Shown in pieces: positions 1 through 64,000 of a DNA stretch of 64,000 nucleotides; positions within the stretch are counted from its first letter, which is position 1, and each line of letters starts with the position of its first letter. Source of the DNA: Candidatus Poribacteria bacterium (lineage in GTDB: Bacteria; Poribacteria; WGA-4E; PCPOR2b); NCBI GenBank assembly GCA_965218095.1, contig OZ244587.1, forward strand, positions 704,001 to 768,000, in the 5' to 3' direction. The notes below the pieces were generated by a model. The model made no database searches. It was given only the letters and a program-made list of their open reading frames with translations, and was not told the DNA's origin. The position numbers and the translations under genes were made by a program.

Positions 1-178
1 AGTATAACCTGTCAAAGGTTAGGTTTCAAGGTGGGAGAATGACAATTGTAGAGCCTATCCGATTCTCGGACGAGCACTGCGAACTGGTTGGTAGGATGGT
101 GGGAACAACTCCCGATTTCATCGAAGATTCTCGCAAAGCGAGACTGGCAGCATGCTCTACAGATTCGTCGATTCGTTG

Positions 179-1366
179 TTACGCAACCAGAAAATCTCCA
201 AGGACCTCCCTTCGGGCAGGATGACGGAGTCGATCCAATGCCCTCGCCTCAAGCTGTCGAACCCGCTCTCTGGAGAGATGTAGTTTCGTTCCAATCTTCT
301 GTAAGCTGTATTCCTCCCCATCTTCCAACCCATATCTCAGACAAACGATTTGCTTCTCGCGTAGCGGTAATGCGGCTAAGGCTGATTTTACCTCCTCCAC
401 CAGGCTCCGCCGTATTGTTTCCGTTAGAGGCTCAAGCGTCTGTTCACACGCGACCAAATCCCCAAGTTCGCCCCTCGTTTCCTGACTCATGTACGCCTCC
501 AACGATGTGGTATCGGCGACTAGTTGGTCTAATAGCAGAACGCGATCCACTGTGAGCCCCGCTGCATCGGCGATCTCTTCTGGGCTGGGTTCATAGTTCC
601 CCTGTTGATGAAGCCTTTCCTCCGCTCGACTTACCCTCCGAATCTCATTGAGGAGATAAGCTGGGAGACGAATCATTCGCCCATGATTCGCAATGCCACA
701 GCCAATTGCTTGCTGCATCCACCACGAAGCATACGCCCCAAATTTGACGCCGCGCTGCCAATCAAAGTGATCTACTGCGTGGAGGAGTCCGATGTTCGCT
801 TCCTGGATGAGATCTAGCAAATCTAGTCCACGACGCTGGTATTTTTTGGCGACGCAGACCGCCAATCTTAAATTCGCCTCGACAACGCGGTTCTTAGCAG
901 CGTGCATTTCTACACCCATGATCTTTATGTGCTGCGCGAGATCCAAAAGGTATGTTTCGGTAGAGGGTAGGAAGAGTTCAGCAGTAATTTTCTGATTCAA
1001 GATAGCAGTAGATGGCGGGTTTCCCAGGTCAATGTCGGTGAGATAAATTGACAATTCCTGATAAGCTGCATCAATTCGCACCCGACACTTTCCAATCTTG
1101 ATGAAAAGGTGCATTTCTTCTTCTTGAGTTAAACGTGGAATTTTTCCAATCTGGTGAAGGTAAGTCCTCAGTACGCTGTCTTCCTGATCTGAGTAGGAGG
1201 GTTCAAACGCTTCGACGCTATCGTTAGGGGCGTCTGGAAATTGGTCAGGCGACTCGTGCATTTCTATATCCGTTGGCGCAGAACGCAACTTCAGGACTGT
1301 CAAATCGTCAACGTGTGTTCCGGTAAAGTCTTTCATCCTTGTGATTTCATTTGTCTGCTGAACCAT
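179..1366 (-). CDS. RNA polymerase sigma factor, RpoD/RpoS (sigma70 group 1/2)-like
   Basis: Region 1.2 LRTYLHQIGKIPRLT, region 2 VEANLRLAVCVAKKY...DLIQEANIGL...YASWWMQQAI, region 4 LSRERVRQLEARAL. ATG at 1366 follows GGAAGGA; the ORF track starts at 1411. Confidence 0.92.
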   Translation of the reverse strand: MVQQTNEITRMKDFTGTHVDDLTVLKLRSAPTDIEMHESPDQFPDAPNDSVEAFEPSYSDQEDSVLRTYLHQIGKIPRLTQEEEMHLFIKIGKCRVRIDAAYQELSIYLTDIDLGNPPSTAILNQKITAELFLPSTETYLLDLAQHIKIMGVEMHAAKNRVVEANLRLAVCVAKKYQRRGLDLLDLIQEANIGLLHAVDHFDWQRGVKFGAYASWWMQQAIGCGIANHGRMIRLPAYLLNEIRRVSRAEERLHQQGNYEPSPEEIADAAGLTVDRVLLLDQLVADTTSLEAYMSQETRGELGDLVACEQTLEPLTETIRRSLVEEVKSALAALPLREKQIVCLRYGLEDGEEYSLQKIGTKLHLSRERVRQLEARALDRLRHPARREVLGDFLVA

Positions 1367-1434
1367 TCTTGTTTCCTTCCAAAACTTCAATCTTGGTCTC
1401 TTATGATACACTTTAATTGCCTCACTTCATCTGG

Positions 1435-1449
1435 GCAATATATATGCCA
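1435..1449 (-). promoter_or_regulatory. sigma54 (-24/-12) promoter upstream of the sigma70-family gene
   Basis: Minus strand reads TGGCAT-ATATA-TTGC with exact GG-N10-GC spacing, about 70 bp upstream of the ATG. Confidence 0.75.
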
Positions 1450-1639
1450 TATCACGAGAACGTGAAAAATTGGGAGGAAACGGGAAAGGGAAATCAGAAA
1501 ATAAAGCAACTGGAAAATGGGAAGGAAGGTCTTGGACTCTTGGTCTTTGACCGGAGGAAGAATGGAAGGAGAGGGGAAAAGGAAGGTGGACATTCGTTCC
1601 GGGGTTCGTCTGAGCCTTATGTTTCCCACATCACGCCAG

Positions 1640-1676
1640 CGTCACCTGAATGTGACAGTGTCACATGGAAATGACA
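1640..1676. promoter_or_regulatory. Tandem dyad sites, putative enhancer (UAS) for the adjacent activator
   Basis: cGTCA-N8-TGACA (1640-1657) and TGTCA-N8-TGACA (1659-1676), with a central perfect palindrome ATGTGACAgTGTCACAT, about 200 bp upstream of the sigma54 site. Confidence 0.55.
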
Positions 1677-1844
1677 GCAATAAAGAAAGTTCCTGCAACG
1701 CCTTGGAGAAACCTTTCAAAGGATTATTTCCCTCATTCTCTATAAGATAAACCGTCTTGAGTCAGTGATTGGTACACCCTCTACGGACATCGCATAGATG
1801 TTCTTGCTGCCACACTTTGCCTTTACTTCGGGGGGAGATAGGCT

Positions 1845-3281
1845 CTAAATCTGACTCAGGTCTCGCTGCAATCCCAGTTCATTAATCTTACGATGCAGCG
1901 ACTGGCGCCGAATACCGATCTGCTCTGCCGTGGCCTGAATGTTCCAGTGATTTTGCTTGAGTTTGTGTTCCAAGAAGATTCGTTCAAATCCCTGTGAGGC
2001 TTCCTTAATCGTTGTGGCGTCAAGTAAGCTGCGAAAATCTGTTTCCAGCAAATCACTATTGGCAACCGCCCCATCCGCCTTCGCACTTTCATCAAAGATT
2101 TCCGGGGCCAAATCACGTGTGGAGATCTGTTGACCTGTGCATGTGAGGACCGCATATTCGATTGCTTTTTCCAATTCCCGAACATTCCCTGGCCAATGAT
2201 ACCGCTCAAATGCAGAGAGCACCGCATCGTCAAAACCAAAGGTACGCTTCTGTTCGGGGGCGTGAGCATATTTGCGAAGGAAATGCCATGCCAACAACTC
2301 AATGTCTCCTTCGCGTTCACGCAAAGGCGGTAAAGCGATTATCGGCTTCAAACGATAATAGAGATCGCTGCGAAACTTTCCTGCCGCCACAGCTCCCCAA
2401 AGGTCACGATTGGTTGCAGCGATAATCCGAACGTCAACCTGTTGCACCTTCACCCCGACGCCCTGGATCTCTTTATAGTCCAGTACACGCAGCAATTTCG
2501 GCTGCATCTCCAGACTCAAGTCACCAATCTCATCAAGGAAAATGGTTCCGCCATGTGCCTGCTGAAATTTGCCCGGACGCTGGTCAACCGATGTTGCCAC
2601 CCGTCTCCCGATTCCGAATAGCTCTGCCTCAATTAATTCCGCTGGAATTGCGCTGCAATTAACGACCTCAAAGGGACCATCACAACGCGGGCTATGCTTA
2701 TGGATGGCGCGTGCGACAAAATCCTTTCCGGTGCCGCTTTCGCCGTAGAGTAAGACATCCGTTTCTGATCGCGCAACTCGCCCAACCGTTGTCATCACTT
2801 CAATCATGACAGGGCTTTTGCCGATAATTTCATAATCCCCCGCAGAACCTATATTGTCATCCTGAGAAAGGGACTCGTGGTTTTGTTGGCTCAACACCTC
2901 TTTGACGACTTCGATCAGATGGGTGTAGTTAATCGGCTTGCTGGTATAGTCATAAATCCCTAATCCACTTGCCTCAAGCGCAGTTTCCGAAGAACTGTTG
3001 GCAGTGATTACTATGGCTTGCGGTATGGGTTGTCTCTGCTTGCTCTGCTTAAGGACTTTTAGCCCGGCTTCTCTATCCAAAATGCCCTGCGCATCCGGCA
3101 TCCAGAGATCGACCAGAAGCAAATCATAAGGCGGATTTTCGTCTAACCGTGCGATTGCCGCATCCCGATTATAGGCAAAATCGACGGCAACATCAATCGA
3201 TGCCTCCATCTTGAGTTGCTTATCGATATATTTACAAGTCGCTTGTTCATCGTCTGCGATTAAAATTCGTGCGTGTTTCAT
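1845..3281 (-). CDS. NtrC-family sigma54-interacting response regulator (REC-AAA+-Fis HTH)
   Basis: REC (IADDE, LLLVDLWMP), Walker A GESGTGKD, GGTIFLDEIG, RIIAATNRDL, FRSDLYYRL, WPGNVRELE and a C-terminal HTH. GAFTGA is replaced by RVATSV. Confidence 0.95.
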   Translation of the reverse strand: MKHARILIADDEQATCKYIDKQLKMEASIDVAVDFAYNRDAAIARLDENPPYDLLLVDLWMPDAQGILDREAGLKVLKQSKQRQPIPQAIVITANSSSETALEASGLGIYDYTSKPINYTHLIEVVKEVLSQQNHESLSQDDNIGSAGDYEIIGKSPVMIEVMTTVGRVARSETDVLLYGESGTGKDFVARAIHKHSPRCDGPFEVVNCSAIPAELIEAELFGIGRRVATSVDQRPGKFQQAHGGTIFLDEIGDLSLEMQPKLLRVLDYKEIQGVGVKVQQVDVRIIAATNRDLWGAVAAGKFRSDLYYRLKPIIALPPLREREGDIELLAWHFLRKYAHAPEQKRTFGFDDAVLSAFERYHWPGNVRELEKAIEYAVLTCTGQQISTRDLAPEIFDESAKADGAVANSDLLETDFRSLLDATTIKEASQGFERIFLEHKLKQNHWNIQATAEQIGIRRQSLHRKINELGLQRDLSQI

Positions 3282-3294
3282 GGTTCGTATCCGT

Positions 3295-3325
3295 TAATGC
3301 GTAATGCGTAAAATGTATTGCGTAA
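3295..3325 (+). repeat. Degenerate heptamer tandem repeat (TAATGCG/TAAAACG family)
   Basis: taatgcg taatgcg taaaatg tattgcg taa; the same family recurs at many intergenic sites. Confidence 0.7.
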
Positions 3326-4075
3326 GAAAACGGCGGCGGCCAACGCGTCAATCAACTCAACGGTGTCGCATGCTCTACTCGCTGATCACAGGCGTGTTCA
3401 CCACTGTCGGAAATTTTGTACTTCTTGTAATAGACTCAATTGGGTGCGTTTCTGTGTAGCAAGATGTAATAGGGGTTAAAATCCCCTAACGATAACTTGC
3501 AATCGTTAGCCTCACCTTAACTGCGTTGCCTGAAAAGGCAAGGTGGAAAGCAAAGGGAAACAGCAAATGCCCGCGAGGGAATGTAGACCTTCAGAAGGCA
3601 TGTCAGGCTAGGAACGTCATGGCTAAAACGAAAGTTGAACTGATGTAAGCCTCGTTACTACAGAACAGGTGAATCTACGAGAGGGAAACTGAAGAAGTCC
3701 ATAACTACAGCCTGTAGACAAAAGTCAAAGTGGCAAGTGCAACGTCTCCGATTTACGTTGCCAATGGAAAGTGTCTAGATAATACACTCTTTAGCAAGTC
3801 GAATGCCATCGGGGTATAGTCAGAGCCTAAAACGCTCACGACGTACATCTTGTGAGAACAGGAAAGTCCCTAAGTTCCTGTCTCAGGAATAAGGGAAAGG
3901 AGATTCAATAGGCTTATTATTAAGCCAAGCCGAATCAGAGTCATGGTTTTGAAAGGATTCTGAAATAGGTTTACCGCTACGGAGATAATCAGGATAAAAC
4001 CTGTCCACCGAGCGGATTAGATATTATCTAATAACCTAAAGGAATCCCGACAAAGCGGTTGCAAGTGGTAATATA

Positions 4076-4999
4076 ACCCAAGTTGCGACCTATTCATCGA
4101 ATATGTGAGTGAACTCAGAGCTGATTGATACTGCTAGCCAATACAAACAAGACCACTTTCAATTCAAATCCGTGTTGCGTTACTGCATGGATTGAACGTG
4201 GAAGCAGTTTGTTAATCAAACTGCCAGCCGTCTCAACAGACTTACGATGGTAATTAGCCAAGTAGGTCTCCCATGGTGGATACAGCCGCTTGGAATTCTT
4301 CTTGCGTACTAGCTTTAATTCGACTCCGACTGATGTAACAATATCTTCTATCTCATAATTATTGTATGCTTTGTCACCATAGCCCGGTGGCAAGTCGAAG
4401 TCAAACCACTGTAACCCTTCAACGTCCCCTGTACTGGCTGGGGTCACAAAAAATTCAACAGGGTGTCGACTCGCAGTCACTAGCAGATGAACTTTCAAGC
4501 CATAGAAATACCGACGTTTGGACGCTTGATAGCCTCGATATGCCTTATCGGTGTAGATTTTTGACCGACGAATGCGGAACAAACAGCAATTGGTATGGTA
4601 TCCAGTGCATAGATTTTCTGTTGATTAAGTTGCACATAGCTTCGTCCCAAGATTTTGAACAATGTGGTGAACATCGGTTTAATTCGATGAAGTCGTCGGT
4701 TGAATCGACTTTTTGAAAGCATCTTGGGTATATAGCCATGAGTCTTTAGAAAGTCACAAGTGGTTTGCAAGTTTGCCCCGAAGAACAACGCAGCGACGAT
4801 GCCGGTGGTCATCACTTCGGCATCAGACATCTGCGTTTGTGGGTGTGGTTTTGAGTTGAGTGCTTCTAAGAGCTTGTCACAGAGATAGAAAATGGTTACA
4901 ATTTGGATGTCCATGGGTTTCTCCTTTGAGGTATTATGGTTTGGATTACCTCTACTTTAACGGAAAACCCATGGATTTTCAATTACTAGCAACTTGGGT
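4076..4999 (-). mobile_element. IS982-family insertion sequence
   Basis: TIRs ACCCAAGTTGC (4076-4086) and GCAACTTGGGT (4989-4999); 7-bp TSD TAATATA at 4069-4075 and 5000-5006. Confidence 0.92.
4115..4914 (-). pseudogene. IS982 transposase, frameshifted
   Basis: Two overlapping ORFs (4495-4914 and 4115-4582) with MSDAEVMT, SRFNRRL, YFYGLKVHLL, GDKAY and RKSVET motifs. Confidence 0.9.
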
Positions 5000-5237
5000 T
5001 AATATAATAACCTGTAAAGGAAGTCTAAGGGCAACGCAACCTATCGCAACCTTAGAACCCTCAAACCTTCTACAGTTTAATCGCCACTTATGACTGGGCA
5101 AGCCGTATGCGGTGAAAGTCGCACGTACGGTTTAGATGGGGGGAAAAACCCGCAAGAGTTCTACCTATCCATACAAATAAACCTCAATTGAGTCTTGAAA
5201 ACCTGTCCAGTAATGGCTCGGTGCGTTGGATAGTGTT

Positions 5238-7199
5238 TTAATTCCAATAAAGTTCAACGAAAAACGTCGTTCCGACGTCAACCTCGCTCTCCACCTCCAC
5301 CGTCCCACCATGCCCTTCGACGATGTTCTTCACATTGACCAGGCCAAGTCCCAATCCACGCGGTTTCGTTGTATAAAAAGGTTCAAAGATTCGATTGAGT
5401 TCGCCCACCGGGATGCCCACCCCTGTGTCCTTGACGATGGCAGTGACTTTGTTCTGTAGAGATGTTGCATGTTGGGTCTCTACGGCGATTTCCAGCGTTC
5501 CGCCCGACGACATCGCTTGACAAGCATTTTTTATCAGGTTCGTAAAGACAATTCGCATTTTGTCAGCATCGAGGGGAAGCATCGGAATTTTCTCCGGAAG
5601 ATTCAGCCGGACTTGAATCTGATTTTCATCGATCTCCGGTTGTATCATCTCCAACGCAGATTTCAAAATGGGTTCGAGTGCTTGTCGTTGGAGGTTCAGG
5701 TGCGTGTCTTGGAAAAAACTGAGTTCATTTTCGATCATTTCGTCGAGTTTCGTCACCCAGCGGATGATCTCGTCCATTTCACCAACAATCTCTTCGGGTT
5801 GATCTCTCAGATTCAGGGAGTCCTGTTTTTGGAAATTAACCCGAATCATCTCCGCAGGGGCGCGAATCAGGTTGAGAACGTTTCGTAATTCATGCTGTAC
5901 CCGTGCGGACATCACGCCAAACACTGCTTCCTTTTCGGCTTTAACAAGTCCCTCTTGCGTTGTTTGCAACTGCCAGAGCAAATGCCGCAGCCGAAGGTTC
6001 GCCAGAAGTAAGCTACTGACCACGCCACTGAGGAGCAATGCCAGGCTGGATCCGGTGGCTTCAATCCAAAGGTCGAAGAAAACGAACATCCCGCCGAGGA
6101 AAAGGAAGTGGCATAGGATCAGCCCGCTTCCGAAGAGCAGCATGAATCGGTAGCCGTGTCCGCTCCGGTAGATTAAGATTGTTGCCGCGGTGGAAAGGAT
6201 GGCTAGGCAAGCGACATAGAGGAGATTTCCCCTCCGGCTAAGTTGCCAGACAAAATCTCGATTCAACAGGCTGTTGAGCAGATTTGCGCGTAGATCAAGC
6301 GCCGACAGTTCACCCAAGGGTGTCGCTCTCTTGTTGACCCCTGCCGTCGTGGCCGTCGTGATACCAATCAATACGCACTTATCGTTGAATTCTTGCAGAA
6401 ATTGGGCGGTTTCGGTATCTGCCATCGACAGGGCATCGACAAAGGAAATGTGCTGAAACACCGCCTCGTCGCCTGCAAACCGAATGAATAATTGCCCCTG
6501 TGAGTCAATAGGAATACGGACCACCTCTCCCGCCGGCGAGTTGAATTCGAGATATTTTCCACTCCAAAATCCTTCTTGCAATTTTATTGACGTGGGAGAG
6601 ACACCATAGGTTTGGCACAGGATTGACATTGCGAAGGAGTAGCGGTAGGTATTTGTGTCACGGTCTTTTACGACAAGCTGGGCGAAGCGGGAGATACCAT
6701 AGGAATGATTCAAAGGGAAGTGACTAAAACTCACCCCCTGTGCCTGTGTTAAGTTGTAGGGTAAGGTGCGCCAATCGGTGACTTCTGGCAGGGCATGACG
6801 GTCTATGGCGTGGACACCGGAATAGGGTTGGATGACGAACAGTTTTTCACCAGGAAGCGGTTGTTCATCCTCCCACTCGCGGTTGAACCACGCAACTAAA
6901 CCAATTGCCTTCGGGTTCACCCGTTGCAGGGAGTTTACCAGAGTGGCGTACATGTGAGGACGCCACGGCAACGGATCAAGGTTCTCCTCGCTTTTGGCAT
7001 CGATCGTAATCAGCGCAATCTGAGAGGATATTTGCGGAGAACGAGGCGCAGTCCATTGTAGCCGGCCATCTAGTGTCTTCAGCTCGATAAACTCGAAGAT
7101 ATCCAGATCGCGTAGAAACCCGACCACTACGAATGGCAGCAGGCTCACGATGCCGATCAGGAGATATACTTTCTGAGATTGCGCTTGTCTTGGGAGCAT
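5238..7199 (-). CDS. CHASE2-domain sensor histidine kinase
   Basis: N-terminal TM, CHASE2 motifs (IALITID, PWRP, DKCVLIG, TPLG, ANLLNSLL), 3 TMs, H-box QHELRN, N-box NLIKNA, DTGVGI, FEPFYTTK, GLGLGL. Confidence 0.92.
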   Translation of the reverse strand: MLPRQAQSQKVYLLIGIVSLLPFVVVGFLRDLDIFEFIELKTLDGRLQWTAPRSPQISSQIALITIDAKSEENLDPLPWRPHMYATLVNSLQRVNPKAIGLVAWFNREWEDEQPLPGEKLFVIQPYSGVHAIDRHALPEVTDWRTLPYNLTQAQGVSFSHFPLNHSYGISRFAQLVVKDRDTNTYRYSFAMSILCQTYGVSPTSIKLQEGFWSGKYLEFNSPAGEVVRIPIDSQGQLFIRFAGDEAVFQHISFVDALSMADTETAQFLQEFNDKCVLIGITTATTAGVNKRATPLGELSALDLRANLLNSLLNRDFVWQLSRRGNLLYVACLAILSTAATILIYRSGHGYRFMLLFGSGLILCHFLFLGGMFVFFDLWIEATGSSLALLLSGVVSSLLLANLRLRHLLWQLQTTQEGLVKAEKEAVFGVMSARVQHELRNVLNLIRAPAEMIRVNFQKQDSLNLRDQPEEIVGEMDEIIRWVTKLDEMIENELSFFQDTHLNLQRQALEPILKSALEMIQPEIDENQIQVRLNLPEKIPMLPLDADKMRIVFTNLIKNACQAMSSGGTLEIAVETQHATSLQNKVTAIVKDTGVGIPVGELNRIFEPFYTTKPRGLGLGLVNVKNIVEGHGGTVEVESEVDVGTTFFVELYWN

Positions 7200-7268
7200 A
7201 AGGTTTCGTGAGGCGTAAAATGCGTAATCTCCTCATTTGCTCATGGACTCATTTCCCCTGTTTTCCTC

Positions 7269-8147
7269 TCACTGCTGGCTTCCTTGATACCACGCTGTCG
7301 TAAAATTCTGTTGAGGCGATTGGATCAGAACGGAAATCCAGACTGTATCCTTCTCTTGCTTTTTATACATCAACTGTTGGTTTGCGGCGATTTGTTCCGC
7401 ATTACCGAAGGAGATGCCGCTGTCAAAAACGATCAACAGTTCCCTCTTTTCGTTTGCGACGAGATCGACATCAATCCCAACGTGGCGGAGGAGTTGGGCG
7501 TACAACAGCGGTACATTGGGAGTTTCCACCTCAATCGCGTTGAGTCTACGGTAGAGCTTTCGAGCGCGATCGAGATTGGGACTCGGATATGAACGGTTTA
7601 CAGGATTTTCTTGCGCGGGAGAAACGAGCGGACGAGGAATCGAAGAAACTATCTCGTCACGAAGCGAATCGAGTTGACTGCGAAGATCTTCCAGGTCACG
7701 TTGGTTCACCTTGATCGTGTGTATCTTGTCAAAAGCCGAAACGCGACTTTCCGTTTTCGGTTTATTACCAACTGGCAGCACATCAATTGCGGGGCTGTCC
7801 TCAAAATTCTCATTAATGCGCTTTCCCTTTTTTGCGTTTTTGCGTTCAAGCCCTTCGTCGATTAACGTACGGACAAGTATCTCACGTCCACCTGAGAGTG
7901 TTGGCAGGTCAGTATCATTAGCTATTTTAAGCCGAATCAACGAGAAAGGAGGCATGCGCACCAGATCACTTGCGGTTAATGCTGCGTCCTTTTCCAGAAA
8001 GTGCCATTCCCCCTCGCCAGTTTTTAGAATTTCAATCTTACCAAAGGTAAATGTTGCTGTTGCCTCTCCCGATTTGGCGTACAAGGGGCACGCCAGCATC
8101 ATACAGAGTAAACAGATCATAAAGATTAGGGTTTTGTGTGTCATCAT
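7269..8147 (-). CDS. Secreted protein: FecR-like N-terminal segment plus degenerate transglutaminase-like C-terminal domain
   Basis: Signal peptide; GKIEILKTGEGEWHFL...SDLVRM resembles the start of FecR; the C-terminus aligns by eye with that of 8248-10395. Confidence 0.6.
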   Translation of the reverse strand: MMTHKTLIFMICLLCMMLACPLYAKSGEATATFTFGKIEILKTGEGEWHFLEKDAALTASDLVRMPPFSLIRLKIANDTDLPTLSGGREILVRTLIDEGLERKNAKKGKRINENFEDSPAIDVLPVGNKPKTESRVSAFDKIHTIKVNQRDLEDLRSQLDSLRDEIVSSIPRPLVSPAQENPVNRSYPSPNLDRARKLYRRLNAIEVETPNVPLLYAQLLRHVGIDVDLVANEKRELLIVFDSGISFGNAEQIAANQQLMYKKQEKDTVWISVLIQSPQQNFTTAWYQGSQQ

Positions 8148-8162
8148 TGATTTTCCTCCTAG

Positions 8163-8200
8163 TGTGACGTATTGCCTATTGCGTAAAGCGTAAAACGTGA
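8163..8200 (+). repeat. Degenerate heptamer tandem repeat
   Basis: tattgcc tattgcg taaagcg taaaacg tgaa. Confidence 0.65.
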
Positions 8201-8247
8201 ATGAACTGATGAACGCTTTGTCTCCTCTTTTACCGTCTACCTATTGC

Positions 8248-10395
8248 TCATTTCTCTATTCCCATTCCAGGGAGTGCGCTCAAAAATTCCATCAACCACG
8301 GATCAGCAAAGTCTGCTGCAATCCGATTTGCGATTTGATCTTTTGAGATGGGAAACTGAAAAGACTTTCCCCGACGGAAACTCTCACCATATCTTTCCCA
8401 TGCCTCCTCAACAGGAACAACCTCAGGGATATTCACTGTTTGGAGCGATTCACACCCTGTCCGCCATGCGGCGGCAAAACCGTCTTTGATGAGGGTGGTC
8501 TCAACCGGAATCCAGGCATATCCGTTTATGGCCTGGTAGTAATCACTAGGCAAGCCCATCTCTTGTGCCTGATCGAGGGAAACCTGCCCGAGATCCAACG
8601 CCATTAATACATGGCCCGGCAGTTGGATGAGAGCAGTTCGAATACCAACTGACTCCAGCAGAGAGCAGTAAAGGGCTGTGCTGTCATCGCAATCACCGAA
8701 GGCGTATACATCGTCGTTCCCTGAGATTTGCCCCGTGAGGCGTTCTAACATTTCATGCGGATACTTAATCTCGTCGATGGTCCCACTTGCCCCCGGTATA
8801 TTCGGATCTGTTGCATAAGATATGCCATGTAAGGCGTTAAAAAGGAGCATGGCCTTATATAAGTTGGGCACCATCTCAGTTGTCTCGATCTCTGTCTTAA
8901 ATTCTGTGAGAACGCCATCCCTAAAAGCGTGGATTGCCGGATCTTCTGAGGAAATAAAGGAACCGAGTTTTGCAACAGAATCTAGCAGTGTCGTGTGGTT
9001 ACCGTGTAGCTTCAGGGTTGTCGTGGCGATTCGGTACGCCGTTCCGCCGCTCTCAATGACACGCACCCGTGCTTCGACGCGCTGGGCTTGGGCTAATTCC
9101 AATGCGCTGCGTGACAGAACGAGCTGACGCATCGGCACGGAAATTCGCTTGAACGGCTCCAGTACAATGTCAGACGCAACTTCTGTGCCTCCTTCGCCGA
9201 CGAATTGATCTATGAAAAGCTCAACTCGGACGGTTACGGGTTCATTGCGCTCGTTTTTGAGCCAGATCCTGCCGATTGAATCCTCCGATGTCAACGGGTA
9301 ATAACGCTCGAGATCGGCACGAGTAAATACCGGCGGCGTAACAGGTTCATCTAAGACGTGCTGTTCTGCTTCCGGATTTGGTGCAGCGTAGTAGTTGTAA
9401 TGGACGGGGTAGAGATTTCTCACACGAACCTGCTCAATGCGCACCGGCAACTTCCGAAAATCGAAGTTGAGCGAAAGCCCAACATAGGCCGTTGGCGGCA
9501 ACGTCGGGGGAATCAGATAGGCGACGTTAAAGTCCATCCATTTATACCTTACACTTCCACCCAGCGAATAGGTCGGTGGCTCAGACGTATGCAAATCTTT
9601 CTGGAATCCAGCACGGATTGCAAAATTTCGATTCGGCAAAAATTCTGCGCCGAGCTGCAACCGATCCGTCAGGTCTGCAGCAATAAGCCAACCGGAGACG
9701 GGCCGATAAGCGATACCGAACTTGTACGCCGTCGGAAAGACCTTTTCGCTAACATCTGAGTCGTGGCGTATCCATGTGCCGGCACTCAATCCAACGCCGG
9801 AGCCAAAACCGATGAAATCTTGCGCGAGAAATCCGATTGTCCAGCGGTGCTCTGGTTGGAAGATGACGCCAACATCCGCCCCCCAGCCTGTTGCTCCCCC
9901 TTTAGATCGCCCGTCCAGTGAAATCGACCATGTCAAATATTTCAGGTTTGCTCCAAGGGACAGTCGGGGCAATGGGGAGTAACTATAAGCGAAGTTGAAA
10001 CTGTTACGATTCGCGTCAAGTTCTTCGTCATCAATTCCGACTTGCAGCCAGTCAATACCCAGCGCCATTTTCTCCGATGCCGGCAAAACGGCGCTGAGAT
10101 AGCTCGTTTCTAACGCATCAAACAACTGCGATGGCGTCTGCTCGAACCCAACGGCATACCTGTCCAAACGGGTAAGTCCAGCGGGATTCCGACGAACGGC
10201 ATTTTCATCGTCCACGACGCCGATGAATGCTTCCCCGATGCCAATCGCGCGGACCCCCGTTGATGCCCGCTCTTCGATGGCGAATATTGGGATCGCAACG
10301 GATAACATGAAAAATATTGAAAGACAGTACCGCATTCCGAATCTCATGCGACGTGCACTCAGTTTTATCAAGGCTGTTTCGGTCATCCATATCAT
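8248..10395 (-). CDS. PorV/FadL-like outer-membrane beta-barrel fused to a transglutaminase-like domain
   Basis: Signal peptide, then GVRAIGIGEAFIGVVDDENAVRRNPAGL (PorV/FadL hatch motif) and amphipathic strands. C-terminal GDCDD...PGHV...WIPVETT. The true start may lie slightly downstream of 10395. Confidence 0.75.
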   Translation of the reverse strand: MIWMTETALIKLSARRMRFGMRYCLSIFFMLSVAIPIFAIEERASTGVRAIGIGEAFIGVVDDENAVRRNPAGLTRLDRYAVGFEQTPSQLFDALETSYLSAVLPASEKMALGIDWLQVGIDDEELDANRNSFNFAYSYSPLPRLSLGANLKYLTWSISLDGRSKGGATGWGADVGVIFQPEHRWTIGFLAQDFIGFGSGVGLSAGTWIRHDSDVSEKVFPTAYKFGIAYRPVSGWLIAADLTDRLQLGAEFLPNRNFAIRAGFQKDLHTSEPPTYSLGGSVRYKWMDFNVAYLIPPTLPPTAYVGLSLNFDFRKLPVRIEQVRVRNLYPVHYNYYAAPNPEAEQHVLDEPVTPPVFTRADLERYYPLTSEDSIGRIWLKNERNEPVTVRVELFIDQFVGEGGTEVASDIVLEPFKRISVPMRQLVLSRSALELAQAQRVEARVRVIESGGTAYRIATTTLKLHGNHTTLLDSVAKLGSFISSEDPAIHAFRDGVLTEFKTEIETTEMVPNLYKAMLLFNALHGISYATDPNIPGASGTIDEIKYPHEMLERLTGQISGNDDVYAFGDCDDSTALYCSLLESVGIRTALIQLPGHVLMALDLGQVSLDQAQEMGLPSDYYQAINGYAWIPVETTLIKDGFAAAWRTGCESLQTVNIPEVVPVEEAWERYGESFRRGKSFQFPISKDQIANRIAADFADPWLMEFLSALPGMGIEK

Positions 10396-10693
10396 TGAGA
10401 CTTGAGGCGCTTTAATGGGTAACGAAATGCAGATTCCAAAATCTGTGACAATAGAAATTCCCCACGCTCCCGTTGGCAGGAAATTTGGACTGTGACAAGC
10501 GATGTTTTGACAGCAGGCAATTTTGATTGTATAATTTTACCATTAAAAATTCACAAAGGAGACAAATAAGATAGTAAAGCCACAGTTCATGTGCGAAATG
10601 GTAAGCGGCACTTCGTAATTTCTAACCGCCTTCGCCGTTTGTCTCGTCTTCCAGAATCCCGTTCCTCACGTTTTACGTTTCACGCTTTATTCC

Positions 10694-13600
10694 TTAATTA
10701 TTCTGCACCACAACGACTTTCGTCCCCAATGCTCCCTCCCCTTCAACGGTGACGAAGTAAAAATTGCTGACAACCCGCCGATTCTCATCATCACGCCCGT
10801 CCCACTCGAAGACATGTCCTCCGACTGACAAGGGTTCTGATTCTTTTAGTAACCGTCGCAATCGTCCGGCTTCATTATAGATTTTAATCGTTATGTCGTC
10901 AGGACGATTTAATCGAAACGAGATCCGCGTTGAGCCCCGGCTGGGCGAAAACACGCGTGGCTGGCATGTCAGATCGGAGATGATTGTGTTCCCTTCTGCT
11001 TTTACAGCAGGCCTTGTTGTGATGGCGTACCGTCCAAGCATCGAAACCACCGTTGAGATTGTTCTGCGCTGTGTATCGATTGTCCCACCAATAGGAAGCC
11101 ATGTTTTGCCATTCCAGCGAGCGATTGTCAAGGTTTCTTTCGCTTTGGAGCGCGAAAACACTGTTGCCGTATCTTCGACGGAGAATTCGATTGTTGCCGG
11201 CTTTAGCCGGTGTAGCTGCAAGTCTTCCGGTGCAAAATCATAAACGTGAAACGTAAACTCCCCATGGGTGCGGACAGAGCCTGCTCTCGCGTAGCGGACT
11301 CCACTTCGTTGTGAAACGTGATTTGCTGCCCCCTCTGGTACTGGATTAACTGTGACGATCGTTGTCTCTAGCAGACTGTTGGGCGGGAACACAATTTTTG
11401 CACGACCGTCTTGGCTTTCTGCCATGCCCGCCCTTTCATGTGCGACCCTTTGACTGAAAAACACAATGACTCGAGCGACACTTTCATGCCCAACCTTATC
11501 TTTGACACGCAACCGCAATGTGTATAGCCTAGATAAGTTGGGTGCATCCCATAACGCCAATGTATCGTGGGTGACAGGGCTCGAAAACGCTGGCGGTTTG
11601 GAGATGGGTAGCCAGCCATCAGGAGATTCTCCGGAACCGTATTCAATGGTATATTCCTTGAAATTTCGGTCATTTGCTGTGCCGTGGATCTCAATTCTCT
11701 GCGGCAATTGTTGGTTCTCAGTCGGGGAAAGGATTTCGGCTTGCGGCAGGAGCCCATCAACAGGCACCGTAATCCTCGCCTCCACGGGACCTGCTCCCGA
11801 TTGGTCTTGAGCAATTAAGCGAATCTCATACTCGCCATCTATTTTTGGCGGCTCCCATGTTCCCAACACGCCCTCCCGTTTCGGTGCGGTAAACGTACCA
11901 ATCTCTTGCCATTCGCCTCCTGCCATGGATCTGACTTCTAAGCGATACCACGCGAGGTGTGCATCGTCCGCTGTGCCGCGAATCTCAACCGCTTCCGATA
12001 CAAATTGGCCGTCGATGGGCTGGGAAATCCGAACTTCGGGTATATTGGCATCAATCTCGACCTGCACTGAATCGTCGGCTTGATTTCCCGCCCCATCCTG
12101 AACGTCGAGCCGGAGTTCATACGTTCCTGAAATCTGGGGCGGATTCCAAATCGCCAGTGTCGCACCCCGTTTCGCCGCAATGGGCGATGGTGTAGGAATC
12201 TGCTCCGGCTCGTCGCCGGTAAGGGCACGAAACGTCAGTTGATACGCCTCGAAATGTGTATCATCTGCTGTACCAATCACCTCAATGCTTCCTGCTCCCA
12301 AAACCGCTCCATCCTTTGGGAATTCTATGACGGTTTCAGGCGGCGTGTTATCCAGGGTGACGATTTTCTCGTCCGTTGAAGGGTGTCCATAACTATCAGT
12401 TGCCTTCAGGCGTAACACGTATTCACCGTCAGGCAGTCCAGATTCATTTGTATTCCAACGCGCAATCTCCTCTTCAGTGAAACGGGACTGTCCGCGTCGG
12501 ATGATTCCTCCCGTCGACGGCTCAGAATTCGGTGGACGAGGGCGATAGTCCAAACTGAAATTTTCAATAATTGCGTCCTGAGCGGTCCCCACATCAACCG
12601 TACCGATGATAATGACCTCTCCCTTGATCGGCTGTGTGCCGTCCGGTTGCAAGATCGCAACAAACGGCTTTGCCGATTCATTTTTCAGGTTGACACTGAT
12701 AAGGGCTGACTCGCCACGATTGCCCGCAGTATCACTGACGCTCGCCCGGAGCAGTATCATACCATAGAACCTTGAAGTATTCCAGTTTATTGTGCGGTGG
12801 ACCTCTGTGTGCCCTTCCGTGACTGTTCCACGAGCGAGCTCGATCCAATCCAGATTGTTTCCGTTTTCTTCGGTGGACGCGCCCGTTTGTGGTGGGGACG
12901 TATATTCTAACACATAGTCACTTAGATGTGCATCGGCCAACTCGATTTCGATCTCGGCTTCGCCTGAAATTGAGGCGTTATCCTCTGGTTGCTTTATTTT
13001 CACCCGAGGGAGTGTGTTATCAACTTCAACGGTGACCGACTCCGCGGCACGATGTTGCCGATCAAATTGACCATTCGGAGTATCCCGTACCACCAACCGA
13101 ATCGCGTATAAATCATCGGCGACAGTTTGTGTATTCCAACGATAAAGCGTATCTCCTTTGACCGGCACCGTCGAAACGAAAGGCGGCGGCGGTGTACCCG
13201 AAACTGAATCTCCGGGAAAGATACGGATCTGATAATCCAAGAAATCCGTTTCATCCGTCGCGGTTCCCTCGATTTCATAAACGCCGCCAATCACAGCCTC
13301 CGGTTTTGGGTTGGTAATACTCACGCTCGGCGCGAGGGAGTCAATCACAAATTCTGCACTCGCCCCCACCGCATCCACGTTGCCTTCCCTATCAGTGGCA
13401 TGGACTATAAAACGATGCTGTCCTTCTACAAGGCTTGACAATAGCGCACGCTTATCAAGACCGCCATCGTCGGTGGGGGTCGGCGGTCCGTTGTCGAGTT
13501 GGTAGACATAGTGAAGTTCTCCTGTTGGCGTGCTGGCATCGCCGCCTTCAAACTTAAAGACGACGCTGGTGTCTCCGACAATTTCGCCATTTGTCGGTCC

Positions 13601-15700
13601 GTCGGTAATCCGTGTGCGAGGCGGAATCATCTCCGGATTAAAGCGGCTGACTCCGCCACTATCCTTACTGCCAAACCAGAGTCCCCCGTCCGCTTCGGTG
13701 ATTGCCGAGATGTTGTTACTGTTGAGCCCTTCGCTCGCAGTCAGTGTCCGCTCAAACCGACCGTTTTGGAATAGACTGACTCCATCAGCCGTTCCAATCC
13801 AGATCCGATTCCTTCCATCACGGTAAAGTGCCTGCACATGGTTATCCACCAATCCGTCAGTGGTTGTCAGTGAAGTGGTGAGACTTAACGTATCTTCGTC
13901 AAAAATCTGAATACCGGTATCTGTTCCGACCCAGGTCTCGCCGGTAGACGCTTCTAAAATGGTGTTAATCGAGAGTTGTTCAGGCAGGCTGTAGATTCGG
14001 TTCAAATTTAACCCGTCGTAAACCCACAGGTCGCTACCGCCTTCATCGTTCCCAACCGTTCCGAAGTACATCCGCCCCAGCGAGTCTGTGAACATAACGA
14101 CGATTGTCCGACCAATCTCCGGAAATAGATTCCTTTCCCATTGTATCCCGTCATAACGGTCTAAACCGGGGAGGTCATCTGTCGGCAAAAAACCCGTTCC
14201 GGTCCAAACATCGCCAACTGAATCGACGACGATCGATTGAACGCTATTGACGTTAATATCTGGAAGCCGAAAAATTTCCCATGAAACCCCATCGAAAACG
14301 CCAAGGCCGGCGTTAGTTCCAACCCAGATTCGCCCCCGAAAATCTTCGGCTAACGCGCGAATCTCATTTCCCGGAGGCCCACTGACCAACTCAACCCCAT
14401 TCATCGTATAGCGGCTCAATCCATTGCGCGTCCCAACCCAAAGCTCGCCCCGCCGGTCTGTCAACATCGCTGTCACACTGTCGTCGCTCAATCCGTTATC
14501 TGTAGTGATCGACTTCCATGACCGATCTGAAAAATTGACCCCATTATCGCGGGTCCCGACCCAGATCTCGCCGGTTCGTGTTTCAAACAGCGTCTGGATA
14601 TTGTTGCTTGCTAAACTATTTGCTCTTGTCAGATGACGCCAATGCCCGAAATCGCGGAGCACCGCAGGAGAGAATTGTGACGGCGTGCGAAATTGGCTAA
14701 CGCCGGCAGTTGTCCCGATCCAGATCGTTGCCTCCCTATCGCTCATTATGGATTGCACATTGTTTCCGATTAAGAGCCCATTCTGCGCCGTTACAACATG
14801 CCAGGTCAAACCGTCGTAAACCGCCGCGCCCCCCGTTGTGCCGACCCAGAGATTGCCGATGTGGTCTTCCAAAATTGCCTGCACGTCACCATTCGGTAAG
14901 CCATCGTTCACGCTAAAAATTTCCCACCCCACGCCATCGAAACGGCTGACAAGGTTCCCACTTTGGAGACGGTTGCTCCGTGAAAGTCCAAACCAGAGGT
15001 CCCCAACCTCATCCTCATAGATGACCTGTACGCCTTGATCGAGTTGTCCAACTGCCGCGTCATTGACAGGACACCAAATTTCGCCGTCAAACCAGTTGAC
15101 GCCAAGCGGCGTCCCGATCCAGATTTCACCATTTTGGCGCTGGATCATCGTCACAACACGCGCTCCGATACCGATCAATCCCCTTTCACCCGTATCGTGT
15201 TGCAGCCAGTCAATCTGTTGCCGTGAATCGTTCCATACACCTCGATAGACCCCCGCGTTTGTCGCAACCCAGATAAAGCCCGCAACGCCTTCAAAAACCT
15301 CGAAAACATCATTGTCTTGGGGGCCCCCGTCCGACATGCCGGCCTCGTGCCAGAAACCGTCCAAACGGCTCAAACCCTTGTCTGTCCCCAACCAGATTTG
15401 CCCGAATCGATCTTCAGTGATGGTTCTAACGTTGTTGCTGCTCAGACCATCGCCGATTCGCGTGAAATTTCGCCATTGGAAGTTTTGCTGGGCAAATGTG
15501 ACGCCGGGCGTCAGGAAGGAAAGAATAAGGAAAAGCGTGAAAGGTGACAGGTGAAACGTGAAGCGTAAAGTGTATTGGGAAAATAAGAGGAGGCGGAAAT
15601 GAGGAAATCGGGAGATGAAAAAATAGAGAAATGCGCTCATTGTGTAGATGTCCAAATTAACGACGCTGATCGCTTTGTTAGCATTTGGAGTTTTGGTCAA
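10694..15700 (-). CDS. Large secreted protein: two-component-regulator propeller (Reg_prop) repeats, Y_Y_Y-like domain, Ig-like repeats, C-terminal FlgD-Ig
   Basis: Repeated DGLxxNxVxxIxEDxxGxIWxGTxxG, multiple DNTxPxVxIxxP Ig repeats, C-terminal PRVFSP...IKIYNEAGRLRR...WDGRDDENRRV. Start uncertain (15640-15700). Confidence 0.85.
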   Translation of the reverse strand: MTKTPNANKAISVVNLDIYTMSAFLYFFISRFPHFRLLLFSQYTLRFTFHLSPFTLFLILSFLTPGVTFAQQNFQWRNFTRIGDGLSSNNVRTITEDRFGQIWLGTDKGLSRLDGFWHEAGMSDGGPQDNDVFEVFEGVAGFIWVATNAGVYRGVWNDSRQQIDWLQHDTGERGLIGIGARVVTMIQRQNGEIWIGTPLGVNWFDGEIWCPVNDAAVGQLDQGVQVIYEDEVGDLWFGLSRSNRLQSGNLVSRFDGVGWEIFSVNDGLPNGDVQAILEDHIGNLWVGTTGGAAVYDGLTWHVVTAQNGLLIGNNVQSIMSDREATIWIGTTAGVSQFRTPSQFSPAVLRDFGHWRHLTRANSLASNNIQTLFETRTGEIWVGTRDNGVNFSDRSWKSITTDNGLSDDSVTAMLTDRRGELWVGTRNGLSRYTMNGVELVSGPPGNEIRALAEDFRGRIWVGTNAGLGVFDGVSWEIFRLPDINVNSVQSIVVDSVGDVWTGTGFLPTDDLPGLDRYDGIQWERNLFPEIGRTIVVMFTDSLGRMYFGTVGNDEGGSDLWVYDGLNLNRIYSLPEQLSINTILEASTGETWVGTDTGIQIFDEDTLSLTTSLTTTDGLVDNHVQALYRDGRNRIWIGTADGVSLFQNGRFERTLTASEGLNSNNISAITEADGGLWFGSKDSGGVSRFNPEMIPPRTRITDGPTNGEIVGDTSVVFKFEGGDASTPTGELHYVYQLDNGPPTPTDDGGLDKRALLSSLVEGQHRFIVHATDREGNVDAVGASAEFVIDSLAPSVSITNPKPEAVIGGVYEIEGTATDETDFLDYQIRIFPGDSVSGTPPPPFVSTVPVKGDTLYRWNTQTVADDLYAIRLVVRDTPNGQFDRQHRAAESVTVEVDNTLPRVKIKQPEDNASISGEAEIEIELADAHLSDYVLEYTSPPQTGASTEENGNNLDWIELARGTVTEGHTEVHRTINWNTSRFYGMILLRASVSDTAGNRGESALISVNLKNESAKPFVAILQPDGTQPIKGEVIIIGTVDVGTAQDAIIENFSLDYRPRPPNSEPSTGGIIRRGQSRFTEEEIARWNTNESGLPDGEYVLRLKATDSYGHPSTDEKIVTLDNTPPETVIEFPKDGAVLGAGSIEVIGTADDTHFEAYQLTFRALTGDEPEQIPTPSPIAAKRGATLAIWNPPQISGTYELRLDVQDGAGNQADDSVQVEIDANIPEVRISQPIDGQFVSEAVEIRGTADDAHLAWYRLEVRSMAGGEWQEIGTFTAPKREGVLGTWEPPKIDGEYEIRLIAQDQSGAGPVEARITVPVDGLLPQAEILSPTENQQLPQRIEIHGTANDRNFKEYTIEYGSGESPDGWLPISKPPAFSSPVTHDTLALWDAPNLSRLYTLRLRVKDKVGHESVARVIVFFSQRVAHERAGMAESQDGRAKIVFPPNSLLETTIVTVNPVPEGAANHVSQRSGVRYARAGSVRTHGEFTFHVYDFAPEDLQLHRLKPATIEFSVEDTATVFSRSKAKETLTIARWNGKTWLPIGGTIDTQRRTISTVVSMLGRYAITTRPAVKAEGNTIISDLTCQPRVFSPSRGSTRISFRLNRPDDITIKIYNEAGRLRRLLKESEPLSVGGHVFEWDGRDDENRRVVSNFYFVTVEGEGALGTKVVVVQNN

Positions 15701-15932
15701 CAGGCTCTTGAAGTGTGCATCCGAGAATCAGACAAATAGTTGGAAATGACAACCGTCGCTTCCTTACCCAGATATTGCTTTGCGAGAAATAGAGAGCGAG
15801 ACCTGTTTTTCATTGCGCCGCTACGCTCCTTCTATTTATAGTTTGTATCAAATGACCCCATGAGCTAAACTATGGCGAACCCTATAAATAAGTAGACATT
15901 TTCTTATATTGCTGGTATCCTATAGTTATTAT

Positions 15933-17041
15933 GAGGGGTGTGCATAAATATAGTTGACATAATCAAGCCAAAAGGGTTTCCTATTGTTATCATAGCAAAA
16001 GGAGCCCCAATATGGTACAAAGACCAATGTTGGCTGATTATGTCACTCTTATTATGCAACTCTTTGAGCAGTTTATGCAACACCGTATTGACAAACCAGG
16101 TGTCACACACGCAAAACCATTGACATATTCAACCACCTCGTTTATCATTTTCTTCATGTTGATGCAGTTTCACGGCATCTATGGCTTCAAAACGCAATGG
16201 CGGTGGCTAATCAATCACCCAGAAGTGTTACAAATGCTGGGGTGGCAACAGCCCCCTCATCGAACCACGATTGCACGTCGCTATAAGGCATTATATGAAG
16301 TGATAGAGGTATTTGTATTGTTTATCGGTCAGTATGCCACTGACTTGTCCCAACAATTCAACTTGGCTCATCTGGTAGCCGACAAAAGTTTATTTAAGGC
16401 ACGAGGACCCGTCTGGCATCAAACTGACCGCAAAGCAGGAAAAGTACCTAAACATCTACGCAACCTCGACACCGATGCCACGTGGAGCAAGAGTGGTTAT
16501 CATGGCTGGGTCTATGGCTACGGACTTCACATTATCTGCACACAAGGTGCGTTCCCAACACTGATAACTGTGCACCGTGCGTCGGTCTCCGAAAGTTGGG
16601 CGATAGATGCTAAAGCGTCTGAGATTCTGACACAACTTTCACCGCAGACACTCACTGCCGATGATGCCTATACCCAAGCAGACCGTATCCGTCGTTGGGC
16701 GAAGGCACAAGTCGCTTTGATTACCCCGGCACTTAGATGGACAAAGGGACGGTTTGCCAAGGCGTATCATCGATTTATCAACCAACCCAAGCAGCGTCTC
16801 TGTTTAAGCAAACGTCGCAGTTCGGTTGAACCGTTGTTTGACTTGATTGCTAAAGTGATAGGCGCCACTCCTCAACAGAAGCAGTTACCGGTCAAGGGGT
16901 TTTTCAATGTACGCTGTTGTTTAGCTATCGGGGTGTTATCAGTGCAAGTGGCTATGATTGCCAATGCCATATGGAAGTTACCTGCTCGCAATATCTCTCA
17001 TATGGCGGCTGTTTTCCAATGAACTACTATGCACACCCCTC
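15933..17041 (+). mobile_element. IS element (DDE_Tnp_1 type, IS982/IS5-like) inserted at the start codon of an IS630 transposase
   Basis: TIRs GAGGGGTGTGCATA (15933-15946) and TATGCACACCCCTC (17028-17041); 9-bp TSD AGTTATTAT at 15924-15932 and 17042-17050. Confidence 0.9.
16012..17022 (+). CDS. DDE transposase, apparently intact
   Basis: PHRTTIARR, VADKSL, DTDATW...GWVYGYGLH, TADDAY and RSSVEPLF motifs; RBS AGGAG. Confidence 0.88.
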   Translation: MVQRPMLADYVTLIMQLFEQFMQHRIDKPGVTHAKPLTYSTTSFIIFFMLMQFHGIYGFKTQWRWLINHPEVLQMLGWQQPPHRTTIARRYKALYEVIEVFVLFIGQYATDLSQQFNLAHLVADKSLFKARGPVWHQTDRKAGKVPKHLRNLDTDATWSKSGYHGWVYGYGLHIICTQGAFPTLITVHRASVSESWAIDAKASEILTQLSPQTLTADDAYTQADRIRRWAKAQVALITPALRWTKGRFAKAYHRFINQPKQRLCLSKRRSSVEPLFDLIAKVIGATPQQKQLPVKGFFNVRCCLAIGVLSVQVAMIANAIWKLPARNISHMAAVFQ

Positions 17042-17048
17042 AGTTATT

Positions 17049-17852
17049 ATGGCCTATTCTTTAGATTTACGCAAACGCGTCTTAGATTTTATCGCAGCTG
17101 GCGGTGGCAAGACCGAAGCGAGCCGCCGTTTTTCCGTCGCCCGCTCAACGCTGTATAAGTGGTTGAATGCGCCTGACCCGCTCAAACGTCAGAAACCAGG
17201 GCCCCGTCGCCCGCGAACCCTTGACCCCGATGCGCTGAGAAAACATGTCGCTGATTTTCCAGACCAGACCTACGCCGAGCGCGCAGCTCATTTTGGTGTG
17301 TCAAAGTCTTGTATCGGGTATGGGCTGAAAAATATCGGTTGCACCCGAAAAAAAAGTCTCGGATATAAGGAGCAATGCGCTGAAAAACGACAAGCGTATC
17401 TTCAGCAACTCGCACAAGTGAAAGCCTCTGGTAAGTCTTTTGTTTATGTCGATGAGAGTGGGTTTCGAGACGAAAGTTATAGACGTTATGGGTATGCACC
17501 CAAAGGGGAAAAAGTCTTTGGACTTATCTCAAGCCAACGCACCCGGACAGCGACACTTATTGCGGCACGGGTGTTCAAAGGGAGCTGCAAAGCGGTAGAT
17601 TTCAATGACTGGTTAGCTGAACAGTTATGTCCACGTTTGACTTCAAAACAGGTTGTAATCCTTGATAATGCGCGGCTTCACAAAACACCTCGGACCCGAG
17701 AGTTGATAGAGGCTTCAGGAGCGAGTCTGATGTTCCTACCGCCTTATTCTCCAGATTACAATCCGATTGAACACGATTTTGCCAATATCAAGCGATACCG
17801 AGAATATCACCCCGAAACCACACTTCACGATATTATTCAAATGTACCATTAA
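17049..17852 (+). CDS. IS630-family transposase
   Basis: MAYSLDLRKRV HTH, VYVDESGF, VILDNARLHK, FLPPYSPDYNPIE. In frame across the A8 run; element ends are degenerate. Confidence 0.9.
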   Translation: MAYSLDLRKRVLDFIAAGGGKTEASRRFSVARSTLYKWLNAPDPLKRQKPGPRRPRTLDPDALRKHVADFPDQTYAERAAHFGVSKSCIGYGLKNIGCTRKKSLGYKEQCAEKRQAYLQQLAQVKASGKSFVYVDESGFRDESYRRYGYAPKGEKVFGLISSQRTRTATLIAARVFKGSCKAVDFNDWLAEQLCPRLTSKQVVILDNARLHKTPRTRELIEASGASLMFLPPYSPDYNPIEHDFANIKRYREYHPETTLHDIIQMYH

Positions 17853-17905
17853 TTCTAAGATCTACCATAAAAGGAGATGGTATTGCCATCAACTACAATC
17901 CACTC

Positions 17906-18718
17906 ATGGAGGTCAATATGAAACCACAAAGCAATACAGCCTACGGTATCAACCGTCTACAATCAAAGACCGCAAGGGCAGCCATCATTCAGAAGATTTC
18001 ATCAGACTTTAATCTAATGCCACTGATTGCCGAAGCCTACTATAAACAGATTGCTTCCTACTTTGCTCAACATGCCGAAATTGAACTCACGTCAGGCCAA
18101 ATCTGCTATGAGGCAGTCGCAGCCGATGAACCGGCAGGCAAACATATCGCGTTAGCGAAAAAAGTCTCATGTCAACTCACTCTCAATGATGTCCAAACTG
18201 ACCTTGAGATGTTAGCCGATTATGGGCTTTCTGGACTCAGACGCCATCGAATTCTCCGATTAACCAAACAAGCCTATGACCAAGATGCCCTGCTCAGCTA
18301 TGAAGATTTAGCGGTGCTATTAACCACCAGTCCAGCGACCGTCAAGCGCGACATTCGACAGTTGAAACAGGACGGTTACTTTGTTATGACTCGCGGTGCC
18401 AAACATGACATGGGGCCTGGCATCTCTCATAAGACTCAGATTCTGGAATTGTACTTCAAAGGGTATCAGTTCACTGAAATTGAGCAAAAGACTAATCATA
18501 CCCAACGAGCGGTCTGGCGATACTTGCGCGATTTCACACAGGTAGCAAGCCTCCATCATCAAGGCTTTCCAAAGGGACAGATACGGCTCATTACGCATCT
18601 ATCGGACCGACTAATTCGGGAGTATCTCTTGCTATATGATGAGTACCAACAAACACAACGAATGACTCAACTCCTTCACCCGGAACCGGTTGATGCGGAA
18701 AAGGGGAACCCCTCATGA
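17906..18718 (+). CDS. DUF1670-like protein (HTH-containing, unknown function)
   Basis: RILRLTKQAYDQDALLSYEDLAVLLTTSPATVKRDI...TRGAKHDMGPGISHKTQILELY...HTQRAVWRYLRDF. Confidence 0.8.
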   Translation: MEVNMKPQSNTAYGINRLQSKTARAAIIQKISSDFNLMPLIAEAYYKQIASYFAQHAEIELTSGQICYEAVAADEPAGKHIALAKKVSCQLTLNDVQTDLEMLADYGLSGLRRHRILRLTKQAYDQDALLSYEDLAVLLTTSPATVKRDIRQLKQDGYFVMTRGAKHDMGPGISHKTQILELYFKGYQFTEIEQKTNHTQRAVWRYLRDFTQVASLHHQGFPKGQIRLITHLSDRLIREYLLLYDEYQQTQRMTQLLHPEPVDAEKGNPS

Positions 18719-19607
18719 GTAAACCCTTGACTCGAACCGAAGTCAACGAGAAGAAATTCAGACGCCTCAATGATAAATCCCTGCAATAGCTACTAATTCA
18801 TCGCTTTATCAATTCTTACGGTTATGACAAAGGAGAAGTCACGGCGGCTGTCATTGTTGATGACATTGTCAAAACCATTGAAGGCTATTTCTTGATTGCC
18901 CTCCCCCTTGAGAAACTCGCCACAGGAGACCAAATCCCTAATCAGCGAATGCTCAGTTATGGGCAATTGGTCTGGATGGCTGTGCCGATTGATGAATACC
19001 CACAAAAAGGGAAGTCAATCGTCAAAACCGCTATGAAGCCGGTTGTTCTGACCTACCTCGCTTCTGAGGATATTGAATCCTTTCGCAACGGTTTTACTTC
19101 CCGGCAACTCAGAATCAATTGATTAGTCCGATGGTGTTATCAAGCCTATGACCAAGGCGCATTATTGACCCAACTCGACCTAGCTGTGTTGCTCAATATC
19201 TGTGATGCCATCGTCAGCGACTATGTCAATGAGTGGCAAAAAAATAGTGGAAAACTCTTGCCCACCCGGGGCAATATCCATGATTTATCGGGAGCGATTA
19301 CCCACAAGAAAGAGATTGTTACCCTCTATCTCCAAGGGCATCTGCTGCCAAAACCAGCCACTCTAAAGAAGCGGTTGACCGATACATTCGCGATTATGAG
19401 TCCGTTAAGACGGTTCGTGCCGCTACGGAGGATATTGACAAAATCTCTCAGATTACCCGGCTCTCCAAACGCGTCATCTCTCAATATCTTGACCTGATTC
19501 CTCAACATTCGCTTGATGACATGGACGCTAACTTAGCAACCGAATCAGAAAGCTGTAAAGATGCCAACACCCTGTTCCGTTCCGAACCTACAGGAGACCC
19601 CCAATGA
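18715..19607 (+). pseudogene. Second DUF1670-like gene, inactivated
   Basis: ATGA-coupled start at 18715; in-frame TAG (18787) and TGA (19120); frameshift near 19345. Motifs QAYDQGALLTQLDLA, PTRGNIHDLSGAITHK, HSKEAVDRYIRDY. Confidence 0.8.
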
Positions 19608-19674
19608 TAAAATCGGACAAACGTTGCTTAGCGTTTTGCCCAACAAAACATCGTAATTTTACTTGAAGATTGGT

Positions 19675-19703
19675 TTGACACCCGCTATCTTTTTTGCTAT
19701 ACT
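19675..19703 (+). promoter_or_regulatory. Near-consensus sigma70 promoter pointing out of the DUF1670 element
   Basis: TTGACA-17 bp-TATACT. Confidence 0.7.
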
Positions 19704-19833
19704 TCGTTACGCTTATATCCAAGCGTATCCATTTCTCGAAGGAGATGCGAGTTCACCCAATCCAACCCGCTCATGGGTGATGGCTGGAAGGCAATAGACA
19801 TCAGCATTCCAACCATCATCTGGTCATTTGATA

Positions 19834-22236
19834 CTATTTCAGAATCAGCATTTTCTGTGTCGCAACAAAATCACCAGCTTTGAGTACATAAAAGTACACG
19901 CCGCTGGCAGCGTGCTCTCCCAATTGAGTACGTCCGTCCCAATAGGCCGCTCTTTCTTTGGTGATGTACTGTCCCGGTGGTTTCAGACCGAGCTCTAAAG
20001 TGCGCACCAACTGCCCCGCCATATTGTAAATCTCAATCAATACGGAGGAACCCTCCGCCAACTCGTAAGGCATCCAAACGTCCGGATTGAACGGATTCGG
20101 GTAACTTTGTAGCAACCGAGTACGGATTGGGGCCGCCGGAATATTCATCTCAGGCTTGAAGGTGGGGGTAAAGCCATTCAGTCCGATGCTCGGTGTGCCC
20201 ATGATGCCAAGCGCGTTCACAGGCACAACGGCGTAATAGTAGGTGACACTCTGTGGATTAAATGAGGGACTGCTTAGATCGAATTGCGCCCGGTCCAGAT
20301 CGACATCTTGAAATATCGTTGTGTCTTCAAAGCGGGTATCCGTCGCGTTGACACGCCTGACAATGTTGATGTCGCTGTCAGGGATGCCGTTCTCATCACG
20401 GTCTGCGGCATTCAAAACCTCCGCCGCGCTCTGGAGTGGCTGCGGGTCGTCGGTATTGATGAACGCGGCGTGCCGCTTGCGGACAATAACTATCTCACGA
20501 ATATCTGTCAGATCTTCAAGCTCCCATTGTACAAGCACGCCGTTGTTGCCTTCCGAAACAGTCGGCGTTGAGAGCTTCCCAGCCGGTGGACGACCGGCCA
20601 TATAGCTCACAGAACCACCGAAATAGCCGCCACCGGGGATAACGACATGTTCGATATCCGGGCGGACGTTGATTAGGATCAGCGTAATCTTCTCAATCTC
20701 GCCCCCAAAATCTTTGAACGTGATCTGCGCTTCCTGAGAACGATGATAAGTGAACGCCTCTCGAACTTCAGTTATCCCATCGCGTCTTTCAACGATAAAC
20801 TTCGCGCCCCAACCGCGCAAACCGGTAATATCGTGCCGATCCAATTCCTGCTGAATTGCATTGCGATCCGCGAGGCTGAGAGCATCTATGTCAATCGGGG
20901 CGAGGTCTGTGCCATCAACCTTAACCGCGAATTCCTTCATCACAACACCAAGCGCAGGTTCAAAGACAATATAGCGAGCCGAGAAGGGTTCTGGCATCGC
21001 CTCTGAATCAAAATCAACGCGGACGGGATAGGCGTTATGCACATCAGTCGGATGAATGGCGACCGGCGGGAAACGGTGCCCGTTGAAGTAGTGCTGCTTG
21101 TCATCACGGTCATCAGTAAAGTAATTCCACTCGGTGAAGGTCTTAAACACCTCAACAAGCGTTGTACCGTGATCTGTGAACACCTGCGAAAAGTTACCGT
21201 ATTCGCGGAAGCTGCCTTCTGTTGTATTTCCATAAAACTGCCTGATGATATCGACATCAAATCGCTCCGCCATATAAAGCGCCCAGATCACAGCCGCGTA
21301 CTCGTGCAAACCAACGCGGCTATCAAGGGCAATGTCAGGCTGACGCAAAAAAATGTCAAGCTGTCTGGCATAGTAGTTATACGCATCGGTCTCACCAATC
21401 TCATCGGGGTCTGGGATATCGTCGAGATCGTCAATCCGTCCGCCGTCATATACCTTCGACTCAATCCATGTGGCAGAGGCTTCCATAAACCATGTTGGCA
21501 TTCGCGCATTATAGCCAAACTGAACGCCGTGGATGAACTCATGGGCGCACGTCGTTTCAATGAATCGGATGCCTTCAGATCTTCCGAAAAAGTCATATAT
21601 ACGGGAATTGATCGCGAAATAGGGGCCAAAGGTCGCAACGGTTGATAACACCCGCCCATTGTACCAGTCTACTGTTGTGAAGCCAAGCGCAGGAAACATG
21701 AACAGATATACGTCGTATTTATGATTGCCACCATTTTCAGCCACCCAAAAATCGTCAAACGGCTGCTTAAAGCCCATCAGATCCACTTCAACATGGAAAG
21801 AGCGCTCCATCGCCTCCGCACAAATATCGACGAAATCCGGGACGCCGTTCATCGGATTGAGATCTTCAAGCGGCGGTGCATTGAGGCCGACAGTGGTATA
21901 GTGGAACCGAAAGTGCGGTGTGTCAAACTTCTTGGGCAGGTAAACAGAACCGTAGGCGCTGCCGGGCAGCCCCGGGCGCAGGAAAATCCCCTGAAACTCC
22001 CGTTGATAGATCGCTGGAAGGTGATTCCAGTTTCTGGCGAGGATATTGAAGCTGTCCGTAAAGCACTTCTCAATTTCGCTGGGCGCGTAACTCGGTTTGA
22101 GGTTAATATACTTTCGGACAGTCCGAATTGCGCTATGCAGTTCCGGATCGGGGGGGAGTGCGTCAACAAATAAGGGCGTAAAGACGAAAAATCCGACGGT
22201 CAATAAAATAAATAAGCACAATCTCAAGCGGTTCAC
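19834..22236 (-). CDS. Secreted zinc metalloprotease-like protein (MXAN_6640-like) with C-terminal FlgD-Ig sorting domain
   Basis: Signal peptide; HFRFHYT, NGVPDFVD, CAHEFIHGVQ (HExxH), WFMEASATWIE. Tail LLQSYPNPFNP...YWDGR...SGVYFY...KMLILK. Confidence 0.82.
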   Translation of the reverse strand: MNRLRLCLFILLTVGFFVFTPLFVDALPPDPELHSAIRTVRKYINLKPSYAPSEIEKCFTDSFNILARNWNHLPAIYQREFQGIFLRPGLPGSAYGSVYLPKKFDTPHFRFHYTTVGLNAPPLEDLNPMNGVPDFVDICAEAMERSFHVEVDLMGFKQPFDDFWVAENGGNHKYDVYLFMFPALGFTTVDWYNGRVLSTVATFGPYFAINSRIYDFFGRSEGIRFIETTCAHEFIHGVQFGYNARMPTWFMEASATWIESKVYDGGRIDDLDDIPDPDEIGETDAYNYYARQLDIFLRQPDIALDSRVGLHEYAAVIWALYMAERFDVDIIRQFYGNTTEGSFREYGNFSQVFTDHGTTLVEVFKTFTEWNYFTDDRDDKQHYFNGHRFPPVAIHPTDVHNAYPVRVDFDSEAMPEPFSARYIVFEPALGVVMKEFAVKVDGTDLAPIDIDALSLADRNAIQQELDRHDITGLRGWGAKFIVERRDGITEVREAFTYHRSQEAQITFKDFGGEIEKITLILINVRPDIEHVVIPGGGYFGGSVSYMAGRPPAGKLSTPTVSEGNNGVLVQWELEDLTDIREIVIVRKRHAAFINTDDPQPLQSAAEVLNAADRDENGIPDSDINIVRRVNATDTRFEDTTIFQDVDLDRAQFDLSSPSFNPQSVTYYYAVVPVNALGIMGTPSIGLNGFTPTFKPEMNIPAAPIRTRLLQSYPNPFNPDVWMPYELAEGSSVLIEIYNMAGQLVRTLELGLKPPGQYITKERAAYWDGRTQLGEHAASGVYFYVLKAGDFVATQKMLILK

Positions 22237-22311
22237 TCATTTCTCCTCTAATCCTATTGTTTTGGAGAGTTCCCATTGTATCGAGACCAACTCTTACTGC
22301 GAACGTTGGGA

Positions 22312-22341
22312 ATAATAACATCTTGCCTCTTTCTTTGTCAA
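22312..22341 (-). promoter_or_regulatory. Putative sigma70 promoter for the minus-strand locus
   Basis: Minus strand TTGACA-18 bp-TATTAT with an extended TG. Confidence 0.55.
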
Positions 22342-22638
22342 CTACTTTGGATTTTTCCCATGGGACACTTTCGGAAGGTTCGTCACGTGACCGGAAATCG
22401 GCGCCGTGCGATAAAACCTTCCGAAGGTTATTTCTAACGTTTTCGCCTTTTTCTCATCCTGCATCTTATGTTATAATGAAAGAACCGATTTATCCAAAAT
22501 TTCCGCATTTTTCAGTGATTATTTTGCATGAGTGCGCGAAAGTGACTATTTTCTTGCGTTCTACCCTCTAACCTGTTTTAGCTGAGTCAAATACAAGTAA
22601 ATCATTGTTGTTGTTAAAATTTCATGTAGAGGTTTATT

Positions 22639-23454
22639 ATGCAGCCATTACAATTTGTTAAAGATAGTATCAAGAAGTTATTTTACGCCGTCTACCAGAA
22701 ACGCCTTGAGCGAGAAGCCAGCCGGTGGCAGATTCCTCATCACATCGGAATTATCCTGGACGGTAATCGCCGCCACGCGAAAGAGCAAGGCTTCTTCGAT
22801 GTCACCCAAAAGCAGTACGGACACTATGAAGGTGGGGATAAGCTAGAAGAAGTCCTCTATTGGTGCGACGAATTGGGCGTCAAGATTATTTCGATCTGGA
22901 TCTTTTCGCTCGATAACTTCGAGAATCGCGAAGAAGCTGAGGTTGCAGAGATTTTGAATGTGATCGAGACAAAAATGCGATCGCTTCTCACCATCGAAGG
23001 ACTCCACACGAATCAGATTAAGGTTCGACCCATCGGCAAGATTGAGTTGCTGCCGCCGAGTCTTCAGGAAGCCATTCGTGACGTGGAGGAAGCCACAAAG
23101 AATTATGATGAATTCATCCTGAATGTTGCTGTGGCTTATGGGGGGCGCGAGGAAATCGTCGAGGCATTCCGCAGTCACTTAAGGTCGGAGGTAGCAGCAG
23201 GTAAAGACCTCGCTCAGGTAGCAGAGGAACTCAGTGTAGGTAAGATTACCCCGCACCTCTACACTTCCAATCTACCAGATCCCGATCTGATCGTCCGAAC
23301 CAGCGGAGAAGTGCGGTTAAGCGGTTTCTTGCTCTGGCAGAGCGCATACTCAGAATACTACTTCTGCGATACATACTGGCCAGGGTTCAGAAAGATCGAC
23401 TTCCTCCGCGCAATCCGTGATTATAGCCAGCGGGAGAGGAGGTTCGGAAAATAG
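22639..23454 (+). CDS. uppS: Polyprenyl diphosphate synthase (cis-isoprenyl transferase)
   Basis: HIGIILDGNRRHA, FSLDNFENR, AYGGREEI, DPDLIVRTSGEVRLSGFLLWQSAYSE. Confidence 0.95.
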   Translation: MQPLQFVKDSIKKLFYAVYQKRLEREASRWQIPHHIGIILDGNRRHAKEQGFFDVTQKQYGHYEGGDKLEEVLYWCDELGVKIISIWIFSLDNFENREEAEVAEILNVIETKMRSLLTIEGLHTNQIKVRPIGKIELLPPSLQEAIRDVEEATKNYDEFILNVAVAYGGREEIVEAFRSHLRSEVAAGKDLAQVAEELSVGKITPHLYTSNLPDPDLIVRTSGEVRLSGFLLWQSAYSEYYFCDTYWPGFRKIDFLRAIRDYSQRERRFGK

Positions 23455-23478
23455 CTGCCTAACACTTATGCCTTCCGA

Positions 23479-24261
23479 CTACCGCCGTTGGGCGATGTCA
23501 ATAAGCGTACCACCGACAACTTTGTATTTATGAGAATCTAATCGCTCAACCTTCGCTCGTTTGGCTTTCGCGTCTACCGTTTTCTCATCGTGCATTTCCG
23601 TGATAAACTCGTAGGGCGGCGCGATGGTGAACGGCTGGATCTCACCAATCTTCGCCATTGCTGTCTTTCCACCCGCGCGGAGCAGTTCCCTCGCTTTCGC
23701 GGGCGCAAGCGATAACGCATTCGTCCGCGAGAGCCCCTTTTTCGTCATCACCGACACAATGTTCGGCGCGTACTGCTGTGCTTCGGCAATTGCTGTATCA
23801 TCGCCGCTGATGAATACCGTTGGAATGCCGAATGAACCTGCGAGTGCAGCGTTAAACCCGATTTCTCCGATCAGTTCGCCGTTGAGCCAGCAGTTGGCAA
23901 TCGCACGCGAGCTCCAACTGTGACAGAGGACACCGTGTTTTGTGTTTTCCATCGCGTGATGCCCATAGAGGAAAAGCGCGTCAAACGATTCATCCAATCC
24001 CCAGGGCGCAGAAATCGGACGACCAATTATCATCTGTACTTCCGGGTGCATCAGTTCGTAGTCGATCCCCCCGGGACCATGACCGTCTAAAAACCAGATC
24101 TTTTTCGCTCCGCCTTCCAACACGCCCTCAACAAGCGCATTGACCTCCAATGTGGCGAGGCGTTTCGCTTGTTCGTAGTATTTCGAGTCGCTATAGGTCT
24201 GTTGGTGAAAATCTACGACACCGGCTGCGCCTTCCAGGTCACCGAGTACGAATATTTTCAT
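23479..24261 (-). CDS. M55 family D-aminopeptidase (DppA-like)
   Basis: MKIFVLGDLEG, DGHG, GHHA, GVLCHS, GEIG, ISGDD; RBS AGGAG before 24261. Confidence 0.92.
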   Translation of the reverse strand: MKIFVLGDLEGAAGVVDFHQQTYSDSKYYEQAKRLATLEVNALVEGVLEGGAKKIWFLDGHGPGGIDYELMHPEVQMIIGRPISAPWGLDESFDALFLYGHHAMENTKHGVLCHSWSSRAIANCWLNGELIGEIGFNAALAGSFGIPTVFISGDDTAIAEAQQYAPNIVSVMTKKGLSRTNALSLAPAKARELLRAGGKTAMAKIGEIQPFTIAPPYEFITEMHDEKTVDAKAKRAKVERLDSHKYKVVGGTLIDIAQRR

Positions 24262-24289
24262 GTCATCTCCTTTTGATTTCAGAAATTTC

Positions 24290-24318
24290 TTGACAAGTAA
24301 TCGCAACTGTTCCATAAT
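24290..24318 (+). promoter_or_regulatory. sigma70 promoter for the 24462 gene
   Basis: TTGACA-17 bp-CATAAT. Confidence 0.65.
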
Positions 24319-24411
24319 AACTATGAAGAGATTTAACGAGATAGCCCCGCTGCGCTCAACTTGTCGATATATGTATTGCGTAAAACGTAATGTAAACTTG
24401 CAATTTTGGTT

Positions 24412-24439
24412 ATTATAGCACTGTTCGTTGATTTGTCAA
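24412..24439 (-). promoter_or_regulatory. sigma70 promoter for the M55 peptidase gene
   Basis: Minus strand TTGACA-16 bp-TATAAT with extended TG (TGcTATAAT). Confidence 0.65.
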
Positions 24440-24461
24440 TTTTTATATATGGAGGTTATAC

Positions 24462-25253
24462 ATGGGTTTCAAACTTGGCTATAGCACGTTACGCTGGCAG
24501 ACGCCTGATCTCGAACCGCTCTTGGTACAACTCAAGGAAGCGGGGTGGGACGGATGGGAGATGCGGCAATCCTTCGATTGGGTCGGCACGCCCAAGCGTG
24601 TCCGGCAGATCTGCGACAATGTCGGTTTACCCGTCGTTGTCGTGACAGCACGAGGGCTGCCGATTGACAAAAATTGGGAGCAGATGGAGATGAACAAGCG
24701 CCGGATGGACTTTGCTGCTGAAGTCGGAGCCGACTGCTTCATGTTCATGGGAGCTGGTAAGCCGAAAGATCGTCCTGTCAGTGACGACGACATTGCTGCG
24801 CTGGCAGATGTTTCGGAGGAATGGGCGGAATATGCCGGGCAGTACGATCTGGATGTATGCTACCATATTCATACCAACACGACGATTGACTCGATTGAGG
24901 ATTGGGCGAAATATATGAGCTTGCTCAGGAATTGCAAGCTGTGTATCGACGTTTCGCATTCGGCGCTATGGGGGTATGATCCCGTCGAATCGATACGTCG
25001 CTATAAGGATCAATTAATCTATGTCCACCTTCAAGACTATGCCAGCTACACCGGTGGCGACGGTGCCTCTTATGCCGTGAATTGGGTTGATGTCGGCGGT
25101 GGAACAGCAATGGATTTCCCAGCGATTATGAAAACCTTAGCGGAGATTGGGTATGATCGTTGGGTGACAGCATGCCCCGGTCAAGTCGAAGGTCGATCTG
25201 ATGAAGAAGGGATGCGAGTGAATCGGGAGTATCTTCGAGAGTTGGGCTATTAG
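24462..25253 (+). CDS. Sugar phosphate isomerase/epimerase (xylose-isomerase-like TIM barrel, IolE-like)
   Basis: GWDGWE, CYHIH, LCIDVSH, YVHLQD, GGGTAMDF, GYDRWV. Confidence 0.88.
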   Translation: MGFKLGYSTLRWQTPDLEPLLVQLKEAGWDGWEMRQSFDWVGTPKRVRQICDNVGLPVVVVTARGLPIDKNWEQMEMNKRRMDFAAEVGADCFMFMGAGKPKDRPVSDDDIAALADVSEEWAEYAGQYDLDVCYHIHTNTTIDSIEDWAKYMSLLRNCKLCIDVSHSALWGYDPVESIRRYKDQLIYVHLQDYASYTGGDGASYAVNWVDVGGGTAMDFPAIMKTLAEIGYDRWVTACPGQVEGRSDEEGMRVNREYLRELGY

Positions 25254-25288
25254 GCGTAAAACGTAATGCGTAAAACGTGAAACGTAAA
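25251..25288 (+). repeat. Degenerate heptamer tandem repeat
   Basis: taaaacg taatgcg taaaacg tgaaacg taaa, directly after the stop codon. Confidence 0.7.
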
Positions 25289-25464
25289 GATGCAGGGCTA
25301 CATTGGAATCCTTGCTTCCCTGTATTTCTGAATCTTTGATAACACAATATATGTTTTTACAGAAATCAACCTTGAAGATGAATTTGATTTCACAGGGCCT
25401 AAAAAATTCGACGCAGCGACCGGTTACCGAACACGGTCGACGCTTGTGGTACCGATGAAAAACC

Positions 25465-25713
25465 ATGAAGACAGTGTCATTGGCGTGTTATCCTTTACGA
25501 ACCTTGACGGCGAAAGACCGTCCATATAAGAAACCAATGCCGATGGAAGTTGCGCTTTCAATTTTGAAACGAGTGGCTGAAGAGGGGGACATTGACCTTG
25601 ATATTTTGGAACTCATGATCCGGGAGAAGGTACATGAGAAGTTTGAGACAGCATACGAGGCGAATCAGAATAAAAATGCCTCAGAGGAAAGTATCAAGTC
25701 GCCATTTGCCTAA
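25465..25713 (+). pseudogene. C-terminal relic of an HD-GYP phosphodiesterase
   Basis: LTAKDRPYKKPMPMEVALSILKRVAEEGDIDLDIL matches the HD-GYP C-terminal RPYK motif; the N-terminal part is missing. Confidence 0.65.
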
Positions 25714-25848
25714 CTTGATGGAAGATTGGCATGAGTTAAAGTAGAATTTCACTATATTTCCCACCGTCTTATTATCGCTCAATACGCATCACAGCCACCC
25801 CTGATCTCTCCGGGTAAAGTCACAGAGGTAGACCTTACGTTTCACACA

Positions 25849-27213
25849 TCATTCTTTGTGCACCAGTTTTTTCGTCTTCCACCGTCCCCGCCTGAACCAC
25901 AACCACATCATCACACCTTGCACAACGTTTGCCAGGGCAATGCCAATCCAGATGCCCACCATTCCCACTAGATAGGAAAGCGCGATCACCAGAATCAGCC
26001 CAATACCGAGTTGACAGATTAATGTCAGCACCATCGGGGAAACGGTATCCCCGGCGCCGTTGAGGGCGCGACCCAGCACAATGGAAACCGCGATGAATCC
26101 GAAAGTGACGGAAAGGAAACGCAGGTAGACGCTTCCAACCTGGATTACTTCTGTTTCGCCAGTGAATATCGTAATAAAGGCGCGTGGGAAAAAGAAGAGA
26201 GAAAGTCCGAGGATTGTCATAAGCGCCGTCGCCAATCCAGCGGCGAGATGGGCTGATTTCTCCGCTCTGTCGATTCGACCTGCCCCAAGATTCTGCCCCA
26301 CCATTGGCGAGACAGCGTTGGCGAATCCGAAACCCAAATGCATCACGAGGATTCGGAGTCGCATACAGATGGCGTAGGCTGCCACAGCATTGGTTCCATA
26401 AATCGCCACAACTCGAATAAACCCCAGCCGGGAGACGTGTCTCAGAAATCCTTGCATTGAACTAAAAATTCCAAGGCGCAGGATTTCGCCCATTGCTGAC
26501 AGGTCGACACGGCGTTTAACATACTTCAGCGAGATTGCGCCACGTTCGCTGAAACAGAGGTACAGGAAAATCGCAACCCCACCGCTCCGTCCGATGACGC
26601 TTGCATACGCCGATCCGGCAACTCCTAGACGCGGAAATTTCCAAATGCCAAATATCAGCAAGGGATCAAGGATGATATTCAGAAGGGTTGAGAAGATCAT
26701 GACAACCATCGGCGTAACTGCATCTCCAACCCCCCTGAAAACGGAGCCTAAAGTCATGGATACGAACATCATGATGCCGCCAAGCAATGTGATGCGCAAA
26801 TAAGGAATGCCCAGCCGTATAACTTCCTCCTCTGCTCCTAGCAGCCGCAATCCGAGTTCAGCGAGTGGATAGCCCAGACACGCAATCCCAAGCGGACATA
26901 CAACGCTCAAAATGAGCGCCTGCATCGCAATGTTCTCCCCTTGTGCTCTCTGTTTCGCGCCGATAGACTGAGAAACCATAATGACCGTCCCCATCGAAAT
27001 TCCGAGTGAAAGCACACTAATCAGCCGCTGGAGATTTGCGCTCATATCGACGGCGGAAATCGCTTCCGCTCCCAGTTTGCCAACGAAAATCATATCGACC
27101 ACACTGAAAGAATCCTGCAGAATATTGCTGAGGGCAATCGGCCAGGCAAGATGCACGAGGTTTTTGAGGATGCTCCCCTGGGTAAGGTCATGCTTGGATT
27201 TTTTCATAATCAC
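25849..27213 (-). CDS. MATE family efflux transporter
   Basis: LTQGSILKNLVHLAWPI, VDMIFVGKLG, FRGVGDAVTPM, NIILDPLLIFG, GQNLGAG; about 12 TMs. Confidence 0.95.
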   Translation of the reverse strand: MIMKKSKHDLTQGSILKNLVHLAWPIALSNILQDSFSVVDMIFVGKLGAEAISAVDMSANLQRLISVLSLGISMGTVIMVSQSIGAKQRAQGENIAMQALILSVVCPLGIACLGYPLAELGLRLLGAEEEVIRLGIPYLRITLLGGIMMFVSMTLGSVFRGVGDAVTPMVVMIFSTLLNIILDPLLIFGIWKFPRLGVAGSAYASVIGRSGGVAIFLYLCFSERGAISLKYVKRRVDLSAMGEILRLGIFSSMQGFLRHVSRLGFIRVVAIYGTNAVAAYAICMRLRILVMHLGFGFANAVSPMVGQNLGAGRIDRAEKSAHLAAGLATALMTILGLSLFFFPRAFITIFTGETEVIQVGSVYLRFLSVTFGFIAVSIVLGRALNGAGDTVSPMVLTLICQLGIGLILVIALSYLVGMVGIWIGIALANVVQGVMMWLWFRRGRWKTKKLVHKE

Positions 27214-27305
27214 TCGCTTTCTCTCCGATGTGTATTGACGAATCTTCGACGACGTAGCGCCTATCTTTGTTTAGCGAATTTAAGCAGACGAATTTAAGCA
27301 GACAA

Positions 27306-27403
27306 GTACCTGGACCAAATTTTCGCATCTTCTTAGCCGGTCAGAAACCGAGTTTTTCTGAAAAACTCGGTTTCTATGCATCCAAAAACTTACGTCCAAG
27401 TAC
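27306..27403. repeat. MITE/REP-like palindromic element
   Basis: Terminal IR GTACCTGGAC / GTCCAAGTAC around a perfect palindrome AGAAACCGAGTTTTT-ctg-AAAAACTCGGTTTCT. Confidence 0.6.
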
Positions 27404-27538
27404 ATAAAACGCGAAATGTGAAGATATTCCATTTCCCTCATTTCCCCATTTTCTGATCTTCATTTTGCCAATTTCCTCCTAATTTCGTTTTCTGATTTTC
27501 TCAACTTCAGTTTCCTAATTTTTTTCATAAAAAAACTC

Positions 27539-27624
27539 TTGACAAATTTTCAATAATCGTTTATTATATTGCTCCCTGTCGAACATATTGTATGGTAGAA
27601 AAATTTATACACAATATATTGGTG
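27539..27624 (+). promoter_or_regulatory. sigma70 promoter with tandem NrdR boxes
   Basis: TTGACA(27539)-17-TATTAT. Boxes gtcgAAcATATTGtat (27578-27593) and ACACAATATATTGGTG (27609-27624), 31 bp apart. Confidence 0.8.
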
Positions 27625-27628
27625 TTCT

Positions 27629-28099
27629 ATGAAATGTCTATACTGCGGTGAGTCAAACATAAGAGTCATCGACAAACGTGATACTGACGGAGGAAACGCC
27701 ATCCGTAGACGCCGAGAGTGTCTCCATTGCTCAAAGCGGTTTACGACGTATGAGCGGGCTGAAGTGTTAGATCTGTCCATCATCAAGAAAGATCAGCGTC
27801 GAGAGGCGTTTGATCGGCAAAAGCTGAAGCGCAATATAATGAAGGCTTGTGAGAAACGCGTAATCAGCCAGGAAACCATTGATTACCTGATTGGGCATAT
27901 TGAACAACAACTCATCAGCATGCACAAATCCGAGATCGAAAGTCATGTCATTGGTGAGCTTGTCATGGATGCCCTCAAAGGTTTGGATCAGGTGGCGTAC
28001 ATTCGGTTCGCTTCTGTCTATCGTGATTTCAAGGATGCGGCAGACTTTGAAAAAGAACTCCGTCAATTGGCACACAACGCGCAGATTAATGAAACATAG
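27629..28099 (+). CDS. nrdR: Transcriptional repressor NrdR
   Basis: MKCLYCG...VIDKR...IRRRRECLHCSKRFTTYE, ATP cone, LDQVAYIRFASVYRDF. Confidence 0.97.
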   Translation: MKCLYCGESNIRVIDKRDTDGGNAIRRRRECLHCSKRFTTYERAEVLDLSIIKKDQRREAFDRQKLKRNIMKACEKRVISQETIDYLIGHIEQQLISMHKSEIESHVIGELVMDALKGLDQVAYIRFASVYRDFKDAADFEKELRQLAHNAQINET

Positions 28100-28135
28100 G
28101 GTTCAAATAAAGCGTTGAAATAAAGGGGGAGTGTC

Positions 28136-28151
28136 AAACGATATATGGGTA
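28136..28151 (+). promoter_or_regulatory. Possible third NrdR box upstream of nrdJ
   Basis: aaaCgAtATaTgGgta fits the core C-A-AT-T-G positions. Confidence 0.45.
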
Positions 28152-28191
28152 GACTCATCGTGTCTGTCTATTAATTTGTGCGATCAGAATC

Positions 28192-31100
28192 TTGAATAGC
28201 AATGATGAGAAAGGAATAAATGTGGCCCCAACCAATGATCAGATTAATAAGGATTCTATAGCCGCTGCGCCATCGGACGAGACTACCGACATCGAACACG
28301 CGCCTCCTTACGAAGGGGGGCAGAAGCGTGGCTTGAAGATCGATCGGCGGTATACCATGCCCGGCGTGCATCTATTTGATGAAATTGAGTGGGAACACCG
28401 GATCTCGGTGATCTATAATGAAAAAGGCGAAGTCATCTTCGAGCAAAAAGCGGTCGAGGTTCCGTCAAGCTGGTCCCAATTGGCAACAGACATTGCTGTG
28501 TCCAAATACTTCCGCAAAGCGGGCCTGCCTGAGACGGAGGGTGAAACAAGCGTCCGCCAACTCATTCGGCGCGTCGCGCATACCATCCGCCAAGCCGGCG
28601 AAGAGCTCGGGGGCTACTTCGCCACGCCAAGCGATGCCGATGCCATTGAAGCAGAATTGACGAATCTGCTGGTCACGCAACGCGGCGCATTTAATTCGCC
28701 TGTGTGGTTTAATTGTGGATTGTACCATCAGTACGGGATTAAAGGCGGTTCAGGGAACTGGTACTGGGATTTTGAACAAAACGGTGTAGTTCAGACGGAC
28801 AATAACTACAATCACCCGCAATGCAGTGCGTGCTTCATACAATCCGTCGAAGATGACCTGATGTCGATTTTTGAGTTAGTCAAAAATGAAGCGAGCGTCT
28901 TTAAGTACGGCTCAGGCACGGGAACGAATTTTTCCAAGATTCGGGGACGGCAGGAAAAACTTTCTGGGGGCGGTACCAGCAGTGGATTGATGTCTTTCCT
29001 TGAGGTTTTAGACCGCGGGGCTGGAGCCACGAAGAGCGGGGGCACCACCCGACGCGCGGCCAAAATGGTGTGTCTCGATATGGACCACCCGGAGATTGTC
29101 GATTTCATCAACTGGAAGATGAATGAGGAGAAGAAGGTTGCTGTACTGGTTGCTGCGGGTTATTCCTCCGATTTCAACGAGGAGGCGTACAAAACTGTCT
29201 CAGGGCAAAACTCAAATAACTCTGTCCGACTCACAGACGAATTTATGAACGCCTATCTGCGCGGCGACACATGGCATACGACGTTGCGTACCACCGGCGA
29301 AATCTGTGAAACGTTTGAAGTCGGAGATCTTATGCGGCAGATCTCACAGGCGGCCTGGGCGTGTGCAGATCCGGGCGTGCAGTTTGATACGACCATTAAT
29401 GACTGGCATACCTGCGCGAACACCGATCGGATTTATAGCAGTAACCCTTGCAGCGAGTACATGTTCCTAGAAAATACATCATGTAACCTTGCCTCTATCA
29501 ACCTTCTCAAATTCCTCGACGACGATGGAAACTTCGATGTCGAAGGGTTCAAGCACGCTTGCCGAATCTTCTTCATCAGTCAAGAAATCCTCGTGGATTT
29601 TTCATCTTATCCGACAAAGGCAATCGCTCAAAACAGCCACGATTATCGGCCACTTGGATTAGGGTATGCAAACCTGGGCACACTGCTGATGGTCAACGGT
29701 ATCCCCTACGATAGCGAAGAAGGGTATGCAATCTGCGGTGCAATCACAGCGATTCTGTGTGGTGAGGCGTACCGCACTTCAGCGGAGATGGCTGCGGTCA
29801 AGGGCCCCTTCCCCGGATTCGAGAAGAACCGTGAACCAATGCTGCATGTGATGAATAAGCACCGTGCTTCAGCTTACCGCATTAACTCCGATGCCTGCCC
29901 GCCTGACCTTTTGAAAGCCGCACAACAGACGTGGGATGACGCTGTTGAGATGGGAAAGAGGTATGGTTACCGCAATGCTCAAGCAACAGTGTTGGCTCCT
30001 ACCGGCACTATAGGGCTCCTCATGGAATGTGACACGACAGGCGTTGAACCCGAATTTGCGCTCGTGAAATTCAAGAAGCTGGCAGGCGGCGGGTACTTTA
30101 AGATTATCAATCAATCTGTCCCTCGTGCGCTGAAAAGACTCGGTTATACGGATGAAGAGATTGACGACATTGTAACGTATGTTCAAGGCACCTCATCGCT
30201 GATTGGTTCGCCGCATATTAACAATGTCTCACTCAAGCAGAAGGGCTTAACCGATGAAGAAATTGGTCAGATTGAAGCGACGTTACCTTCCGTCTTTGAG
30301 TTGGCTCATGCCTTTAACGCTTACACCATTGGCGAAGAAGGGATGGCACGTCTCGGATTTCGCCCGGAGGAGTACAACGCGCCGGATTTTGATCTCCTGA
30401 GTGAATTGGGCTTCATGGAGCAGCAAATCGAAGAAGCCAGCAACGTCATCGGTGGCATGATGACCATCGAAGGGGTGCCCCATCTGAAAGCCGAACATCT
30501 GTCAATTTTTGATTGTGCCAACAAGAGTGGGGAATATGGTCAGCGTTACATTGAGCCCATGGCACATGTTCGCATGGTCGCTGCGGCGCAGCCGTTCCTC
30601 AGTGGTTCGATCTCAAAGACCATTAATATGCCTCATGAAACAACGGTCGAAGAGGTGGAGAACCTTTATGTCGAGGCGTGGAAGCTCGGTTTGAAGGCAG
30701 TGGCAATCTATCGGGATGGCTCGAAGTTATCCCAACCCCTCAGCACCTCCAGGGCGGAAGCAGAGGAGGAGAAAGCGGAAGTTCGCCCCATCCGCCGTCA
30801 TTTGCCCGACGAGCGTCCCTCGATTACCCATAAATTTAGTATCGCTGGACATGAAGGCTATATCACAGTTGGACTGTATGAGGATGGGAGCCCCGGCGAG
30901 GTGTTTCTCAGGATGTCTAAAGAGGGCTCAACCATTTCTGGGTTGATGGACACCATCGCATTGATGACCTCGGTTTCGTTGCAATATGGTGTGCCGTTGG
31001 AATTTTTTGTCAACAAGTTCAGCCACGTTCGATTTGAGCCTTCGGGATTCACAACAAACAAGGATATTCCGATAGCGAAGTCGATCATCGACTATGTATT

Positions 31101-31392
31101 CCGCTGGCTTGGGCTGAAGTTTCTCCCCCAAAGCCAAGTTGTAGAGGAGGCTGACACAAGCCTCGTCGATCAACTTGTCCTACCGGAGCAACTCCACCCT
31201 TACGGGCATGAAGTGAATCCGGAAAATACCTCCCAAACATTGCTTTCAAGCGAACGGCTGGAAGCGCGTGAAAAACGAATTGTTGCGACTCAGTCTGATG
31301 CGCCTGCTTGTCATGAGTGTGGGACGATTATGGTGCGGAATGGTTCGTGTTATCGCTGCCTGAACTGCGGTGCGACGAGTGGGTGTTCGTAG
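28192..31392 (+). CDS. nrdJ: Class II (adenosylcobalamin-dependent) ribonucleotide reductase
   Basis: FNSPVWFN, PQCSACFI, SNPCSEY, CNLASINL, APTGTI, SISKTINMP, TSCPD-like domain, C-terminal CxxC...CxxCGATSGCS. Alternative GTG start at 28222. No intein evident. Confidence 0.96.
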   Translation: MNSNDEKGINVAPTNDQINKDSIAAAPSDETTDIEHAPPYEGGQKRGLKIDRRYTMPGVHLFDEIEWEHRISVIYNEKGEVIFEQKAVEVPSSWSQLATDIAVSKYFRKAGLPETEGETSVRQLIRRVAHTIRQAGEELGGYFATPSDADAIEAELTNLLVTQRGAFNSPVWFNCGLYHQYGIKGGSGNWYWDFEQNGVVQTDNNYNHPQCSACFIQSVEDDLMSIFELVKNEASVFKYGSGTGTNFSKIRGRQEKLSGGGTSSGLMSFLEVLDRGAGATKSGGTTRRAAKMVCLDMDHPEIVDFINWKMNEEKKVAVLVAAGYSSDFNEEAYKTVSGQNSNNSVRLTDEFMNAYLRGDTWHTTLRTTGEICETFEVGDLMRQISQAAWACADPGVQFDTTINDWHTCANTDRIYSSNPCSEYMFLENTSCNLASINLLKFLDDDGNFDVEGFKHACRIFFISQEILVDFSSYPTKAIAQNSHDYRPLGLGYANLGTLLMVNGIPYDSEEGYAICGAITAILCGEAYRTSAEMAAVKGPFPGFEKNREPMLHVMNKHRASAYRINSDACPPDLLKAAQQTWDDAVEMGKRYGYRNAQATVLAPTGTIGLLMECDTTGVEPEFALVKFKKLAGGGYFKIINQSVPRALKRLGYTDEEIDDIVTYVQGTSSLIGSPHINNVSLKQKGLTDEEIGQIEATLPSVFELAHAFNAYTIGEEGMARLGFRPEEYNAPDFDLLSELGFMEQQIEEASNVIGGMMTIEGVPHLKAEHLSIFDCANKSGEYGQRYIEPMAHVRMVAAAQPFLSGSISKTINMPHETTVEEVENLYVEAWKLGLKAVAIYRDGSKLSQPLSTSRAEAEEEKAEVRPIRRHLPDERPSITHKFSIAGHEGYITVGLYEDGSPGEVFLRMSKEGSTISGLMDTIALMTSVSLQYGVPLEFFVNKFSHVRFEPSGFTTNKDIPIAKSIIDYVFRWLGLKFLPQSQVVEEADTSLVDQLVLPEQLHPYGHEVNPENTSQTLLSSERLEAREKRIVATQSDAPACHECGTIMVRNGSCYRCLNCGATSGCS

Positions 31393-31445
31393 GACTGAAA
31401 CGTGAGGCGTGAAACGTGAAGATGAAAACCGACACCTTTAGAGAA

Positions 31446-31556
31446 AAGCGTCGGGGCATCGACGCTTGGGTTAAGCGATGGAAGCCTTCAATCGACTGAG
31501 GCAGTCGCTGCCTGAAGCTCAGAATCCCCCAAATTTATTTATGGGGAGTATGTCAA
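31446..31556 (+). mobile_element. IS200/IS605 right-end relic (TnpB omegaRNA-like 3' scaffold)
   Basis: GTCGGGGCATCGACGCTTGGG...GAATCCCCC-aaatttattt-ATGGGGAGTATGTCAA: subterminal hairpin plus TCAA end. No tnpA or tnpB ORF. Confidence 0.65.
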
Positions 31557-33037
31557 TTTTCTAGTCCCGCCGAAGGGGGAATCGGCCAGTGGCTGCCACG
31601 TTGCCCAGAAAGCCCACGATTTGGGGTCGGTTCGTAAACGGCGTCGGGCAGCCCTACGAGCTTGCCATGCTGTACCCATTCCCTGTCTTCGCCGTACAGT
31701 TCTCCGATGAGAATCTCTGTCAGCCGATCGCGAATCCCGGCGTGCGCCGGTGATGCAGAGAGATCCTTTAACTCGTCTGGGTCTTCGTGAAGATCGAAAA
31801 GTTGGAGGCAGTTTCCGACCGGGTAGTAGATCAGCTTGAAACGTCCGTCATGAATCATTCGGGTTGCGCGTCCGCTATCGCCGCATTCGCCATACAGCCA
31901 GCCACGCTTTCGGTCTCCGACCATTGAGATGCCCTCTACCGTGTCAGGAATCTCAACGCCGGCGAGCGCTAACAACGTGGGCATCACGTCCCGCCAGGCC
32001 ACGAGTCGATCATCAATGCGATGGTGTCCGACCTGCTTATCGCCGTCAACGCCGACAAGAATCATTGGCACGTTGGTTGAATCCTCGTAAAACAGGCTTT
32101 TCGCCCACAAGCCGTGATTTCCAAGCATATCGCCGTGATCAGATGTGAACAGGATGATGGTGTCGTCCAGCAGCCCCTCTTCGCGCAGCGTTCCGATGAC
32201 AACCCGAAGCTGATGGTCGATATGCGTACAGAGCGCGTAAAATGCCCGGCGCGCTGACCGGATCTGATATTCCGTAACAGGAACCAATTGCTCCTGCCGC
32301 GCTTTGAGACAGTACGGAAGCCTATCCGGATCTGATGCCCATTCGCCGATGTACGGCTGTCCCGGATCGATCTCGCGGTACATATCGAGGTAACACGCTA
32401 GTGGCTCCACAGGTGGATGGGGGTGACAGTAGGAGAGATACCAGAACCCTGGACGGGTTGGATCGCGTCGCTTGATAAGCCGTGCCATCTGCTGCGTCGT
32501 CCAATTGGTGACATGACATCCCTCCGGCAGATGCCACGGGCGGTTGAGATATTCATTATTACCCATCCCGTGAGCGAATTGCTGCCCCGCATAGCCTCGA
32601 TCTCCGAGGAACAGTTCATAGTCATCAACGACGCCATATTGCAGCCGCCCTTCTTCACTCAGGACCACGTCGTCGAAGCCGATCCGGTTACGCTGTGGAT
32701 AGACGTGCAGTTTTCCAACAGCATACGCCTGATAGCCAGCGTCTCGGAGGGTTTGAGCGATGGTCGGAACTTCGGGCATCCGGAGCGTTCCCTGATTTTC
32801 GCGACAACCGTGCATACGCGGCGTTGTCCCCGTCATCAGCGTCCGTCGGGCGGGAATGCACACCGGACATTCACTGTAACCGCGGATGAAGCGAACACCG
32901 CTGCGTGCCAGTTCATCCAGCGTCGGTGTCTGGATAGCGGGATGCCCAGCCTCCCCGAGCAGGGACGTGGGCCAGTGATCTGTGCAGATCAGAAGCACAT
33001 GGGGACGGTCAGATGTTGACATGACACTTCCTTTCAT
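31553..33037 (-). CDS. Sulfatase (Cys-type, choline-sulfatase-like)
   Basis: PVCIPARRTLMTG (CxPxR), GKLH, HPHPP, TSDHGDMLG. Confidence 0.93.
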   Translation of the reverse strand: MKGSVMSTSDRPHVLLICTDHWPTSLLGEAGHPAIQTPTLDELARSGVRFIRGYSECPVCIPARRTLMTGTTPRMHGCRENQGTLRMPEVPTIAQTLRDAGYQAYAVGKLHVYPQRNRIGFDDVVLSEEGRLQYGVVDDYELFLGDRGYAGQQFAHGMGNNEYLNRPWHLPEGCHVTNWTTQQMARLIKRRDPTRPGFWYLSYCHPHPPVEPLACYLDMYREIDPGQPYIGEWASDPDRLPYCLKARQEQLVPVTEYQIRSARRAFYALCTHIDHQLRVVIGTLREEGLLDDTIILFTSDHGDMLGNHGLWAKSLFYEDSTNVPMILVGVDGDKQVGHHRIDDRLVAWRDVMPTLLALAGVEIPDTVEGISMVGDRKRGWLYGECGDSGRATRMIHDGRFKLIYYPVGNCLQLFDLHEDPDELKDLSASPAHAGIRDRLTEILIGELYGEDREWVQHGKLVGLPDAVYEPTPNRGLSGQRGSHWPIPPSAGLEN

Positions 33038-33074
33038 CAGCCGTAGGATGATCTGTTAGATCGTTTGTGAACGA

Positions 33075-34517
33075 CTAGATCACAAACATCTGCATGAATT
33101 CATTGACCGACATGGCCTCCAATCGTTTCTGGTCAAGGCAAAGTTCCATGATCGCCTGCGCTTGCTTCGCCGGAAAACGGGTCGCCAGATTGGCAGCAAA
33201 TTTTTCCTCCAACAACGGAATCCCTTCGGCTCGGCGGTGACGATGCCCAATCGGGTATTCGACGGTGACCTTTTCGGTAGTTGAGCCATCCTTAAAACGA
33301 ATTTGGAGCGCATTGGTAATCGAACGTTTGTCTGGGTCGAGATAGTTTTTGGTATACTGGGGGGCTTCCACAACGGTCATTTTTTCGCGTAAGACATAGA
33401 TACGCGGGTCAGCCGCAACCTCATCTTCGTAGTGGTCAGCGGTCAGCGTGCCATAGATCAGCCCAATCGCTGTCATGTACTGGAGACAGTGATCGCGATC
33501 CGCGGGATTGTGCAGTGGACCCGTTTTTGAGATAATCCGTATCGCGGATTTGTGGGTCGTAATCATAATCGTGTCGATTTGATCGAGACGATCCTTCACC
33601 TGATGGTGCAACTTGAAAGCGCATTCAACAGCCGTCTGGGCGTGGAATTCCGCAGGGAATGAGATTTTGAACAGGATATTCTCCATCACGTAAGAGGCGT
33701 ACGGCTGCCGTCGGATGAATGACTTCCCTTTGAACAACACGTCGTAAAAGCCCCACGTCCTGGCGGACATCGCAGAGGGATAGCCCATTTCCCCCTTCAT
33801 CGCCATCAACGCCAGCCATAGCGCGCGGCTCGTCGCATCACCCGCCGCCCACGATTTCCGCGACCCGGTGTTGGGGGCGTGTCGGTAGACTCGCAAACTC
33901 CCGCCGTCCACAAAAGCGTTGGAGACAGCGTTGATGATTTCTTCTACGCTGCCTCCCAGCATTCCGGTAACGACCGCCGTTGAGGCAACTTTCACAAAGT
34001 GTACGTGGTCCAAGCCAACACGGTTCAAGCTGTTTTCCAGTGCGAGAACGCCTTGGATTTCGTAGGCTTTGATCATGGCGGTGAGTACGTCACGCATCAC
34101 GAACGGCGGACGACCGTCCGCCAGATTCCGGTGACTTAGGTAATCCGCGGTTGCCAGGATGCCGCCCAAATTGTCGGACGGGTGTCCCCACTCCGCCGCC
34201 AGCCAGGTGTCGTTGTAGTCCAGCCAGCGAAGCAGACAGCCCATATTGAACGCCGCCTGCACCGGATCTAATTCAAACTGAGTCCCCGGAACGCGGGCCC
34301 CATGTGGGACGTGCGTGCCAGGGACAATTGGGCCCAGGTGTTTGGTGCATTCGGGATAGCGCAGCGCCAGCAGAGCACAGCCAAGGGAGTCCATCAGACA
34401 ATGGCGGGCGGTCTCGTAAGCGAGGTCACTGTCGATAACGCCATCAGCGACGTACTCGGCGATGTCAACGAGTACCGGGTCAGGTTTGGAGCGAACATTG
34501 GAAATGGGAGTGATCAT
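33075..34517 (-). CDS. prpD: 2-methylcitrate dehydratase
   Basis: [63 protein letters not shown]. Confidence 0.96.
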
Positions 34518-34542
34518 GAAAGCATTTTCCTTTTCTGTTCTC

Positions 34543-34763
34543 TATGCATCGATTAAATCAATTATTCTTTGAGCCCTTTCAAGGATCTTATCTTTATAAC
34601 CCATGACCCGCGTGCGGACTCGGTTCGCTTGAATGTCTTCGACAGCCGGGATGAGCCGGGTCCCCCGAAACGCATTCGGCCAGGCATCTTCATCCTGTCG
34701 CACGGGGAGGCCATCCCGGTTGCTCCGGGTGAGTTCATCAAATGCCGCTATTGCCTCCTGCGG
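34543..34763 (-). pseudogene. Internal fragment of an amidase-signature family gene
   Basis: Manual translation EAIAAFDELTRSNRDGLPVRQDEDAWPNAFRGTRLIPAVEDIQANRVRTRVM; no start codon or N-terminus. Confidence 0.55.
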
Positions 34764-36743
34764 CTAATTGCGTTCCGAAATTTGCAAACGCCAATTGAAA
34801 AGACCGACGACCAGGACGACAATCAATGCCAGCAGTTGCAGCCCGGTTAAACTCGCACCGGATTTGGTGAAAAAGAAAATCATCGCTGCAACAAACAGTG
34901 TCGCCCGTTTCCAAAAACCGAGCGGCGCAAACAAATGACCAGAGATACTCGCAGCCAGGGGGATAATTCCAAAGGCGGTGATCAGGACGTTTACCGCTAC
35001 AGCGACAAAACCAGCGGCGCCCCCATCCGGGGATAAGAATAATAATTCTGGTCGCAAAACAAAGGCGTAAGGCAAAGCAAACCCCACCAACGCGAAACGG
35101 AAGGCGGCGAATCCGGTTTGCATGATGCCGGTGCCCGCAATAGCGCCCGCCGTATAAGCCGCCAGAGCTACTGGCGGAGTCACCATCGACATCATGCCGA
35201 AATAAAAGATAAAGAGATGGGCGGCGAGAGGTACCAGGCCCAAATCACCCAGAACGGGTCCAACTAATGTCGCCATGAGCAGGTAACACACCGACGACGG
35301 TAATCCCATCCCAAGGATGATTGTCGAAATCATCAAGAAGACCAGTGCAAAAATCAGGTTGTCTTGGGCGAGCAGCAAAAGGGTTCCTGGTAACTTCGTA
35401 CCGACCCCTGTCAGGGTGACCACGCCAAGGATCAAACCCACGCATGAAGCTGCCGCAATTAGCGAAACGCCGCCATGAGCAGTCTTTTCCATCGCCTCCA
35501 AAACACCGCGGGGGCCAACGCGGGTTTGCTTGCTAAAGGCACTCAGAATCAGGATTAAAAGCAAGCTCAAACTAACTGCTCGAAACGGCGTGTAACCGAG
35601 CGCCAAAAAAAGGATGAGCGTGGCGAATGCAGCAAAAAAGATGAATCCCCCGCTACGCCCATCCCGATTCTCGGGATGGGCGCTTCGCTCGGCTTGCACC
35701 GCTGGCGGGATTGCGGTTTCACCTTCTTTGGCGCCTTCGGTCAATGCGTCCACACGACGGGCGTAGAAATGAACGATCAAGAGAAGCGCTGTGTAATAGA
35801 GAACCGCAGGAATCAGCGCGGCTTTGATAATTTCCAAATAGGTGACAGCTGGCTGGATGAGCTCCAGCATCATGTAGGCCCCTGCCCCCATGATGGGTGG
35901 GACCAGCGCCCCGCCTGAACTAGCTGCGGCTTCAACGCCGGCGGCAATGGTCGGTTTGAATCCGGCGCCTCGCATCATGGGGATGGTAAAGGTACCGGTG
36001 GTAGCTGTGTTAGCCACGGCGCTGCCGGAAAGCGACCCCATCATGCCACTGCTGATGACGGCGACCTTAGCGGGGCCACCGGCGCTCGAGCGAAACAAAC
36101 GTCTCGCGAAGCTGATGGTATAGCCAGTTGCTCCTGTTTTTTCTAGCAATGTTCCAAACAGGACGAAGAGAAACACATAGGTGAACATCACCTTTAAGGC
36201 AATGCCAAACACACCCTGGCTATGCAGAAAGGTTTGGCTGACAATCCGTTGCCAGGAGTAACCCCTGTGAGGGAATAGCCAGTCTGGCATTAACGGTCCC
36301 AAAGCCGCGTAAGCTAAAAAGGCAAGAGACAGGACGCAAAGGGTCAAGCCGATAGCGCGACGTGTCGCTTCCAAAACCAGGAACAGCCCCAACAGTCCCA
36401 CGACGTAGTCCCACGATTGCTCCATGCCCGCCCGATTCCCAAGGGGCTGACCACCAAGCCAGAACGTTTCAAACATAGGCTCCGTTTGGATCAGGATATA
36501 ACCAAAGCAGATCGCCGCGGCGATAGCCAAAACGAAATCCAAAACATGGAAAACAACCTTTTCCTCAAGCCGACGGTGGATGGGGTATTTGAGAAAAACT
36601 AAGATCAAGCCCAGCATGGCGAAAATCGCCAATTGGGATTGGGGCGAAAGCCGGGGATAATTGACCTCGATCAAAATAAACAAGCTGAGAATCGCCGTGA
36701 GCGTCCGAAAAATGATTTGCCCAATCCGTTGGAGGATGTTCAT
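34764..36743 (-). CDS. TRAP transporter fused 4TM/12TM permease (TAXI-associated)
   Basis: GGPAKVAV, SGSAVAN, GTFTIPMM, EAAASSGG, PPIMGAGA, ILGMGLP, VTPPVALAAY. ATGA overlap with the TAXI stop. Confidence 0.94.
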   Translation of the reverse strand: MNILQRIGQIIFRTLTAILSLFILIEVNYPRLSPQSQLAIFAMLGLILVFLKYPIHRRLEEKVVFHVLDFVLAIAAAICFGYILIQTEPMFETFWLGGQPLGNRAGMEQSWDYVVGLLGLFLVLEATRRAIGLTLCVLSLAFLAYAALGPLMPDWLFPHRGYSWQRIVSQTFLHSQGVFGIALKVMFTYVFLFVLFGTLLEKTGATGYTISFARRLFRSSAGGPAKVAVISSGMMGSLSGSAVANTATTGTFTIPMMRGAGFKPTIAAGVEAAASSGGALVPPIMGAGAYMMLELIQPAVTYLEIIKAALIPAVLYYTALLLIVHFYARRVDALTEGAKEGETAIPPAVQAERSAHPENRDGRSGGFIFFAAFATLILFLALGYTPFRAVSLSLLLILILSAFSKQTRVGPRGVLEAMEKTAHGGVSLIAAASCVGLILGVVTLTGVGTKLPGTLLLLAQDNLIFALVFLMISTIILGMGLPSSVCYLLMATLVGPVLGDLGLVPLAAHLFIFYFGMMSMVTPPVALAAYTAGAIAGTGIMQTGFAAFRFALVGFALPYAFVLRPELLFLSPDGGAAGFVAVAVNVLITAFGIIPLAASISGHLFAPLGFWKRATLFVAAMIFFFTKSGASLTGLQLLALIVVLVVGLFNWRLQISERN

Positions 36744-37786
36744 TTCTGAGGCCAAATCCCAATTTCCTTGTAATAGCGAACCGCACCGGGATGGAACGGC
36801 GTACCGGTGTCCTTAACGACGTTTTGGGGGTTGATTGCCTTACCCGCAGGGTGTCTCTTCACGACCTCAACGCGGTGTTCGTAGAGGATTTTGGTGAAGC
36901 GGTAAACCTCTTCCGCGTCCATGTTTGCGGCGGAGATCAGGTGCATGGCGCCGACATTCATGCCATGGAAGGGCTCGTCTTGATCCCGATAGGTTCCCGC
37001 AGGAATAGTAGCAGCGTTAAAAAACGGGTAGTTTTCAAACAGACGCTGTTTCGCCGCGTCATCAAAGGGGATGAAAAAGATGTTCTGGGACGCGGAGGCT
37101 TGGGTAATTGATGCCGTGGGGACCGCACCACCCAGGAAAGCGGCGGCGGCAGAACCATCAGCCAGCATGTCAACAGCACCAGCCTGAGTGTTGTGGAGCG
37201 GCGTAAAATCCTGGTAGGTCACGCCGTGTGCCGCCAGAATCGGTTCCAGGAAGTACTTGAACCCTGCGCCGGCGGGCCCAACCACCACACGCTTGCCCTT
37301 TAGATCCGCAATCTTCTTTACACCGGAAGATTTTTTTGTGATAAAAAGGGCGACGTTCAGCGCAAGGGTCATCACTGTGCGCACAGGGTGTTCCCGCTTC
37401 CACGCCCCCTCGCCGCGAACGGCGAAATAGGAGATGGCGGCGTTGGCGAGGGCGAACTCCAATTCACCGCTGATCAGACGCCGGATATTTTCCTGCGTGC
37501 CTTTGGTTGCTTCGGCAGAAACTTTCCAGTTCAGGTCACCCACATTCTCGCTGACGACTTGCGCAATGGTACCGCCAACCACAAAAAACGCCCCACCTGG
37601 CGGCGCCGTTCCAACACTGAGGAATTGACGTTTTCCCCTTTTTTTCTCCGGGTTGCCGCTTGCGTTGGATAGAGTCAAACATAACGTGGCGAGAAGCGCC
37701 AGAATTATAAAAAAACCTCGCAGACACGGTATGCAGGGGTTAAAGCCCCACACTAATAGCTGTCTGCCTTTTTCAGTTGAATCCAT
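36740..37786 (-). CDS. TAXI family TRAP solute-binding protein
   Basis: GTAPPGGAF, ATKGTQENI, IADLKGKRVVVG, TIPAGTY, PFHPGAVRYYKE. Confidence 0.93.
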   Translation of the reverse strand: MDSTEKGRQLLVWGFNPCIPCLRGFFIILALLATLCLTLSNASGNPEKKRGKRQFLSVGTAPPGGAFFVVGGTIAQVVSENVGDLNWKVSAEATKGTQENIRRLISGELEFALANAAISYFAVRGEGAWKREHPVRTVMTLALNVALFITKKSSGVKKIADLKGKRVVVGPAGAGFKYFLEPILAAHGVTYQDFTPLHNTQAGAVDMLADGSAAAAFLGGAVPTASITQASASQNIFFIPFDDAAKQRLFENYPFFNAATIPAGTYRDQDEPFHGMNVGAMHLISAANMDAEEVYRFTKILYEHRVEVVKRHPAGKAINPQNVVKDTGTPFHPGAVRYYKEIGIWPQK

Positions 37787-37805
37787 GAATATGCTCCTTT
37801 CAAAT

Positions 37806-38072
37806 TCAGTCCACGCTCCAGAGGGCAAACATCGCAGCATCTTTGATCAGAATCTGTTTTCCCAGAACAACCAGATGCGCCCAGGTCGGACTATCAGCGA
37901 CCGAACACTGCGCGATCGGCTCAAATTTTCGCGCTTCTCTTAACGATGATCAACCCGGCATCAGTCGTCAGAAGGAACAACGCTTCTCCGGCACTGAGGA
38001 TCGCATCGCGGTTCTGTCCTCGCCACTGCGGCCATTCCCCGCTGCGCGGGATTTCGCTACCCTCAACCTCAT
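37806..38072 (-). pseudogene. Internally deleted PQQ-like beta-propeller gene
   Basis: Manual translation: EWPQWRGQNRD fused directly to AILSAGEALFLLTTDAGL; after a frameshift, SVADSPTWAHLVVLGKQILIKD...WSVD*. Confidence 0.65.
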
Positions 38073-39334
38073 TACAAATTCATTTCCTCCGGAAGCGGAC
38101 ACATTTGACTCAAGGGCCCAAAGATTCCACTGACATCTTTCCTATAAATATTGCCGCTGAGTATGTCAACGATTCCCTGCTGGCACTCCGGGAACCGTTT
38201 CAAGAATCTGGCAAAACTGAAGTCCCTCGTATAAAAGGCATATACCAGTTTACGAATGGCTTCCATTCCCGGCACAAATTCAGGTCCGAAACACCCCAAT
38301 TGCTCGCCTGAAAAATCTCCCTTTGCAAAAGCTTCATTGATGGCATCCGCTGCCATCTCGCCGGATTTGAGTGCGAGAAACAGTCCGGAGGAATAGACGG
38401 GATCTAAAAATCCAAAAGCATCCCCGACGAGCACCCAACCATCTCCGGCAATTTGACTGGCTCGATAGGAGAAATCTTTGGTGACTTTAACCGGGAAGAC
38501 CTGCTTTGCATTTGCGAGTCGCGGTTTCAAGGCAGGGCACTTTTCGAGTTCATCATCAAAAATCTGCTGGTGGGAGAGTGATTTGCGGTTCTGTATTAGA
38601 TAATCGATTGAAGCGACTACACCCACGCTCACGCGATTATAGGGAAGTGGGATGTACCAGAACCACGAATCCTTATTCTCGGTGTGGAGAATTAATGTCG
38701 CGCCCTCGTCAATGCCTTCATCCCGAACCCCGCCCGCAAAGTGTGTAAAAATCGAAGCCTTTTTCAGGTTAGGCTCCGTTGTGTTTATTTTCAACTTCCG
38801 CGAAATCAGGGCGCTTTGCCCCGTCGAATCCACGATGATTTTTGCCGGGAATTCTTTTATATTTCCGTCCGAAAGCTTTGCCCGGACACCAACCGCTTTT
38901 TCACCTCCAAACAACACCTCGTGAACACTGACCCCTCGTTGCACTTCCGCCCCTTTTTCCTGAGCATTTTCGAGCAGCATCTGGTCAAACTCGCTGCGAA
39001 GCACTTGCCAGGTCACAGAACGCTCATGGGGGTCACTTTGGTAAAAATAGAACGGCGAGGACGCTCTTCCAGAACCAGAATAAAACTGGACGCTGTATTT
39101 TTTGGGGAAATGACTGGCTTTCAGTTTTTCCAGAACGCCCAGCCGCTTAAATGTCCAATAAGTCGCCGGCATCAGCGATTCGCCGATCTTAAACCGGGAG
39201 GATTTATCGCGTTCCAGAAGCAGGATCCGATGTCCCTTCTCTGCGACTAATGCGGCGGTGGTGCTGCCCCCAGGCCCACCACCGATGACGATTACGTCGT
39301 AGTTGTTATTTTGAGGAAAGTTTAGTTTTTTCAT
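38072..39334 (-). CDS. FAD-dependent oxidoreductase, flavin halogenase (CmlS/PltA-like) family
   Basis: GGGPGG, FKIGESLMP, FPKKY, RSEFDQML, WFWYIPL (WxWxIP), GDAFGFLDPVYSSG. Confidence 0.85.
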   Translation of the reverse strand: MKKLNFPQNNNYDVIVIGGGPGGSTTAALVAEKGHRILLLERDKSSRFKIGESLMPATYWTFKRLGVLEKLKASHFPKKYSVQFYSGSGRASSPFYFYQSDPHERSVTWQVLRSEFDQMLLENAQEKGAEVQRGVSVHEVLFGGEKAVGVRAKLSDGNIKEFPAKIIVDSTGQSALISRKLKINTTEPNLKKASIFTHFAGGVRDEGIDEGATLILHTENKDSWFWYIPLPYNRVSVGVVASIDYLIQNRKSLSHQQIFDDELEKCPALKPRLANAKQVFPVKVTKDFSYRASQIAGDGWVLVGDAFGFLDPVYSSGLFLALKSGEMAADAINEAFAKGDFSGEQLGCFGPEFVPGMEAIRKLVYAFYTRDFSFARFLKRFPECQQGIVDILSGNIYRKDVSGIFGPLSQMCPLPEEMNL

Positions 39335-39525
39335 CGTTCATATTCGGTTTTTGCTGTTGAATCTTGCTCAGGTTGCAGGTTTACTTCTTGCGTTTTCCAC
39401 AAGCGGTACAGTTCAATTGTCCGCCTCATGAGCCATTTCTGGTCACTTGGGACAATGATTTTGACACCTTCATCCACTAATTCTTCCAGACGCCACCATC
39501 AAAACTGATCAGCTACTCTCCTAAC

Positions 39526-40872
39526 TCACTCACTTATCACGTTTCCATTGAGACGACGATAGTCCGTCAACCGCCGTGCCTTCAACTCAAAGCGAGGCAA
39601 CGTCCCATGAACCACCGGCTTCACATCCACACGTAGTCCCAAGGCATCCCGAATCGCTCTAGTGACGGCAGCGGCAATCCTGTCAGATTCAGCGTTGCTA
39701 ACCTCCAGCCGAATCTCCATTTCATCGAGCACCTGCCGGCGATAAACGTCCACCGCAAACTCGCCTACTTCGGGGAAACGGCGGACGATGTTTTCAATGG
39801 CGCTAGGATAGACATTTACGCCGCGTATAATCAGTGCGTCGTCGATTCGTCCGATGACGCCGCCTTCCAAACGCCAAAATGTACGACCGCATTCGCACGG
39901 TTCGGTTTGCAGCTTGACCTGATCGCCGGTGCGGTAGCGGATCACTGGCATGCCAACCCGGCGGAGATTGGTGATAACCAGCTCGCCTTCTTCGGCTGGC
40001 TCACCCGTGGCAGGATTGATGACCTCGCAAATGAATTCACCCTCGTTCAGATGAACGCCCGCCTGTGCCTGACACTCAAACCCCCACGCCCCCACTTCGG
40101 TCGCGCCGGCATGATCGTAACACTTTGCCCTCCACGCGCTTTCGATCCGATGTTTCGTCCCCGGCAGGCTAGCCCCCGGCTCACCAGCGTGAATGGTGAT
40201 GCGAACGTTGGTGTTCGCAATGTCAATCCCCTCCGCTTCGGCGACCTCAGCAAGGCGTAACGCATAAGTCGGCGTACAGATCAAAGTCGAGATGTCATTG
40301 AACCGGATTGCTCTCAGTCGCTGAAGGGAGGTCATCCCGCCGCCCGGAATGGACAGTGCGCCAATGTGGCGAGCCCCTTCGTGGGCGCTCCAGAAGCCGA
40401 TAAACGGACCGAAGGAAAAGGCGAAGAAGATCCGATCGCCCGAGGTCACACTGGCCGCACGATACACCGCCCCCCAGCAGCACGCCCACCAATTCCAACT
40501 CTCCTCGGTATCCAGCCAGCGTAACGGTTCGCCGGTCGTACCAGAGGTTTGATGGATGCGGATGTACCGCTCGCAGGGAAAGGTGAGATTGGTACCATAG
40601 GGTGGGTGAGCTGTCTGATCAGTAGAAAGCTCCTCTTTGGTGGTAAAGGGCGCCTGTCGGTAATCTTCAAGTGTTCGCACATCCTCCGGATGCTTCACCC
40701 CCGCTTCGCCCAGCTTTCGCTGATAGAAGGGGTTGGTCTGCAACACCGGGGAAAGCATCATCTGCAATTTCTTTAATTGGATCTGCGTTAGTGCTTCTCG
40801 CCCCAGCGTTTCAATGCAAGGGTCAAAGTAACTTATTGTCTCCATGTGCGTAAAACTGAAATGGAGAGGCAC
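39526..40872 (-). CDS. Phenylacetate-CoA ligase (PaaK)-like aryl acid adenylating enzyme
   Basis: PFTTKEEL, HQTSGTTGEP, AGEPG, AGATE, IRYRTGD, GRIDD, RGVNVYP. Confidence 0.9.
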   Translation of the reverse strand: MPLHFSFTHMETISYFDPCIETLGREALTQIQLKKLQMMLSPVLQTNPFYQRKLGEAGVKHPEDVRTLEDYRQAPFTTKEELSTDQTAHPPYGTNLTFPCERYIRIHQTSGTTGEPLRWLDTEESWNWWACCWGAVYRAASVTSGDRIFFAFSFGPFIGFWSAHEGARHIGALSIPGGGMTSLQRLRAIRFNDISTLICTPTYALRLAEVAEAEGIDIANTNVRITIHAGEPGASLPGTKHRIESAWRAKCYDHAGATEVGAWGFECQAQAGVHLNEGEFICEVINPATGEPAEEGELVITNLRRVGMPVIRYRTGDQVKLQTEPCECGRTFWRLEGGVIGRIDDALIIRGVNVYPSAIENIVRRFPEVGEFAVDVYRRQVLDEMEIRLEVSNAESDRIAAAVTRAIRDALGLRVDVKPVVHGTLPRFELKARRLTDYRRLNGNVISE

Positions 40873-40904
40873 GGTACGCCATGCCCCTACAGGAAAGTCA
40901 ACGA

Positions 40905-41393
40905 TTAGGGATTTTCATTTATTCGCTCAGACGTTGCTAGAGGGCGGGTCATCTCAAAGGTCCCCGTGTATTTTCGGCTGGTATAGAAACCGACGAATTT
41001 TTCTTCAGTCGCTCGGCCAATCCAGTCGTAGGTGCCGCCATCCTGTTTGCCGAGATCGGCGCTGCCTTTGAACAAGACAACCTCCCCGACCCGCCGACCA
41101 GGCATCTGAATCGTATACTTATAGGGACGACCACATTCGCCCTCAAATGTCGCTTCCCATTTATCGGGACTTAACGCCACCACACGACAATCCAGACGCT
41201 GCTGATAATTTTGTGGGGCGCCTGAGACTCCCCAAGTTCCAACCCAATCGCCGCTGATGCGGGGTTGTTCAGCCTGCTGGTATACTAGCTGGGTTTGGCT
41301 GATTTGCGAGGATTTATCTGAGTGGCTACATCCCACACCGAAAATTACGCCTGAAAGCAATACGGCTACTGCTGAAAGTGTGCTAAAACGCAT
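40905..41393 (-). CDS. Hypothetical lipoprotein
   Basis: GGAGG RBS, lipobox FGVGC, beta-rich domain with two Cys. Confidence 0.7.
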   Translation of the reverse strand: MRFSTLSAVAVLLSGVIFGVGCSHSDKSSQISQTQLVYQQAEQPRISGDWVGTWGVSGAPQNYQQRLDCRVVALSPDKWEATFEGECGRPYKYTIQMPGRRVGEVVLFKGSADLGKQDGGTYDWIGRATEEKFVGFYTSRKYTGTFEMTRPLATSERINENP

Positions 41394-41489
41394 TTTATCA
41401 AACCTCCTTGCGTCAAATGTGAAACGTGATGTGTGGTGCAATTGACGCTTGTCAATTGCAGATTGCAGATTACTGATTTTCTGCTTGGT

Positions 41490-42758
41490 TTAATTCTGTT
41501 CTGTCATGTCTAAACAGACCATTTCCTTCTGGTTTCGGAGATAAAGTCTGCCACCGGCGAGCGTTGGAACGGTCCAACATTTTCCTTGTAGGACCTGAAC
41601 GCTGGCTTTCTCTTTATATTCCGAAACTAACGCTTCGACCAACGCCAGTTTGCCTTGATCTCCAAGGACAATTAAATGACCATCGGCGAGAATCAAAGTA
41701 CCTTTGCCGAAGCCACGTTGTTTCCATTGTTCCTCCCCGGTGTTTGCCTTGATACACTTTAGGATAGTGTTGTCGAAACCGTACAGATAGTCACCTTGAA
41801 GCACTGACGAGTTGAAATGATTCTTCATCACGCGACTCTGCCATGCTTCCTCAACCACCATCCCATCCGGATCGGCTTTCATTTTGAGGAGTACAGCACC
41901 CTTGTCGTACGAAGCAGAGATGAAAATTTTATCCGGCGCGATGAAGATTGGCGTGGCGATATTGATACCCTCTGGCCAGTGATACTTCCAGTAAATCTGA
42001 CCGTCCTTTGGCGCAACAGAAAGGAGGGTCTTCGATGTTAGAAAAATGATCTGCCGCATGCCATTGAACGTTATGGCAATCGGCGATGAATATGCCGGCG
42101 CGTCTGTATGGGAAGTCCACATCACATGGCCGCTTTTTTTGTCAAATGCGACTATGGATTTTCCAACCTCGCCGCCGACTTCAACCAAAAGGAGATCGCC
42201 TTCAACGAGAGGTGATGAGGAGAATCCCCACGCAGGTATACTGCTACCGAATTCCTCTACGAAATCATGTTCCCACAATTTTTCCCCGTTGCGGGTGTCT
42301 AAGGCGTAGAGCTTGCCTTCTGCCCCCAGCGCAAAAACCCAATCGCCGTCAACGGTCGGCATTGAGCGTGGGCCATCGCCGCGTTGTTCGGTGAATTTGG
42401 AGCCGGACGGACATCGCCAAATTTCCTCTCCATTGGATGCATCTAGGCAAATTACAAACTCGTTGTCACCTTCCGCGGACATCGTGTAGATATGTCCTTG
42501 TGAAATGGCAATAGCCGAAAAACCATCCCCAATCGGGACTCGCCATAAGACATTGGGGCCGTCCTCTGGCCAATTTTTGAGAAAACCGGTTTCATGGGAA
42601 ATCCCATCACGATTGGGCCCGCGCCATTGGGGCCACTCCTCTCCGATATCATCACCGATTTCAGCATTTACTATTCCACTGCTGAAATGCCATGCCAAAA
42701 ACAGCGCGGCCACTGCCAAAAATTTGCTCAAACGGATCAATCGATTTCTACTTCGCAT
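41490..42758 (-). CDS. PQQ-binding-like beta-propeller protein (secreted)
   Basis: Signal peptide; EWPQWRGPNRDG, GPRSMPTV, GFSSSPLV, AYSSPI, CWTVPTLAGGRLYLRN. Confidence 0.9.
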   Translation of the reverse strand: MRSRNRLIRLSKFLAVAALFLAWHFSSGIVNAEIGDDIGEEWPQWRGPNRDGISHETGFLKNWPEDGPNVLWRVPIGDGFSAIAISQGHIYTMSAEGDNEFVICLDASNGEEIWRCPSGSKFTEQRGDGPRSMPTVDGDWVFALGAEGKLYALDTRNGEKLWEHDFVEEFGSSIPAWGFSSSPLVEGDLLLVEVGGEVGKSIVAFDKKSGHVMWTSHTDAPAYSSPIAITFNGMRQIIFLTSKTLLSVAPKDGQIYWKYHWPEGINIATPIFIAPDKIFISASYDKGAVLLKMKADPDGMVVEEAWQSRVMKNHFNSSVLQGDYLYGFDNTILKCIKANTGEEQWKQRGFGKGTLILADGHLIVLGDQGKLALVEALVSEYKEKASVQVLQGKCWTVPTLAGGRLYLRNQKEMVCLDMTEQN

Positions 42759-42892
42759 TGTTGAAACTTCCTGATGTGAAATGAAAAGCGTAAAACGTGG
42801 TGCGTGAAACATAATTTAGTACAACCAATAAGCCCATGTTTCAGTGGATTCACATTAGTCAACAAAATGGTTGCCACATCTGGTCGGCCCCT

Positions 42893-43525
42893 CTAAGACC
42901 ACATACGCGCTGATTCATCAAACGGGAACTTTTCATTAATCAGCATCATTGGCTGTCCGTCGGCGATGATACGATACATGCGACTGATAAACATCTCATC
43001 CGCCAGATGCCCGATAGCGGGTGGCAATTCCCTGGCGTGTTCCAGCCCATACCACAGCAGTTCACGCCGGGTCTCTACCCGGCTGCGGCGCAAGAGATCG
43101 CCTAGCCCCTCGTCATCAACCTCCAAACCCTGTTTAATCACCTCTGGAAGCCGGTCCGACACAATGAGGGACATCGCGTATACATAGAGAGTAGACTTGC
43201 CTTGCAGTAGCACCTGACGGGCAATCACAGCGGTTCCTTCAGGCGCTTCAAGCCAGACGTGATCGGTGGATAGGCGTTGCGTCTCCTGGTTGAGCCGGAC
43301 AATTTCTACCGGCTCCATTGTGTAAGCTTCGATGAATTGTGTCACCGTGCCATCAATGACCAGCAAAGCACGCTGAAATGGAGTAAGCGTCCTCAGATCA
43401 ATCGCATCCAGGTACGCCGGTTTAGCAAATTGAGCGACAAAAAGATCTCTCATCTGTTTGCTGGTAAGATAGCTTGGATTAAGACGGGATGAGGTTACCT
43501 CGCCTGTACAGGTATTCGAATTCAT
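42893..43525 (-). CDS. Chorismate pyruvate-lyase (UbiC/DUF98)-like protein
   Basis: QRALLVIDGTVTQFIE, RQVLLQG, YAMSLI, GLGDLL, ETRREL, SRMYRI, MLINEKFP. Confidence 0.8.
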   Translation of the reverse strand: MNSNTCTGEVTSSRLNPSYLTSKQMRDLFVAQFAKPAYLDAIDLRTLTPFQRALLVIDGTVTQFIEAYTMEPVEIVRLNQETQRLSTDHVWLEAPEGTAVIARQVLLQGKSTLYVYAMSLIVSDRLPEVIKQGLEVDDEGLGDLLRRSRVETRRELLWYGLEHARELPPAIGHLADEMFISRMYRIIADGQPMMLINEKFPFDESARMWS

Positions 43526-43531
43526 CGGTCT

Positions 43532-44560
43532 CTAATCCCCTGCTTTGATTTCCCCCCACAAAGCCGGGAGCTTTCCTTTGGCTTCGACCCTGAAATCTCC
43601 GGGTCCGAGGTCATATTCTTCCACAGTCAAAAGTGCAGGGCCTAAACCTGCCGCTGCCCCACCGATGACATAGATCTTCTCATTCACGACGCTCGTCGAT
43701 AAAAACACTCTTTCGGTCGGCATGTCTGCTTTCGGCGTCCATTTGTCTGTCGGTGGCTGGTATTCTTCTACGGTTGAAAGACCGGGGCCCTGCACAACCT
43801 CCGTTCCCCCAACGGCATAGATCCTTCCATTGACGACGCTGGTGGATAAAGCCGTTCTCTTGGTTGGCATATCGGACTTCTTCGTCCATGTATCCGTTGC
43901 TGGATCATATTCTTCTACCGTCGGAAGCACAGGCCCCTGCAAGGCGAAGACTCCCCCGATAAGATAGATCTTTCCGTTGACGACACTGCTAGACATGCCT
44001 GCCCTCGCCGCAACCATGTCGGCTTTTTTCGTCCACTTGTCCGCCGCGGGATGGTATTCTTCTACGGTTCGAAGCACAGGGCCAAAATTGGTTGCCGTTC
44101 CGCCAAAGGCATAAATCTTTCCGTTCACCGCACTGGTAGAAAAGAACACTCTTGCGGTTGGCATATCGGCTTTCTGGGTCCATCTGTCCGCCGCGGGATG
44201 GTATTCTTCTACAGTCGAAAGCGCCGGGCGATCGTTACTCCAGCCACCAATGACATAAATCTTTCCGTCTACCACACTGATGGATACGCCCGCCCTTGCG
44301 GTTGGCATATCGGCTTTCTGGGTCCATTTGTCCTGAGCCGGATCGTACGCTTCCACGGTCGCGAGAACACCGGCGCCCCCAACGCCGCCAATAGCATAAA
44401 TCCTTCCGTTTACCGAGGCGGTGGCGAAAAACATCTTTGCGGCCGGCATGTCGGCTTTCAGCGTCCATTTCTCCTCTGCTGCAAGACTCATTGAAGAAAA
44501 ACCCAACAACTCACTGAGCCACCATCCGAATCCGAACATCCAAACAAAATATCGTTTCAT
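43532..44560 (-). CDS. Secreted Kelch-repeat protein (six blades) with a GKLxxxWGxIK tail
   Basis: Six repeats of VNGKIYxxGG...TVEEYxPxxDxWTxKADMPT; ends VEAKGKLPALWGEIK. The ORF-track extension to 44779 reads through a relic. Confidence 0.9.
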   Translation of the reverse strand: MKRYFVWMFGFGWWLSELLGFSSMSLAAEEKWTLKADMPAAKMFFATASVNGRIYAIGGVGGAGVLATVEAYDPAQDKWTQKADMPTARAGVSISVVDGKIYVIGGWSNDRPALSTVEEYHPAADRWTQKADMPTARVFFSTSAVNGKIYAFGGTATNFGPVLRTVEEYHPAADKWTKKADMVAARAGMSSSVVNGKIYLIGGVFALQGPVLPTVEEYDPATDTWTKKSDMPTKRTALSTSVVNGRIYAVGGTEVVQGPGLSTVEEYQPPTDKWTPKADMPTERVFLSTSVVNEKIYVIGGAAAGLGPALLTVEEYDLGPGDFRVEAKGKLPALWGEIKAGD

Positions 44561-44636
44561 GATAAGACTTTTCCCAATAATGATAAGGACGACATCTGTC
44601 CATGAAGAAAAGGAGATGTGAAACGTGAAGCCAGGA

Positions 44637-44835
44637 TTGATTTGCCGAATACCATCAACTGTGATGGCAATGGGCGATGAATATGCGGGCACGTCTGTGT
44701 GGGAAGTCCACACTACACTGCCGCTTTGTTTGTCAAAGGCAATAATAGATTTTCCTGCCTTGTTGCCAACTTCAACCAAAAGCAGATCGTCCTCAACAAT
44801 CCGATCAAAGGGAAAAACCGATTTTTACTTTTCAT
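44637..44835 (-). pseudogene. Relic of another PQQ-like propeller paralog
   Basis: VEDDLLLVEVGNKAGKSIIAFDKQSGSVVWTSHTDVPAYSSPIAITVDGIRQI is nearly identical to internal segments of 41490-42758 and 44896-46170. Confidence 0.7.
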
Positions 44836-44895
44836 AGAAACATCCTTTTTAAATTGACGATTGTCAATCGCCGATTGCCCTGGATAAATCGGGTT

Positions 44896-46170
44896 CTACC
44901 GACTCGTCATATCTAAACAAACTATCGCCTTTTCGTTTCGGAGATAGAGTTTACCACCAGCAAGCGTCGGCGCCGTCCAGCAGAGTCCACTCAGCACTTC
45001 GGCGCTCGCGCTTTCTTTATACCCTGCAGGTGTTGCTTCAGCTAACGCCAGTTTGCCACGATCACTGAGGATAATCAAGTGACCATCAGCAAGAATTAGA
45101 GTGCCTTTCCCAAGACCGCGTGTCTTCCATTTTTCCTCGCCGGTGCTTGCCTCAATACACTTCAAGATGGAATTGTCGAAGCCATACAGATGATTTCCGT
45201 AAAGAACTGAAGAGGCAAAATGATTCTTCAGTTTGCGACTTTTCCAGATTTCTTCAACCCTTATTGTGCCTTGGTTTTCCCTGATTTGCACCCTTGCAGT
45301 GCGGTCATCATCGGGCGAGACGAAAACTCTCATCTGTAGCATGGCGGCACCCTTGTCATACCCGGAGGATATGAAGACTTTATCCGGCGGAATAAAGACC
45401 GGCGTGGCGGCGTTGATATCGTAACCGGTCTTCCACGGGTATTTCCAGTAAATTGTTCCATCGGTTGGAGAGACAGAAACCAGCTTAGTTCCTGTAAAAA
45501 AGATGATTTGTCGAATCCCCTTGACCGTAATGGCGATAGGCGATGAATATCCAAGTTTGTCTTTATGAGAACTCCATATCACATCGCCGTTTTTTTTATC
45601 AAAGGCAACGATAGATTTTTCACCCTTCCCACCGACTTCAACCAAAAGCAACTCCCCATCAACCAGCGGCGATGTGCTGAACCCCCATCTGGGCATTTCG
45701 CTTCCGAACTCTTGCTGCAAATTATGTGACCAGACCTTTTTCCCATTCTCGGCATTCAGGGCATACAGTTTGCCATGGGCACTGATTGTAAAGAGGAGAG
45801 CCCCGTCAACCGTCGGGGTTGCACGAGGCCCATTGCCACCCTGACCCTCGTAGTAATTGTTATCCGATCGGAAACGCCAAATTTCCCCCCCATCTGTGGC
45901 ATTGAGGCAAACGACAAACTCGTCGTTCCCTTTGGAGAACATGGTGTAGACCCGTCCCTGAGAAACAGAGATACCAGAAAATCCCCCTCCAAGTGGGATC
46001 TTCCAAAGCACTTTGGGACCGCTCGGGGACCACTCCTTGAGGAGTCCCATTTCATCGGAGACCCCATCGCGATTGGGGCCCCGCCATTGGGGCCATTCCG
46101 TAGCTCTGGTCGTTAAAATACTGCTGCAAAGCAACACGGACACGATTAAAAAAGTTGTGATTTTTTTCAT
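44896..46170 (-). CDS. PQQ-binding-like beta-propeller protein (secreted), paralog of 41490-42758
   Basis: EWPQWRGPNRDG, GPRATPTV, GFSTSPLV, GYSSPI, CWTAPTLAGGKLYLRN. Confidence 0.9.
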   Translation of the reverse strand: MKKITTFLIVSVLLCSSILTTRATEWPQWRGPNRDGVSDEMGLLKEWSPSGPKVLWKIPLGGGFSGISVSQGRVYTMFSKGNDEFVVCLNATDGGEIWRFRSDNNYYEGQGGNGPRATPTVDGALLFTISAHGKLYALNAENGKKVWSHNLQQEFGSEMPRWGFSTSPLVDGELLLVEVGGKGEKSIVAFDKKNGDVIWSSHKDKLGYSSPIAITVKGIRQIIFFTGTKLVSVSPTDGTIYWKYPWKTGYDINAATPVFIPPDKVFISSGYDKGAAMLQMRVFVSPDDDRTARVQIRENQGTIRVEEIWKSRKLKNHFASSVLYGNHLYGFDNSILKCIEASTGEEKWKTRGLGKGTLILADGHLIILSDRGKLALAEATPAGYKESASAEVLSGLCWTAPTLAGGKLYLRNEKAIVCLDMTSR

Positions 46171-46208
46171 TATAATCTCACGTTGGAAAAACTCTTTTTC
46201 TAAATATG

Positions 46209-46247
46209 ACCCGAATTGTTACTTATAGGGTAGGTCGCAACTTAGGT
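46209..46247. mobile_element. 39-bp IS982 end relic
   Basis: TAGGTCGCAACTTAGGT matches the reverse complement of 4076-4092 at 16/17; ACCCGAATTGTTA resembles the other IS end at 10/13. Confidence 0.5.
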
Positions 46248-46311
46248 TATATTAACAAAGATTCAATGAGCCTTGTACCTATTAGATCTATGGTCACCCC
46301 TCCGGTTCGAT

Positions 46312-47952
46312 TCAACGTCGAGGGACATCTAAAGCGATGTCCACTGGATTATCCAATTGGGTGATGAGGTCTTGTATATTAGACCCATCAAGGTTAGCAC
46401 ACTGAATCTTATTCGTACCATTGTCTATCCAATACATCTTGTCGCCGTCAACATCTAAGGCAATGCCCGCTAGAAAGGCAATACCCCCTAGCGTATCCAA
46501 TTGATTGACGATGACGAGGTCTTGTACATTGGATCCATCAAGGTTGGCACGCTGAATCTTATCCGTACGAATGGTTGTCCAATACATCTTGCCGCCGTCA
46601 ACATCTAGGGCAATGCGCTGTGCCGTATGCAATTGAGTGACGAGGTCTTGTACATTGGATCCATCAAGGTTAGCACGCTGAATCTTACCCTTACGATCGT
46701 CTATCCAATACATCTTGTCGTCGTCAACATCTAAGGCGATGCCCGATAGTTCACGCACTCCGGTGACGAGGTCTTGTACATTGGATCCATCAAGGTTGGC
46801 ACACTGAATCTTACTCTTACCACCGTCCGCCCAGTACATCTTGTCGTCGTCAACATTTAAGGCGATGTCCAATGGTACATTCAATCGAGTGATGAGGTCT
46901 TGTACATTGGATCCATCAAGGTCGGCACGCTGGATCTTATTCCTGTATGTGTCTGTCCAATAGATCATACCGCCTGTAACATCCAAGGCAATGTCCCGTG
47001 GCGTACCCGTATCCCATCGAGTGATGAGGTCTTGGACATTGGAACCATCAAGGTTGGCACGTTGAATCTTACCCGTATTCCAGTTCGCCCAGTACATCTT
47101 GCTATCTGCGACATCCAAGGCGATACCCGATAGTTTAAACACTCCGGTAACGAGGTCTTGGACATTGGATCCATCGAGGTTGGCACGTTGAATCTTATTC
47201 GTCCCCCTGTCTGTCCAATACATCTTGCCGCCGCCAACATCTAAGGCAATGCCCTGTGGCGTATCCAATCGAGTGATGAGGTCTTGGACATTGGAACCAT
47301 CAAGGTTGGCACACTGAATCTTACCTACGCCATTGTCCGTCCAGTACATCTTGCCGCCGTCAATATCTAAGGCGATGCCCGCTGGCGTATCCAATCGAGT
47401 GATGAGGCCTTGGACATTGGAACCATCAAGGTTGGCACACTGAATCTTACCTACACCATTGTCCGTCCAGTACATCTTGCTGCCGTCAACATCTAAGGCG
47501 ATACCCATTGGATTATCCAATTGAGTGACGAGGTCTTGGACATTGGAACCATCAAGGTTGGCACACTGAATATTCGTCCCCCTGTCTGTCCAATACATCT
47601 TGCCGCCGTCAACATCTAAGGCGATACCCTGTGGCGTACCTAAGAGACTGACGAGGTCTTGGACATTGGAACCATCAAGGTTAGCACGTTGAATCTTAGT
47701 TGTACCCACGTCTGTCCAATACATCTTGCCGCCGTCAACATCTAAGGCGATGCCCGCTGGATTATCCAATTGAGTGACGAGGTCTTGTACATTGGAACCA
47801 TCAAGGTTGGCACGCTGAATCTTACCTATACCACTGTCTGTCCAGTACATATGAGTTGCTGTTGGTGCGACATCCTCATCGTCCTGTCCACAACCTGAAA
47901 AAGATATTAAGCCCAAAATCAACGATGCCGTCAAAACTAAGCTTTTTTTCAT
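46312..47952 (-). CDS. Lipoprotein with 12 LDL-receptor class B (YWTD) repeats
   Basis: Lipobox FSGC; 12 copies of GIALDVxxxKMYWTD...KIQRANLDGSNVQDL; about 126-bp DNA repeats. Confidence 0.93.
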   Translation of the reverse strand: MKKSLVLTASLILGLISFSGCGQDDEDVAPTATHMYWTDSGIGKIQRANLDGSNVQDLVTQLDNPAGIALDVDGGKMYWTDVGTTKIQRANLDGSNVQDLVSLLGTPQGIALDVDGGKMYWTDRGTNIQCANLDGSNVQDLVTQLDNPMGIALDVDGSKMYWTDNGVGKIQCANLDGSNVQGLITRLDTPAGIALDIDGGKMYWTDNGVGKIQCANLDGSNVQDLITRLDTPQGIALDVGGGKMYWTDRGTNKIQRANLDGSNVQDLVTGVFKLSGIALDVADSKMYWANWNTGKIQRANLDGSNVQDLITRWDTGTPRDIALDVTGGMIYWTDTYRNKIQRADLDGSNVQDLITRLNVPLDIALNVDDDKMYWADGGKSKIQCANLDGSNVQDLVTGVRELSGIALDVDDDKMYWIDDRKGKIQRANLDGSNVQDLVTQLHTAQRIALDVDGGKMYWTTIRTDKIQRANLDGSNVQDLVIVNQLDTLGGIAFLAGIALDVDGDKMYWIDNGTNKIQCANLDGSNIQDLITQLDNPVDIALDVPRR

Positions 47953-48015
47953 CGGATTTTCCTTTCTTTTGAAATGGGGTGCAATAGATATTATACCCCG
48001 ATTTCCATCCCCTTT

Positions 48016-49362
48016 TTACGTATATCGCGCATTCTGATATTTGGGAGCGTAGAACTCCGGCAACAACCCATCTACCCGGAGCAATCCCTTCCGTGTCAAC
48101 GTTACAGCATCTTTGTTAAACGTCAGCATCCCCTCATCACCCAGTCTTTGGTAGGTTGAACCAAACACCTCCAAAATATCGGTATTAAATTTATCACGAT
48201 AGTAAGCTGTCTCTATTTTTCCCAACTTTAATTGCAGTATCATCTCTCGGGTCAAACGTTCATCCGGCGTTGTAGGAAACGCACGATCCAGCGGCAACTG
48301 ATTCGCATGGAGTGAATTAACATATTCGTCCCAACTCGTCGCATTTTGGAAATGGACGCCACTCATATGAGAGAAAGAAGCAACACCCGTGCCGAGCATG
48401 TCGCTGCCACGCCAGACTGCGTCCCGATAAACGAATTTCCCCGGCTTATCCTGTTTCACCATTGTGTATACGCTCGACATCTTATATCCGGAGGCTACCA
48501 ATTGCTCAAACGCATAGTGGTGCCATTCCCGTTTCGTTTTCCAATCCGCTACAAATAGATCTTTTCCGCCAAAAATATCCTTTGAGTAAACAGTGTTGAA
48601 CGGCAATTCCATCTGATAAACGGTGATGCTGTCAGGGTTCAGATCGATGGTTCTCTCGACGGTATCCCGCCAACTTTCCCACGTTTCCCCCACCATTCCC
48701 GCGATTAAATCTATGTTGACCTGATCAAATTCGAGGGCTTTGATCCATGGAACAACCCTAAATACCTCCTTAGAGAGATGAGCTCTACCGTTTTCTGCCA
48801 GGATTGCATCATTGAGATTTTCGACACCAAGGCTCAATCGCGTGACCCCAATCTCCTTTATGGCTTTTAGCTTGGTCTGCGTCAGGGTGCCGGGTTCGCA
48901 TTCAAAAGCGACTTCTTCAGTGTTATCCCAGGGCATAGCCGCTTTAATACGCTTGGCAAGCGCCTTCAGGTGCCTGGCGCTAATGTAGGAGGGCGTCCCT
49001 CCGCCGAAATAGACAAACTTCAGTGGTCGTCCCACCACGGCTGGAAGGTCGCTGTAAAGCTCAACCTCTGTCGCCAACGCATTGAGGTAGATCTGAATAT
49101 CAGAACTGTTTTTATCGGTATAAACCCGAAAGTAACAGAACTTGCACCGTTTGCGGCAGAACGGAATATGCAGATAAACCCCTAAAGGCGCTTCCGGGGT
49201 TGGTGGGGAATTCAATGCTTTTATCGCTTCCGGGACGTATTCTTTTCCCCAGAATGAATACGGCGGATAGTTTGAAACGAACACACTTCCGATTTCCGTC
49301 TCCTTTGCATCCGTTCTTGTGGTCGCCGGTTCCGGTTTTGCTGTTTTCAATTGATTACTCAT
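48016..49362 (-). CDS. HemN-like radical SAM enzyme
   Basis: YLHIPFCRKRCKFCYF (CxxxCxxC), YFGGGTPS, ECEPG, RLSLGVE, NIDLIAG. Confidence 0.9.
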   Translation of the reverse strand: MSNQLKTAKPEPATTRTDAKETEIGSVFVSNYPPYSFWGKEYVPEAIKALNSPPTPEAPLGVYLHIPFCRKRCKFCYFRVYTDKNSSDIQIYLNALATEVELYSDLPAVVGRPLKFVYFGGGTPSYISARHLKALAKRIKAAMPWDNTEEVAFECEPGTLTQTKLKAIKEIGVTRLSLGVENLNDAILAENGRAHLSKEVFRVVPWIKALEFDQVNIDLIAGMVGETWESWRDTVERTIDLNPDSITVYQMELPFNTVYSKDIFGGKDLFVADWKTKREWHHYAFEQLVASGYKMSSVYTMVKQDKPGKFVYRDAVWRGSDMLGTGVASFSHMSGVHFQNATSWDEYVNSLHANQLPLDRAFPTTPDERLTREMILQLKLGKIETAYYRDKFNTDILEVFGSTYQRLGDEGMLTFNKDAVTLTRKGLLRVDGLLPEFYAPKYQNARYT

Positions 49363-49368
49363 ACATCT

Positions 49369-50508
49369 CTACCTTTCTCCAAAGCAGTATACACGGCCAT
49401 CATCCGAACCTATCACGAGCTTACCAGCCGCAACGCTCGGAGATGCAATGATAGATGACCCTGTTACAAATTCCCAAACCTGTTCCCCCGAATTAACGTT
49501 CAGCGCGTATATCACTCCCCCGACCGTCCCAAAGAAAACCCGCTCCCCGACAATCACTGCCGAGGAGTCTATCCGCGATTTAGCCACATAAGTCCACAGC
49601 GATTCACCCGTTTGCGGATTCAGCGCATGAACCAGTTTATCCCGCCCACCAACGATCACCAACTCCTCTGTTACGGCGGCCGAAGCGTAAAATGGAAAAT
49701 GCCGTTCCGGGTGTTGATAGTGCCAAAGAATTTCTGAGTTTTTCAGATCCATGCACAAAACCTGATTCCCAAACGTTCCGGCATAAGCACGGTTGTTCAA
49801 AACGGCAGCGCTGGCGCCGACATAGTCGCCCAGCGCTATCTGTTTTTTCTCCTGCCCATCCTTCAGGCTGATGACGCGCAGGTAGCCATCGCAGCCTGAA
49901 ATAATCACCGCGTCATTGACAACCGCCGGTGTGCCATGAACATATCCCTCAGTCTCAAATTTCCAAATCAGCGAGCCATCAGTGGTGGATAGACAGTAGA
50001 GATACTGATCATACGAGCCAAACAGCACACCATCCCCGGCAAAATTGGCGGATGAAATAATCTCGGCATCAGTTTCAAAGGTCCACCTGGGCTCGCCAGT
50101 CTGGGCATCCACCGCATGAAAAACACCCATTCCATCCCCGAAGTATACCACATTTCTAAACACAGCGGGAGACGATTTTATCTCACCAGATGCCTGATAC
50201 TTCCATTTTAGCTTACCCTCTTCAAGCTCTATAGCGTAAAGGTGTCCATCTAAAGAACCGACGTAGACCGTTCCCGCTGCAATGGCGGACGTTGACTCAA
50301 CCCCGTCTGCCGCCTCGAATGTCCACAGCAATTGGGGGGTCTCAGGGAGATTGCCGACGGCGACCCCTGTGAGTTGAGGGTTGCCGCGGAAACTGGGCCA
50401 ATCCGCCAAAGATGTCTCACTTTGTCCGGCAGGGCTGATGAAGATACAACTTAGGAAAACGTAAAACGTAATGTGTAATGCGTATTGCGTATTAATAAGC
50501 CAATTCAT
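49369..50508 (-). CDS. PQQ-like/BamB-like beta-propeller protein
   Basis: DWPSFRG and eight repeats of SSPAVxxxxVYxGSxDGxLYAxxxxxGxxxW; start uncertain. Confidence 0.88.
   Translation of the reverse strand: MNWLINTQYALHITFYVFLSCIFISPAGQSETSLADWPSFRGNPQLTGVAVGNLPETPQLLWTFEAADGVESTSAIAAGTVYVGSLDGHLYAIELEEGKLKWKYQASGEIKSSPAVFRNVVYFGDGMGVFHAVDAQTGEPRWTFETDAEIISSANFAGDGVLFGSYDQYLYCLSTTDGSLIWKFETEGYVHGTPAVVNDAVIISGCDGYLRVISLKDGQEKKQIALGDYVGASAAVLNNRAYAGTFGNQVLCMDLKNSEILWHYQHPERHFPFYASAAVTEELVIVGGRDKLVHALNPQTGESLWTYVAKSRIDSSAVIVGERVFFGTVGGVIYALNVNSGEQVWEFVTGSSIIASPSVAAGKLVIGSDDGRVYCFGER
50455..50495 (+). repeat. Degenerate heptamer tandem repeat at a gene junction
   Basis: gaaaacg taaaacg taatgtg taatgcg tattgcg tatt. 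Confidence 0.7.
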
Positions 50509-51601
50509 AAAGTTGAAGCAATTCCATTTCGCCCACCGGTCGAGGGTTAAATTTCCCCGTCCACTGGCTGGCGGCTTCCTTTGCCAATTTGGCCAGGTTC
50601 TTCCAATTAATTTCAAAATCCCGCAGCCGTTCTGGTAGACCCGCTGCGGCTTTCAATGCGATAATCCGTTCATGGAGGGGCGAAGGGTGCAAGTCCTCAT
50701 ACAGATCGTTCACCGCTTGACTGTTAAACCGAATGACATGCGGAAGCATCAGTCCGACCGCGACACCATGCGTGATACCATATCTGGCGGTCAGGGGATT
50801 TGCACAGGCGTGTGCAGCACCGAGCATGGAGTTTTCTATCGCGGTGCCCGCCAAATGCGCCCCCAGGAGCATCTCACTTCGAGCTGCCATATTTTCCGGA
50901 TCGATTGACACAATTTCAAAGTTCTCCTCCAACAAGCGCCATGCTTCTTTGGCGAACATCTGAGAAATCGGATTTCGCAGCGTGGAGACATAGCTTTCCA
51001 CCGCATGGGAGATGGCATCAATACCTGTGGAGGCTGTCACCTGCTTCGGTGCGCTTGTGGTCAAAACCGGATCGAGAATGACGGTTCGGAATCTGGCTTT
51101 TTTGTCGCCGCACGCCATCTTCTGATGGGTACCCTCTTGAGCAATCAGCGCAAAAGACTGGGCTTCGCTGCCCGTCCCTGCTGTTGTCGGAATGCCAACG
51201 GAGGGAAGCATCGGCTGGGCAACTTTGTCCACGCCCCAATAGTCTTCCATCCGTCCACTGTTTGTCAAGATGAGGTTGATCCCTTTCGCGCAGTCCATCG
51301 CGCTCCCGCCGCCAAGCCCGATGAGCAGGTTGATGCCTCCTTGATCTTTGGCAAACCGGACGCCATCTTCGACATGCCGCGTGGTTGGATTTTCTGCGAC
51401 ACTATCGAAAACGGAGACATCAAGGCACTCCCTTTTCAGGGAATGGAGCGCCCTTTCCAGAATTCCCACCCTGACAATGCCGGAATCGGTGACGATCAGA
51501 ACCCGACATCCGCCGAGTTCTCTCGTCAAATGTCCCAATTGGTCTAAGGTATTCCCGCCGAAAATGACGCGGATGCTGGGTTGGAAATCGAATGATTGCA
51601 T
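50492..51601 (-). CDS. Iron-containing alcohol dehydrogenase
   Basis: GLGGGSAMDCAK, IPTTAGTGSE, GIDAISHAVE, LGAAHACA, HGVAVG. Confidence 0.94.
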   Translation of the reverse strand: MQSFDFQPSIRVIFGGNTLDQLGHLTRELGGCRVLIVTDSGIVRVGILERALHSLKRECLDVSVFDSVAENPTTRHVEDGVRFAKDQGGINLLIGLGGGSAMDCAKGINLILTNSGRMEDYWGVDKVAQPMLPSVGIPTTAGTGSEAQSFALIAQEGTHQKMACGDKKARFRTVILDPVLTTSAPKQVTASTGIDAISHAVESYVSTLRNPISQMFAKEAWRLLEENFEIVSIDPENMAARSEMLLGAHLAGTAIENSMLGAAHACANPLTARYGITHGVAVGLMLPHVIRFNSQAVNDLYEDLHPSPLHERIIALKAAAGLPERLRDFEINWKNLAKLAKEAASQWTGKFNPRPVGEMELLQLYELAY

Positions 51602-51610
51602 TTTGGAATT

Positions 51611-51634
51611 GATAATGATAATGATAATGATAAT
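51611..51634 (+). repeat. (GATAAT)4 microsatellite directly upstream of the Fe-ADH start
   Basis: gataat x4, followed by gatt. Confidence 0.8.
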
Positions 51635-51658
51635 GATTCAACCGCGTTGAAGTCCCGA

Positions 51659-52405
51659 TTAATCGAATGGCTTCAACGCCCGGATCTGCTTAATCTGTGC
51701 AGCAATCTCATCGGCGGAAGCATCTAGCATCCGCTCCCCTTTTTCGGCAGTTGCAGGCCGCGGATCGCCGACGCCGCCATGCCGGGTGCGCTGGTCGAAG
51801 CGGTGGTAGGAGGATATCCCCTCCACCCGCATCCCCTCACGCTCACCGTCGGGGTCCAGCCGATCTGTGCGCACGAGATCTGGGTTGATTGCCATGATCA
51901 TGCAGGTCTCGGTTTCGCCGGCGTGCCCGGAACCTGCGCCACCCAATTCACGAATTTCATCGAGTACCCCGCCGCTTGCCCAGGCCCAGCGGGAATAGAA
52001 TTCCACGCCCTCATCCCCGTAACGTTCCATCAAACGTTGGAGGAGGACGGAGATATTTGCGCCATTGCCGCCATGGCTGTTCTGGATGAGAATCTTCTTG
52101 AAGCCGTGTCCCACCATGGAGGCGACGATGTCCATCATCAGCAGCAGGTGGGTTTCCGATATGGCACTGATGGTGCCAGGATACCGTATATGATGCTGTG
52201 AGTATCCAAGCCATTGCATCGGCAAGACCAGGACATCGTCCGGGCAACGTTCATGGATACGACGCGCCACCTCCTGCCCAATGAGGCTGTCGGTAAATAC
52301 CGGCAGATGCAGGCTATGTTGTTCGCAAGATGCCATCGGCATCAGCACGACAGTATTGCGTGGCAGAGCATCAACTTCGGGTGAGGTCATTTCTGCTAAG
52401 ATCAT
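51659..52405 (-). CDS. Creatininase/MftE-family amidohydrolase
   Basis: EQHSLHLPVFTD, GYSQHH..YPGT, NSHGGN, HAGETET, GGVGDP..ATAEKG. Confidence 0.9.
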   Translation of the reverse strand: MILAEMTSPEVDALPRNTVVLMPMASCEQHSLHLPVFTDSLIGQEVARRIHERCPDDVLVLPMQWLGYSQHHIRYPGTISAISETHLLLMMDIVASMVGHGFKKILIQNSHGGNGANISVLLQRLMERYGDEGVEFYSRWAWASGGVLDEIRELGGAGSGHAGETETCMIMAINPDLVRTDRLDPDGEREGMRVEGISSYHRFDQRTRHGGVGDPRPATAEKGERMLDASADEIAAQIKQIRALKPFD

Positions 52406-52662
52406 AGAGGTTTCTCCTGTTTTGGGTTGGTTTTTCTAGGGTGTGTTGGCATCGCCGGCGGAACTCGCTTATTGTCTTACTCTAATCGCCGTTGGATTTT
52501 CCAATCTAACGGAAGCGTCGATAATTCACACGCGCTATCTTTGAACATGCAGTAGACAGCAAGCAGTTTTTGCGCAAAATTGAAAACTGCATACGAGCCG
52601 CCTCCAGTATTGTGTCTCTTAGCACGATTTCTAAGTCCATTTTTATCCTCTGTCTATACGAA

Positions 52663-54096
52663 TCATTTTCGCCGCTCGCTGCTCACCTGCAATGCCCGTT
52701 GACGATAAAGAAACTCAAACAGATTCCCTTCGTGGGGCTGATCCCACGAAATCTGATTCGTGGAAATGGGACCCAAATTCAGACGTTCTACATCCGGAGA
52801 GCCGAGCAGATCCTGGATAAATTCTTCATCTTCCGTGATGGCAGTCACCACCAGGGTGGGACCGATACGGTCTAATATCTCCCGTTGTGGGACTTCCACC
52901 ACACTGACGAAGGAAAATAAAAACTCCGTGTTTGCCAGTGGATGTTCTGGGGCTTCGCACCAGATGACAGTCGGGGCGAGGAACGTACAACCATCCTTCT
53001 CAATCACCCGTCGTCCATCTCGATATTTGGCTGTCAGATCCGTCGCGCCGGGAACTTTCAGTTGATTGTCAATAAGATCTGAAATCCCCTCGGCGACTTT
53101 CGGATTTGTGAAAGCGGCGACTTGGGCTTCCGGGTCATCTAGCGGCTTTGCGGTGATGCACGCCAAACGTTTCGCCAACGCCTCCGCGATTTCACGTCCG
53201 TGCAATGGAACCCAGACGCCGGATGCGTTGATGCAAGACCTACCACCGTTTTCAGCTATGGAAGCGACCGTGAGGTCTAGATGGTCTTCCCACTGTGAGA
53301 CACTGTCCCCTGTAATGATAATTTTACTCCGCCCGGGGCCGTGAATTTGTACGCCGGGATGGGTCTTCCACGGCACCACCGTCGAACCACCTCCAAACAA
53401 CAGAGATCTGCCGCAACGAAGCAGGATTTCAGCGGCACCCGAATAATCTGTAGGGTAGAACCCAAACGCTTCGGGTGGACAGCCCGCCGCGATAAAAGCC
53501 TGCGCGATGCGAAGAGGCGTCCACGGTTCCTCACTGCCGGGCTTGAGGAGGAGCGGTGTTTTCAGCGGAATCGCCGGCAGCCAAAGGGAATGTACGCCTG
53601 GGGAGTTGCTGGGAAGCACTGCCCCCAATGCGTCGGTCTGGGGGACGTAGCTCAGGGGGCGTTTGTTTTGGACGCCCCATCCGGAATCGAGAACGGAAAG
53701 ATCTAGCCCGCGTGTCAGTCCACCCAAGACCGCCTCCATCTCGTTCAAAACCAACTGGATCTTCTTCATATTTTTGCGGCAGAGGATTTCAGGCAGACCC
53801 GTCGTCCCAGAAACCTGCCGAATATAGTCGTCGGGCGATTGCAAATCACCGTCCAAAGGCAGTTTTGATGCCATAAAAAAATCAGCAGCTTTTTTACAAA
53901 TCGCCAGAAGTTCTGAGATGGAAAACGCTTCAAGGGCGTGTCTGTTTTCCGCTGCCGCGCATAAGTCCTTTGCAATCAACCCGCGATTTGCCTGACTCAC
54001 AATCGCGAGCGGTTTGCCTGTCTTAATGTGTGGTACGCAAACGAGATTCAAACTCTTATAAGAAAGTCCGGCTCGCAAAATCGGAATGTGTTTCAT
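52663..54096 (-). CDS. ALDH/LuxC-like acyl reductase (GriD/EhpG-like)
   Basis: VLPSNSPGVH..W, LKPGSEEPWT, FGG, HGPGRSK, GGRSCINAS (catalytic Cys), PHEGNLFEFL. Confidence 0.8.
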   Translation of the reverse strand: MKHIPILRAGLSYKSLNLVCVPHIKTGKPLAIVSQANRGLIAKDLCAAAENRHALEAFSISELLAICKKAADFFMASKLPLDGDLQSPDDYIRQVSGTTGLPEILCRKNMKKIQLVLNEMEAVLGGLTRGLDLSVLDSGWGVQNKRPLSYVPQTDALGAVLPSNSPGVHSLWLPAIPLKTPLLLKPGSEEPWTPLRIAQAFIAAGCPPEAFGFYPTDYSGAAEILLRCGRSLLFGGGSTVVPWKTHPGVQIHGPGRSKIIITGDSVSQWEDHLDLTVASIAENGGRSCINASGVWVPLHGREIAEALAKRLACITAKPLDDPEAQVAAFTNPKVAEGISDLIDNQLKVPGATDLTAKYRDGRRVIEKDGCTFLAPTVIWCEAPEHPLANTEFLFSFVSVVEVPQREILDRIGPTLVVTAITEDEEFIQDLLGSPDVERLNLGPISTNQISWDQPHEGNLFEFLYRQRALQVSSERRK

Positions 54097-54204
54097 GGTG
54101 AATAGCTCCAGTGTATACAGATTCGGATTGGTTTTTCCAGCCGGATGAACGGAAGAACTTGGCGTGGATTTGGCAATCCACGCCGGGCATTTTCCGGATG
54201 GCGA

Positions 54205-55956
54205 CTAAGCCGCGCGGGCTTGAGCTGTCGCCACGGCATCCGCAAGACGAAATTGCACGGCGGCACGTCCACCCTTTGGCAGGCCGAGCGGCAATCGGAG
54301 GTTCAGGAGGAATGGGCGATTTTCCCCTTCAACCACGTTCAGTCCATGGTTAATTGCCGCAGCAAGGCGAGACTCCTCTTGTACGTGCATACCGTCCACG
54401 TCAAACCCCTCTGCGAGTTTCACGGGGTCGATCCCGTCCAGAACGACGCCTGCATATTCGCCGGTCTCCTTCATCACCCCATCAGCTCGTCCAAAGTGGT
54501 GCGCGACGATGCCGTAGGATTCGTTGTTCGCAATGACGTAGAGGACTGGAATGTCATGATGCGCCGCTGTCCAGAGCCCTGAATCCGCGTAGAACATCGA
54601 ACCGTCTCCGACTAACCCAACGACAGGTTTCTCAGGCGCCGCGAGTTTCAGGCCAACTGCTCCGCCAACGCCGTAGCCCTCCGAACCCCCGGCAGCCCGA
54701 ATATACAGGTTCCTGCCACCACCCTGCAACCCACCTACGATATCCAGGGGGACAACGAATTGCTCGATCATGACTAGCCCACCACCTCGACGCTCCAGGG
54801 CTTTATCGAGGGCATCCGCGACCAGCCACGGACGTATTTGACCGGGTTGTTGCTCAACACCTTGCGCCTCTTTCAGACGTTGCGCACAGAGTGCGGCAGC
54901 TTGTTCATGCGCCCAGGCGCGTCGCTCGTCAAAGTGTTTTGGGGTCGAATGGCTTGACGCTAATTCCACAAGACGCTCAAACGTCCGGCGCTCATCCGCC
55001 AGAACCGCTACATCTAAATTCGGGATATTCTTGAGATACTTGACATCCGAGCCGATGGCGACAATCCGCTGCGCTTCAGAAAACACCCTGAAATCACCAG
55101 GCTTTCCGCCTCCACCATGGCGCATGCCGATACAAACGATGAGGTCTGGCTGAATGGCATCCGCCGCTTGATCCAGCCGTCCACAGTTTAGTTCATGTTT
55201 AGTTGAAATGCCTCTCCCCCAGCTACCGACAAAGGGAGCGCCAAAATGCTCAGCGAGCGCGGTGACTTGATTCTCCGCACCGCTCTTCCAGACGCCGTCA
55301 CCAATATAAAGCAGGGGACGCTTTGCGTCGTGCAAGGCACGTCCAACTTCTTCGACATCACTATTGACCGGATAACCTGCTCGGAGGTCCGGGATACCAC
55401 CTTCAATGATGCTCGTGGCGATCTGCTCCGGTCCAAGTACCCGATCGTAGACGGCAAGATGTACAGGGCCAACCGGCGGCGTTTTGGCGACCAGTAGGGC
55501 ACGGTGTATTGCTTGCGGAAGCCCTTCGGGTTCAATCACCGTCCAGTTCTCCTTTGTAAAAGGCGCGGCGATGGACGTTGGGCCAAAGTTGTGATTGAGA
55601 TCGAGGCTGACCTTATCCGCGTAGCTTCCGGTGTCACCTGCAAACGTGATGACCACAACGGGCAAACTGCCGCTCCAGACGTTAATGAGTTGTCCCAGGC
55701 ATTGGGCGAGCCCCGCTCCGAGATGCACCACCATGACCGATGGATCCAGATTCATCTGCGTGTAACCGCCAGCCATCGCCGCGACGCTACCCTCATGAAG
55801 CGCCAAAATGCCGTGTATGTCTGGATGTACATGTAGCGCATCGAAAAAGCGTGCCTCGCGCGATCCGGAGTTATTGAACACATACTTCACGCCCAATGCT
55901 GCGAGCTGCTCGACCATGATCTGAGATGAATTTGCTGTGATTGGTCTCATCTGCAT
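54205..55956 (-). CDS. Thiamine-pyrophosphate-dependent enzyme (benzoylformate-decarboxylase-like)
   Basis: GVKYVF.NSGSRE, LHEGSVAAMAGGY, GDGSMFY...NNESYG TPP motif. Confidence 0.85.
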   Translation of the reverse strand: MQMRPITANSSQIMVEQLAALGVKYVFNNSGSREARFFDALHVHPDIHGILALHEGSVAAMAGGYTQMNLDPSVMVVHLGAGLAQCLGQLINVWSGSLPVVVITFAGDTGSYADKVSLDLNHNFGPTSIAAPFTKENWTVIEPEGLPQAIHRALLVAKTPPVGPVHLAVYDRVLGPEQIATSIIEGGIPDLRAGYPVNSDVEEVGRALHDAKRPLLYIGDGVWKSGAENQVTALAEHFGAPFVGSWGRGISTKHELNCGRLDQAADAIQPDLIVCIGMRHGGGGKPGDFRVFSEAQRIVAIGSDVKYLKNIPNLDVAVLADERRTFERLVELASSHSTPKHFDERRAWAHEQAAALCAQRLKEAQGVEQQPGQIRPWLVADALDKALERRGGGLVMIEQFVVPLDIVGGLQGGGRNLYIRAAGGSEGYGVGGAVGLKLAAPEKPVVGLVGDGSMFYADSGLWTAAHHDIPVLYVIANNESYGIVAHHFGRADGVMKETGEYAGVVLDGIDPVKLAEGFDVDGMHVQEESRLAAAINHGLNVVEGENRPFLLNLRLPLGLPKGGRAAVQFRLADAVATAQARAA

Positions 55957-56307
55957 GAGATGTTATCCTTCCTTTCTTTATCCGAGTAGAGGCGAAAAGG
56001 TGGGTCACTCCTACCCAACGCTGTATTTGTAGTATTTTCATACATCCGCTAAGGAATAAGCTCGACACCCGTCCAGAAGGCGACGTAATTCTTAATCTCT
56101 TTTGCGGCTTCCTTTGGTTCAGGGTAATACCTTCTTGTTAAGCTGGAATGTTGTTACCTGGCAATAAACTCCCGGCAGCTTTTTACATCATCTATACGCA
56201 ATTCCCCAAAAGTCGCCTGTATCGATTTCTCTGGCATTGGACTGGCTATGCTTTCCTTCGCCTAAAATTGCTTAAATTGACGGCTATGCCCATATTTCTG
56301 AATTTCT

Positions 56308-57396
56308 CTAATACACCCCCACTACAACAGACTCCTGAAGCTCAGAAAGCAGCCGGAGGTTTTTAACGCCATCCCAGGGATACCCCTCAATCGGCTCAGC
56401 CCGTTCTGCTTCATCCCTTTCGAGAAAACGCGGCATGAAGAATTCCTTCGTCAGTGTCGTCAACATCACCCGCCCTGTTTCGCCGTAGCCGACAGGTTCT
56501 TCGGGGTTGTCTGGATTGACCAATTCAATGACAGCGCGGGGTTGAGGTGGGTAGTAGATAATGGCATAGTTGTCCGCAGGGTCAAACGGTTTGCAGACCG
56601 CCAAGCCCATCAGGGTGTTCCCATACGTCGGCAAAAAATCGACCCCCGGTACCAACTCCTCGCGGGCGAAACGGTGAAATTGGGCGTCCATCTCCGTTCC
56701 ACCGCAAAAGATGCCTTTGATACCAACCTTTTGTAGGGAGATCTTTTCGCACAACTCCTCAAGCAGCTTCGGTGTTGTGAACAAACACTGGATGTTATCG
56801 TGGGCGCGTAGGATATTCAATGCTTGATCAATGACGTGGTTTTTATAAAGATCCGACTCCTGATGCTTTTCGTACTGAATCAATTTGTTCACCCATCGCG
56901 GATCGAGATCAACGAGGAAGCAGATGCCGCCGCGATGTTGAGCTAGGTATTCAACGGCGAGGCGGAGCCGTCGCGGCCCGGTGGGGCCCAGCATGAGCCA
57001 ATCGCTTCCACGTGGAAATCCCTCATCGGAAAGGGTTTCGCTGAACATTTCATAATCGATCTGAAAGTCGCGGATGCTGATGCGGCTCTTCGGGACGCCG
57101 GTAGAGCCGCCTGTTTCAAATACATACACAGGTTGGTCTGCGTAATCTTTGGGCACCCACCTCCGCACCGGTCCACCGCGCAACCATTCATCCTGAAAAT
57201 GCTCAAGGAGCTTTAAGTCGTCGTAGCCCCCGATCGCTTTGCGAGGGTCAAAATCGAGTTTCTCTACAAATTCTGACCAAAATGGAGGACCAGTTTCTGG
57301 ATTGAAATGCCACTGGACAATTTCACGAACATGGGCATCAAGTTGGTCACGCGCTTCTCCCACCTTTTTAGATAGTGATTGATTTAAGGTATCCAT
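56308..57396 (-). CDS. Atypical adenylating enzyme, GriC/EhpF-like (aryl carboxylate reductase component)
   Basis: WHFNPETGPPFW, FETGGSTGVPK, LGPTGP, DLDPRWVNKL, FTTPKLL, YGNTL, VGYGETGRV, ERD. Confidence 0.75.
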   Translation of the reverse strand: MDTLNQSLSKKVGEARDQLDAHVREIVQWHFNPETGPPFWSEFVEKLDFDPRKAIGGYDDLKLLEHFQDEWLRGGPVRRWVPKDYADQPVYVFETGGSTGVPKSRISIRDFQIDYEMFSETLSDEGFPRGSDWLMLGPTGPRRLRLAVEYLAQHRGGICFLVDLDPRWVNKLIQYEKHQESDLYKNHVIDQALNILRAHDNIQCLFTTPKLLEELCEKISLQKVGIKGIFCGGTEMDAQFHRFAREELVPGVDFLPTYGNTLMGLAVCKPFDPADNYAIIYYPPQPRAVIELVNPDNPEEPVGYGETGRVMLTTLTKEFFMPRFLERDEAERAEPIEGYPWDGVKNLRLLSELQESVVVGVY

Positions 57397-57420
57397 AATT
57401 ATAGATGTATCCTGATACCG

Positions 57421-57786
57421 TTAGGCCAGTCGCCACGATTCAACATTCTTCAGGATTTCAGCAGACCGATGGAGAGTGAACGCCTCCGTTTCCAGAATGC
57501 ACCGATTGATTTTCAGGTAATTTTCGTTCTCAAGCAACTTCCAAAGGGGTTTTGAGTATTCGATGAAAGCGTGCTTGACACGAGTCTCCCCACGTTTCAA
57601 GTTGCCCTCCGGATCGAGTACCTGACCGACAGAATCCTTCAATTCCTCCACATAATCTGGAGACAACATATTTTTTACAACAGCGAAACCGTGTGCATCA
57701 TGACAAGCCTTAATCGCCGAAAGTTCGTCCGGTGCAAACTCATATTGATATGGTAAATTGACAGGCTGAAAGTTATTGTTGGACAT
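57421..57786 (-). pseudogene. Truncated phytanoyl-CoA dioxygenase (PhyH)-like N-terminus
   Basis: HDAHGFAVVKNMLSPDYVEELK is a typical PhyH start; the ORF stops before any HxD motif. Confidence 0.55.
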
Positions 57787-57879
57787 TGATTTCTCCTCCT
57801 CTATACCGCTGTCGGTAATTCCCTGAACTCTTGATGTGTTCTTTGTAGCGTCATATTCAATCCGATTTCCATGCCCTCA

Positions 57880-59331
57880 TTACTGCATAGCAATCGCAAA
57901 GAGCGTATTCCGACTTGCAATATACAGTACACCGTTTTTTGCTACCGGGGTGGTATAAACCGCACTCCCCATATTGGTCTCATAGATTAGTTCTTTCTTT
58001 TTGCCTGCTTTTAAGATGGCAACATCTCCGTCCTCGTCTCCGATGTACACCTTGCCATCCGCCACGAATGTTGACCCCCAAATCGCAGCAAATGTGTCAT
58101 ACGTCCAATGATGCTCACCCGTGTTGGCATCAAGGCAGTAGACGAAACCGCTCAAGTCTGCCACGTAGAGCAGATCATCGGCAATTGCGACAGTGGACAT
58201 CGCGCGATGGAAATCTTCGTCGCCTCGATGCCAGACGGCCCCGGTCTCGGTGATGTCTCCTTCACCCGTTGCGTCAATTGCCCAGAGATGGCCGATTCCC
58301 TCCCCATGTTCCGGGTCCTGTCCCACGCTGATGTAAACCTTATCCTCCCAAATGACAGGTGTCGAAATAATGTTATTGCGTGTACCTCGGCCGCCCAGCT
58401 CCCAAACGGAATCTTTGGGATTACAGTCAAATTTCCAGATTAGTGTTCCTGTCTCAGGTTCGAGGGAATAGATCCAGCCGTCGCCGCCGGGAAAGATGAC
58501 TTGGGGTTTGCCGTTGATTACCCCGTAGGCGGGGTTAGACCATTGACCGTGTAAGATATTTTCGGCAGGAGAGGCATCTTCCCAAACCAGTTCGCCGGTC
58601 GTTTTATTGAGTGCGATAAAGCTCGGCGCAAAAGGGGAAGGAATGTGAACGTGCCCTTCGTCGACACCGTTGCTCGTTTCCACAAAGAGCAAATCACCAA
58701 CACCGACTGGGGAACAGGTGGCGAGATTGTGGGGAAAAACCTCCAATTCTTCGATCATATCATACTTCCAGATGATGTCTCCATCAATTTCGCTGGTGTC
58801 GGTCTCCTCCTTGAAGGGTCCATCATTTTCACCGTCCATGAAGCCTTCGGTATCTACGCAAACAATTTCAGCGCGGTTGGAAATATAATAGAGCCGATCG
58901 TCCTCGATAAAAGGCGTTGAACAGATACCCTGTTGAGGCCAATCGTTGACGCGTCCGGCGGGGAGTTTAGTATGTGTGGATTGCCAGAGAAATTCCCCGT
59001 CCGACTCGCGGAACGCCATAATAACGCCGCGGTCACCAGTAAGTTTCGGATTTCGCATCCCTTGGTTGTTCGTGCCGACAAACACCTTACCGCCGATGAG
59101 AACGGGACCCGCATAGGTCTGCGACCCCAAGGTTGCTGTCCATTTGATGTTTAATCCGGTTTCTGTGTCCCATTTTTCCGGCAGATTTTTTTCATCGGAG
59201 ACCAAGTTGCGCGATGGTGTGAAACCCCACATCGCTGTCTCAGCGGCGACGGGTGTTACCGATACTATCAAAACCGTTAAGAGAATAATGTAAAAGATAG
59301 CACCTGTTTCTAGAATCTGTTGATGTCTCAT
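57880..59331 (-). CDS. PQQ-binding-like beta-propeller protein with acidic loops (secreted)
   Basis: Signal peptide; NIKWTATLGSQTY, GICSTP, FPHNLATCSP, NGVDEGH, HGQWSNP, GQDPEHGEG. Confidence 0.88.
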   Translation of the reverse strand: MRHQQILETGAIFYIILLTVLIVSVTPVAAETAMWGFTPSRNLVSDEKNLPEKWDTETGLNIKWTATLGSQTYAGPVLIGGKVFVGTNNQGMRNPKLTGDRGVIMAFRESDGEFLWQSTHTKLPAGRVNDWPQQGICSTPFIEDDRLYYISNRAEIVCVDTEGFMDGENDGPFKEETDTSEIDGDIIWKYDMIEELEVFPHNLATCSPVGVGDLLFVETSNGVDEGHVHIPSPFAPSFIALNKTTGELVWEDASPAENILHGQWSNPAYGVINGKPQVIFPGGDGWIYSLEPETGTLIWKFDCNPKDSVWELGGRGTRNNIISTPVIWEDKVYISVGQDPEHGEGIGHLWAIDATGEGDITETGAVWHRGDEDFHRAMSTVAIADDLLYVADLSGFVYCLDANTGEHHWTYDTFAAIWGSTFVADGKVYIGDEDGDVAILKAGKKKELIYETNMGSAVYTTPVAKNGVLYIASRNTLFAIAMQ

Positions 59332-59370
59332 TTCGCTCCTCTAAAATTGTGAGTAGTTGATAACCGTAAA

Positions 59371-60126
59371 TTAAAAATCGTCTAACTGTGGTCCTGTTAT
59401 TACACTCAATATTCCGTTGTGAAGTTTGTATTTAGCATCGAAGTCTGCACAGTCGTGATTAGAGTATTTTTCCAACACTTTTACGCACCAAGCAAACAAG
59501 GTTCTGAGCGAAGCGCATGCGTCGGGGCGAGACAGAATGTACTCAATGTTAATTTTATTCAAAATTGCTCCGCCATGTTTAATTTCATCAAAACAGGAAT
59601 ACAACCCTTTGAGTTTATTTTTAGGATGGCGAATTTCCTCAACATCACCTTCGTTGTCTGAAAGGGAGGTTTTCAGGATAGTGTTAATCGCTTGTGCGTC
59701 AGCGAAGGAGTACGCCTCAAGCATATTCACCAGAAAATGCACAGATGCGCGATGCTTCAAGGTGTTTAGTACCGTATCAAGTGCCAATCGATAGCGATTA
59801 AAGACCTGTTGCGCTTGATCTCTGCGGTCATATTCCAGATCGTCAATTAGGAGGACAAAGTGGCAAACGTCAGTCATTAGATACTTTCTTGCCGCCAATC
59901 CAATTTTCGCATCTTTGCTAGGAATGTCCTTGCCGTTGCGAAGCGCTTTAAGTCTTTTCGTTGAGGTAATTGCTCCAAGCTGACCGACGCGCCGAATCAC
60001 TTCAAAGGTACAAACCCCGGTTTCCATTAGCGACTTAAATAACTTTGGAAGATGTTGTTGTTCAGTTTCCCCGGTAACGATTAAGCCAAAGTGGAAAGTG
60101 GAAATAGGTGCATTGTGGATATTCAT
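59371..60126 (-). CDS. DUF4276/RloB-like protein (TOPRIM-like), putative nuclease partner
   Basis: LIVTGETE, LLIDDLE, LEAYSFAD, VEEIRHPK, CASLRTL; directly downstream of an ABC-type ATPase. Confidence 0.65.
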   Translation of the reverse strand: MNIHNAPISTFHFGLIVTGETEQQHLPKLFKSLMETGVCTFEVIRRVGQLGAITSTKRLKALRNGKDIPSKDAKIGLAARKYLMTDVCHFVLLIDDLEYDRRDQAQQVFNRYRLALDTVLNTLKHRASVHFLVNMLEAYSFADAQAINTILKTSLSDNEGDVEEIRHPKNKLKGLYSCFDEIKHGGAILNKINIEYILSRPDACASLRTLFAWCVKVLEKYSNHDCADFDAKYKLHNGILSVITGPQLDDF

Positions 60127-60147
60127 CAGGCTGTGTGTCCTCTGCAG

Positions 60148-61377
60148 TCATTCCCCCTTCTCCTTGGCGTAGGGTTTACTTTGGGGGGCAATGGCTTCAG
60201 CCATGTAAAGCGAGCCGGTATCATAGCTTTCCAGCAAATCTTGAATATCGTCCATCTCACTGACCCGCGTTAGAACCGTCTGCCCAGCCTTATCCAGTCC
60301 TGTTGCCAAAATATCTGCTGGCTCAAACTGACCAATCAAAACTGGGGAATGTGTTGCGATGAAAACCTGCTTGTTCCATTCCTTTGTGGCTTGCTTGACT
60401 GCCTCCGCAAAAACAGAGATAGCATAAGGGTGAAGCGAGGTTTCCGGCTCATCGAACAAGATTAGCACGTCATGCTGATTTCCGTGAGCAAACAGCGAAG
60501 TTAGCAGAATGAGCATTTGCAATTGACCCTCCGACTCGCTTAGTGCTGGAATTGGGTCTTGCAGGTTTTTTTGGACAAAGCTGGCGTAGATTGCGTTTGG
60601 ACCGGCGGGATCAAACACCAGATCTTTGAAATTAGGGAAACTTTTTCGCATAAAACTGATAATAGTTTCATAGCGCGAATCGATTGCACTTTTATCGCGA
60701 ATGTTGCGCAGAACCGACCATAGATTCCCGCAATCCTCGCGCAACGTGATATCCATACCTGACTCCGAGCCGCGTTGCTTAAGCCCATATAGGTCAGTAT
60801 AATGAGAGTGGAAAAAATGAACAGAGTTGAGCAAACTTCGTAAATCGAAAGCATCTGGAGGAATAAGTTTCCTTCCTTGCATATACTGAATCAAAGAAGG
60901 TTCATATTGAATCAAAGCAAGTTTTTCTGGAAAGGTCAGGCGAGTTTGTGCCGAAGAGTTTTCTTCATAATGATAAAAGTCAGCCTCATTGCTGCCTACT
61001 CTTCGATTTATTAGGCGGACTTTTTTTTCTTTGGAATATAGAACTTCCCCGGCATACGGATCAATTTGACCAAGTGAAAATCCTAATCGGAGTGCGTACT
61101 CGGCAAGTACTGTTTCCAACGTGATTGATATACCTTCCCATTCATCAACGCGTTGCCCAACACCCTGCCGCAACATACCAAAACCGTTATTCCGGCTTCT
61201 ACCAGCCTCGGCAACATCTCGAAAAACACAATCCCTGACCAACCGAATTGCTTCCAACAACGTCGATTTCCCTGAACCATTCGGTCCAAACAGGACATTA
61301 ATTGGGCGCAGTTCTACTGAGACATCTGCCAGTGATCGGAAGTTTTGGATATGTAAACGGGTTAGTTGATTGCCCAT
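60148..61377 (-). CDS. AAA_21/ABC-type ATPase (AbiEii/RloA/AriA-like)
   Basis: IQNFRSL, GPNGSGKST, SEGQLQ, LILFDEPETSLHP, IATHSP. Confidence 0.88.
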   Translation of the reverse strand: MGNQLTRLHIQNFRSLADVSVELRPINVLFGPNGSGKSTLLEAIRLVRDCVFRDVAEAGRSRNNGFGMLRQGVGQRVDEWEGISITLETVLAEYALRLGFSLGQIDPYAGEVLYSKEKKVRLINRRVGSNEADFYHYEENSSAQTRLTFPEKLALIQYEPSLIQYMQGRKLIPPDAFDLRSLLNSVHFFHSHYTDLYGLKQRGSESGMDITLREDCGNLWSVLRNIRDKSAIDSRYETIISFMRKSFPNFKDLVFDPAGPNAIYASFVQKNLQDPIPALSESEGQLQMLILLTSLFAHGNQHDVLILFDEPETSLHPYAISVFAEAVKQATKEWNKQVFIATHSPVLIGQFEPADILATGLDKAGQTVLTRVSEMDDIQDLLESYDTGSLYMAEAIAPQSKPYAKEKGE

Positions 61378-61385
61378 GATTTTCC

Positions 61386-63596
61386 TCAATTCCCCCAAAC
61401 CTTCAGATTATCATAATAGATCTCAGCCGGCGAATAGCCGTAGATGCCCGGACTCCCTTCCCGATTCGGCAGCGGATCTTCGACTATAATCGTCCATTCA
61501 TCCGGTTCCGGCTCACCTCTGACCCAAACCTTTCCCTTGACGTGCGCCGTGTCATCAACAATATCCACCGTCATTTTCATGGTGTACCAGACATTCGGCT
61601 CCCACTTGAAATCAACCCACTTTGCCATTCGGAGATCTGATCGCCACGAAAGCACCTGAAGCCGTTGGTAATTGCCTTGCATCTCAAGTGTGTAGCGGTG
61701 AGCGATGAGTCCCATGTCCGGAAGGTTTCGCTTCGGCTTCGTTCCCAGCAAATCGACTTGGAGGGTATAATTTTGTATGTTCGGGGGACCGATGTAAACG
61801 TTGGAGCGGTGCAATCCGCGGCGGGCGGGCGGTTTGACGAGAATTTTGTTCCCATCCATTTGACGGACGACAAATCGGTTTGTTGCACGGACCCAATGCG
61901 GCGGACTCTTCCCCTCCTCTATCGACTCAAAATCTTCGTGCCACGGCAATTGTGGAATAACTCGGACTCGTGCGGAGTTGCTTAAATCGCCAATCTTCGC
62001 CGATACTGTTCCTGCTTGACCGGGGCGACTCGGTTCAAGAATCAACTTTCCGTTGTCATCAATAGTCCCTGACAATCCATTGAGTGACCACTCAGCAGCC
62101 TTTTCGCCAATCAGTGCACCTTTATTGTCAAAAGCACGAACGCTAAATTGGAGGCTGTCCCCCGATTGGACTAGAACTTCGGTGGGTACAATCTGTATTG
62201 ATGCAGGAGCAGAAGTAGACATCGCCACAGTGCTGGGTGCTGATACAGGAACAGGCTGGGTTGAGGTGGAAGACCCCTGAACCCCTAAGCAGTAAAGCCC
62301 TTCCTCAGTGGTAAAGTAAACTCGACCGTTAGCGATGGCAGGTGAACCGTAGATCTCCGCATAGCGACCGGATTCCCTTTCAATCTGTACTGTGTTAAGC
62401 GTTTTACACTCGTTCTCACCCGGCTGCAGGATGTGGAAGTGACCATTGACTTCCGTGACATAGATTTTTCCGTCAGCGACAACAGGGGACCCTTTACCCA
62501 CTGTGCCGAGGCTATGTGTCCAATGAGCCTCCCCGGTTTTGCCGTTGAGACAGTGTAAATTCGCCGAACTGTCCACAACATAAAGCCGGCCATCGTCCAG
62601 CGCTGGAGAACTATAACCCGCCTCTATGCCGTCAACTCGCCAGACCTCATGCGATTTTGTAATATCGCCCGTGCCAGTTCCATCAATGCAGACGACGCGC
62701 CCCATCACTGTCGTGTCCGTGTTCTCCTGATTGTGACTTGCGTAAACCCGTGTGCCATCTACGACCACTGACGCATTGAGAGCCCCTTGACTGACCCGGA
62801 AGCCCCAGACTTTTTCACCGGTTCGCACATCCATCGCGTACACATAACCATCTGCATTACCGTCGATTAACAGCCGGCGCCCGTGGATCTCGGCGACGAC
62901 AGCCACTGGATATGTTGTATTCTTCGGGGGGCCACCGGGTGTTGTGGGCCAAACCACATCTCCCGTGCGTTTGTCGAACGCAAAATAACGATGTCGCATC
63001 GCGGCGTGACTGCCCCAACTGGTGTTAAGAAAACTGAGGATCACAAGGTTTCCATCGACAACAGGTGTAACAACTCGCCCACCATAGCCCGTGAACCGAC
63101 CAAATTCTTCTGTCAAAGAACGCGACCAAACAACCTGCCCGTCCTTATCGAAACAGGCAAACACGCCGCTAATGGTGTGGGCATAGATATAACCCGTTTC
63201 CCTATCTCCCGCCAGACTTGTCCAACCCAGTCGATTAAAAGGGATTGTGCTGTGAAAGACATTGAATCGGTGTTCCCAGAGCAGACTCCCCGTTTCGGCA
63301 TCAAAGCAGGCAACCCGTTCCTGCTCAGTGATGTCCATCCCAACCCGCCCGATGACATAGACTCGATTGTTCAAAACGATTGGTGTGGAACGACCGATAA
63401 AGTCTACCTTCCAAATTAAGTTCTCGCCATCCACAGACCAGTTCGAGATTAAACCGGTTTGTGAAGACGCGCCATTCTGATTCGGTCCTCGCCAACTTGG
63501 CCAATCCCGAGCCAGCGCGTTGTCGAAGCCAACACTCAGAATGAATAGCACATAAAGAAAAGTACAGGTTGTTTTAAAAGTAATCTGAGACCGCAT
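61386..63596 (-). CDS. PQQ-binding-like beta-propeller with Ig-like and C-terminal beta-sandwich domains (secreted)
   Basis: Signal peptide, DWPSWRGP, propeller repeats, Ser/Thr/Pro linker, C-terminal WYTMK...KVWVRGEPEPDEW...GSPGIYG...YYDNLKV. Confidence 0.88.
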   Translation of the reverse strand: MRSQITFKTTCTFLYVLFILSVGFDNALARDWPSWRGPNQNGASSQTGLISNWSVDGENLIWKVDFIGRSTPIVLNNRVYVIGRVGMDITEQERVACFDAETGSLLWEHRFNVFHSTIPFNRLGWTSLAGDRETGYIYAHTISGVFACFDKDGQVVWSRSLTEEFGRFTGYGGRVVTPVVDGNLVILSFLNTSWGSHAAMRHRYFAFDKRTGDVVWPTTPGGPPKNTTYPVAVVAEIHGRRLLIDGNADGYVYAMDVRTGEKVWGFRVSQGALNASVVVDGTRVYASHNQENTDTTVMGRVVCIDGTGTGDITKSHEVWRVDGIEAGYSSPALDDGRLYVVDSSANLHCLNGKTGEAHWTHSLGTVGKGSPVVADGKIYVTEVNGHFHILQPGENECKTLNTVQIERESGRYAEIYGSPAIANGRVYFTTEEGLYCLGVQGSSTSTQPVPVSAPSTVAMSTSAPASIQIVPTEVLVQSGDSLQFSVRAFDNKGALIGEKAAEWSLNGLSGTIDDNGKLILEPSRPGQAGTVSAKIGDLSNSARVRVIPQLPWHEDFESIEEGKSPPHWVRATNRFVVRQMDGNKILVKPPARRGLHRSNVYIGPPNIQNYTLQVDLLGTKPKRNLPDMGLIAHRYTLEMQGNYQRLQVLSWRSDLRMAKWVDFKWEPNVWYTMKMTVDIVDDTAHVKGKVWVRGEPEPDEWTIIVEDPLPNREGSPGIYGYSPAEIYYDNLKVWGN

Positions 63597-64000
63597 GTAA
63601 ATCTCCTATATTTTTTCTTTTGGTATATGTTGTAAGAGCATAGTTAAAGACGTGAGAATTGTCTTGAAGTTTAACGAAGCCTTAGTCAAGGTCTAGATCG
63701 AAATCGCTGTTGGCCGCATCCGCAAGCACCGCCCTCCGTTGAGTCGAATAAACACATTTTATGGGAAGTTAGAGGTTGAAGTCAATCAAAAAATTGGGCA
63801 GATTGCTGGATTTTGGCAATCCCAACGACGAGAGTGATAAGCGCACCAGCCCAGTGTTAACGAAAAATTGAAGAAAACCACAGAATAGGGGAGACAGAAA
63901 CGAGATTATGTTGTAAAATATGATGGGGACACAGAAAGACATTCAACTTTAACGGAAGGGTTGCAGCGTATGCAAACGCGAAAACTGAACAGCACTTCAT

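Follow-up and report, generated by a model that had tools for sequence, protein, structure and literature searches.

Positions 15838-19837 of the window (the whole stretch of 64,000 nt of Candidatus Poribacteria DNA analyzed here) hold one copy of an insertion sequence (IS) of ~2.0 kb, split by nested ISs, and we observe that the unit running from ATAG to CTAT moves as a whole, duplicating 2 bp of its target. This is a real IS family for which we found no prior description; the literature search returned no paper on this element type, and the libraries used gave it no transposase name. On balance, we consider it probable that the window holds a copy, disabled by the nested ISs, of a family whose machinery is a pair of DUF1670 proteins.

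Boundaries and ends of the window copy

The earlier note had bounded the element at 15845 and 19834, but the true ends lie 7 nt further out on the left (15838, ATAG…) and 3 nt further out on the right (19837, …CTAT; Table 1). The perfect 21-bp inverted repeat (IR) that it described is present, with the left copy GTATCAAATGACCCCATGAGC (15845-15865) exactly complementing GCTCATGGG (19769-19777) together with GTCATTTGATAC (19823-19834), the two right-end pieces being separated by 45 hairpin-forming nt (19778-19822). A repeat search also returned an unsplit 19-nt repeat with 17/19 complementary positions (15845-15863 versus 19816-19834), and the window contains two occurrences of the 12-mer TATCAAATGACC, one per end and on opposite strands (0.33 matches expected from shuffles, with 4/100 shuffles reaching two).

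Table 1. Features of the element copy and its target gene in the window
Feature	Position	Strand	Evidence or remark
Left TT duplication copy	15836..15837	.	TT on both sides in 53/53 complete copies; empty sites
Left end to IS630 insertion point	15838..15872	+	Terminal IR ATAGTTTGTATCAAATGACC, box B CATGAGC
Nested IS630-family element, TA-flanked	15873..17867	+	NF033545 E 4.9e-36, 124.7 bits, cut-off 100
IS5/IS982-like DDE element, inside IS630 element	15932..17042	+	15-nt perfect IR; PF01609 E 7.2e-7
ORF1, DUF1670, 266 aa	17918..18718	+	GGAGG ahead of 17918; homologs 266 aa
ORF2, DUF1670 paralog	18715..19607	+	Start overlaps ORF1 stop (ATGA); pseudogene in window
Sigma-70-type promoter TTGACA-17 nt-TATACT	19675..19703	+	11/12 matches; TG before -10
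Right end	19769..19837	+	Box B complement GCTCATGGG (19769-19777), hairpin 19778-19822, terminal IR ending …GGTCATTTGATACTAT
Right TT duplication copy	19838..19839	.	First two bases of target's last Lys codon, minus strand
Target gene, 800 aa, ending …KMLILK*	19834..22236	-	T9SS type A sorting domain, TIGR04183 E 1.2e-8

The nested ISs are real as well, and the remainder of ~2 kb that had been deduced by removing them is matched by an uninterrupted copy of 2003 bp elsewhere in the same genome. The IS630-family element, with its transposase ORF at 17049-17852 and 7 copies in the genome, is no part of the DUF1670 element, and the IS5/IS982-like element inside it (ORF 16012-17022) has about 40 genomic copies.

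Both noncoding ends contain two sequence boxes, A (TATCAAATGACC) and B (CATGAG). The boxes lie side by side in the left end, and a conserved hairpin comes between them in the right end. This hairpin is present in the right end only, and 86% of its hairpin cells are paired, against 28-44% when the structure is slid. Matching changes in both IRs (GTCTCATATGACC and GGTCATATGAGAC) were found in lineages L098 and L104 (one genome, 3 copies). The right-end promoter is conserved and points toward the right tip, its -10 element being found in 21/21 lineages, and a possible second promoter (TTGTAT-17-TAAACT, read by eye only) overlaps the terminal IR within the left end.

Copies, target sites and duplication

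We found four copies in the element's own genome, >99% identical, at different sites and one of them uninterrupted. With this genome counted, 9/41 related genomes are positive, and related Poribacteria carry 1 to 10 near-identical copies each (one relative reaching about 10), with >99.7% identity among up to 5 copies within one genome (four genomes compared). Both ends were found at 49/56 Poribacteria loci, 21 sequence lineages were distinguished, and ATAG…CTAT ends flanked by TT on both sides are common to 53/53 complete copies. The family occurs in Poribacteria, several FCB-group phyla, Omnitrophota, and one archaeal order; an Omnitrophota contig has the same gene layout at 31% ORF1 identity, and 16/61 genomes of the archaeal order have matches, the full-length ones being adjacent pairs. 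One contig in run X3 resembles a derivative of ~140 bp consisting of the two ends only, and none of the contigs showed a circle or tandem junction.

In genes that end in a T9SS type A sorting domain, the element inserts into the last codon, directly after its second base. In the window, the target gene scores 34.8 bits against TIGR04183 (cut-off 23), and its stop codon, together with 1 nt of its last codon, is element sequence; the stop codon (19834-19836) falls inside the element, whose right end had been described as abutting it. The last 4 nt of the right tip complete the last codon at its third base and add TAG, and since the tip brings exactly what the insertion displaces, the target protein is unchanged. 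A target duplication, which the earlier note had not found obvious, is present as TT on either side. Its suggestive CTATTT likeness at both ends arises because the left flank (15832-15837) retains the target's original Lys codon and TAG, read on the minus strand, while the right tip brings a new one.

Sorted by site, the 53 copies comprise 38 at CTD-type gene ends, 14 in REP-like hairpin loops, which one Poribacteria subclade uses instead, and 1 elsewhere. The last Lys codon is hit in all 38 CTD-type copies, the left side keeping the original AAR and TAG, TAA, or TGA, and 5/34 M-h-h-h-K-stop sites in the own genome are followed by an element right end (4 copies and 1 remnant). TIGR04183 scores above its cut-off in 3/3 Poribacteria target genes and in 7/7 targets from other phyla, where the relatives (including Gemmatimonadota, Eisenbacteria, Zixibacteria, and Melioribacteraceae) likewise sit at the ends of genes with T9SS sorting domains. 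In two lineages of relatives the flanking dinucleotide is CG, and the tip completes an Arg codon followed by TAG.

Empty sites show that TT is a 2-bp target duplication. Unoccupied REP loops have the sequence TTTTTTCTTC, occupied ones TTTTTT-element-TTCTTC, and a CTD site reads …TTTTGAAGTAAGA… in a related genome, compared with …TTTTGAA-element-AAGTAAGAG when occupied. At one copy (c2), 2005 nt, equal to the element length plus TT, are missing from contigs of runs X1 and X3 (one contig per run, at a likeness threshold of 90%).

Three generic features of an insertion sequence are found here, namely, terminal IRs, target duplication with empty sites, and a multicopy, patchy distribution. The earlier note had proposed a comparison of the flanks of DUF1670 loci, and these indeed show IRs, multicopy status, and empty sites; homologous pairs are bounded by IRs and have empty sites, known transposases were not found within homologous elements, and no second element shares these IRs (5 genomes searched). 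A chance arrangement or an ordinary, immobile chromosomal regulator locus, for which only the modest shuffle figure of the 12-mer pair in the window could be cited (4/100), is refuted by the multicopy occurrence, the identical ends in 53/53 copies, the empty sites, and the patchy distribution, and its probability is negligible.

The invariance of the dinucleotide raises the idea of conservative site-specific recombination with a 2-nt crossover and a circular intermediate (serine-type or IS110/IS607-like), the dinucleotide being a shared core. TT recurs at unrelated targets (CTD ends, REP loops, and one odd site) in 53/53 copies, CG is found in both Arg-codon lineages, targeting is highly site specific, REP hairpins included, and the complete conserved right-end promoter reads across the tip. 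We nevertheless regard this as rather unlikely, as neither a serine-recombinase nor a DEDD domain was detected, no circle junction was seen among contigs, and the fixed target codon could by itself explain the invariant dinucleotide; moreover, 50 copies gave no recurrent match of at least 8 nt between end and target (about 20 isolated matches, all different).

DUF1670 proteins and the search for a catalytic domain

ORF1, for which an alternative ATG lies at 17906, is a full-length member of PF07900 (DUF1670; E 7.9e-63, 212.2 bits, gathering cut-off 25). The earlier note had described a translationally coupled pair of DUF1670 paralogs; the two genes do overlap, but ORF2 is not intact in the window, where it carries a TAG (18787-18789), a TGA (19120-19122), and a 13-nt deletion near 19345, its pieces matching PF07900 at 8.7e-8 and 1.4e-18. 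Intact ORF2 in relatives has 297-302 aa and is also a full-length PF07900 member. The TGA and the 13-nt deletion are common to all four copies of the own genome, and the TAG is present in 3/4, its site being deleted in the fourth. These four ORF2-broken copies occupy four sites, one of them polymorphic in nature, indicating that ORF2 may be dispensable or that the copies were moved by another factor or by a master copy since lost.

ORF1 and ORF2 match their closest cross-domain orthologs at E 1.6e-47 and 5.3e-45, respectively, and each other at about 1e-27, which points to an ancient duplication. Median dN/dS values over 16 lineages (0.11 for ORF1 and 0.09 for ORF2) indicate that both genes evolve under purifying selection. 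In some lineages ORF1 and ORF2 are fused into one gene, the order being ORF1-type then ORF2-type in 6/6 two-repeat fusion proteins. No further ORF of at least 80 aa is common to the 8 elements listed, and the DUF1670 pair is the only conserved coding content of the element across bacterial phyla and archaeal relatives. Searches returned 817 (ORF1) and 1,534 (ORF2) homologs; PF07900 has no assigned function, and a literature search found no paper mentioning DUF1670.

The pair could also be passenger cargo (e.g., two regulators) in a nonautonomous element moved by the transposase of another IS. The genome is crowded with ISs (about 40 IS5-like and 7 IS630-family copies, and an 853-bp IS with 145 BLAST rows), and the ~140-bp contig of run X3 looks like a derivative reduced to the two ends. 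This is very improbable in view of IRs unlike those of the nested ISs, an IR 12-mer confined to DUF1670 elements and their remnants (5 genomes searched), a duplication of TT or CG versus the TA of IS630, and a two-gene content kept across phyla and domains under purifying selection.

To our knowledge, every accepted IS family has a recognizable catalytic protein (DDE, DEDD, HUH, serine, or tyrosine). AlphaFold models of the two proteins (pLDDT 90 and 87) are helical with a single beta-hairpin, and the predicted structures and two fold searches yielded only winged-helix and homeodomain-like helix-turn-helix (HTH) modules. The Foldseek search that the earlier note had suggested gave no enzyme fold, with nothing against the PDB at E <= 0.001, and VIA-align on the whole model returned mostly HTH or winged-helix DNA-binding domains (best Z of 6.6), the N-terminal domain alone giving a best Z of 4.7. 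In a profile search of PDB sequences, no match fell below E 0.0017. In 72/72 aligned and 17/17 longer (fused) homologs, the Pfam families detected were limited to DUF1670 and HTH, with HTH_23, HTH_28, and HTH_29 matching 30, 26, and 24 of the 72, respectively. For a DDE/D domain there was no Pfam or NCBIfam match and no transposase among the fold-search results; DEDD and HUH (Y1_Tnp) families had no match in the element proteins or the 72 homologs, and for serine recombinases no resolvase domain matched, HTH_7 alone being found in 2/72. The earlier note had seen no DDE, HUH, Tyr, or Ser recombinase motif in the pair; by Pfam, only DUF1670 and HTH families were detected, and the fold searches listed no transposase. 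As for the suggestion of a new transposon type with a DUF1670 enzyme, the mobile element is real, but only HTH modules were found where the enzyme was expected. The motifs singled out for that role (QAYDQ, TRG..HD..HK, and H...V.RY) sit in the wing and helices of HTH modules in the predicted models, and each can be explained as an ordinary HTH feature. Residues conserved in both paralogs are D95, R114, D130, R159, D164, H171-K172, H194, and R201-Y202, the position before H171 being Ser in 56/72 and Thr in 16/72 homologs.

Since no known catalytic fold is detectable, either a new active site is formed from paralog-conserved residues or a host enzyme is borrowed, and we slightly prefer the former. 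That the DUF1670 proteins are only recognition or targeting subunits (TnsD/TniQ or IS3 OrfA-like), a host or unlinked enzyme doing the cutting and joining, seems to us possible but somewhat unlikely. It would fit the finding of DNA-binding folds only, the N-terminal beta-hairpin with its conserved EPAGKP tip and weak IHF/HU-like alignment (Z 4.6, rmsd 12 A), and the spread of ORF2-defective copies in the own genome. The helper enzyme would, however, be needed in Poribacteria, FCB-group phyla, Omnitrophota, and an archaeal order alike. Furthermore, the five genomes hold no second element with these IRs, an enzyme-domain fusion is absent from the 17 longer homologs and 10 fused proteins scanned, and Xer-type host recombinases are not known to produce a 2-bp duplication.

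Proposed mechanism and known systems

We propose that the ORF1 and ORF2 proteins assemble into a hetero-oligomer of HTH modules, which would bind a two-part site at each end (boxes A and B), pair the ends, recognize the target, and make or direct breakage with a 2-nt stagger and joining. The right-end promoter may serve to express the genes once a circular or tandem junction has formed, or may produce a small RNA. In type II topoisomerases and Spo11, which cleave with a 2-nt stagger, the tyrosine sits on a winged helix, and the nucleophile might similarly be carried on an HTH here. Our tentative suggestion, which we advance at less than even confidence, is that this DUF1670 hetero-oligomer is a DNA transposase or recombinase of a new class, composed solely of HTH-type modules and directed through protein-DNA recognition, with single-nucleotide precision, to a conserved gene end that the element's own tip repairs.

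This demonstrably mobile, widespread element with only two HTH-type proteins of an uncharacterized Pfam family implies either new transposition chemistry or a new mode of host-enzyme borrowing, in a two-gene, 2-kb system. We know of no IS that inserts in a last codon while bringing the missing base and a stop, and the element offers a compact natural case of harmless, sequence-addressed insertion at T9SS cargo genes. DUF1670 gains a biological context, and the family explains many orphan contigs of ~2 kb in metagenome assemblies.

IS630/Tc1-mariner elements have short terminal IRs, a TA duplication, a DDE/D domain, and two HTH modules with a basic linker. The DUF1670 element shares the short terminal IRs, the duplication of a fixed dinucleotide, and a DNA-binding part in which a basic linker connects two HTH modules, but differs in having no detected DDE/D domain, in duplicating TT (53/53 Poribacteria copies) or CG (two other lineages) instead of TA, and in its two separate paralogous proteins and codon-precise targeting. 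Unlike IS200/IS605 elements (HUH Y1, subterminal hairpins, no IRs), it has true terminal IRs.

Insertion into REP or attC hairpins is known for IS1397/ISKpn1 (IS3 family) and IS110/IS1111 elements, and a preprint reportedly deals with a seeker RNA of IS1111 elements. Similarly, one DUF1670 subclade inserts into REP-like palindromes, at the loop (14 copies), and the element has a conserved noncoding region and promoter at one end. In contrast to these ISs, it has terminal IRs and no detected DDE or DEDD transposase, most of its lineages target a coding end, and it shows no guide-like complementarity as in IS110/IS1111 (50 copies, matches of at least 8 nt only).

Conserved gene ends serve as harmless landing sites in the TnsD pathway of Tn7 at attTn7 and for tRNA-gene islands. 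The DUF1670 element likewise lands harmlessly at a conserved gene end and, like tRNA-targeting islands, carries a replacement for the displaced gene part. It differs from both in being a 2-kb element with two HTH proteins only, in inserting inside the last codon and not downstream, where it replaces just 1 nt and the stop codon, and in targeting the members of a large paralogous gene family.

Element boundaries, target duplication and empty sites

The DUF1670 element is a real insertion sequence family that is active in nature and has no recognisable transposase. Alignment of the four copies in its own genome with copies in related Poribacteria genomes places the true ends at 15838 (ATAGTTTGTATC…) and 19837 (…GATACTAT) of the window, with TT on either side. 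The earlier note had described a terminal inverted repeat (IR) split at the right end by a 45-nt spacer, and direct reading of the window bears this out: GTATCAAATGACCCCATGAGC (15845-15865) at the left end complements exactly GCTCATGGG (19769-19777) plus GTCATTTGATAC (19823-19834), the two right-end pieces being separated by a palindromic stretch of 45 nt. A repeat search of the window gave the unsplit version, a 19-nt repeat with 17/19 complementary positions, and the 12-mer TATCAAATGACC occurs twice in the window, both times at the element ends (expected 0.33; at least two matches in 4 of 100 shuffles).

Both ends are present in 49 of the 56 Poribacteria loci fetched with ORF1, the first of the two overlapping DUF1670 paralogs (six of the remainder have no right end within reach and one has no left end). 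Together with the four own copies, this makes 53 complete copies, all of which read TT/ATAG…CTAT/TT. We identify TT as the target duplication because of three observations. The uninterrupted loop of REP-like palindromes, an alternative target, reads TTTTTTCTTC, and occupied loops read TTTTTT/element/TTCTTC. An empty site in a related genome (…ATGCTTATTTTGAAGTAAGAACGG…) corresponds to the occupied site …ATGCTTATTTTGAA/element/AAGTAAGAGTATC in G018. Finally, one contig in each of sequencing runs X1 and X3 joins position 2096 of locus L010, which holds own-genome copy c2, to position 4102, skipping 2005 nt, that is, the element (2003) and one TT; these two contigs have a shorter side of 34 nt at a likeness threshold of 90%, and come from runs whose library type is not recorded. 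No circle or tandem junction was seen among the contigs compared with the locus, and contigs cannot reveal rare forms. Among archaeal relatives, a 21-nt IR brackets the gene pair in one locus, which runs into the contig end, and nothing consistent was found as element ends in the other loci.

The transposon reading of the earlier note is thus supported by multiple copies, fixed ends, the 2-bp duplication and empty sites; its proposed check of DUF1670 loci for IRs, multicopy status and empty sites found all of them, the empty sites at both REP-like palindromes and gene ends. The note had seen no obvious duplication and had called CTATTT only suggestive; a duplication does exist, of 2 bp (TT), and lies outside the corrected ends.

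The nested insertion sequences that it had claimed inside the window copy were identified by profile matches, IRs and copy counts (see the table). The IS5/IS982-like element splits the IS630-family element, which itself lies inside the DUF1670 element, so that nesting is three deep. BLAST of the interval between the ends against the whole genome gave about 40 copies of the inner element, 7 of the IS630-type element and 4 of the outer one. The IS5/IS982-like copies are >99% identical, and one of them also interrupts DUF1670 copy c3. An uninterrupted outer copy, for which the note had advised searching in related genomes, exists in the own genome as c2 (2003 bp). The window insertion and its nested elements form 4 kb between a 1668-aa gene and the upstream gene on the same strand, and may have broken any co-transcription of the two.

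Features of the window, of derived copies and of the ORF1 model
Feature	Position	Context	Evidence or detail
IS630-family element	window 15873-17867	within left end of DUF1670 element	TA-flanked
IS630-family transposase	window 17049-17852		NF033545, E 4.9e-36
IS5/IS982-like element	window 15932-17042		1111 bp; 15-nt perfect IR; PF01609, E 7.2e-7
1668-aa gene	window 10694-15700, minus strand	start 136 bp left of element	
CTD gene	window 19834-22236	upstream of 1668-aa gene	
REP-like palindrome	window 27346-27372		one copy
853-bp IS	G000 (own genome) 5725474-5726326	in copy c4	terminal GGTTCTGTTGACATTT repeats; 145 genomic BLAST rows
L011, right-end remnant	G000 about 665840-665882		26 nt
L115, decayed element	G018 3142025-3143569	interior replaced by a 311-aa gene	TIGR01784, 78.3 bits (cut-off 52.1)
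ORF1 model, part 1	residues 1-95		three helices and one long beta-hairpin
ORF1 model, part 2	residues about 100-165		winged helix
ORF1 model, part 3	residues about 169-217		three-helix homeodomain/LuxR-like HTH
ORF1 model, part 4		C-terminal to HTH	helical tail

Target choice in Poribacteria and other phyla

A script assigned the 53 copies to 3' ends of genes with a T9SS type A sorting domain (TIGR04183; CTD ends, 29 copies, including an atypical peptide at L084), REP loops (14) and other sites (10). Nine of these ten, read by eye, are …KM[LV][IT][RLW]K-stop ends with AAR and the stop kept on the left side, indicating that the CTD pattern of the script was too strict; the final tally is 38 CTD-type gene ends, 14 REP loops and one copy elsewhere (L077). 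At all 38 gene ends, the original last Lys codon and stop are retained in the left flank (AAATAG, AAGTAG, AAATAA, AAGTAA or AAGTGA), and the new end of the target gene consists of the duplicated AA, an A and TAG from the element tip. The target protein is therefore unchanged, and the insertion habit is target-sparing and codon-precise. TIGR04183 scored over its cut-off in all three Poribacteria target genes checked. The own genome has only 34 ATG-NTN-NTN-NTN-AAR-stop sites, and the element's right end follows five of them (the four copies and a 26-nt remnant). REP targeting is limited to one subclade, with 89-96% identity among its members; a close relative of this subclade (L074) sits at a CTD end. 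For the palindrome AACCGAGTTTT…AAAACTCGGTT, the copy number is 70 in G010, 35 in G004, 270 in G018 and 28 in the own genome.

Through a 64%-identical homolog we found elements in Gemmatimonadota, Zixibacteria, Eisenbacteria, Fibrobacteraceae, Melioribacteraceae (three copies) and one further MAG, which retain the IR core GGTCAxxTGAxAC and a right tip of CTAT or CTAC. All seven neighbouring gene ends translated there score over the TIGR04183 cut-off and terminate at the element. Copies from Gemmatimonadota and Melioribacteraceae are flanked by TT (Lys), and those of two lineages by CG; in the latter, CGC-TAG or CGG-TGA is left behind and CG+A/G+TAG reconstituted. This indicates that the duplicated dinucleotide follows the target codon. 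N-TAG is a constant of the right tip, and the left tip is variable (ATAG, CATG, TAAG, TACG, TACA, AAAG); the Zixibacteria copy has an uncertain left boundary.

Derived copies and non-coding ends

All four own copies share a TGA and a 13-nt deletion in ORF2, and three of them a TAG, the corresponding stretch of c4 having been lost to an 853-bp IS that replaced about 300 bp of the element. ORF2 is thus intact in none of the four, yet c2 is polymorphic in nature. Right-end pieces of about 165 nt in G018 and G041 still close CTD genes, as does the remnant L011, whose remainder is gone and which still gives the stop codon of a …KMVILK-stop gene; G044 holds a left-end piece. The gene within L115 belongs to the Rpn family (recombination-promoting nuclease/putative transposase). 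In run X3, a contig (depth 49.9; L010 joint 2121 to 4022) runs from the terminal ~30 nt of the right end through 33 further nucleotides into the outermost ~72 nt of the left end, and may represent a MITE-like derivative of ~140 bp.

The right end contains a predicted promoter, TTGACA-17-TATACT with a TG extension (11/12 consensus matches), directed over the terminal ~135 nt (~103 nt for the short variants); its -10 is present in 21/21 lineages and its -35 (TTGACA or TTGGCA) in six of seven aligned. The short variants L081, L094, L098 and L104 (1896-1909 bp) lack ~30 nt between this promoter and box B (CATGAG/CTCAT), the second part of a candidate two-part site, and L081 is additionally without the second long frame. 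The CTCAT of box B is invariant across 18 aligned right ends. A proposed two-hairpin structure, as RNA or as DNA, is 79% paired, versus 28-44% when slid, and its pairing was reached by 9 of 500 shuffles. Pairing amounts to 66% in the first hairpin, where 5/6 pairs show both-side changes; the terminal hairpin has 86% of cells paired (the slid range being that of the whole structure) and both-side changes in 1/10 pairs, hence little covariation. The RNAalifold consensus of the 18 right ends is poor (-1.38 kcal/mol), Rfam gave only a chance-level match on an intact copy (E 0.37), and no guide-like match of at least 8 nt between non-coding ends and targets recurred among 50 copies. RNA-library contigs span parts of the element at depths similar to those of the flanks, which we do not take as proof of transcription.

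The DUF1670 pair and its possible part in transposition

Intact elements consist of a leader of ~71-83 nt, ORF1 (265-270 aa), ORF2 (285-302 aa), whose start overlaps the ORF1 stop (ATGA), and a non-coding right end of 200-230 nt; both ORFs match PF07900. The identical plan recurs on a 2026-bp Omnitrophota contig at 31% ORF1 identity. In an archaeal order, 16 of 61 genomes have matches, the full-length ones being adjacent pairs, mostly at contig ends. Within a control set, Methanosarcina acetivorans also gave a match to PF07900. Poribacteria and archaeal-type proteins match like with like (ORF1, E 1.6e-47; ORF2, E 5.3e-45) more strongly than ORF1 matches ORF2 (only ~1e-27), which makes the pair ancient. 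Across 16 lineages, ORF1 has a median dN/dS of 0.11 (85 pairs) and ORF2 one of 0.09 (119 pairs), L081 being left out as it does not have two long frames. Two-repeat fusions keep the order ORF1-type then ORF2-type in 6/6 cases, and three-repeat proteins of 930-952 aa also occur. The family comprises 817 homologs of ORF1 (E <= 1e-3) and 1534 of ORF2 (E <= 1e-5); 1227 representatives of 50%-identity clusters match ORF1, and many members lie on ~2-kb contigs. A tblastn search of a plasmid collection with ORF1 gave zero matches.

From a 72-sequence alignment, AlphaFold2 modelled ORF1 at a pLDDT of 90.1 as a chain of four parts (see the table). Foldseek of the predicted structure, as the earlier note had proposed, gave nothing in the PDB at E <= 0.001; VIA-align (best Z 6.6) returned mostly NiaR/BirA-type winged helices, LuxR/sigma-r4 domains and TrpR/Mor-like domains. 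For the N-terminal domain modelled alone (pLDDT 87.4), the highest Z was 4.7; the lowest E from profile searching of PDB sequences was 0.0017, and the ESM Atlas gave weak leads only (score 0.80), all of them small HTH proteins from archaea. DUF1670 and HTH are the only Pfam families in 72/72 homologs and 17/17 longer homologs. Fold searches and Pfam thus give DNA-binding modules only, in agreement with the note, which saw no DDE, HUH, Tyr or Ser recombinase motif.

Residues GQ, D95, R114, Q122, D130, R159-G160, D164, H171-K172, H194, R201-Y202 and Y236 are identical in four reference proteins covering both paralogs and both domains of life, with R159 in 72/72 aligned homologs and Y202 in 70/72. 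They could form an active site; most of them equally suit ordinary HTH positions. Membership of the tyrosine recombinases on the strength of R…HK…H…RY was considered and rejected, as neither fold list contains a recombinase and the motif suits a homeodomain-like HTH. We tentatively favour catalysis of transposition by the DUF1670 pair itself, a reading we hold to be quite possible though short of probable. That the proteins recruit another enzyme for the reaction appears somewhat less likely.

Full-text search found no paper on DUF1670 or PF07900, and titles and abstract openings, with ISfinder outside the comparison, described no element of this kind. The known systems with which we compare the element are IS630, IS1397, IS110/IS1111, IS607, Tn7 and topoisomerases.

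Follow-up and report, generated by a model that had tools for sequence, protein, structure and literature searches.

Related enzymes and orphan clusters

The EhpF/GriC-type and PaaK-type adenylating enzymes characterised so far have small acids as their substrates. Clusters that pair halogenase and adenylase genes and are rich in PQQ-like genes have been catalogued as orphans in a 2026 preprint.

The locus considered here, from a Candidatus Poribacteria bacterium of the kind that lives as a sponge symbiont, is best read from its genes as an expanded copy of an orphan cluster conserved across phyla. It lies at 38072-63596 of the window, the whole 64,000-nucleotide stretch of DNA that was analysed. 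A preliminary description had proposed a chorismate-derived aromatic pathway embedded among PQQ-like propellers; its observations are partly confirmed and its interpretation is partly supported.

Gene content of the locus

The 25-kb single-strand run claimed there is real: every open reading frame (ORF) of at least 100 aa with a family hit between 38072 and 63596 is on the minus strand, and the run extends down to 31553, past the 38072 limit. The genes then listed are all present, but five genes or gene pairs had been missed, namely the gene for a decarboxylase-like enzyme of the thiamine-diphosphate (ThDP) type, the creatininase-family gene, the Kelch propeller, the PhyH remnant and the DUF4276 and AAA_21 pair. 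A sulfatase gene lies near the cluster.

34764..37840, minus strand: TAXI-type TRAP transporter, made up of a solute-binding subunit and a fused permease, immediately downstream of the halogenase
~37999..38046, minus strand: propeller relic 2, weak, 16 aa with an EWPQWRG motif
38072..39334, minus strand: flavin-dependent halogenase (PDB 8zop 5.4e-62, CndH 6.5e-56, PltA, Mpy16, Bmp2)
39526..40872, minus strand: PaaK-like aryl/arylacetate adenylating ligase (PDB phenylacetate-CoA ligase 4r1l 5.6e-66, full length)
40905..41441, minus strand: 178-aa lipoprotein with a lipoprotein-type N-terminus and a predicted eight-stranded calycin (lipocalin)-like beta-barrel
41490..42812, minus strand: PQQ1, Poribacteria-specific duplicate of PQQ2
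42893..43525, minus strand: UbiC/DUF98 (Rv2949c-like) chorismate-lyase family protein (Pfam PF01947 72.6 bits, cut-off 22; PDB 2nwi 9.4e-18)
43532..44779, minus strand: Kelch-repeat propeller, probable true start about 44560 (Pfam Kelch_1 6.2e-72)
44639..44815, minus strand: propeller relic 1, 59 aa, at the 5' end of the Kelch ORF
44896..46170, minus strand: PQQ2, exported propeller (Pfam PQQ_2)
46312..47952, minus strand: YWTD (LDL-receptor class B) propeller lipoprotein (Pfam Ldl_recept_b 5.3e-90; lipoprotein-type N-terminus)
48016..49362, minus strand: HemN-like radical SAM enzyme (Pfam Radical_SAM, HemN_C)
49369..50616, minus strand: PQQ3, a highly regular exported propeller immediately upstream of the radical SAM gene; its true start is probably near 50505
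50492..51601, minus strand: iron-containing alcohol dehydrogenase, Fe-ADH (Pfam Fe-ADH 2.3e-44)
51659..52405, minus strand: creatininase-family amidohydrolase (Pfam Creatininase 5.6e-63)
52663..54096, minus strand: divergent ALDH-superfamily reductase partner, GriD/EhpG-like (Pfam Aldedh 2.2e-12)
54205..55956, minus strand: ThDP enzyme nearest benzoylformate decarboxylase (three Pfam TPP domains), between the EhpF-like and ALDH-like genes
56308..57396, minus strand: EhpF/GriC-like truncated adenylating enzyme (PDB EhpF 3l2k/3hgu 1.2e-43, full length)
57421..57786, minus strand: PhyH-family Fe/2OG dioxygenase remnant, truncated, 121 aa
57880..59331, minus strand: PQQ4, exported propeller (Pfam PQQ_2)
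59371..61398, minus strand: DUF4276 and AAA_21 ATPase, inserted defence-like pair (Pfam DUF4276, AAA_21)
61386..63596, minus strand: PQQ5, with signal peptide, PQQ_2 propeller (Pfam 2.2e-32), Ig-like domain and concanavalin/lectin-like beta-sandwich

A scan of 42 ORFs across the window bore out the reported lack of PKS, NRPS, pqq and phz genes, though a tiny pqqA could escape it. With the exception of a MatE gene some 11 kb distant, the same 42 ORFs include no exporter, carrier protein or flavin reductase, and ring-cleavage, beta-oxidation and dehalogenase genes were seen neither in the window nor in the compact loci. Against substrate-specific (equivalog) enzyme models every score fell below the curated cut-off, and the enzymes are placed at family level only.

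A core shared by three phyla

The locus was compared with 31 fetched related loci with 10-kb flanks, mostly from Poribacteria and otherwise from Latescibacterota and Acidobacteriota. A compact ten-gene order (PQQ5, PQQ4, EhpF-like, ALDH-like, Fe-ADH, PQQ3, HemN-like radical SAM, PQQ2, PaaK-like, halogenase) is common to Poribacteria and Latescibacterota. Co-occurrence of the core in other genomes, on which the preliminary description had staked its proposal beforehand, was found: in a Latescibacterota locus (L021) all ten genes are packed into 13.8 kb, neighbours overlapping or lying apart by a few bases, and an Acidobacteriota locus (L023) keeps this order with one substitution, a TonB receptor replacing PaaK. 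This receptor passes the siderophore-receptor model (288 bits, cut-off 223.5). The cross-phylum gene order is confirmed as more than chance. Such co-conservation shows that propellers and enzymes are functionally linked, without saying how.

Within the fetched flanks, the radical SAM gene occurs in all 31 loci, PQQ3 in 28, Fe-ADH in 27, the ALDH-like gene in 24 and the EhpF-like gene in 16. PaaK and halogenase were seen in 7/31 and 6/31 loci, low counts that arise in part because insertions displace both past the 10-kb flank; close Poribacteria loci contain a great many unrelated inserted genes. In L001 and L005, however, PQQ1 is trailed by genes other than PaaK and halogenase. In L018 and L019, the EhpF-like and ALDH-like genes are absent within reach, and a PhyH dioxygenase replaces the halogenase.

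Enzymes of the core

The preliminary description had also placed reduction of an acid through an aldehyde to an alcohol at the centre of the pathway, and this remains plausible, given the EhpF homology, an ALDH-type cysteine without its glutamate, the predicted binding of the pair and Fe-ADH as the next core gene. The TGGSTGxPK loop of the EhpF-like enzyme is invariant in 5/5 sequences, and identity is 70-93% where the gene is found. In the ALDH-like partner, Cys288 aligns with the ALDH catalytic cysteine and is invariant (6/6 sequences), with a histidine replacing the general-base (hydrolytic) glutamate. The two proteins are predicted to bind each other: their modelled complex reaches an ipSAE of 0.76 against 0.00 for the best control, with contact agreement between runs of at least 69% and partner pLDDT of at least 91. 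Among solved complexes 116 of 157 attain that mark, against 2 of 215 mismatched pairs. The best NCBIfam match of Fe-ADH is ErcA (277 bits, below the cut-off of 550).

By alignment, the halogenase retains the catalytic lysine and WxWxIP motif of true halogenases; its GGGPxG, the lysine of FPxKYSVQF, and WFWxIPLP are invariant in 7/7 sequences. Likewise, CxxxCxxC and GGGTP of the HemN-like enzyme are invariant in 8/8. The latter scores 180-186 bits with the NCBIfam models hemN, STM4012 and HutW, all below cut-off, and matches HemN (5.6e-33) and the class C methyltransferase NocN (1.6e-26) in the PDB. The PaaK-like ligase reaches 242-265 bits with NCBIfam PaaK models, whose cut-offs are 646-700.

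Propellers and associated binding modules

The five secreted propellers previously reported are all present as PQQ_2-type proteins, their N-terminal signal peptides being judged by eye without a predictor. In a quick tree they fall into four clades with 99-100% support, each spanning Poribacteria, Latescibacterota and Acidobacteriota; judging from this tree, there are four distinct groups of propeller orthologues, all retained in the three phyla. PQQ1 (57-58% identical to PQQ2) is nested in the PQQ2 clade (support 100%), and one or other of them sits downstream of the radical SAM gene in 20/31 loci. PQQ3 passes the Pfam Beta-prop_ACSF4 model (223 bits, cut-off 133), and among natural PDB chains it comes closest to an archaeal PQQ-repeat protein, to kinase propellers, to tetrathionate hydrolase and to BamB. 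PQQ4 is the most conserved propeller (9/31 loci, 66-94% identity) and forms a distinct clade with 99% support in the quick tree. Its family counts 28152 representatives at E up to 0.001; among 20 sampled relatives, nine are fused to Peptidase_M56 and two to Pkinase, and close relatives of 40-59% identity are found as sensor-type domains of BlaR1-like proteins and of kinases, so that the family appears widely used, presumably often without the pathway. The propellers fail the curated models for both PQQ dehydrogenases and BamB, and none of the five contains a CxxCH motif.

PQQ5 orthologues (47-77% identity) were found in 4/31 loci, a count limited by flank length. Its C-terminal 282 aa were modelled with a pLDDT of 85.7, and Foldseek matched them to glycosidase accessory beta-sandwich domains, Big_2-CBM56 and legume lectins. 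The 178-aa lipoprotein, whose model core has a pLDDT of about 75-90, is closest in the Atlas to a cluster named 'Lipocalin family protein' (score 0.94); its Foldseek hits among lipocalins and FABPs are weak (E 6e-4 to 7e-3). The same lipocalin-like domain is a C-terminal fusion on the PQQ1 propeller in L027 and L031.

Two propeller relics had also been reported. One stands, the 59-aa stretch with 76% identity to PQQ1 residues 202-255 and 63% to PQQ2 residues 164-222; the other is a weak 16-aa stretch just outside 38072-63596, with 69-85% identity over 13-16 aa to the PQQ1 and PQQ2 N-termini. The cluster in the window also carries unrelated propellers: the Kelch protein, which has an internal Met followed by its own signal peptide and recurs in 4/31 loci, and the YWTD lipoprotein, which is window-specific (0/31). 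WD40 genes occur in L012 and L031.

Local additions and importers

The UbiC-like lyase had been taken as the entry to the pathway, a role that does not hold: it is encoded in 0/31 loci, so conversion of chorismate to 4-hydroxybenzoate would amount at most to a local addition and would not be how the core pathway begins. Its relatives (55-77% identity) lie outside the 31 fetched loci, those of 55-56% apparently on the L003 and L012 contigs beyond the fetched 10-kb flanks. The ThDP gene is an addition in close Poribacteria loci (16/31 loci, exclusively Poribacteria); its product scores 198 bits with the NCBIfam benzoylformate decarboxylase model (cut-off 493), and benzoylformate decarboxylases fill the first 49 places among its listed PDB matches, at about 102-131 bits. 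The creatininase-family gene (NCBIfam MftE 122 bits, cut-off 172) is found in 19/31 loci at 85-93% identity, again in Poribacteria loci only. PhyH occurs in 6/31 loci; the window copy alone gives E 0.23, and its 291-aa orthologue (L002:1166-2041) matches Pfam PhyH at 1.5e-14. The DUF4276 and AAA_21 pair is present in 0/31 loci, which marks it as an insertion rather than part of the system. In PADLOC, the ATPase matches HEC-01A (3.7e-50) and AriA (1.6e-30), and the DUF4276 protein has no match.

By family, the transporter beside the halogenase is a secondary-active solute importer, not an exporter, operon-coupled to the cluster (NCBIfam TRAP_TAXI 262 bits, cut-off 84; TRAP_fused 538 bits, cut-off 321). 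In L017-L019, a TAXI gene comes after the halogenase or after the PhyH gene replacing it. In L023, halogenase, DUF3311, SSF symporter and GT4 glycosyltransferase genes are joined by 4-base overlaps, and the same gene set occurs in L021. Importers beside the cluster would be as compatible with uptake and catabolism as with the recovery of a secreted product.

Proposed role of the cluster

We tentatively propose, with a probability of about 0.45, that the cluster turns a small aromatic acid into a halogenated aldehyde or alcohol, which the exported proteins most likely bind outside the cytoplasm. The acid, imported or made in the cell, would be activated by the PaaK-like ligase. The halogenase would act on an electron-rich ring, possibly of a CoA thioester, since no carrier protein is encoded, and the HemN-like enzyme would add radical chemistry, most likely class-C-type C-methylation. 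The EhpF-like and ALDH-like proteins would form a two-protein ATP-dependent carboxylate reductase, proceeding from an acyl-adenylate through a thioester on the conserved cysteine to the aldehyde, which Fe-ADH could reduce to the alcohol. At the cell envelope, the four exported propellers may bind the molecule or its target, capture it or pass it on, with the lectin-like domain of PQQ5 and the lipocalin-like lipoprotein, propeller-fused in some genomes, as possible accessory modules. Binding is the most likely propeller role, as suggested by domain fusions in relatives and weak fold matches. In this genome, the UbiC-like lyase could supply hydroxybenzoate to the reductase and the benzoylformate-decarboxylase-like enzyme could convert an aryl-glyoxylate to the aldehyde, so that both additions would meet at a benzaldehyde intermediate.

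Alternative roles and comparison with known systems

Reading the locus instead as one of uptake and transformation, or of detoxification, is unlikely. An external aromatic, for instance one from the host, would be captured or processed by the exported propellers and the lipocalin-like protein, imported by a TonB receptor or by TRAP or SSF transporters, and converted by the cytoplasmic enzymes. In three phyla the cluster is coupled to importers, from three families in all, and in none of them to an exporter, the propellers carry signal peptides (by eye), a sulfatase is nearby, and tetrathionate hydrolase among the PQQ3 matches illustrates that PQQ-like propellers can work as periplasmic enzymes without a cofactor. 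However, the flavoprotein has the lysine and motif of true halogenases, catabolic pathways do not usually spend ATP to reduce an acid to an alcohol, and ring-cleavage, beta-oxidation and dehalogenase genes were not seen in the window or compact loci; recruitment of a chorismate-lyase family gene by the window copy further points to endogenous supply. Chance insertion of abundant propeller genes among unrelated enzyme genes would suit genomes rich in propellers (Kelch and YWTD here, WD40 elsewhere) and the heavy invasion of close Poribacteria loci, yet it is strongly disfavoured on gene order, as four orthologue groups hold the same positions in three phyla, in overlapping or near-abutting reading frames.

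A direct chemical tie between enzymes and propellers has also been weighed. It seems improbable that, much as PQQ serves the quinoproteins, the enzymes make a new small-molecule cofactor for the four orphan propellers: the four groups are strictly co-conserved and interleaved with enzyme genes in three phyla and fail the PQQ-dehydrogenase model, and no pqq genes appeared in the window scan, but PQQ4 relatives serve as sensor-type domains, the core has no cofactor exporter, and no redox partner was seen, CxxCH included. Very improbable is that the cytoplasmic enzymes modify the propeller proteins before Sec export, as do QhpD/QhpG or LodB maturases, giving a protein-derived cofactor or side-chain halogenation. 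Each enzyme module does adjoin a propeller gene in fixed order, and the flavoprotein matches QhpG (127 bits) and LodB (112 bits), both below cut-off; among structures, however, it is far closer to halogenases (8zop, 213 bits) than to solved QhpG (22.7 bits), and the small-acid substrates of EhpF/GriC-type and PaaK-type enzymes also speak against protein targets.

In summary, the role we favour is conversion of a small aromatic acid, with exported proteins that would bind the molecule. Compared with known systems, the flavoprotein resembles halogenases more than QhpG-type maturases, and the nearest relatives of the window propellers are often fused to BlaR1-type sensors or kinases.

Gene content of the cluster

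All family-matching open reading frames (ORFs) of at least 100 residues from position 63596 down to 38072 lie on the minus strand, in line with the single-strand run of the preliminary description, and the run extends beyond 38072, to 31553. The genes listed in that description were correct, but a thiamine-diphosphate (ThDP) enzyme, a creatininase-family protein, a Kelch propeller, a small ORF and an ATPase pair had been left out. Its statement that PKS, NRPS, pqq and phz genes are absent agrees with a scan of 42 window ORFs, which gave none of them. The longest open frames were taken as ORFs, without a gene finder. By its best matches, the source organism belongs to Candidatus Poribacteria.

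Related loci were obtained by a single scan of genome contigs with the radical SAM protein, which gave 31 loci (L001-L031) with flanks of at most 10 kb on each side. These are mostly from Poribacteria, together with one locus from Latescibacterota, two from Acidobacteriota, one from Bacteroidota, one from Verrucomicrobiales and one unclassified. Protein-level matches point to copies in KSB1 as well. Presence was called by tblastn of the window proteins against the 31 loci, at E up to 1e-10 and coverage of at least 0.5.

Genes of the run in order of transcription (coordinates; strand; gene; related loci in which it is present)
61386-63596; minus; PQQ5, exported PQQ_2-type propeller, first in order; 4/31
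59371-61398; minus; AAA_21 ATPase and DUF4276 protein, between PQQ5 and PQQ4; each 0/31
57880-59331; minus; PQQ4, exported propeller; 9/31
57421-57786; minus; 121-aa ORF
56308-57396; minus; EhpF-like ligase; 16/31
54205-55956; minus; ThDP enzyme; 16/31
52663-54096; minus; ALDH-like protein; 24/31
51659-52405; minus; creatininase-family protein; 19/31
50492-51601; minus; Fe-ADH; 27/31
49369-50616; minus; PQQ3, exported propeller; 28/31
48016-49362; minus; HemN-like radical SAM enzyme; 31/31
46312-47952; minus; YWTD lipoprotein; 0/31
44896-46170; minus; PQQ2, exported propeller; 20/31 (PQQ2 or PQQ1)
43532-44779; minus; Kelch protein; 4/31
42893-43525; minus; UbiC-like protein; 0/31
41490-42812; minus; PQQ1, exported propeller; counted with PQQ2
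40905-41441; minus; 178-aa lipoprotein
39526-40872; minus; PaaK-like ligase; 7/31
38072-39334; minus; flavin-dependent halogenase; 6/31
34764-37840; minus; TAXI-TRAP transporter

The low counts of the outer genes are partly due to the 10-kb limit on the flanks. Searches down to E 1e-3 in the 31 loci found no UbiC-like, YWTD, DUF4276 or AAA_21 gene.

A permissive Rfam scan of window positions 31000-64000 found no riboswitch or other RNA, and neither promoter-like sites (26 vs 20.0 ± 4.6 in shuffles) nor terminator-like sites (15 vs 20.4 ± 4.6) were above chance. Past the TRAP transporter lie a PrpD gene for 2-methylcitrate dehydratase (33075-34517; 867 bits vs a cut-off of 575) and then a sulfatase gene (31553-33037), neither with a visible link to the cluster. 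Elsewhere in the window, transposase genes or fragments (DDE_Tnp_1_3, DDE_Tnp_1 and IS630-type DDE_3) and a DUF1670 gene occur at 4115-4914 and 16012-18718, on both sides of a gene for a 1668-aa protein with Reg_prop repeats and Ig-like domains (10694-15700).

Conservation across phyla

The Latescibacterota locus, L021, carries a ten-gene core in full and in the order PQQ5, PQQ4, EhpF-like, ALDH-like, Fe-ADH, PQQ3, radical SAM, PQQ2, PaaK-like and halogenase, within 13.8 kb and with frames that overlap or nearly abut. The same order is found in the Acidobacteriota locus L023, with a TonB-dependent receptor at the PaaK position. The Verrucomicrobiales locus has a radical SAM protein 47% identical to that of the window and none of the partner genes.

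Identities across phyla reach 70-76% for the EhpF-like ligase, 66-72% for PQQ4 and 62-67% for the radical SAM enzyme, about the level of the divergent Poribacteria locus L017. Since these values resemble those within Poribacteria, and since the Latescibacterota PQQ3 and PQQ4 are nested among Poribacteria sequences in a quick tree, there is a hint that the whole cluster may have been transferred between phyla.

A predicted two-protein carboxylate reductase

Two-protein aryl-carboxylate reductases are known from the grixazone (GriC/GriD) and griseoluteic acid (EhpF/EhpG) pathways. The EhpF-like ligase is a truncated ANL adenylating enzyme of the EhpF/GriC type: residues 20-362 of 362 align to EhpF 21-366 of 366 (1.2e-43), giving full-length homology without the usual C-terminal ANL subdomain, and the phosphate loop TGGSTGxPK is invariant in 5/5 sequences. 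Its partner is a remote member of the ALDH superfamily (Pfam 2.2e-12). Its invariant Cys288 corresponds in the alignment to the catalytic cysteine of ALDHs, and a histidine takes the position of the water-activating glutamate of oxidising ALDHs. This pattern, with the cysteine kept and the hydrolytic glutamate replaced, fits an enzyme that would hold an acyl-thioester for reduction.

The two genes abut in L021, at 6268/6269. A predicted complex of the two proteins scored an ipSAE of 0.76, against 0.00 for the highest-scoring of three controls. Of 157 solved complexes, 116 reach this mark, as do 2 of 215 mismatched pairs. At least 69% of contacts agreed between runs, the pLDDT of the partner was at least 91, and the listed contact residues overlap invariant columns in both alignments. 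The modelling thus supports binding between the two proteins and, together with the sequence and genomic features, their assignment as a predicted GriC/GriD-type carboxylate reductase. Fe-ADH is the next gene of the core after the pair.

Halogenase, radical SAM enzyme and PaaK-like ligase

The best matches of the halogenase are solved halogenases (8zop at 5.4e-62, CndH, PltA, Mpy16 and Bmp2). It keeps GGGPxG at the FAD motif GxGxxG, a lysine aligned to CndH K76 and WFWxIP (WFWYIP in CndH), all invariant in 7/7 orthologues; the FAD motif, the WxWxIP motif and the catalytic lysine are features that we take to be hallmarks of flavin-dependent halogenases. A literature search on PDB 8ZOP returned nothing relevant. 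Neither a partner flavin reductase nor a carrier protein for a halogenase of this 'variant B' type was found among the 42 window ORFs, and the intergenic gaps hold no long ORF. Such partners are frequently encoded elsewhere.

The radical SAM enzyme has CxxxCxxC and GGGTP in 8/8 sequences. Identity with HemN, the oxygen-independent coproporphyrinogen III oxidase, was rejected: the enzyme falls below the cut-off of the hemN model TIGR00538 (186 vs 325 bits), and where its CRKRCKFCYF aligns to HemN CHKLCYFCGC, the fourth cysteine, which is important in HemN, is replaced by phenylalanine. Its other solved relative, the class C methyltransferase NocN, matches over the N-terminal half only (1.6e-26), and the ChuW/HutW model gives 180 bits vs a cut-off of 400. 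The similarity of the radical SAM enzyme to HemN, and of the halogenase to pyrrole halogenases, led us to consider a tetrapyrrole as a possible substrate.

The PaaK-like ligase matches PDB PaaK over its full length (5.6e-66). Scores of 242-265 bits against equivalog cut-offs of 646-700 make it a family-level relative only of phenylacetate-CoA ligase.

Propellers and other exported proteins

To our knowledge, few kinds of exported protein without an explanation are as numerous as PQQ-like propellers in Poribacteria, Planctomycetota, Acidobacteriota and related groups. The five propellers of the window all begin with signal-peptide-like sequences, as judged by eye. None qualifies as a PQQ-dependent alcohol or glucose dehydrogenase (TIGR03075, 35-91 bits vs a cut-off of 480) or as the outer-membrane assembly lipoprotein BamB (TIGR03300, 55-148 bits vs 285). 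A quick maximum-likelihood tree of 28 sequences resolved four clades with 99-100% support, each with members from Poribacteria, Latescibacterota and Acidobacteriota, and placed PQQ1 as a duplicate of PQQ2 that is specific to Poribacteria.

PQQ3 passes the Pfam model of the animal ACSF4 propeller (223 bits vs a cut-off of 133), and its matches to quinoproteins in the PDB are partial and at most 56 bits. Among natural proteins of solved structure, those closest to PQQ3 are an archaeal PQQ-repeat protein, kinase propellers, tetrathionate hydrolase and BamB. The PQQ4 family is very large, with 28152 representatives at E up to 0.001. Among 20 relatives sampled, nine carry a BlaR1-type Peptidase_M56 domain and two a protein kinase domain, fusions that point to a binding or sensing role for this type of propeller.

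For the C-terminal 282 residues of PQQ5, an Ig-like domain and, after it, a lectin-like beta-sandwich are predicted (pLDDT 85.7). An eight-stranded barrel is predicted for the 178-aa lipoprotein. Its matches to lipocalins and FABPs are weak, and the Atlas cluster closest to it bears the name 'Lipocalin family protein'. In the window this lipocalin-like domain has a gene of its own; in L027 (7984-9639) and L031 (12849-14522) the PQQ1 propeller carries it as a C-terminal fusion. Extra genes for six-bladed-type propellers, of the glucose/sorbosone dehydrogenase (GSDH), SMP-30/gluconolactonase and weakly Vgb-lyase-like kinds, stand beside the cluster at L027:13346-14521, L029:19824-21014, L021:19-918, L017:3791-4495 and L028:5529-6260.

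An analogy with CylK and BrtB, propeller enzymes that use alkyl halides, was considered and set aside: aryl halides, the products of flavin-dependent halogenases, react poorly as electrophiles in such chemistry, and CylK is an NHL-type propeller with a partner halogenase of a different class.

Transporters

In L023, the genes for the halogenase, a DUF3311 protein, an SSF symporter and a GT4 glycosyltransferase overlap by four bases each, and L021 has the same set. The importer place is occupied by a TAXI-TRAP system in the window and in L017-L019. An importer is therefore always coupled to the cluster, and its family is variable. The Acidobacteriota TonB receptor passes a siderophore-receptor model (288 bits vs a cut-off of 223.5). 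No exporter coupled to the cluster was found in the window or in the loci with mapped transporters. The sole exporter candidate in the window is a MatE-family efflux protein (25849-27213, minus strand), which is not adjacent and lies about 11 kb from the halogenase.

Lineage-specific additions and insertions

Among the 31 loci, the ThDP enzyme and the creatininase occur in those of Poribacteria only. The ThDP enzyme has three ThDP domains, and its nearest solved relatives are benzoylformate decarboxylases; the benzoylformate decarboxylase equivalog itself was rejected (198 bits vs a cut-off of 493). The UbiC-like protein belongs to the UbiC/Rv2949c chorismate pyruvate-lyase family (PF01947, 72.6 bits vs a cut-off of 22) and scores 31.6 bits vs 175 on the NCBIfam equivalog for cyanobacterial chorismate lyase. 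Relatives with 55-56% identity lie on contigs that are apparently those of L003 and L012, outside the fetched flanks.

The 121-aa ORF is what remains of the N-terminal part of a PhyH-family dioxygenase, which is 291 aa long and intact at L002:1166-2041. It was identified solely through this full-length orthologue, as BLASTP against the L018 PhyH protein gave no match and the fragment in the window fell short of significance in Pfam (E 0.23). A different PhyH-family dioxygenase is encoded between the PaaK and TAXI genes at L018:13861-14823 and at the matching place in L019. It stands where other loci have the flavin-dependent halogenase, and may be a non-orthologous replacement of a ring-modifying step.

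The DUF4276 and AAA_21 genes between PQQ4 and PQQ5 look like an inserted defence-type pair, since none of the 31 related loci has them; in PADLOC, the ATPase matches HEC-01A (3.7e-50) and AriA (1.6e-30). Unrelated genes are also interspersed among cluster genes at L012:965-3376, L008:11371-15817, L005:17902-19080, L012:12063-13472, L017:3362-3694, L028:11511-15397, L027:12195-13273 and L031:11400-12290. In the sampled Poribacteria loci, these include a BsoBI-type restriction system, an Eco57I-type methylase, a C5 methylase, a reverse transcriptase, a ParE-like toxin, DUF488 with a RecQ-like helicase, RusA with a nuclease, and a PD-(D/E)XK transposase, and the cluster genes are intact despite them.

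Possible functions of the cluster

The most likely account, with a probability of roughly 0.45, joins synthesis, binding and import. From an aromatic acid, the cluster enzymes would produce an aldehyde or alcohol that is halogenated and possibly also methylated. This molecule or its target would be held at the envelope by the exported propellers, the lipocalin-like protein and the lectin-like domain, and the importers would carry the precursor in or retrieve the product. Of the additional enzymes in the window, a UbiC-type lyase could supply hydroxybenzoate and a benzoylformate-decarboxylase-type enzyme a benzaldehyde. Taken with the reductase pair, these additions would point to an aryl aldehyde as the central intermediate.

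The importers could also belong to an uptake or detoxification locus, which we consider unlikely. The preliminary description had proposed an aromatic cofactor or ligand for the orphan propellers. Such a dedicated new molecule, small and possibly halogenated, would have the four co-conserved exported propellers as its apo-proteins, amounting to a second PQQ-like system, in which synthesis in the cytoplasm would include a radical SAM step and the molecule would then be used in the periplasm. The phyla concerned are rich in 'empty' PQQ-like propellers, and the lipocalin-like lipoprotein and importers could serve in delivery or salvage; even so, this reading appears quite improbable. That the enzymes modify the propellers themselves is very hard to credit, as is the absence of any functional link.

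The cluster is a concrete candidate for a bacterial source of small halogenated aromatics in sponges. Four propellers fixed in order with defined small-molecule enzymes provide an experimental handle on propeller binding and function, and the compact 14-kb version is amenable to expression. If the propellers need the product, a new cofactor system would be defined. If they merely capture or sense it, the pathway would be unusual among those for natural products in having importers and extracytoplasmic binding proteins of its own.

Comparison with known systems

An August 2026 preprint defines a 'Halo_AMP' pseudoclass of orphan clusters in sponge microbiomes, of 20 families and without an assigned product in its accessible text (bioRxiv 10.64898/2026.08.03.742642). 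These clusters contain radical SAM genes, TonB receptors, glycosyltransferases and PQQ-like domains 'at high frequency', and their source phyla include Acidobacteriota, Latescibacterota and Poribacteria. The run described here falls within the definition as worded in that text, as its halogenase adjoins the PaaK-like gene and the run also encodes another adenylating enzyme. The accessible text follows a P450-containing family, CC A, and proposes brominated peptidic products; it does not mention the ten-gene core, the four propeller orthologue groups, the triad of EhpF-like, ALDH-like and Fe-ADH proteins or the coupled importers. No other published description of the cluster was found, the remaining matches being unrelated propeller papers.

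According to the available part of another report, a chorismate lyase and a flavin-dependent halogenase lead to bromophenolics in the planctomycete BaaA/BaaB system and in Bmp6/Bmp5 (bioRxiv 10.1101/723874). As there, the window has a UbiC-like lyase and a halogenase in one locus, in a marine, host-associated bacterium. Unlike in the systems so described, three genes separate the lyase from the halogenase, at a distance of 3.6 kb, this type of lyase is absent from all 31 related loci, and the core holds many more enzymes as well as propellers.

In the maturation of quinohemoprotein amine dehydrogenase (QhpD, QhpG), too, propellers are encoded together with a radical SAM enzyme and with a flavoprotein from the same broad family as that of the window. 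However, the window flavoprotein is a halogenase by its motifs and only weakly matches solved QhpG, and the window showed neither a small crosslinked subunit nor a protease or ABC exporter of this kind. PQQ biosynthesis with its quinoprotein dehydrogenases also resembles the cluster in setting cytoplasmic enzymes, including a radical SAM enzyme, beside exported propellers of the eight-bladed type. It differs in that the window lacks pqq genes, its propellers remain at 35-91 bits against the dehydrogenase cut-off of 480, and its radical SAM enzyme is HemN-like rather than PqqE-like.

For GriC/GriD and EhpF/EhpG, the differences are that the window has neither a 3,4-AHBA nor a phenazine pathway and that its pair is split by the ThDP enzyme gene. 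What is shared with them is a truncated adenylating enzyme, an ALDH partner that keeps its cysteine, adjacency of the two genes (in L021) and a predicted complex between their products.
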